Source of the DNA: Salpingoeca rosetta | Taxonomy: Eukaryota > Protista > Choanoflagellata | NCBI GenBank assembly: GCA_033442325.1 | Contig: JAWQFM010000033.1 | Location: 606,540-630,775 of the forward strand | Direction: 5' to 3' | DNA length: 24,236 nt | Part shown: positions 1 to 24,236 of the stretch, piece by piece | How the letters are laid out: every line of letters starts with the position of its first letter | Position numbering within the stretch: the first letter of the stretch is position 1 | Translations under genes and position numbers: made by a program | The notes under the pieces: model-generated | Databases searched by the model: none | Told to the model about the DNA's origin: nothing | Seen by the model: only the letters and a program-made list of their open reading frames with translations

Positions 1-582
1 CATTACTTTGTGCATCTGACAGCATGATGGGAGTAAAAGTGGCCATGGATTAGTTGCGGATGACAGCAGCAACAGCGCCGAGTGGGGGGGGGGCGGAGAG
101 GGCTACACATACACACACAGAGGGACATGAAGGAGATACGCACACACGCACACGCACACACACACACACCGAGACACTTGGTTTCTATTGATCTTTTTGG
201 TTTCTGTCTATCAACGCTTGAGGCCCTTGGGCCGCTCACATAGCATTCAAGCACTCAGTAGCAGACATTCACTCCCTCACATCACCCAGTCACCCACTCA
301 TACAAGCGCCTGTCTGAAATGAGCACACTTTCGGTTTTGATTGCTTCCCTCATCTCTGAGCACTGGGAATGATGTAAGATTTCAACAAATTTTCCCAATT
401 CACGTGTTGGCAAAGATTCGAGGGTGACGTCATTGTCTAATCCTGTTGCGAAGTTCAATTACACCCTCGACCAGTACAACCACCACGAGCCAACCACACG
501 AAGACCACGAAGGGTGGCAAGCACGATCGGTTTCAGGCGGGCTGTGGCGCATCGACGAAGAGGTTGTTGTATGTGCTCTGTG

Positions 583-631
<49 letters not shown>

Positions 632-770
632 GTGTGTGTGTGTGTGTGTGTGTGCAGAGCTGTCGTGTGTCTCTCAGTCTCTGTCTCTTTCATTTTCTAT
701 CCCCGGTCTTCCCCTTCCGTCTCAGTCTCTGTCTCTCTTCGCTTTCTGTCTCTCAGTCTCTGTCTTGCTC

Positions 771-1225
771 TTTCTGTTTCGCGCGCTTTATCTCCCCCGC
801 GCGCTCTATGTCTCCTTCTCGCTCATTCGGTCATCTCTTGGAGTGATTGAGCACACACTGGTGTCTTGTGTTGTCTGTGGCCGTGTGTCGACCCTGGCGT
901 TTGTTGTTGTCGTCGATTCCCGCCTTCCTCACTTTCTTTCTACTTTGTCCACATCCTTGTCTCGCGCTGCTGTTCACACACACACACACTCTCTCCCCCT
1001 GTCTTCCTGTGTGTGTCTCTCTCTCTCTCTGTTTCTGTTTCTCTTTCTGTTTCGCGCGCTCTCTCTTTCGCGCGCGCTCTATCTCCCTCGCACGCGCTCT
1101 ATCTCTTCTTCTTGCTTATGCGATCATCCCTTGGAGTGATTGAGCACACACTTGTGTCTTGTGTCGTCTGTGCCCGTGTGTCGACACTGGCGTGCTTGCC
1201 CTTGTCGATTCCCGCCTTCCTCGTT
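771..1225 (+). repeat. Diverged direct duplication (offset ~293 nt) in the 5' region of the left arm
   Basis: gagtgattgagcacacac...gtcgattcccgccttcctc occurs at 841 and at 1134. The right arm has a single copy (~23360-23530). Confidence 0.85.
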
Positions 1226-1443
1226 TTCTTTCCACACCGTCTGTGTTACTGTGTTTCCCACTCTTTGCATCCTGTGCGGAAGAACAGAGAGAGAGTGTGT
1301 GTGTGTGTTGATGCGTGTATGTGTATGTGCATATCTCTGTGTGGTGCATCTTCACTTCACACACAACCTCAGTGTGGCTCACGTTCCTGTTTACCTGTGC
1401 CTTTGTGCCCGCCTTTGTCTTGGCCCAGTCCTGTTCTGACACC

Positions 1444-4400
1444 ATGTCCGGCAGCATGAGCTCTGCGACATTCAACGCAGTACGTACAAAGGAATGCGAC
1501 CATGCTGCTGTGTTGCACGTTCACTTGGCCACAGCACACACACACACACACACTCCCCTGCCCATTGCATCTCATTCAAACACAACACAACATGTTCCTT
1601 GCTTTCTGCCTGCTCTGTGCGTGTCGTGCCTTGAATCGTGTGCTGTTGCACATAAGCAGGCCTCAAGGGTAAGCGGAAACAGCAGGTGTTCATGGTCTGT
1701 CGAGTACAAGCTGGATTGCATGATACACGTGTTCGTCCTGCCAGCAGAAGCAGACCAGCATCACGATCGTCGCCACCACAGCGCAACCACCATCACAGCG
1801 CCGTTATCATTTCTCCTCTGCAACACAGCTGCTTGTGTGTGTGTGTGTGTGTGTGTGTTTGTGTAGTGTTTGCATTCACCCTCTGTGCTCACCCACACTC
1901 TCTGCCCAACCCCTTTCAACCACCACAACGCCGTTCTGTCGACACCAGCTGGCTTCACGCAGCAGCCAGGTACGGCAACCACCGACCACAGTCACCACAG
2001 ACAGCAACAACCATCGCAGCCACCAGCCACCACCACCACAGCGCCGTTATCATTTCTCCGCTGCTACACAGCTGCTTGTGTGTGTGTGTATGTGTGTGTG
2101 AAGTTTGCATTCACCCTCTGTGCTCACTCACACTCTCTGCCCAACCCCTTTCAACCACCACAACGCCGTTCTGTCGACACCAGCAGGCTTCACGCAACAG
2201 CGTGGTACGTCAACCACCGACCACAGTCACCACAGACAGCAACAACCATCGCAGCCACCAACCATCACCACAGTGCAACCACCACCACCACCACCATCAC
2301 GGTGCAATCACCACAACACGTGCTGTGATTTCGGCTTCCGCCACGATGTTCTAGGATGTTGCTCATACCCGCACCCACCTCATGTTCTCGTGCATAATAT
2401 CCACCCCCGTCTTTTCTTTTCAGAGAGACTTGAAGCGAACTGAAACCCGCGTGGCCTCCAAGGTTCTGCAATTGCGCATGCACAAGCACACATTGACACA
2501 GCACTGCCTTACGATGCAGCAACCGAATCCCCCACCCCCTCACCCCCCCGCCACAGACCGGTATCACCTCTTACCCCACCCTCACAACACCACCGTCATG
2601 CACAGGCGTCCATCATAACGGAGGCAGCCACGCAGTTTGCAACCATTACGCAGTTGCAAGTATGCGCGCAGCAGCAAGGCGGCAGCAGCAGCAGCAGCAG
2701 CAGCAGCAGGGAAGATGACGTGCTCCATCTGCTGGAGAGATGGGCCCTGAATGAAGACAGTTCAGAGTACGTCAAAATGCAGTGCGTGTTGCGAGAACTG
2801 GAAGATGACTTGCAGGCCGCACAACAACAGCTTGCCGCTTTAAAGGCGGGACATGACGAGATCAGGGCGGTGCATGCGCAGGCACAGGTGGAGAGGATGA
2901 AGGCGGAGGTGGAGAGGGTGAAGCGCGATGCCGAGCAAGTGAAGGAGGACGAAGACCTATTCAAGAAACGCATCAATGACAAGAAAGGCGAGATCGGCAA
3001 TGCACGGCATGAAAGATTGAGGGCAGAACTGACAGGACCCGGCAACGAAGAAGCGGTTGCAGCGGCGGAGACGAAGGTGAAAGAGAAAGAGCGGGAATTG
3101 GCCGTGCTTGAGGAACAAAAGAAGATATGGCGCAAGCAGATGGAGGAGGAGAGGAAGAACGGAGAGGAAGAGAGGAAGAAGTGGCAGCAACAGCAGCAGC
3201 AACACAAAGTGTGGGTGCGCGCGTTGACGACATTGCTGCAGGCGGCAGGTGAGCCGCTGCCACACACCACAAGTGCCGAGCACCTGTGGACTGTGGTGTC
3301 GCAGGTGGTGGACGACGCCCTGGCGACAGCGTGGGAGGCCGGCCTTGTGCCCGCTGCTGGCCCGCCCCGACTGGCCACTATCACTTTATCTGCTCTCCAA
3401 GCTATCGAGAAGCGCGTTGCGGAGAAGAAGATCAGCTCACCTGCCGCGATCAGAGACGGTATGCTGTCATCCACCTCTTTGTGTGTTGTCGTGCGGATGT
3501 GGTGATGAAGACGGCCCTGCTTGTTTTGGTTGTCTTGATGACACAAGGTCAAGCGTGCACCTGTTTGCGCCTGTGTGTGTGTGATGTTTTGCGTTGATGT
3601 CACACAGCGCACAACACGTTTGCTTGTATCGTCGTTGCCTTTGTCACTGCTACTGCCACTGTAATTATCGCTGCCTTTGTCACTGTGTCGCAGTTACTGT
3701 CGTTGGCATTTGCATTGGTAGCCTCCACCACCATAGTCACGCATGCGACACATTCACGCTTGTTTTGACACCTCTCCGCCCCTCATGCGCGCTGATTGCA
3801 CTGCTGTGTGTGTGTGTGTGCGTGCAGAATTCTTCTTCACGACGCCACCCAGCAGCATCACCAAGCCCGAGAAGAACCCGTATCTCGTCTACTGGCCGGA
3901 CAATGCCCAGTTCTTCACCGACATATGGCGAGAGCCACTCGCAAAACAGGTGCTGCAATGCAATGACATCCGTCGCCGCTGCGCTGTGTGTGCGGGCGGT
4001 GCTGGTGGAACAGTAGTGCTGTGCTCATTTCTGTGAACGTGCATGTGCGTGTGTTTGTGCGAGCGAGAATATATGAGTGCGACTGTGTGCTTGTGTGTGT
4101 GTGTGTGTGTGTCATGTGCTTGGTGGCATTATCATCACCACCCATCACTAAACGACGTACCGCCATATGTGCACTCCTCCCTATGCCTCTCACCAACCGC
4201 TCGTCCCGCACGCCTTTGTGTCAACACACTCGTGTGTATGTGCATGTGTGCGTGTGTGCATGCGTGCTTGTTTTCGCGTTTCCAGTTTGAGCTGAAGGCT
4301 GATGACATCACGCCGCAAGCAGTGATTGCAAAGATTCACGAAATACCAGTGCTGGAGGTGTCCAGCAGCCGTGGGCCCCGCCCCAGGGGGCGCCAAGTGA

Positions 4401-4647
4401 CGCTTGGCCTGCGACAAGGTAAGGACGTGGCGAAGACTGTTGTTGCCTGTGTTTGCACTGCTTTCAGTTTTAGGTGCACGTGCAGACACGTGTACTTGGC
4501 CTTGGAGCGTTTGTCAACGTCGTCATCATCATGTGGTGTTTGGTCGTGTATTGCCGATGTGTGCGCAAGCGCACATGAAGGGTTGTGATGTGAGATGTGA
4601 TGTGACACCATCGTGCAATGCGTGCACGCTTACATCTCACCCCTGCC

Positions 4648-4695
<48 letters not shown>

Positions 4696-5687
4696 GCTTG
4701 CTCGCAGGTCTGCCTTTGCCAAAAGCACTGCCAACAGGATGGTCCAACGAAGCGGAGATGTGCACCGATATCGCCGAGCACCTTCGCGCCACGGCTGCGC
4801 ACCTCGACCCTGGTGTCACGTTCCCGAGTGAGGTCCCAATCATGACGTACGTTGTGCGGTGCATGTTGTGTCCAGGCGTTGGAGGGGTGGGGAGTGGGTG
4901 TTTGCTGTATCCTTGTTTCCGCTCTCTTGCGTGTCCTGTGATGCTTGTGATGCTGCAAATGCCGGTTTCTTACAGGGAACCTGCCCGTGCTCTTGTCGCG
5001 CTTGCCGCCTTGCGTTGGCCAGGTTCAAGCCAGGCACCCGCCCCAAAACAGACATTGTGATGGTGGACCGTCACACAAACACAATAGCGGCCGTATTTGA
5101 GCTCACGCTAGGCGAGGATGCTGACTCGCTTGGCCAGTTGGCAGCGTACGCGCACCACGCGATTGTGGCGAACGTGCACCGCATTGCAGGCGAGCACGTG
5201 CCTCTGGAGGAGCTGCCCCTGCTCGCTGGGCTGGCGATNNNNNNNNNNNNNNNNNNNNNNNNNNNNNNNNNNNNNNNNNNNNNNNNNNNNNNNNNNNNNN
5301 NNNNNNNNNNNNNNNNNNNNNNNNNNNNNNNNNNNNNNNNNNNNNNNNNNNNNNNNNNNNNNNNNNNNNNNNNNNNNNNNNNNNNNNNNNNNNNNNNNNN
5401 NNNNNNNNNNNNNNNNNNNNNNNNNNNNNNNNNNNNNNNNNNNNNNNNNNNNNNNNNNNNNNNCATGAAGCCCCATGTGCTGCACTTCAACCCCGACAGC
5501 GGCAAAGGTGTGTTGTTTGCTGTTTGCTTGTCTGCGTCTGTATGTGCATGTGTGTGCATGCATGTGTGTGTGCATGCATGTGTGGGTGTGTGCATGTGTG
5601 TGTGCCTGCGCCTGTATGTGTGTGTGTGTGTGTGCATGCATGCGCCTGTCTCTCCGCCCCCCTCCCCTCTCTGCCTCTCTCTGCTTC

Positions 5688-5728
<41 letters not shown>

Positions 5729-6642
5729 TTGAAAGGCGGTCACTGTGCAGTGTTGTATGCACAATTGCGCCCGTGCCTGTGCTCGTGTGTGGTGTGATTC
5801 ACATGATGCTGGTTGTGCTTATCGCTGTGCTGTCAGCAGAGACACCGAAAGTGCTCAGTTCCGTCGCCAACAAAGGAAGCGGATACGTGTGCAAGTTCAT
5901 CAAGACTGGGCACCGTGCTGGCGACTTGCGTGCTGAAGAGATTGAAAACATGTGGAAGTACGTCAACGGGCAACGCGCTTGCAGTCGCATCCCCGCCACC
6001 AACAGCACCGCCACCACCAACAGCAAGAGCAGCACCACGAACACCGCCACCAGCAACATCATCATCAGCAGTGGCAACGGCACGCAGATGATTGCGGTGC
6101 CCCACCTCGGGTCGACCCGCACTCACATTCACGAACAGCACGTCGCGCAGCTCTGCAACAGCTTGTTTCTCCTGTCAGCGGCTGGTCTCGTTCACCATGA
6201 CATTCGCTGTGCCAACGTGGTCGTGAGCGGCGACAAAGCCTCTCTGATCGACTTCGAACTGTCTGGCTGCGACGCCGATGTCATGAAGGCAGCCAAACTC
6301 AAGCCGGCTGAGGTTGCTCTTCGTACGGACCTGCCTGAGCGGTCAGCACACATCCGTGCAGCTGGTGACGAGCGAGTGAAACGCCACATCGAGGATGACT
6401 GGATTGCCATGTTCTACGTGTGCGTTCTCCGGTCTGCGCTCTACAAGAGGGCACCGCAGATGGCACACAGGGCAACCAAGGACGCCATGCTGGCCGCGTT
6501 GGAACAGCTCGAACAACAGCAGCAGCAGCAGCAGGGGAAGGGGAAGCAAGGGGAGAAGGAGAAGCAGCAGGGTCATGTCGTGCTGGTCGGGATGAACCCG
6601 CGCTGCCGCAGTCGTGTGATTTGCTGGGCCGCATCAAGAAGG
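1444..6642 (+). CDS. Coiled-coil + REase-like + atypical kinase protein (CR-effector-like), left copy; 3' end lost in the N gap
   Basis: Exons: 1444-1479, 1660-1668, 1949-1969, 2184-2204, 2424-2462, 2606-3458, 3828-3949, 4286-4418, 4708-4846, 5023-5507 (spans the gap), 5837-(6642+). Splice sites match the right copy, as do the exon lengths 122, 133, 139 and 485. The same motifs are present (TDIVMV..FELT..GQLAAY; HHDIRCAN..IDFE). There is a 1-nt deletion relative to the right copy at ~6600, close to the contig end. Confidence 0.7.
1787..2273 (+). repeat. Direct tandem duplication (offset ~235 nt) containing a candidate 21-nt micro-exon
   Basis: cacagcgccgttatcatttctc...tttgcattcaccctctgtgctca...gtcgacaccag...ggtacg.caaccaccgaccacagtcaccacagacagcaacaacc occurs twice. 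The right arm has one copy (~22520-22775). Confidence 0.9.
5239..5463. other. Assembly gap (225 N) inside the REase-like exon of the left copy
   Basis: N run; its length equals the corresponding right-arm segment (19045-19269). Confidence 0.99.
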
Positions 6643-6742
6643 NNNNNNNNNNNNNNNNNNNNNNNNNNNNNNNNNNNNNNNNNNNNNNNNNNNNNNNNNN
6701 NNNNNNNNNNNNNNNNNNNNNNNNNNNNNNNNNNNNNNNNNN
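6643..6742. other. Assembly gap (100 N, probably of nominal length) covering the stop codon of the left copy
   Basis: N run of exactly 100 bases. Confidence 0.99.
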
Positions 6743-6895
6743 GTGTGTGTGTGCATGTGTGTGCATGTGCGTGATTGATTGTAATTGCGCGGGGAGTGCA
6801 TGTCTACACGTGTAAGGGAGGGAGAGAGAGGGGGGGGGGAAAGACGTGTGGAGGACAGTGTGTTTGCGTGCATGTGCATGTGCACACGATGCTGT

Positions 6896-6945
6896 TCTTT
6901 GCTTTGCTTTGCTTTGCTTTGCTTTGCTTTGCTTTGCTTTGCTTT
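6896..6945 (+). repeat. (GCTTT)n pentanucleotide repeat in the 3' flank; a shorter inverted counterpart lies at ~17645-17673
   Basis: Seen directly. The copy number differs between the arms. Confidence 0.9.
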
Positions 6946-7484
6946 CTTACACGTCCATATGTGTCTGCAATACACTGCATAAGCTACACAGTGATGTATG
7001 TGATCACGAATAGCGCTTTGCGGTGAACAGAGCACAGAAATGGAATGTGTGTGTGTGCGGATGTGAGGGATGTGTGTGTGTGTGTGTGTGTGCGTGTATG
7101 TGTTTGAAGGACTGTTCTATTGACTGTCAGTCTGCCGTTCTGCGTTGTCGCATTGTCGTTGTCGTTGTCGGTGATGAGAAGTGATGTGAACAACCACTCG
7201 ACCACGCTGATGTTGATGGTCGGCGTCACAGTCACTTGTGCTTGACAAGGGAATGGTTGCGTTGTGATTGTTAACGAGTGGCTTCCCAGCACTGCCTCTG
7301 CTGCACCGCTCGTTGACACGGGTGCCCTGGTCGTGAGGGTCGTCGGTGGGCGATTGAAGTATTGGTTGTGTGTGCCTGTGTGCGGTGGTGGTGGTGAGGA
7401 ACGTGTCGTGTCACAACGTCACCATGCTGGGTGAGAGACAGGCGTTGCATTCATTGCTGAGAAATTTTATGTTGACTGGGAAGG

Positions 7485-8324
7485 ATGATGATGATGAGAC
7501 GCAGGATGATGGTGGTGGCGGTGGTACAACTGCTCGTGTTGATGTGTTGCGGTGTGGCGGCGTCGCATGTGTCTTCTGGTAGGAAGGCGTCCATCTTCTT
7601 TCTGCTCACGGATGACCAAGACGTCGACATGGGCTTTGTGTCCCAGCCCAAGCTCGTCAGCCTGTGGCAGAAGCAAGGCGGTGTGTGTGTGTGTTCGTGC
7701 GTGTGTGTGTGTGTGTGTGCGTGTGTATGAGAGAGTGTGTGTGCGTGTGCATGTGCGTGTGTATGAGAGTGAGTGTGTGTGTGTGTATGAGAGAGAGTGT
7801 GTGCGTGTGCATGTGCGTGTGTATGAGAGAGTGTGTGTGTGTCTGTGTGTGTGTGTGTTTGCAGCTGTAGCTGAGGCTATGTCAAGCTGTATGTCAAGCT
7901 GTATGTCAAGCTGTATTGTGGTGTGTCTGCATGCGTTTGAATATGTATTTCTACTTCATGTCTGTGTACCTATCTGTCCACCCGTGCGCCTGTCCGCTTG
8001 CCACGCACTTGCGCACTGCCGTCCTCCCTTCCTCCCCCCCCCCCCATCCACGGGGCTGCCGGACGTCAAGGCTGGCCCTGCCTCTTTTTCTCTGTGCACA
8101 GTCTGACACACCACTGGCCTGCTCCTGCGTTGCCCTTGCAGCCACATTGGAAGCAGCCTTTGCCAGCACACCTGTGTGTTGTCCTTCACGCGCAGGCATC
8201 CAGACGGGAAGGTACATCCACAACGTCCCCATGACCAACAACTCCATCCCGGGCAATTGTTCCAGCACTGCGTGGCAGCAAGGCGCCGAGAGGCACAACA
8301 TCGGCCACCTCATGAAACAAGCCG

Positions 8325-8414
<90 letters not shown>

Positions 8415-8635
8415 ATGTGTGTATGCAAGAGAGGGATTGCGTTGCCTTGCAGCCACATTGGAAGCAGCCTTTGCCAGCACACCTGTGTGTTGTCCTTCAC
8501 GCGCAGGCATCCAGACGGGAAGGTACATCCACAACGTCCCCATGACCAACAACTCCATCCCGGGCAATTGTTCCAGCACTGCGTGGCAGCAAGGCGCCGA
8601 GAGGCACAACATCGGCCACCTCATGAAACAAGCCG

Positions 8636-8721
<86 letters not shown>

Positions 8722-11007
8722 ATGTGTATTCGAGGGAGGGAGTGCGCGCGCTCCCTCTATCTGTGTATGTGCCTGTCTTTCTGTGTCTCTCTCTGCATGT
8801 GCTTGTCGTTGTTTGTGGTGCTTGCTCCCTGTTCAGTGGCCTCTTGCAGCTGCAGTTGTGTCCTTTCATCGCTGGCACTGCCCCACACGGCACCTCTCAC
8901 TTGCAGGTTACACAACAATGTACACGGGCAAATACTTGAACCAGTACGTGCATCGTGGCACGCGTATCGTTGACACGCGCACGACCGACAGTGTTTCGTT
9001 GCTGCATGTATGATGGATTCACGCACACGAACGCAGCCACGTACATACACGCATTCAAAGATACACATACACACGCATACATACACGCACATACACACGC
9101 ACACTCATACTCACATACACGCACATACATACACATTCACATGCACACGTGCGATTGTCTTGGGTGCAGATACGGTGCACCGAGTGCCGGTGGTGTGCAG
9201 CATGTTCCTCGCGGATGGGACAACTGGCAAGCACGTAAGCTCGTCATGTACGCGCATGCGTGTGCGTGTGTGGTCATGTGCACATGCGTGTACATGCGTG
9301 AACATGCTCGTGTGTGTATGTGTACTCGTGTGTGTATGCATCGCTGTATCGATGTGAAAATGTGTGTGTGTGTGAACGCGCCGTGCATGCTGGTTTCCAG
9401 CCTGGCAGTGGTTATGCTCCCAGTTCATGTACCGCCTTGCTGTCCATGTATGTATGTATGTATGTATGTATGTATGTATGTATGTATGTATGTATGTATG
9501 TATGTATGCATGTATGTATGTATGTGTGTATGTATGTATGTATGTATGTATGTATGTATGTATGTATGTATATATGTATGTATGTCTGTGCAGTTGTCGG
9601 CAACAGCGTGTACTACGACTACGTGATCTCCAACAACGGAACCCCGGAGTCACACGGCAACACGTACCTGCCAAACGTATGTGACACGTCCGTGAGTGGC
9701 GCGCGTGCTTGTGAACTTGTGCGTGCGTATGCACTTGTACGTGCGTGTGTGTGCACTTGAACGTGCGTGCGTGTGCGTGTGTGTATGTGTTTGTGTGTGT
9801 GCGTGAGTGTTGTCATTTTGCTTTGTCTGTAAGCCTACTGCTGTTGCTCCACCTGGACACGCCGCCACGCTGCGTGCTCCTTGATCCTATGCGTCACACC
9901 ACGCACACCACCACCACCACCACTCCCCGCACACCGCTGGCATGCCGTGGCAGCTGCTGTTGGACAAGACATCCGATTTCCTGCGGACACTGGAAGGGAC
10001 TGATGACCCCTTCTTCATCATGGTTGGCACTCCGTCATGCCACGACCCCACAGAGCCTGCACCAGAATATGCGCACCTCCTGCCAAACGCAACTGCCCCG
10101 CGCCCGCCAAACTACGGTCAGCAGCTGCTGTGCCTTTGTGTCTCTGTGTATGTGTGTGTGTTTCTGTGCATATGTGTGTGTGTATGCATGTTTCTGTGTA
10201 TATGTGTGTTTCTGTGCATATGTGTGTATTTGTGTGCGTGTAGTTGTGTTTCTGTTTCTGTTTCTGTTTCTGTGTGTTTCTGTTTGTGTGTGTGTGTGTG
10301 TTCGTCCGTGTGCTCCGTTGAAAGGACTGTCTCGCACTGCGCCCCCTGTTGCTGCTTGCAGGCAAGGCGTTTCGAGACAAGCACTGGTTTGTTGCAAAGC
10401 AAGGAGAGGTCGCAGGTTTTGGATCAGGTAGACAGACATGGCACATGCAATTGCGTTTATTGCCAGACACACGCACTCACACGTGCCACACGTTCACTCA
10501 CACGCACTCACTCACTCACTCACTCACTCACACGCACACACTCACTCACTCACTCACTCACTCACTCACCTTCGACGTGTGTTCTGGCACGACGCGCGCT
10601 GCTTTTGCATGTTGATTGCGCCTGTCATACGGCAAAGGGTATGCGCCAATCGAGGAGAAGTACAATGATCTGCAGTACCGCCGACGCGCCCTCACGCTCA
10701 TGACTGTTGATGACATCGTCGCAAACGTCACAGCGTACGCCAATGCCTCGTGCACTCGTGGCCTAAGTTGTTTATGTTGTTTAAGTTGTTGTTGTTGGTT
10801 TTAAGTTGTTGTTTAAGTTGTTGGTTGTAAGTTGTTGTAAGTTGTTGTTGTTGTTGTTGTTGTTTCAGTAGTTGTTGTTGTTTTAGTTGTTGTTGTTGTT
10901 GTTGTTGTTTCAGTAGTTGTTGTTGTTTAAGTTGTTGTTGTTGTTTATGTTGTTGTTGTTGTTTTAAGTTGTTGTTGTTGTTTAAGTTGTTGTTGTTGTT
11001 GTTTAAG

Positions 11008-11044
<37 letters not shown>

Positions 11045-12195
11045 GTGCGACGATGACTGTTGTGCGTGCATGCGCACATTTGCCACCACATCACCAGCAA
11101 CACCGCCGCTTAGCACGACGCAAATACACTGCGCTCATTCGATCGGTACCTGCGTCTTGGCGCTGTCAGAACCCTGAAGAGCATGGGGCGACTGAACAAC
11201 ACATATTTCTTCTACGCCTCAGGTTGCATACGCAGTGCCTCTTGTGTTCACGTGTGTGTGCGTTTGTGTTTGTGTTTGCGTGTGCGTGCATGTGTGCTTC
11301 TGCGCGTGTGTTGAGTGCCTGTGAGTGTGTACGTGCGCGTATGCGCGTGTTTTTACCTTTCCGTTCGTGGCACGATGTACATTGTGTGCATATGTGTGCA
11401 TGTTTCGTCGTAAGTTTCAAGTGTTCTTCTGTTTGCTCACGCTGGCACGACAATCGACATTGACTCAAAACAATGTCAGATCACGGCTATCATCTTGGCA
11501 ACTTTGCGGTTGGTGCCAACGCGCATGTATACACACATGCACACACGTGCACATGCACATATGCACACACATGCACATATCCGAACTATGGGTGCCACTG
11601 CTGCGTTTACTGTTGCTTTTGCTGTTGCTGTTTCTGCTGCTCCTCTGCTCACCTTATGACGCCACCTCGCTTCCTGTGCACAACGCAACAGGTCCTCAAG
11701 GATAAACGCCTGCCCTACGAAACAGACCTTCGCATCCCAGCCGTTGTTCGTGGGCCACACATCAAACCAGGTGTGTCTAATCGTGTGTGTGTGTGTGTGT
11801 GAATCTTATTGTGAGTTGTGTATATCACCATATGTGTGTTCGCGTGTGCGTGTGTACATCATATATTTGTGTGTACTTGTGTATGTGTGTGTGTGTGTGC
11901 GTTTTCGCGTGTGTTGTGTACATCATGTGTGGCGTTGTATCTGGACCTCTGCCACACGATGTCGCTGTCGTGATGGCATCTTCCCTTTTACTCAGCGCGT
12001 GCTCTGCTGCTTTGCTGGAATGACACCCCCCTCCCCCTCGTGCCCGTACTTGGCTGAACTTCCTCCTCCCCCGACATCTCATGCAGGTCATGTCGTTCGC
12101 TCCCCCGTCACTCTCGTCGACTTTGCACCAACGTTCCTCGACATTGCTGGCGCGCCAGTAAGCAGCCTCGTGTGTGCGTCTGCTTGTTTGTTTGC

Positions 12196-12249
<54 letters not shown>

Positions 12250-13807
12250 ATGCGTGCGTGCTTGCGTGTGTATGTGATCTCAGCTTGGCTGGCGAGATGC
12301 AGTGTTTGCGAGAGCCTGCATCCGAGCACACATGCCTGTGCCCTCGCGTTTGGGTGGTGGTGCTGGAAGCGAAATGCCTGCCCTTGTTCGAGTGGCCTGC
12401 CTGGCAGTTACAGTCTCACCCCATTGCCACACCTTCACAATGCATCAAGATCCCAGACACGATGGATGGCGTCAGCATGCTCCCAGTTCTCACCGGCCAA
12501 GAGGTGTGCCCATGTGTGTGTGTGTGTGTGTGTGCTGTTCACTGTGTTTGCTGTGTTTACTGTGTTGATTTATTTATTTATTTATTTGTTTGTTTGTTTG
12601 TTTGTTTGTTTGTTTGTTTGTTTGTTTGTTTGTTTGGCTATCTCTGTGTTTGGCTGTCTCTGTCTCCGTCAACCTTTTGTACCATGGCGACACTTTTTCA
12701 TCCGTCACACTCTTCCCTTCTCGTTCCTAACTCTCTCCCTTCTGCACACCGCACTCCGTTGCACCCCACCCCAACCCCACCCATTCTCCCTCGCCCTCTG
12801 TCCCCCAACCGAAACTTCAGGCTGATGTGCGAACGGACTTCCTCGTTGAGTATCACGGGGAGGGGCAGCCGCCGTCAAGCCAGCGGCTGCCATGCCTCGT
12901 CCCAGATATGTCATGCATGCTGGTGCGTGCTCACTCGCTCGCTCGCTCGTGCGTGGGCTCGTTTGCATTCGCACGTGCTCAACCCTGTTCCTTGTGGGTG
13001 AATCCCTTTTTTCTTTCGCCCGTTTGCATGTGCGCTTCCTGCACATGTTGTGTGTGGTTGGGTGTATATGTGTGTGCATCATCGTGTGTGTGTGTATGTG
13101 TGTGTGTACATCATTGTGCATGTGCATACATGTACATGATTCCTTGTTAACTGCTCACATCACACCCCCTGATGCGGCTGCTGCTTCCACTCAGGTTGGT
13201 CCTGAGATGGAGATGCATCCACCGCGATGGCCGCACGCGCCAATCTGCAGCTGCCAAGATGCACACAACAACACATACGAGTGTGTGCGAACACTTGACC
13301 GCCAGAGTCAGTAGATGCATGGGTGTAGTGTGTGTGTGTGTGTGTGTGTTTGGGGGTGATGTGGATTGAGCGAGGACCTATGCGTGGGTTGTTTGCTTTG
13401 GCACAATAGCACAGCATGTTTGATTGCCTGCCAGAGTGTCCTATACGCACCCAATCGCTTGAATATTCCTTTCTATTTTCACTCACTCACTGGCACGTAA
13501 CATCTGTTGCTATCGCACGCATGCACGCACACATATGTGTGTCCATCCGCCCGCACTCTTCCTCATTACCCTGCGCCCGCTCCCCCGCTGCGTTCAAGAT
13601 GGACTGAACACGCTGTACTGCGAGATGGAGTCTGGATTCAGGGAATTCTACAACATCACAGGCGACCCACATCAGCTGGTGAATGCCATTAACACGACAG
13701 AACCAACGCTCATCGCACAACTGGCTCGCCGCTTGCACGCTCTCAAGCAATGCAAGGGCCCTTCGTGTCGTCAGAGACACACAGCACAGCACAACCCAAC
13801 GTCTTAA
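7485..13807 (+). CDS. GNS: N-acetylglucosamine-6-sulfatase (GNS-like, family S1 formylglycine sulfatase), multi-exon, with a hydrophobic signal-like N-terminus
   Basis: Exon 1 (7485-7680) has a hydrophobic leader and [10 protein letters not shown]. The exon at 8142-8324 (duplicated at 8453-8635) has the CxPxR signature [18 protein letters not shown]. Later exons give [161 protein letters not shown] and CKGPSC, with TAA at 13805-13807. These motifs are collinear with vertebrate GNS as I recall it. Confidence 0.92.
8127..8726 (+). repeat. Tandem duplication (period 311 nt) of the sulfatase catalytic exon plus the adjacent (GT)n tract
   Basis: 8142-8324 and 8453-8635 read as identical 183-nt exons. 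Each has a ttgcag acceptor and a gtgcgt donor and is followed by a long (GT)n run and ttgcatgtgt. Confidence 0.93.
9446..9585 (+). repeat. (TATG)n microsatellite in a GNS intron, directly upstream of an acceptor
   Basis: Seen directly in the sequence. Confidence 0.95.
10495..10569 (+). repeat. (CTCA)n microsatellite, intronic
   Basis: Seen directly in the sequence. Confidence 0.9.
10765..11043 (+). repeat. (GTT)n microsatellite interrupted by TTAA/TCAGTA, in a GNS intron
   Basis: Seen directly. It generates the spurious poly-Leu ORF at 10969. Confidence 0.95.
12568..12635 (+). repeat. (TTTA)n(TTTG)n compound microsatellite, intronic
   Basis: Seen directly in the sequence. Confidence 0.9.
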
Positions 13808-14390
13808 GCTCCTTACCATGTGTGTGAATATGTGTGCTTTCCTTTTTGTCGTCGTTGTTGTTTCATTTTCGTGTACAGATGTCTCTGAATCCAGGCTGTG
13901 TTGTTCAAGGTGTTACCCCCCCCCCTACCTGCGGTGCATTGACTGTGGGGCAGTTGAGCGGCTTGAACTACCCCCGACTCGCGCACGTGCTACTGACCGA
14001 CACCCAGTATCTTTGGTGCAACCGTTAAACAAAGTACAACAGAGAATTCAGGGAATTCAGATGCAATCTCAGGTACTGGGATGTCTCTCATGTCCCTCGC
14101 AGTTTCCTCCATGAGGCTCTCGAGGCAGGCATTGCTGTTCTCTCCCAAACGCATCATTGTGTGCAAAAGGGTGTCCTTGTAATAGTATAATATCCTATTT
14201 CAAGGCGTTTTTGCCTGAAGTCAGTCTGTCAGTTAGGTTTATTTTTGCCCAACACACGCAAAGTCGTTACAGAGACGAAACAGGCAAGATGGTGCTGCTG
14301 TTGTGGCCGTGGGGTGTTTGACACATCGGAATGACCAGTGTGCTGAGCAAGCTGAAATGAGCAAGCAACCTCACATCCGACTGTCTGGTG

Positions 14391-14444
<54 letters not shown>

Positions 14445-14493
14445 ACACGCTGTGTTGTTTTTGTTTTGCAGCGTGAAGACTTGAGCTTGAACC

Positions 14494-15486
14494 ATGGCAG
14501 TGAACGTGCACGCGACGAGCGTCAACACAGGCGCATTCTCCCGCAATGACATGATCGAGTGGGTGAATGACTTGCTCAAGCTCAGCTACACCAAGGTTGA
14601 GAACCTCTGCACAGGTACGTACAGCATTCGTTCAACTGCCTCTCCAAACGCGTGTGTGTGTGTGCGTGTGTGCGTGTGTGCATGCATTTTGGGCTTCTCT
14701 TCGTGTAATGTACTTTCCTTTTGCCGCACTGCTTGAACTCTAACATCGTCGCTCATTCACACACCCATGGCCATGCTTAGGCGCAGCGTACTGTCAGCTG
14801 ATGGATATGCTGTGGCCAGGCCTGGTGAACTTGAAGAAGGTCAAGTTTGACGCCAAGCACGACTACGAGTTTATCGAGAACTTCAAGATCCTTCAGGTGG
14901 GTTCACCTGATGCGGTAACGCTGTTGGCAGCCGGCAACTGCCTCATGTGCCATAACCATGCCCGTGTAGTTGTGGTTGCTGACTGCTGCTGCTGCTGCTG
15001 CTTGTCTTCATGTCACCACAGTCGACGTTCAAGAAGAAGAAGGTGGACAAGGAGATCCCTGTGGAGCGTTTGGTCAAAGGCCGCTTCCAGGACAACTTTG
15101 AGTTTGGCCAATGGTTCAAGAAGGTACAGTAGTGGGCGTTTGTACTTGGCTTGTTTGAAATGTGTGGTGTGTGGTTGCGTGCATGGGTATTCGTGCTTGC
15201 GCATGTGAGTATGTTTGCACACGAGTGTTTTGCCTGCATGAACTACAAAGCATGGCATCTCTATCACGCACTGACACGTGTGTGTGTGTGTGTGTTTGTA
15301 TGTGTGTGTGTGTGTGTGTTGACCAGTTCTTCGATGCAAACTACGGCGGTCACGACTACAACCCCGAGGACAGGCGTGCCGGCAAGAAGGTTGCCGCCCC
15401 ACCCTCCCTCAACGAACCTCCCAAGAAAGGACGCACAAAGCGTATGATGTCCTTGCGTCACGTGGTGTGTGTGTGTGTGGTTGTGT

Positions 15487-15547
<61 letters not shown>

Positions 15548-15986
15548 CCACAGCCTTGTCGGACATATCCACCACCATCATGACCATCACATCCACCACC
15601 ACCAACACTGCTACCACGACCGACATGATCACCACCACGATCACGGCTAGCGTCGGGGATGAAGGCGCAGTCGACAGGTGCAACGACCGCTGCTTCCGGC
15701 CGCACGCGCGCTGCTGGCAAGACACCAACAGGAGCATCATCATCTTCAGCAACAACAACAACGCCGAGGAAGGGTGGTGGTGGCGCCTCGTCATCGTCGT
15801 CCAATGCCGCCGTTGCTGCGGAGCTGAAGGAGAAGAACATTGAGATTGAGCAGCTGAAGGCCGAGGTCATATATGAACGTTGCTGCTGCTGCTGTTGGCG
15901 TGGGAGGGGAGTGTGATTGACTGCGGTTATGGAACTGGTTGTTTTGCTCTTTGAGGATCTATCCGTCTGCGCCTTTCACGAACGTA

Positions 15987-16036
<50 letters not shown>

Positions 16037-16443
16037 CTCTCTCTCGTACACGCGTGCTTGCATACATGCAGCGGGAGCAACTGCTGCTGACGATCAACGG
16101 CCTGGAGAAAGAGCGTGACTTCTACTTTGGAAAACTCAGACAGCTCGAGGTGAACACGATACGCACAGCCGTGGACAGAACCAAAGCTCATCACACACGC
16201 ACTTGCACATACACACGCACACAGTCTCTCTTTGCAAGTGTACTGTTTGCTCGTTTGATTCATGCGCACACACACACACACTCTCTCTCTCGCTCACCTG
16301 CGCGTGGCGGTTGTTTTGACTGTCAGGTTGAGTGCCAGGAGGGGACGGAGACGCTTCCTGTGGAGCACATCCTGAGCGTCCTTTACGAGACGGCCGAGGG
16401 TTTTGTGCAGCCAGAGAGCGATGACGAGGAACAGCACAGCTGA
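14494..16443 (+). CDS. EB1: Microtubule end-binding protein EB1 (MAPRE family), 7 exons, 287 aa
   Basis: Exons: 14494-14614, 14781-14896, 15022-15123, 15327-15441, 15651-15865, 16072-16149, 16327-16443 (864 nt, in frame). CH domain: [62 protein letters not shown]. This is followed by an S/T-rich linker and the EBH domain [29 protein letters not shown]. Confidence 0.96.
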
Positions 16444-16924
16444 GCTGCACATCCCTGTCCATCAAACCTTCTTCCAACACATACACACACACGCGCGCGC
16501 GCGCGAACACACATACACGTACACATACATGCATTTACATATACTGCGTACGCACACGCACATACACAAGCGCATGCACACACATGCGTTCCGTTTATTC
16601 TTGCCGATTTGTGTGTTGTGATGGTGGGTGCGCATGCGTGTGTATGTGCGTGGTGGCCCGCTTGCCACGGCTTTCTGTTGGTTGTGCTGTTTCCGTGCTG
16701 TTGTTCCAGAAAGCACACGTGTCCCTCCGTACACCCTTGCTGTGTTTGTTTGCGGTCACATGCCCTGTCCCGTAGCACGTGGTGCTTTGTCTGTTGCCCA
16801 TGCTTATGTCGTTGTGTCGTGTGTTTATTCCTCCATCTTCGTTCGAACGTGCAATAGAAACCTACAACGCAGCTGTTGTGATTTGAACATGCGCGCGTGT
16901 GTGTGTGAATGTGTGAATGTGAGT

Positions 16925-17038
16925 GAAAACTGGTTGAGATCTTACACCATTCTCAGCGCTCAGAGATGGGGAAGCAATCAAAAGCAAGCATAAAGGAAAC
17001 GGTGTGTACAAGCGTACGAACAAGTGCTTGAACGCGTG
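16925..17038 (-). repeat. Third, diverged copy of the arm 5'-region motif
   Basis: 16925-16983 aligns to 23943-24002 in the same orientation (53 of 60 positions by hand) and to the rc of 335-394. Weaker similarity continues to ~17038 (acaagtgcttgaacgcgtg vs acaggcgcttgcacgagtg). Confidence 0.85.
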
Positions 17039-17147
17039 CCTTCTATCTATCGGCGCCCGAGACGGCTTTTCCCAAGCATAAATACACACCAACGGCTGTC
17101 TCTCACTCAGCATGGTGACGTTGTGACACGTCCTTCACCACCACCAC

Positions 17148-17202
<55 letters not shown>

Positions 17203-17824
17203 CCCATGCTTCAATCGCCCACCGACGACCCTCACGACCAGGGCACCCGTGTCAACGAGCGGTGCAGCAGAGGCGGTGCTGGGAAGCCACTCGTTAACAA
17301 TCACAACCCAACCATTCCCTTGTCAAGCACAAGTGACTGTGACGCCGACCATCAACATCAGTGTGGTCGAATGGTTGTTCACATCACTTCTCATCACCGA
17401 CAACGACAACGACAATGCGACAACGCAGAACGGCAGACTGACAGTCAATAGAACAGTCTTTCAAACATGCACGCAAGCACACGCACATGCACACACACAC
17501 ACGCATCCCTCTCATCCCTCTCATCCCTCACATCCACACACACACATTCCATTTCTGTGCTCTGTTCACCGCAAAGCGCTATTCGTGATCACATACATCA
17601 CTGTAGCTTATGCAGTGTATTGCAGACACATATGGACGTGTAAGAAAGCAAAGCAAAGCAAAGCAAAGCAAAGAACAGCATCGTGTGCACATGCGCATGC
17701 ACGCAAAGCAAACACACTGTCCTCCACACGTCCCTCCCTCTCTCTCTCCCTCCCTTACACGTGTAGACATGCACTCCCCGCGCAATTACAATCAATCACG
17801 TACATGCACACACATGCACACGCA

Positions 17825-17861
<37 letters not shown>

Positions 17862-17903
17862 ACACATGGCTTCCTTTCTCCCAAGCGCGCGATCACGTCG
17901 AGC

Positions 17904-19812
17904 TCAGTCGTACAGCGGGATCTCCTTGATGATGTTCTTGATGCGGCCCAGCAAATCACACGACTGCGGGAGCTGCGAGCTCATCCCGACCAGCACCAAA
18001 TGACCCTGCTGCTTCTCCTCCTTCTCCTGCTCCCCCTTCCACTGCTGCTGCTGCCCCTGTTGCTGCTGCTGCTGCTGCTGCTCGAGCTGTTTCAACGCGG
18101 CCAGCATGGCGTCCTTGGTTGCCCTGTGTGCCCTCTGCGGTGCACTCTTGTAGAGCGCAGACCGGAGAGTGCACACGTAAAGCAGGGCGATCCAGTCATC
18201 CTCGATGTGGCGTTTCACTCGCTCGTCACCAGCTGCACGGATGTGTGCTGACCGCTCAGGCAGGTCCGTACGAAGAGCAACCTCAGCCGGCTTGAGTTTG
18301 GCCGCCTCCATGACATCGGCGTCGCAGCCAGCCAGTTCGAAGTCGATAAGAGAGGCTTTGTCGCCGCTCACGACCACGTTGGCACAGCGAATGTCATGGT
18401 GAACGAGACCAGCCGCTGACAGGAGAAACAAGCTGTTGCAGAGCTGCGCGACGTGCTGTTCGTGAATGTGAGCGCGGGTCGACCCGAGGTGGGGCACCGC
18501 AATCATCTGCGTGCCATTGCCACTGCCACTGCCACTGCTGCTGCTGGTGGTGTTGGTGGTGCTGCTCTTGCTGTTGGTGGCGGGGATGCGACTGCAAGCG
18601 CGTTGCCCGTTGACATACTTCCACATGTTTTCAATCTCTTCAGCACGCAAGTCGCCAGCACGGTGCCCAGTCTTGATGAACTTGCACACGTATCCGCTTC
18701 CTTTGTTGGCGACGGAACTGAGCACTTTCGGTGCCTCTGCTGACAGCACAGCGATAAGCACAACCAGCATCATGTGAATCACACCACACACGAGCACAGG
18801 CACGGGCGCAATGGTGCATACAACGCTGCATAGCGACCGCCTTTCAACCACACACAACCACACACAAACAAAAACAGAAGCAGAGAGGCAGAGAGGGAGA
18901 GAGAGGAGAGGATCGTGCACACGCACATATGCATACACGCACACATGCATACGCACACATGCACATACAGACGCAGACAAGCAAACAGCAAACAACACAC
19001 CTTTGCCGCTGTCGGGGTTGAAGTGCAGCACATGGGGCTTCATGACATTCAACGCAAAGTCGCTGCCATGCTCAATGTTCTGCTTGATGGCGTGGGCGTA
19101 CTTTGCGTGGAGGAAGTCCGCAAAGCAGGAAATGGCCATAGCAGCCTGCCCAATGTTCGTCATCGGAATGGAGATGATGTTGTGGGCGACCAGCTTCACG
19201 ACTCCACCGGCGTTGGCCACCATAAACTCAACAACGGTGGTCTGCACCGGGCTGACACGCAGCCCAAACATCGCCAGCCCAGCGAGCAGGGGCAGCTCCT
19301 CCAGAGGCACGTGCTCGCCTGCAATGCGGTGCACGTTCGCCACAATCGCGTGGTGTGCGTACGCTGCCAACTGGCCAAGCGAGTCAGCATCCTCGCCTAG
19401 CGTGAGCTCAAACACGGCCACTTTTGTGTTTGTGCGACCATCCACCATCACAATGTCTGTTTTGGGGCGGGTGCCTGGCTTGAACCTGGCCAACGCAAGG
19501 CGGCAAGCGCGACAAGAGCACGGGCACGTTCCCTGTAAGAAGTTGGCATTCGCAGCACCACAAGCAGCACAGGGCACGCAAGAGAGCGGGAACAAGGATA
19601 CAGCAAACACCCACTCCCCACCCCTCCAACGCCTGGACACAACATGCACCGCACAACGTACGTCATGATTGGGACCTCACTCGGGAACGCGACACCAGGG
19701 TCGAGGTGCGCAGCCGTGGCGCGAAGGTGCTCGGCGATATCGGTGCACATCTCCGCTTCGTTGGACCATCCTGTTGGCAGTGCTTTTGGCAAAGGCAGAC
19801 CTGCGAGCAAGC

Positions 19813-19857
<45 letters not shown>

Positions 19858-22800
19858 GTGTGTGTGTGTATAGGCAGGGGTGAGATGTAAGCGTGCACGC
19901 ATTGCACAATGGTGTCACAATCACATCTCACATCACAACCCTTCATGTGCGCTTGCGCACACATCGGCAATACACGACCAAACACCACATGATGATGACG
20001 ACGTTGACAAACGCTCCAAGGCCAAGTACACGTGTCTGCACGTGCACCTAAAACTGAAAGCAGTGCAAACACAGGCAACACTAGTCTTCGCCACGTCCTT
20101 ACCTTGTCGCAGGCCAAGCGTCACTTGGCGCCCCCTGGGGCGGGGCCCACGGCTGCTGGACACCTCCAGCACTGGTATTTCGTGAATCTTTGCAATCACT
20201 GCTTGCGGCGTGATGTCATCAGCCTTCAGCTCAAACTGGAAACGCGAAAACAAGCACGCATGCACACACGCACACATGCACATACACACGAGTGTGTTGA
20301 CACAAAGGTGTGCGGGACGAGCGGTTGATGAGAGGCATGGGGAGAAGTGCACATATGGCGGCACGTCGTTTAGTGATGGGTGGTGATGATAATGCCACCA
20401 AGCACATGACACACACACACACACACACACACAAGCACACAGTCGCACTCATATATTCTCGCTCGCACAAACACACGCACATGCACGTTTACAGAAATGA
20501 GCCCAGCACTACTGTTCCACCAGCACCGCCCGCACACACAGCGCAGCGGCGACGGATGTCATTGCATTGCAGCACCTGTTTTGCGAGTGGCTCTCGCCAT
20601 ATGTCGGTGAAGAACTGGGCATTGTCCGGCCAGTAGACGAGATACGGGTTCTTCTCGGGCTTGGTGATGCTGCTGGGTGGCGTCGTGAAGAAGAATTCTG
20701 CACGCACACACACACACACACAGCAGTGCAATCAGCGCGCATGAGGGGCGGAGAGGTGTCAAAACAAGCGTGAATGTGTCGCATGCGTGACTATGGTGGT
20801 GGAGGCTACCAATGCAAATGCCAACGACAGTAACTGTGACACAGTGACAAAGGCAGCGATAATTACAGTGGCAGTGGCAGTGGCAGTGACAACGACGATA
20901 CAAGCAAACGTGTTGTGCGCTGTGTGACATCAACGCAAAACGTCATGCACATACAAACACACGCGCAAACAAGTGCACACATGTCCGTGTGTCATCAAGA
21001 CAACCAAAACAAGCAGGGCCGTCTTCACCACCACATCCGCACGAAAACACACAAAGAGGTGGATGACAGCATACCGTCTCTGATCTCGGCAGGTGAGCTG
21101 ATCTTCTTCTCCGCAACGCGCTTCTCGATATCTTGGAGAGCAGATAAAGTGATAGTGGCCAGTCGGGGCGGGCCAGCAGCGGGCACAAGGCCGGCCTCCC
21201 ACGCTGTCGCCAGGGCGTCGTCCACCACCTGTGACACCACAGTCCACAGGTGCTCGGCACTTGTGGTGTGTGGCAGCGGCTCACCTGCCACCTGCAGCAA
21301 TGTCGTCAACGCGCGCACCCACACTTTGTGTTGCTGTTGCTGCCACTTCTTCCTCCATTCTTCTTCATCCCTCCTCCTCTCTTCTTCTTCTCTCATCCGT
21401 TTTTCTTCTTCCCCTGTGCTCTCGTCTTCATCCCTCATCCTCTTTTCTTCTTCCCTCATCCTTTCTTCTTCTTCCCTCACCCTCTCTTCTTCATCCCTCA
21501 CCCTCTCCTCTTCATCCCTCACCTTCTCCTCTTCATCCCTCATCCTTTCTTCTTCATTCTCCTTGATGATTTCCTCCATTCGTCTGCGCAGCTTATCACG
21601 CTGCACCAGCAGCGTGGCAAGCTGTTCCTCCAACTGAGTCACCTTCCTCTCTGCCGCTGTAATTGCCTGTTGGTCGGTCGGCAATGCCACACCAGCTTCG
21701 GCCTGTGCTTGCGTGAGCTCATTTCTCTTGTCCCCGATCCGCTGTGCATTCACGTTGCTCGCCTCCTGGATGCGTTGCTGTCTGTCGTGTCTGTCGCGCA
21801 TGCGTTGCTGCCTGTCGCGCATGCGTTGCTGCCTGTCGCGCATGCGTTGCTGCCTGTGCTGTTGCTGCTTCACTCGCTCAGCATCGCGCTTCACCCTCTC
21901 CACCTCCGCCATCATCCTCTCCATCTGCTCCCGCGCAAGAGCCGCCCAGACCTTGTCATGCTCCGCCTGTGCAGCCGCAAGCTGTTGTTGTGCGGCCCGC
22001 ACACCCTCTTCCTTCTCCTCCAATACGTGCTGTAATCTGTCAATCATTGAGCTGCACTCATCCAGGGTCCATCTTTCCAGCAGATAGAGCATGTCGTCCA
22101 TCCTGCTGCTGCTGCTGTTGCCGCTGCTGCCTTGCTGCTGCGCGCATTCTTCTTGCAACTGCGTGATGGTCGCAAACCGCGCGGCTGCCTCCGTTATGAT
22201 GGACGCCTGTGCATAACGGTGGTGTTGTGAGGGTGGGGTAAGAGGTGATACCAGTCTGTGGCGGGGGGTGTGAGGGGGTGGGGGATTCGGTTGCTGCATC
22301 GCAAGGCAGTGCTGTGTCAATGTGCTTTTGTGCATGCGCAATTGCAGAACCTTGGAGGCCACGCGGGTTTCAGTTCGCTTCAAGTCTCTCTGAAAAGAAA
22401 AGACGGGGGTGGATATTATGCACGAGAACATGAGGTGGGTGCGGGTATGAGCAAGATCGTGGCGGAAGCCGAAATCACAGCACGTGTTGTGGTGATTGCA
22501 CCGTGGTGGTGGTAGTGGTGGTGGTTGCACTGTGGTGATGGTTGGTGGCTGCGGTTGTTGTGGTGGTTGTTGCTGTCTGTGGTGACTGTGGTCGGTGGTT
22601 GACGTACCACGCTGTTGCGTGAAGCCTGCTGGTGTCGACAGAACGGCGTTGTGGTGGTTGAAAGGGGTTGGGCAGAGAGTGTGGGTGAGCACAGAGGGTG
22701 AATGCAAACATCACACACACACACACACACAAGCAACCGTATAGCAGCGGAGCAATGATAACGGCGCTGTGATGGTGGTTGCACTGTGACGGCGAAGATA

Positions 22801-23140
22801 GTGATGCCGGTCTGCTTCTGCTGGCAGGACGAACACGTGTATCATGCAATCCAGCTTGTACTCGACAGACCATGAACACCTGCTGTTTCCGCTTACCCTT
22901 GAGGCCTGCTTTGTGCAACAGCACACTATTCAAGGAACGACAGGCACAGAGCAAACAGAAAGCAAAGAACATGTTGTGTTGTGTTTGAATGAGATCTTGA
23001 GATGCACTGGGCAGGGGAGGGAGTGCGTGTGTGTGTGTGTGTGTGTGTGCTGTGGCCAAGTGAACACGCAACACAGCAGCATGGTCGCATTCCTTTGTAC
23101 GTACTGCGTTGAATGTCGCAGAGCTCATGCTGCCGGACAT
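17904..23140 (-). CDS. Coiled-coil + PD-(D/E)xK REase-like + atypical kinase protein (Crinkler/RHS CR-effector-like), right copy, ~983 aa
   Basis: Hand-built exons on the - strand: 23140-23105 (MSGSMSSATFNA), 22905-22897 (ASR), 22628-22608 (QASRNSV), 22389-22351 (RDLKRTETRVASK), 22206-21075 (coiled-coil), 20697-20576, 20235-20103, 19800-19662, 19485-19001, 18739-17904. All introns are GT-AG and phase-compatible; the total is 2952 nt, in frame to TGA. REase-like motifs: WSNEAEM..IAEHL, FPSEVPI, PKTDIVMV, VAVFELT, LGQLAAY. Kinase motifs: GYVCKFIK, EEIENM, LVHHDIRCANVV, LIDFELAG, DDWIAL. The first four small exons are less certain. A possible further upstream exon is 23821-23753 (MASTRGS...IDEEVV). 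Confidence 0.75.
21346..21560 (-). repeat. Coding 21-nt minisatellite (EEERMRD-like heptads, about 9-10 degenerate units)
   Basis: Translation: EEERMRD EEEKVRD EEERVRD EEERVRE EEERMRE EEKRMRD EDESTGE EEKRMRE EEERRRD EEEWRKK. The left copy has only about two such units. Confidence 0.9.
21791..21857 (-). repeat. Coding 21-nt minisatellite (RQQRMRD x3)
   Basis: Three exact copies of ctgtcgcgcatgcgttgctgc at 21791, 21812 and 21833. It is absent from the left copy. Confidence 0.95.
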
Positions 23141-23660
23141 GGTGTCAGAACAGGACTGGGCCAAGACAAAGGCGGGCACAAAGGCACAGGTAAACAGGAA
23201 CGTGAGCCGCACTGAGGTTGTGTGTGAAGTGAAGATGCACCACACAGAGATATGCACATACACATACACGCATCAACACACACACACACACACTCTCTCT
23301 GTTCTTCCGCACAGGATGCAAAGAGTGGGAAACACAGTAACACAGACGGTGTGGAAAGAAAACGAGGAAGGCGGGAATCGACAACAACAACCAACGTCAG
23401 GGTCGACACACGGGCACAGACGACACAAGACACAAGTGTGTGCTCAATCACTCCAAGGGATGATCGAATGAGCGAGAGAGCAAGATAGAGCGCGTGCGAG
23501 GGAGAGAGCTCGCGAAACAGAAAGACGGAGAAAGCGAGACAGAAAGCGAAAGAGAGACAGAGACTGAGAGACGGAAGGGGAAGGCAGGGGATAGACAATG
23601 AAAGAGAGACTGAGACTGAGAGACACACGACAGCTCTGCACACACACACACACACACACA

Positions 23661-23731
<71 letters not shown>

Positions 23732-24236
23732 CACAGAGCACAGAGCGCATACAACAACCTCTTCGTCGATGCGCCACAGCCCGCCTGACGCCGAATCGAA
23801 GCTGCCTCTCGTGCTTGCCATCCTTCGTGGTTTTCGTGCGGTTGGCTGGTTGGCTCGTGTTGGTTGTACTGGTCAACAGCGAAATTGAATTTCGCGGCGG
23901 GATCACTAAATCACCCTCGAATCTTTTGCAACTTCTTGGGGGGAAAATTTGTTGAAATCTTCCACCATTCCCAGTGCTCAGAGATGAGGGAAGCAATCAA
24001 AACCGAAAGTGTGCTCATTTCAGACAGGCGCTTGCACGAGTGGGTGACTGGGTGATGTGAGGGAGTGAATGTCTGCTACTGAATGCTTGAATGCTATGTG
24101 AGCGGCCCAAAGGCCTCAAGCGTTGACAGACAGAAACCAACAAGATCAATAGAAACCAAGTGTCTCTGTGTGTGTGTGCGTGTGTATGTGTGCGTGTGTG
24201 TATATCTCCTTCGTGTGTGTGTGTGTGTGTGTGTGT

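Follow-up and report, generated by a model that had tools for sequence, protein, structure and literature searches.

The 24-kb inverted repeat on scaffold C33 of Salpingoeca rosetta is probably a static product of segmental duplication, and not a switchable or mobile element. We analysed a stretch of 24,236 nucleotides (C33:606540-630775, hereafter the window). Its symmetry comes from two adjacent paralogues in opposite orientation. The repeat is confirmed in the assembly, and the sequence gives no sign of programmed inversion or transposition.

A repeat finder and BLASTN of the window against itself pair positions 105-7447 in inverted orientation with positions 24236-17090. The inverted HSPs of the self-BLASTN are colinear, from 105-943/24236-23351 to 7367-7447/17165-17090, with identities of 84-96%. 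They bear out the inverted arms of about 7.2 kb that had been proposed from the letters alone, in what we call the sequence-only reading. A global alignment of one arm against the other gives 5905 matches, 428 substitutions and 47 indel events over 1172 columns, i.e. 93.2% identity at aligned bases. Thus the arms are two distinct sequences and not one sequence assembled twice, as that reading had also held. The left arm (copy C of the family described below; 105-7447, forward strand) and the right arm (copy D; 17090-24236, reverse strand) each comprise a 5.2-kb gene, preceded by about 1.1-1.4 kb of 5' flank and followed by 0.8 kb of 3' flank. Both genes point towards the spacer and are convergent. 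The right arm is ungapped and is truncated at 24236 by the contig end; on the other side, the family 5' flank of copy C runs on to base 1 of the window, which is also a contig end. At the inner ends of the homology (7447 and 17090) there is a (TG)n tract about 50 bp inside, and otherwise nothing special.

Inside the window, runs of N are found only at 5239-5463 (225 N, gap 1) and 6643-6742 (100 N, gap 2). The stretch 6743-24236 is ungapped and takes in the core and the complete right arm together with the innermost 705 bp of the left arm. Since it is continuous, the inverted orientation within it is independent of scaffolding, and the earlier claim that both inner arm ends lie on a single ungapped stretch holds. 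Scaffolding alone links the left-arm body (1-6642) to the remainder. Gap 1 falls within the nuclease-like exon of the left gene; its flanks are colinear with the right arm (5238 corresponding to 19270 and 5464 to 19044), and the right-arm piece opposite to it (19045-19269) is exactly 225 bp long, equal to the N run. With the unread part taken as X, the exon as drawn (5024-5506) stays in frame through the gap. Continuity and frame of the left gene across gap 1 are plausible, the length of the N run being an estimate. Gap 2 covers the 3' end of the left gene and the start of its 3' flank. The right-arm piece opposite to it is 108 bp long (17827-17934) versus 100 N and includes the right-arm stop codon (17904-17906), so that the last ~10 codons and the stop codon of the left gene are unread. 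The window itself is an island between two scaffold gaps of the 55.4-Mb genome, 10,871 N on its left and 8,321 N on its right. A look beyond the window for outer breakpoints and target site duplications (TSDs) ran directly into these gaps: the outer arm ends are contig ends beside N runs, which makes the outer breakpoints, terminal inverted repeats (TIRs) and TSDs unreadable for both arms.

Seven S. rosetta proteins of 796-908 aa match the arms in a protein search (P0001-P0007, named “serine/threonine protein kinase” or “kinase subdomain-containing protein”). For the spliced proteins these database models were used as given, while the exons of the window were searched singly. Exact peptide mapping places P0001 on the right arm, in nine exons, and P0007 on the left arm. 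The right-arm gene (17904-23140, reverse strand, with its stop at 17904-17906; P0001, 878 aa, “serine/threonine protein kinase”) has exons at 22431-22351, 22206-21874, 21777-21601, 21402-21076, 20698-20576, 20235-20101, 19798-19661, 19484-19002 and 18740-17907; the annotated introns 2 and 3 of this model are in frame. The usual start peptide of the family, MSGSMSSATF, is encoded at 23140-23111, upstream of the annotated start of P0001, and has its left-arm counterpart at 1444. The left-arm gene (P0007; 1444-6642, forward strand) has exons at 1444-1479, 1745-1834, 1949-1969, 2184-2204, 2424-2462, 2606-3457, 3827-3949, 4286-4420, 4710-4847, 5024-5197 (continued by the gap) and 5749-6615. Its model is corrupted at both gaps: an intron is taken as exon after gap 1 and the C-terminus is aberrant. 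The family gene is best explained as a unit of ~5.2 kb and 9-11 exons encoding a coiled coil, an orphan middle domain, a region with a PD-(D/E)xK-like motif and a stripped-down kinase. The N terminus was modelled by AlphaFold2, with low confidence, as a long helix or coiled coil. For the middle domain (residues 230-440) the ESM Atlas returned no credible neighbour.

Pfam finds nothing above its cut-off in P0001-P0007. Below the cut-off, all its matches on the 3' half fall at the kinase catalytic loop (APH, 4e-4 to 5e-3; Pkinase, 1.2e-3 in P0008). The profile search of PDB also hits this loop below threshold, with PknE (4.7e-3) followed by many MAP kinases, and HMMER gives one weak match to a bacterial Ser/Thr kinase (1.9e-4). 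The loop itself reads HHDIRCAN and is accompanied by a DFG-like DFE (18333-18401, reverse strand; left-arm equivalents 6193-6261); both motifs, as well as VCKF, are intact in the two arms. These sub-threshold matches and intact motifs make it likely that the 3' half encodes a minimal kinase, the support being weak but consistent.

Upstream of it, AVFELTLG (19395-19418, reverse strand) corresponds to the E-x-K part of the nuclease-like motif but has T for K, as does the left-arm equivalent (5090-5113). Both arms thus read FELT (E-x-T), and the D...E-x-K pattern is found in P0003, in P0006 and in the foreign fragment P0009. To this extent the sequence supports the description of two inward-facing genes in which a D...E-x-K/T motif precedes a kinase-like 3' half. 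When the nuclease-like and kinase region was searched by HMMER against 1.84 billion representatives, the only matches besides the bacterial kinase were two fragments, P0008 and P0009, which lie on one 1.76-kb ENA contig and show 38-42% identity. A profile search with the nuclease-like exon returned P0009 only, and Pfam, PDB and HMMER provide no link for the nuclease-like part. The header domain of Crinklers (PF20147) has no Pfam match in P0001-P0007 at E<=0.1. AlphaFold2 models were set aside as unusable, with a pLDDT of 39.6 for P0001 (from a family alignment of 9 sequences) and 34.1 for the nuclease-like exon. The labels “effector” and “CR-type REase” given by the sequence-only reading are therefore not upheld. 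In the ESM Atlas, residues 380-605 have fungal clusters among their neighbours, and PF20147 (Crinkler) or PF17667 (Pkinase_fungal) is present in some of these, with feature similarities of 0.90-0.92 and TM scores of 0.56-0.64; these predicted neighbours would fit the nuclease/Crinkler idea and may serve as a lead.

The spacer, or core (7448-17089, 9.64 kb), is bounded by the inner arm ends. A sulfatase gene, read exon by exon at 8126-13804 on the forward strand, matches PF00884 over 8107-8970 (E 8.2e-6; 25.8 bits versus a cut-off of 25) and carries the active-site motif C-x-P-S-R as CCPSRAG at 8177 and 8488; phmmer against PDB with three of its exon ORFs gave no match. It is followed on the same strand by an EB1 (microtubule end-binding) gene (14494-16440), in which Pfam on exon ORFs recognises the EB1 C-terminal motif above the cut-off (PF03271, E 3.5e-8) and the CH domain below it (E 3.3e-3). 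The arms do bracket these two genes, the sulfatase having been called GNS before. The core had also been described as unique. This is true of most of 7448-17089, which is single-copy, but two parts recur beside other copies of the family: 7448-7987 is found again at 99-100% identity downstream of copies A and B, and the sulfatase exons at 8438-10893 have a 90% copy downstream of A (C33:582608-585142) and a further piece upstream of the gene copy on C23.

The arm sequence is one of a family of seven full copies and one fragment in the genome. Protein and profile searches of open exons genome-wide find exactly seven for the kinase and seven for the nuclease-like region. Five full copies are on C33: A, B and C point rightward and are followed by the core, then by D and E, which point leftward. 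Copy A (C33 573.6-582.9k) comprises the gene, the 3' flank and the sulfatase exons up to the equivalent of window position 10893. Copy B lies at C33 587.5-595.4k (rightward), copy E at C33 639.1-644.7k (inverted) and the 5' fragment, copy H, at C33 744.6-749.5k. The two remaining full copies are on other scaffolds: in copy F (C23:278.8-287.1k) the gene is accompanied by a sulfatase fragment and a 2.4-kb upstream spacer, and copy G (C9:1566.9-1572.2k) is limited to the gene body, starting near the start codon and ending ~100 bp beyond the stop. Copies A, B, E, F, G and H have no common ends: their end points differ. The best explanation is that the family is specific to S. rosetta and was amplified locally on C33.

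Sliding windows over an alignment of the eight copies reveal that the nearest relative of each arm shifts along its length. Maximum-likelihood trees built block by block disagree with one another, each at 100/100 support: the coiled-coil cassette (2561-3108 in C) separates (B,D,G) from (A,F,C,E), the middle block (4189-4866 in C) separates (A,C,D,G) from (B,E,F), and the 5' flank separates (C,H) from (A,B,D,F). The left-arm cassette (2561-3140, forward strand) is only 56-84% identical to its right-arm equivalent (22251-21396); the two arms hold opposite cassette types, with exons 2-3 at 58-81% identity. The most similar inter-arm tract, about 2 kb long, begins shortly afterwards (3250-5238, forward strand; partner about 21280-19270). 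It is 96-100% identical, exons 5-7 within it are 99-100% identical between the arms, and perfect runs reach 226 bp versus ~86 bp expected at 93%. Even there, copy A matches the left arm as closely as the right arm does. Over window positions 3108-4625 and 6541-7885 copies A and C are 99-100% identical, and C is more similar to A than to D. A Sawyer-type run test was significant for every pair of copies and confounded by misaligned flanks; the block trees were relied on instead. Their conflict at full support is evidence that recombination between family members has occurred, by gene conversion or otherwise, family-wide. The mosaicism includes direct-orientation copies and those on other scaffolds. 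Gene conversion is real and extends across the whole family; it is not a special arm-to-arm process.

Together these observations suggest an order of events. A lineage-specific gene of S. rosetta would have been amplified locally on C33, with further copies placed on C23 and C9. One of the duplications would have been inverted and would have ended ~0.8 kb beyond the stop codon (window ~7447/17090), leaving the parental sulfatase and EB1 genes enclosed between copies C and D, which face each other tail to tail. Afterwards, interlocus gene conversion among all members would have turned every copy into a mosaic. Stability of this arrangement is inferred as well.

A 7-kb inverted repeat at 93-99% identity is nevertheless a competent substrate for homologous inversion, which counts against a purely static locus. 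Inversion of the spacer by homologous recombination between the arms is physically possible, one assembly showing one orientation, and a crossover between the arms would exchange the 5' and 3' halves of the genes. The arms could then form an active palindrome, in which crossovers flip the sulfatase-EB1 segment and swap the 5' cassette and the 3' nuclease-like/kinase halves, adding to the diversity of the family. The 2-kb tract of high identity with its long perfect runs, and the demonstrable mosaicism of the members, are in favour of this reading. But mosaicism is found equally in direct-orientation copies and on other scaffolds, which points to non-crossover gene conversion; moreover copy C is matched equally closely by A and D, the two arms, at 93%, are not homogenised, and neither a recombinase nor site motifs are present at the locus. 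We consider an active palindrome unlikely. The analogy with a shufflon drawn by the sequence-only reading is not supported: no recombinase or defined site is present, the arms lack homogenisation, and they are just two of seven dispersed or clustered paralogues. Nor does a homogenised genomic palindrome fit, C and D being only 93.2% identical versus 99-100% for A and C over long tracts. A bolder proposal would make the tail-to-tail pair a working recombination substrate, whose crossovers flip the sulfatase-EB1 spacer and recombine cassettes with nuclease-like/kinase halves as a means of diversification of a choanoflagellate conflict (Crinkler-like) family; we give it a low probability. Composite-transposon structure, in which nuclease-kinase arms would carry host cargo as a mobile unit, had been offered as another possibility, and it has for it the inverted arms around a cargo and the fact that nuclease domains of the conflict type are said to derive from transposons. 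Pfam detects no transposase, integrase or recombinase domain in the arm genes and ten other ORFs of the arms and flanks, in agreement with the initial remark that no transposase is visible. No tRNA or Rfam family was found at the locus, and no TIR or TSD in the readable sequence, the outer arm ends lying at contig ends. A ~160-bp stretch of the 5' flank with ~45 weak genomic matches resembles a dispersed repeat, but consists of CT/CA-rich low-complexity sequence and was not counted as a transposon. The absence of mobility domains and of tRNA or Rfam families, the plain inner ends and the non-coincident ends of the copies, one of them a gene body alone, lead us to reject a composite transposon, as does the fact that the arms are intron-bearing cellular genes and that parts of the “cargo” were duplicated with single arms in direct orientation. 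Such a mobile unit is very improbable. The unread outer arm ends leave room, against a static duplication, for terminal repeats or a larger symmetric structure.

The repeat could also be in part an artefact of assembly. Of the left arm, only the inner 705 bp would then really adjoin the core, and contigs 1-5238 and 5464-6642 would have been mis-scaffolded from another copy. This weighs against a static duplication insofar as the left-arm body is tied to the locus only across two scaffold gaps, and a family this repetitive, with copies 99-100% identical over long stretches, could be mis-scaffolded; the window furthermore has gaps of 10.9 and 8.3 kb on its two sides. The chromosome-scale assembly of S. 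rosetta is the 2013 draft re-scaffolded by Hi-C (PMC10232365), and its identity with the assembly used here is our assumption. However, in every other copy that bears this 3' flank (A, B and the copy on C23) the flank directly follows the gene body, so a gene copy is expected to the left of 6743 anyway, and the flanks of the gaps are colinear with the partner arm. We regard such an artefact as improbable, and retain a static segmental duplication as the probable origin of the locus. A caution follows for the reading of the structure: the striking 24-kb palindrome is one contig island within a cluster of duplications that is poorly assembled.

Large genomic palindromes such as those of primate sex chromosomes are kept by arm-to-arm gene conversion, with arms >99.9% identical. 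The C33 locus shares with them gene-bearing inverted arms around a spacer and tracts of near-identity. It differs in its overall identity (93%, not >99.9%), in its differing cassettes and in that the left arm is closest to copy A, not to the opposite arm. With shufflons and other invertible switches the likeness is one of geometry only, i.e. inverted repeats in coding regions between which a crossover would swap gene halves; here the gene is a spliced eukaryotic one, the arms are diverged over 7 kb, and there is neither a site-specific recombinase nor a set of short conserved crossover sites.

Among proteins, the comparison is with Crinkler/CR-type REase-kinase effectors, whose conflict-type nuclease domains reportedly derive from transposons, and with fungal FunK1 (PF17667). 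The likeness lies in a nuclease-like module followed by a minimal kinase, in a family that is fast-evolving, amplified and mosaic. In contrast to Crinklers, the S. rosetta proteins have a predicted long N-terminal coiled coil in place of the header, their nuclease-like part has no sequence or PDB link, no secretion signal is evident by eye, and the organism is a free-living bacterivore. The lasting interest of the locus is in this gene family, an amplified near-orphan found only in a close relative of animals, with members that gene conversion has reshuffled. From inverted segmental duplications and convergent paralogue pairs there is no essential difference, the family here being lineage-specific. 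The locus has in common with them multi-kb gene-bearing arms, a spacer of ordinary genes, mosaic identity and microsatellite-rich breakpoints.

Two of the introns in the database model of the right-arm gene (P0001, minus strand), introns 2 and 3 (window 21403-21600 and 21778-21873, minus strand), are in frame. Both are enclosed in a single ORF of 560 aa (window 21025-22707) and encode further coiled-coil repeats of the ERMRDEEE type; a 21-bp tandem array coding for coiled-coil repeats lies in the same region (21359-21557). These two segments may be coding sequence and not introns.

The 5' part of the left arm carries, in its micro-exon region, a 235-bp tandem duplication (window 1786-2271, 91% matches) that is absent from the right arm. 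In the 5' flank a CT/CA-rich stretch of about 160 bp (window 23470-23633, and approximately 505-770) has about 45 matches genome-wide, at 68-76% identity, which adjoin (CA)n arrays. This stretch is probably low-complexity sequence, a small dispersed repeat being the alternative that is still conceivable.

Within the core, a 311-bp unit of the sulfatase gene is present as a tandem duplicate (window 8126-8746, 99% matches). The unit comprises the exon that encodes the sulfatase active-site motif, C-C-P-S-R, and the (GT)n flanking it. The exon is open in both copies and, as its length is 192 nt, the frame would be kept if both were spliced in. Downstream of paralogue A, the copied sulfatase fragment contains a single 311-bp unit. 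Either the parental sulfatase gene truly has a duplicated exon, or the second unit is a microsatellite-driven assembly artefact.

At the E-x-K position of the nuclease-like motif (window 5090-5113 and 19395-19418; also L019:660-1142) threonine replaces the lysine (FELT) in five of the seven paralogues, both arms included. The lysine is retained in copies A and E and in the foreign fragment P0009.

Elsewhere in the genome a weak match to the kinase exon (scaffold C7 of assembly G000, 650789-650986; 37%, E 4e-4) may be part of another nuclease-kinase family. Outside S. rosetta, the HMMER search of 1.84 billion representatives found as sole relatives the kinase fragment P0008 and the nuclease-like fragment P0009 (38-42% identity). 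They share one environmental ENA contig of 1761 bp, the nuclease-like piece beside the kinase piece; at least one other organism therefore has the two-module unit.

Follow-up and report, generated by a model that had tools for sequence, protein, structure and literature searches.

The window analysed here, a stretch of 24,236 nucleotides from Salpingoeca rosetta, contains an intact nine-exon gene for a protein of 878 amino acids (aa), and the region studied is the 3' two-thirds of this gene. The five exons between positions 20697 and 17904 of the minus strand, joined through GT-AG introns, are exactly those of the public 878-aa model, as established by an exact mapping of the protein P0001 (public name 'serine/threonine protein kinase [Salpingoeca rosetta]'; 878 aa). 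These exons encode residues 308–878 of P0001 with 100% identity and end in a stop codon at 17906–17904, and the spliced mapping shows GT-AG boundaries in 8 of 8 introns and an open frame in all 9 exons. The gene was previously annotated in the public database as a kinase only. The features of the locus are as follows:

22431–22351, 22206–21874, 21777–21600 and 21404–21075, minus strand: four 5' exons, aa 1–307, N-terminal coiled coil and helical linker (exact P0001 mapping, GT-AG junctions)
20576–20697, minus strand: exon 5, aa 308–348, start of the middle domain (P0001 mapping)
20103–20235, minus strand: exon 6, aa 349–393 (P0001 mapping)
19662–19800, minus strand: exon 7, aa 394–439, putative alpha1 and beta1 of a nuclease-type core
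19001–19485, minus strand: exon 8, aa 440–600, core of the nuclease-like domain, with further strands and helices after QxxxY
18740–19000, minus strand: D/E intron, 261 nt, GT-rich, in frame and stop-free, reading through within a 581-aa ORF
17904–18739, minus strand: exon 9 (coding 18739–17907 plus stop), aa 601–878, reduced kinase, S/T-rich insert, polyQ stretch and short conserved tail
1444–7120, plus strand: P0007, a second paralogue of the subfamily, in convergent orientation to the gene studied; its exon 8 is broken by a stretch of N (about 5239–5463)

The initial annotation had spliced the five exons into one reading frame and assigned the coiled-coil, middle and kinase exons to one gene. 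The public model agrees on both points, the sequence strings quoted in that annotation are all present, and a relative with 40% identity (L010) has the D/E intron at the same position and in the same phase. The spliced length of 983 aa given there has to be corrected to the 878 aa of the public model, in which two portions of the coiled-coil ORF that are in frame, of 96 nt (21873–21778) and 195 nt (21599–21405), are removed as introns. For searches and folding, P0001 itself served as the spliced product, and the exons were queried individually. The D/E intron is likewise in frame and stop-free and hence the ORF track shows a single 581-aa ORF; its length and microsatellites vary among the paralogues, while the flanking exons are conserved. 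In the N-terminal part, the AlphaFold model contains long helices at residues 12–51, 61–168 and 174–236, which are the sole part of the protein with pLDDT >= 70.

The gene belongs to a subfamily with seven copies in S. rosetta, five of which lie within 60 kb of contig C33. Judged from the sequences of its members, this subfamily is recently amplified and gene-converting. Exon 5 is nearly identical in all seven paralogues (0–3 differences in 117 nt), and exon 6 is present among them as two sequence cassettes (0–4 or 25–28 differences in 132 nt). The dN/dS ratio in the exons is about 0.4–0.5, which shows relaxed constraint and not positive selection. The possibility that the locus is decaying or mis-annotated, viz. 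a pseudogene copy within a recent duplicate array, with some of its exons left unused, would be in keeping with the loss of a catalytic lysine described below, with a dN/dS of about 0.45–0.5 and with the irregular models of three sister copies (P0004, P0006 and P0007). However, all nine exons are open and have canonical splice sites, the catalytic residues of the kinase are intact, dN/dS is clearly below 1, and the model of P0007 is irregular because of the assembly gap, so that we regard decay as extremely unlikely.

The seven copies constitute one branch of a superfamily that is specific to the lineage and numbers at least 20 genes, which share a dyad of a nuclease-like domain and a kinase with the signature HxD[VI]RxxN. 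A profile (HMM) of exon 8 searched against the organism's own genome misses the distant paralogues, whose kinship was seen via the kinase and then by motif alignment. A word search of protein databases recovered just the seven S. rosetta proteins, and an exhaustive search of 1.84 billion representatives led to one addition, a 1761-bp ENA contig. No more relatives came from metagenome contigs of JGI or from two profile word searches (one of the latter missed even the known paralogue P0009 and is hence uninformative), and no oomycete or fungal relatives were found by sequence in the word, exhaustive and profile searches.

Exon 9 is, on the strength of its motifs and of profile comparisons, a reduced eukaryotic-type protein kinase in which all of the catalytic residues are kept. 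These residues consist of K620 (beta3 Lys), E634/E637 (alphaC Glu), D716 and N721 (HxD Asp/Asn) and D733 (DFG-type Asp), and P761-E762 and D782-W783 are further kinase residues encoded by the exon. In the DNA, K620 of VCK is located at 18683–18681, HHDIRCAN at 18401–18378, D733 of IDFE at 18344–18342 and DDW at 18200–18192, and LPER is also present. Residues N120, D132, E161-R162 and D181 of the kinase (numbering of alignment A5), the last of which belongs to DxW, do not vary among the subfamilies. Scans with Pfam, NCBIfam and PADLOC produced sub-threshold kinase matches only (APH/RIO/Bud32/Pkinase, at the catalytic loop), the gene by itself falling under the Pfam cut-off (APH, 16.9–17.7 bits vs. 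23.2) and a distant paralogue passing the APH cut-off with 27.1 bits. The superfamily profile A5, in which the gene is combined with its distant paralogues, finds solved kinases in the PDB, among them MAPK11 (E = 3.4e-8), with a total of 701 kinase sequences at E <= 0.1, and the kinase proposed in the initial annotation is upheld by this result (E = 3e-8) together with its motifs. A short N-lobe and the position of the best family-scan matches, at the catalytic loop, are shared with the Bud32, RIO and APH families; however, the S. rosetta kinase has an APE-like P-E-R and a D-x-W, and its profile fits MAP kinases and PknB best, which argues for a reduced eukaryotic-type kinase and not one of the Bud32/RIO type.

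The middle domain, which precedes the kinase, comprises about 300 aa, and its nuclease-like motif residues are D449 (19457–19455), E465-L-T467 (19409–19401) and Q477...Y481 (19373–19359). The catalytic triad D...(D/E)xK is incomplete in P0001, where D449 and E465 are present and T467 replaces the Lys; the ExK reported for this copy in the initial annotation reads E-L-T. Only P0003 and P0006 among the close copies, the distant paralogues and the environmental relative L010 carry the Lys of ExK (five of the seven close copies do not have it), and this distribution points to a family ancestor with the full triad. In view of E-L-T instead of ExK, the nuclease of this copy is probably inactive. The arrangement D-hhh...hhhE-h-K...Q-h-x-x-Y recurs with unchanged spacing in L010 (40% identity) and in the distant paralogues. 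D...ExK...QxxxY is conserved in one environmental relative and in 20 or more paralogues from S. rosetta, and across subfamilies that share only ~20% identity no other feature is conserved as well as these residues with their spacing.

The core of the middle domain most likely adopts a PD-(D/E)xK (restriction-endonuclease) fold of the YhcG/PDDEXK_3-like kind, although proof of this fold is not at hand. The predicted secondary structure consists, in order, of a helix (407–422), three strands (437–439, 447–454 and 460–467) and a helix (475–493), as read from AlphaFold models with pLDDT 39 and 44. The first of these helices (NEAEMCTDIAEHL) and the short strand IMT are encoded by exon 7, again according to a low-confidence model. 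Both folding runs, viz. AlphaFold2 on the full protein with the 7 paralogues (pLDDT 39) and on exon 8 together with the relative of 40% identity (pLDDT 44), resulted in models that are unusable for the check proposed in the initial annotation (AlphaFold followed by Foldseek), and a Foldseek search with the exon-8 model returned noise only. The bacterial families YhcG_C (PF06250) and PDDEXK_3 (PF13366) have the same order and spacing of motifs (a D-strand, ~15 residues, hhhE-h-K, ~10 residues, G-Q-h-x-x-Y and a G-h-h-h strand), and hhalign places the middle domain in register with them, weakly (P = 0.016–0.047). The match to PDDEXK_3 is weak (P = 0.016) but brings D, E, K, Q and Y into register, that to YhcG_C is weak (P = 0.047) and in register over 64 columns that include the next two strands, and that to the two combined is weak (P = 0.024) and also in register, with hhalign probabilities of just 1–3% for these nuclease comparisons. 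In the controls, a true PD-(D/E)xK pair (YhcG_C vs. PDDEXK_1) gave P = 0.18, which is poorer than the alignments of the middle domain, a close pair gave P = 6e-6 and a kinase P = 0.71. The comparison with PDDEXK_1 was out of register (P = 0.47), and the use of the close subfamily only gave no signal. The S. rosetta domain differs from its bacterial counterparts in that it is larger (~300 aa), eukaryotic, intron-split and fused to a kinase.

The alternative that the middle domain has no nuclease fold, and is instead a domain specific to the lineage that serves regulation or substrate binding in an ordinary signalling kinase, with a fortuitous D/ExK/QxxxY likeness, is in our view a serious but rather unlikely one. 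In its favour, no nuclease match was obtained in Pfam, NCBIfam, PADLOC and PDB sequence and profile searches (with the middle domain as query, one sequence search and two profile searches of the PDB gave nothing relevant), so that a significant nuclease-family match by HMM or PDB profile is lacking; the hhalign probabilities are <= 3% and the AlphaFold models unusable; five of the seven close copies are without the Lys; and the public annotation names the kinase only. Evidence against a fortuitous likeness comes from motif residues and spacing that are the best conserved part of subfamilies at ~20% identity, from alignments to two nuclease families that are in register at all five residues and surpass a true-positive control, and from a predicted order of secondary structure elements that fits PD-(D/E)xK. 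The PD-(D/E)xK core claimed in the initial annotation is hence suggested, but no more than suggested, by the conserved motifs, the secondary-structure order, the weak in-register hhalign results and structural look-alikes in the ESM Atlas, with the exception of its Lys, which is Thr here, and the architecture of a nuclease-type domain plus a kinase is supported.

The Atlas neighbours of aa 394–600 are all fungal, uncharacterised domains (TM 0.58–0.66), and serve as a lead only, since the comparison uses predicted models of unknown local confidence (whole-protein pLDDT 0.54). Among them are carriers of Pkinase_fungal, as well as a cluster with a Crinkler header in 17% of its members. In the same Atlas of predicted models, FunK1 (PF17667) proteins of 742–844 aa from Zoopagomycota align with aa 394–600 (TM 0.63–0.66 by query), and a build of 'N-terminal domain plus kinase' therefore seems to be common to both. 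FunK1 differs in that PF17667 has no match to this gene, whose kinase signature is HxD[IV]RxxN: none of the seven paralogues is matched at E <= 10, the genome scan finds other kinases only, and a distant S. rosetta paralogue reaches E = 0.002 with 17.3 bits, under the cut-off of 24.1.

The header of Crinklers is an N-terminal ubiquitin-like domain with the motifs LxLFLAK and HVLVxxP (PF20147). The initial annotation had seen no such header here, and this is confirmed: LFLAK and HVLV are absent from all seven paralogues in a motif search, and the best PF20147 match in a whole-genome scan (E = 0.1) is at an unrelated place. Nothing matched at these genes when the organism's own genome was scanned for DUF7924, DUF6826, Pkinase_fungal and the Crinkler header, PF17667, PF25545 and PF20713 do not match them, and a literature search found no relevant link between Salpingoeca and Crinklers. 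The likeness to Crinkler/CR proteins with an REase plus kinase C-terminus (CRN8-type; Zhang et al., 2016, as described in PMC5289972) consists of a nuclease-type domain located directly before a eukaryotic-type kinase, an order that is described for ~1/6 of CR C-termini (Zhang et al., 2016, via PMC5289972). Both are also lineage-specific amplified families with a variable N-terminal module. The S. rosetta gene differs by its long N-terminal coiled coil, its free-living choanoflagellate host and its lost catalytic Lys, and has neither a ubiquitin-like header with LFLAK/HVLV nor a detectable sequence match or sign of secretion.

That the protein is a true effector of the Crinkler/CR class, i.e., a secreted or translocated toxin descended from CR nuclease-kinase modules in which the ubiquitin-like header was swapped for a coiled coil, is very improbable. 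The order of the two domains (~1/6 of CR C-termini according to PMC5289972), the Atlas neighbours with a Crinkler header or FunK1-type kinases and the amplified, mosaic nature of the family would agree with such a toxin, but LFLAK/HVLV is lacking in every paralogue and the best genome match to PF20147 (E = 0.1) lies elsewhere; PF17667, PF25545 and PF20713 fail to match; the N-termini of the paralogues, judged by eye only, look neither hydrophobic nor like signal peptides; the host is a free-living bacterivore; and sequence searches found no oomycete or fungal relatives. Hence, with no Crinkler header in the gene or genome, the gene represents an architectural analogue and not a demonstrated family member, and the Crinkler/CR membership suggested in the initial annotation is not borne out. 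The conflict or immunity effector role that it had proposed is still drawn from family dynamics.

The explanation that we prefer, and hold with moderate confidence as a whole, is that of a probably intracellular protein whose build parallels, by analogy, the dyads of nuclease and kinase seen in Crinkler/CR effectors and in fungal kinases of the FunK1 type. The coiled coil would gather copies of the protein together and the kinase would be the active enzyme; the nuclease-type domain may bind or cut nucleic acid in those copies that keep the Lys, and in the E-L-T copy it would be a probably catalytically dead binding or regulatory module. That the protein acts in genetic conflict or in defence is plausible, though as yet unproven. 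The more far-reaching proposal that the closest unicellular relatives of animals carry their own expanded intracellular nuclease-kinase conflict/immunity family, truly homologous to the Crinkler and FunK1 modules, with coiled-coil oligomerisation replacing the delivery header and copies alternating between live (ExK) and dead (ExT), we consider tentative and on balance distinctly unlikely.

Salpingoeca rosetta is a choanoflagellate and a free-living bacterivore, and the choanoflagellates are the sister group of animals. Should the middle domain not be a nuclease, these genes would simply be a kinase family of this lineage in which an orphan domain is present. If it is a nuclease, S. rosetta has ~20 or more nuclease-kinase fusions in a family nearly confined to the species, and an effector-like architecture of oomycetes and fungi would extend to the sister group of animals. 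The function of the dyad in its own cell (viz. defence, self/non-self recognition or selfish behaviour) would then be accessible in a tractable model organism, for which near-identical paralogues with either K or T at the position of the catalytic lysine provide a natural comparison.

The five exons whose splicing had been proposed in the initial annotation are the last five exons of a publicly annotated gene; this confirms the observation, and the gene is a real one that the public annotation already contains. A word search with the 581 aa ORF at 17904-19649 retrieved seven proteins, all of them from Salpingoeca rosetta, and its top match, P0001 (878 aa, annotated as a serine/threonine protein kinase), is 100% identical. 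Short exons bounded by GT...AG and introns consisting of GT-rich microsatellite sequence can be read on the minus strand, and P0001 maps exactly onto nine exons there, with GT-AG boundaries in 8 of 8 introns:

22431-22351, minus strand, exon 1 (coiled coil)
22206-21874, minus strand, exon 2 (coiled coil)
21777-21600, minus strand, exon 3 (coiled coil)
21404-21075, minus strand, exon 4 (coiled coil)
20697-20576, minus strand, exon 5
20235-20103, minus strand, exon 6
19800-19662, minus strand, exon 7
19485-19001, minus strand, exon 8 (nuclease-like core)
18739-17907, minus strand, exon 9 (kinase), followed by the stop codon

The intron between exons 8 and 9 (261 nt) is in frame and contains no stops, which accounts for the single 581 aa ORF in the ORF list. 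In the analyses the spliced product was represented by P0001, and exons were otherwise searched individually. The protein had been put at 983 aa; the difference from the 878 aa of the public model comes mostly from two introns of the model in the coiled-coil region (21873-21778 and 21599-21405, minus strand), both of which fall within a 560 aa coiled-coil ORF. Their lengths of 96 and 195 nt are multiples of three and their retention would therefore preserve the reading frame.

The kinase claimed for the C-terminal part is well supported. Exon 9 contains the motifs VCK (K620), an acidic alphaC-like stretch, HHDIRCAN (D716, N721), IDFE (D733), LPER, and DDW. In family scans the gene alone gave only sub-threshold matches at the catalytic loop (viz. 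APH, RIO, Bud32, Pkinase, and PD-T4-6), and a genome search using a weak paralogue as the query identified 13 or more additional genes whose kinase has the form HxD[VI]RxxN ... IDF ... ER ... D[WF]. An alignment of the studied gene, these distant paralogues and an environmental relative matched solved protein kinases in the PDB with E = 3.4e-8 and, at E <= 0.1, a total of 701 different kinase sequences, and one distant paralogue exceeds the Pfam cut-off for APH. These sequence comparisons show the kinase fold, and the APE-like and DxW motifs mark the kinase as a reduced eukaryotic type rather than a Bud32/RIO type.

The restriction-endonuclease fold proposed for the middle domain is probable, although it is unproven. 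The best-conserved feature across subfamilies sharing only ~20% identity is a D/ExK/QxxxY series of the form [RK]-x-D-h-h-h, 8-17 residues, h-h-h-E-h-K-[TSR]-x-G, 8-10 residues, Q-[LV]-x-x-Y-A-x-H-A, in which the ExK is split by an intron in some subfamilies, with the intron placed between E and K in several of the distant paralogues. The order of predicted secondary structure (helix 407-422, strands 437-439, 447-454, and 460-467, helix 475-493; AlphaFold, pLDDT 39 and 44) also speaks for this fold, as do hhalign comparisons of the core alignment with alignments of true PD-(D/E)xK families drawn from bacterial genomes. In-register alignments were obtained with PDDEXK_3 (P = 0.016), YhcG_C (P = 0.047, 64 columns) and the two combined (P = 0.024), placing D on D, ExK on ELK, QxxxY on QxxxY and the next strand on G-L-L, and no other alignments with these families were found. 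The hhalign probabilities were 1-3%, and the test is under-powered, since a true pair (YhcG_C and PDDEXK_1) reached only P = 0.18; the close pair YhcG_C and PDDEXK_3 gave P = 6e-6 and the core against the kinase alignment P = 0.71. Against the fold, sequence and profile searches of Pfam, NCBIfam, PADLOC, and the PDB gave no nuclease match, hhalign gave no in-register alignment with PDDEXK_1, and the close subfamily alone gave no signal. The suggested AlphaFold and Foldseek comparison yielded no confirmed fold, as both AlphaFold2 models are poor (pLDDT 39 and 44) and Foldseek with the second returned noise only. In favour of the fold, structural neighbours (TM 0.58-0.66) of the ESM Atlas model of aa 394-600 occur in fungal clusters only; they include Pkinase_fungal proteins of 742-844 aa and DUF7924 proteins, and in one cluster 17% of the members carry the Crinkler header.

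The sequence F-E-L-K is present only in the close paralogues P0003 and P0006, whereas 5 of the 7 close copies, including the studied gene, read F-E-L-T. The domain of the studied copy, if a nuclease, has most likely lost catalysis and retained a binding or regulatory role. An exhaustive search of 1.84 billion representatives identified only two proteins outside S. rosetta, P0008 and P0009, which are ORFs on a single 1761 bp contig (ENA ERZ27265955, contig k141_123599). They share ~40% identity with exons 8 and 9, and their intron has the same position and phase as in the S. rosetta gene. The contig reads VDIVM ... FEVK ... GQLSMY and so retains all five motif residues (Asp, Glu, the ExK Lys, Gln, and Tyr). 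It derives from a eukaryote in a metagenome and stops just upstream of the exon 8 homologue. A metagenome scan and profile word searches found no relatives beyond it.

Seven close copies are present in the 55.4 Mb genome (68 contigs), 5 of them within 60 kb on contig C33, where the window covers positions 606540-630775 (G000:C33), and the others on C23 and C9. They are interspersed with ordinary genes; the two copies of the window converge and are separated by a sulfatase gene:

1444-7120, plus strand, second close copy (P0007), one of the five on C33
7900-10700, plus strand, multi-exon sulfatase (ORFs match Pfam Sulfatase over the cut-off, E = 3e-6 and 7e-6)

Exon 8 of P0007 holds a run of N (~5239-5463, plus strand), around which the public model detours into intron sequence; hence, the middle domain of this copy only looks truncated, owing to a gap in assembly or masking rather than to a deletion. 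Pairwise dN/dS between close copies is ~0.44 for exon 8 and ~0.51 for exon 9, with dS of 0.05-0.15 (reaching 0.35 in comparisons with the C9 copy). These values indicate that the duplication is recent and that purifying selection is relaxed, and they are no evidence for positive selection. Exon 5 differs at 0-3 of 117 nt among all seven copies (L031-L037), exon 6 occurs as two cassettes 25-28 of 132 nt apart, and the sharing of these cassettes cuts across the pattern of the other exons, a mosaic that suggests gene conversion among the copies. The distant paralogues (at least 13, L038-L050; contigs C7, C32, C16, C19, C12, C28, C5, C8, C24, C17, and C15) form ~5 subfamilies, whose kinases carry the signatures HGDVRNEN, HADVRKEN, HCDIRSHN, HTDVRCEN, and HGDVRNAN. 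Each has a D...E-[FL]-K...Q[LV]xEYAxHA domain upstream of the kinase, the D...ExK...Q motif being decayed in the C7 paralogue. In L042 (G000:C12:1576800-1584600), a long N run breaks the nuclease-like exon region.

The interpretation of the gene as a nuclease-kinase fusion resembling Crinkler/RHS (CR) effectors is partly supported. A nuclease-type domain followed by a kinase is the build given for about one-sixth of Crinkler/CR C-termini in PMC5289972 (after Zhang et al. 2016), and the studied gene shares this order. However, the S. rosetta copies are without the defining header: LFLAK or HVLV, initially noted as not seen in the studied gene, occurs in none of the 7 close copies, and the best genomic match to the Crinkler header PF20147 (E = 0.1) is located away from these genes. 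Membership in the Crinkler family is therefore not shown. The families PF17667 (Pkinase_fungal, FunK1), PF25545, and PF20713 also gave no match at these genes. By this comparison, the studied gene works like, or at a minimum shares the architecture of, a nuclease-kinase dyad of the CR or FunK1 kind. An intracellular role is more likely for it than that of a secreted toxin, and a role in biological conflict is plausible but only inferred.
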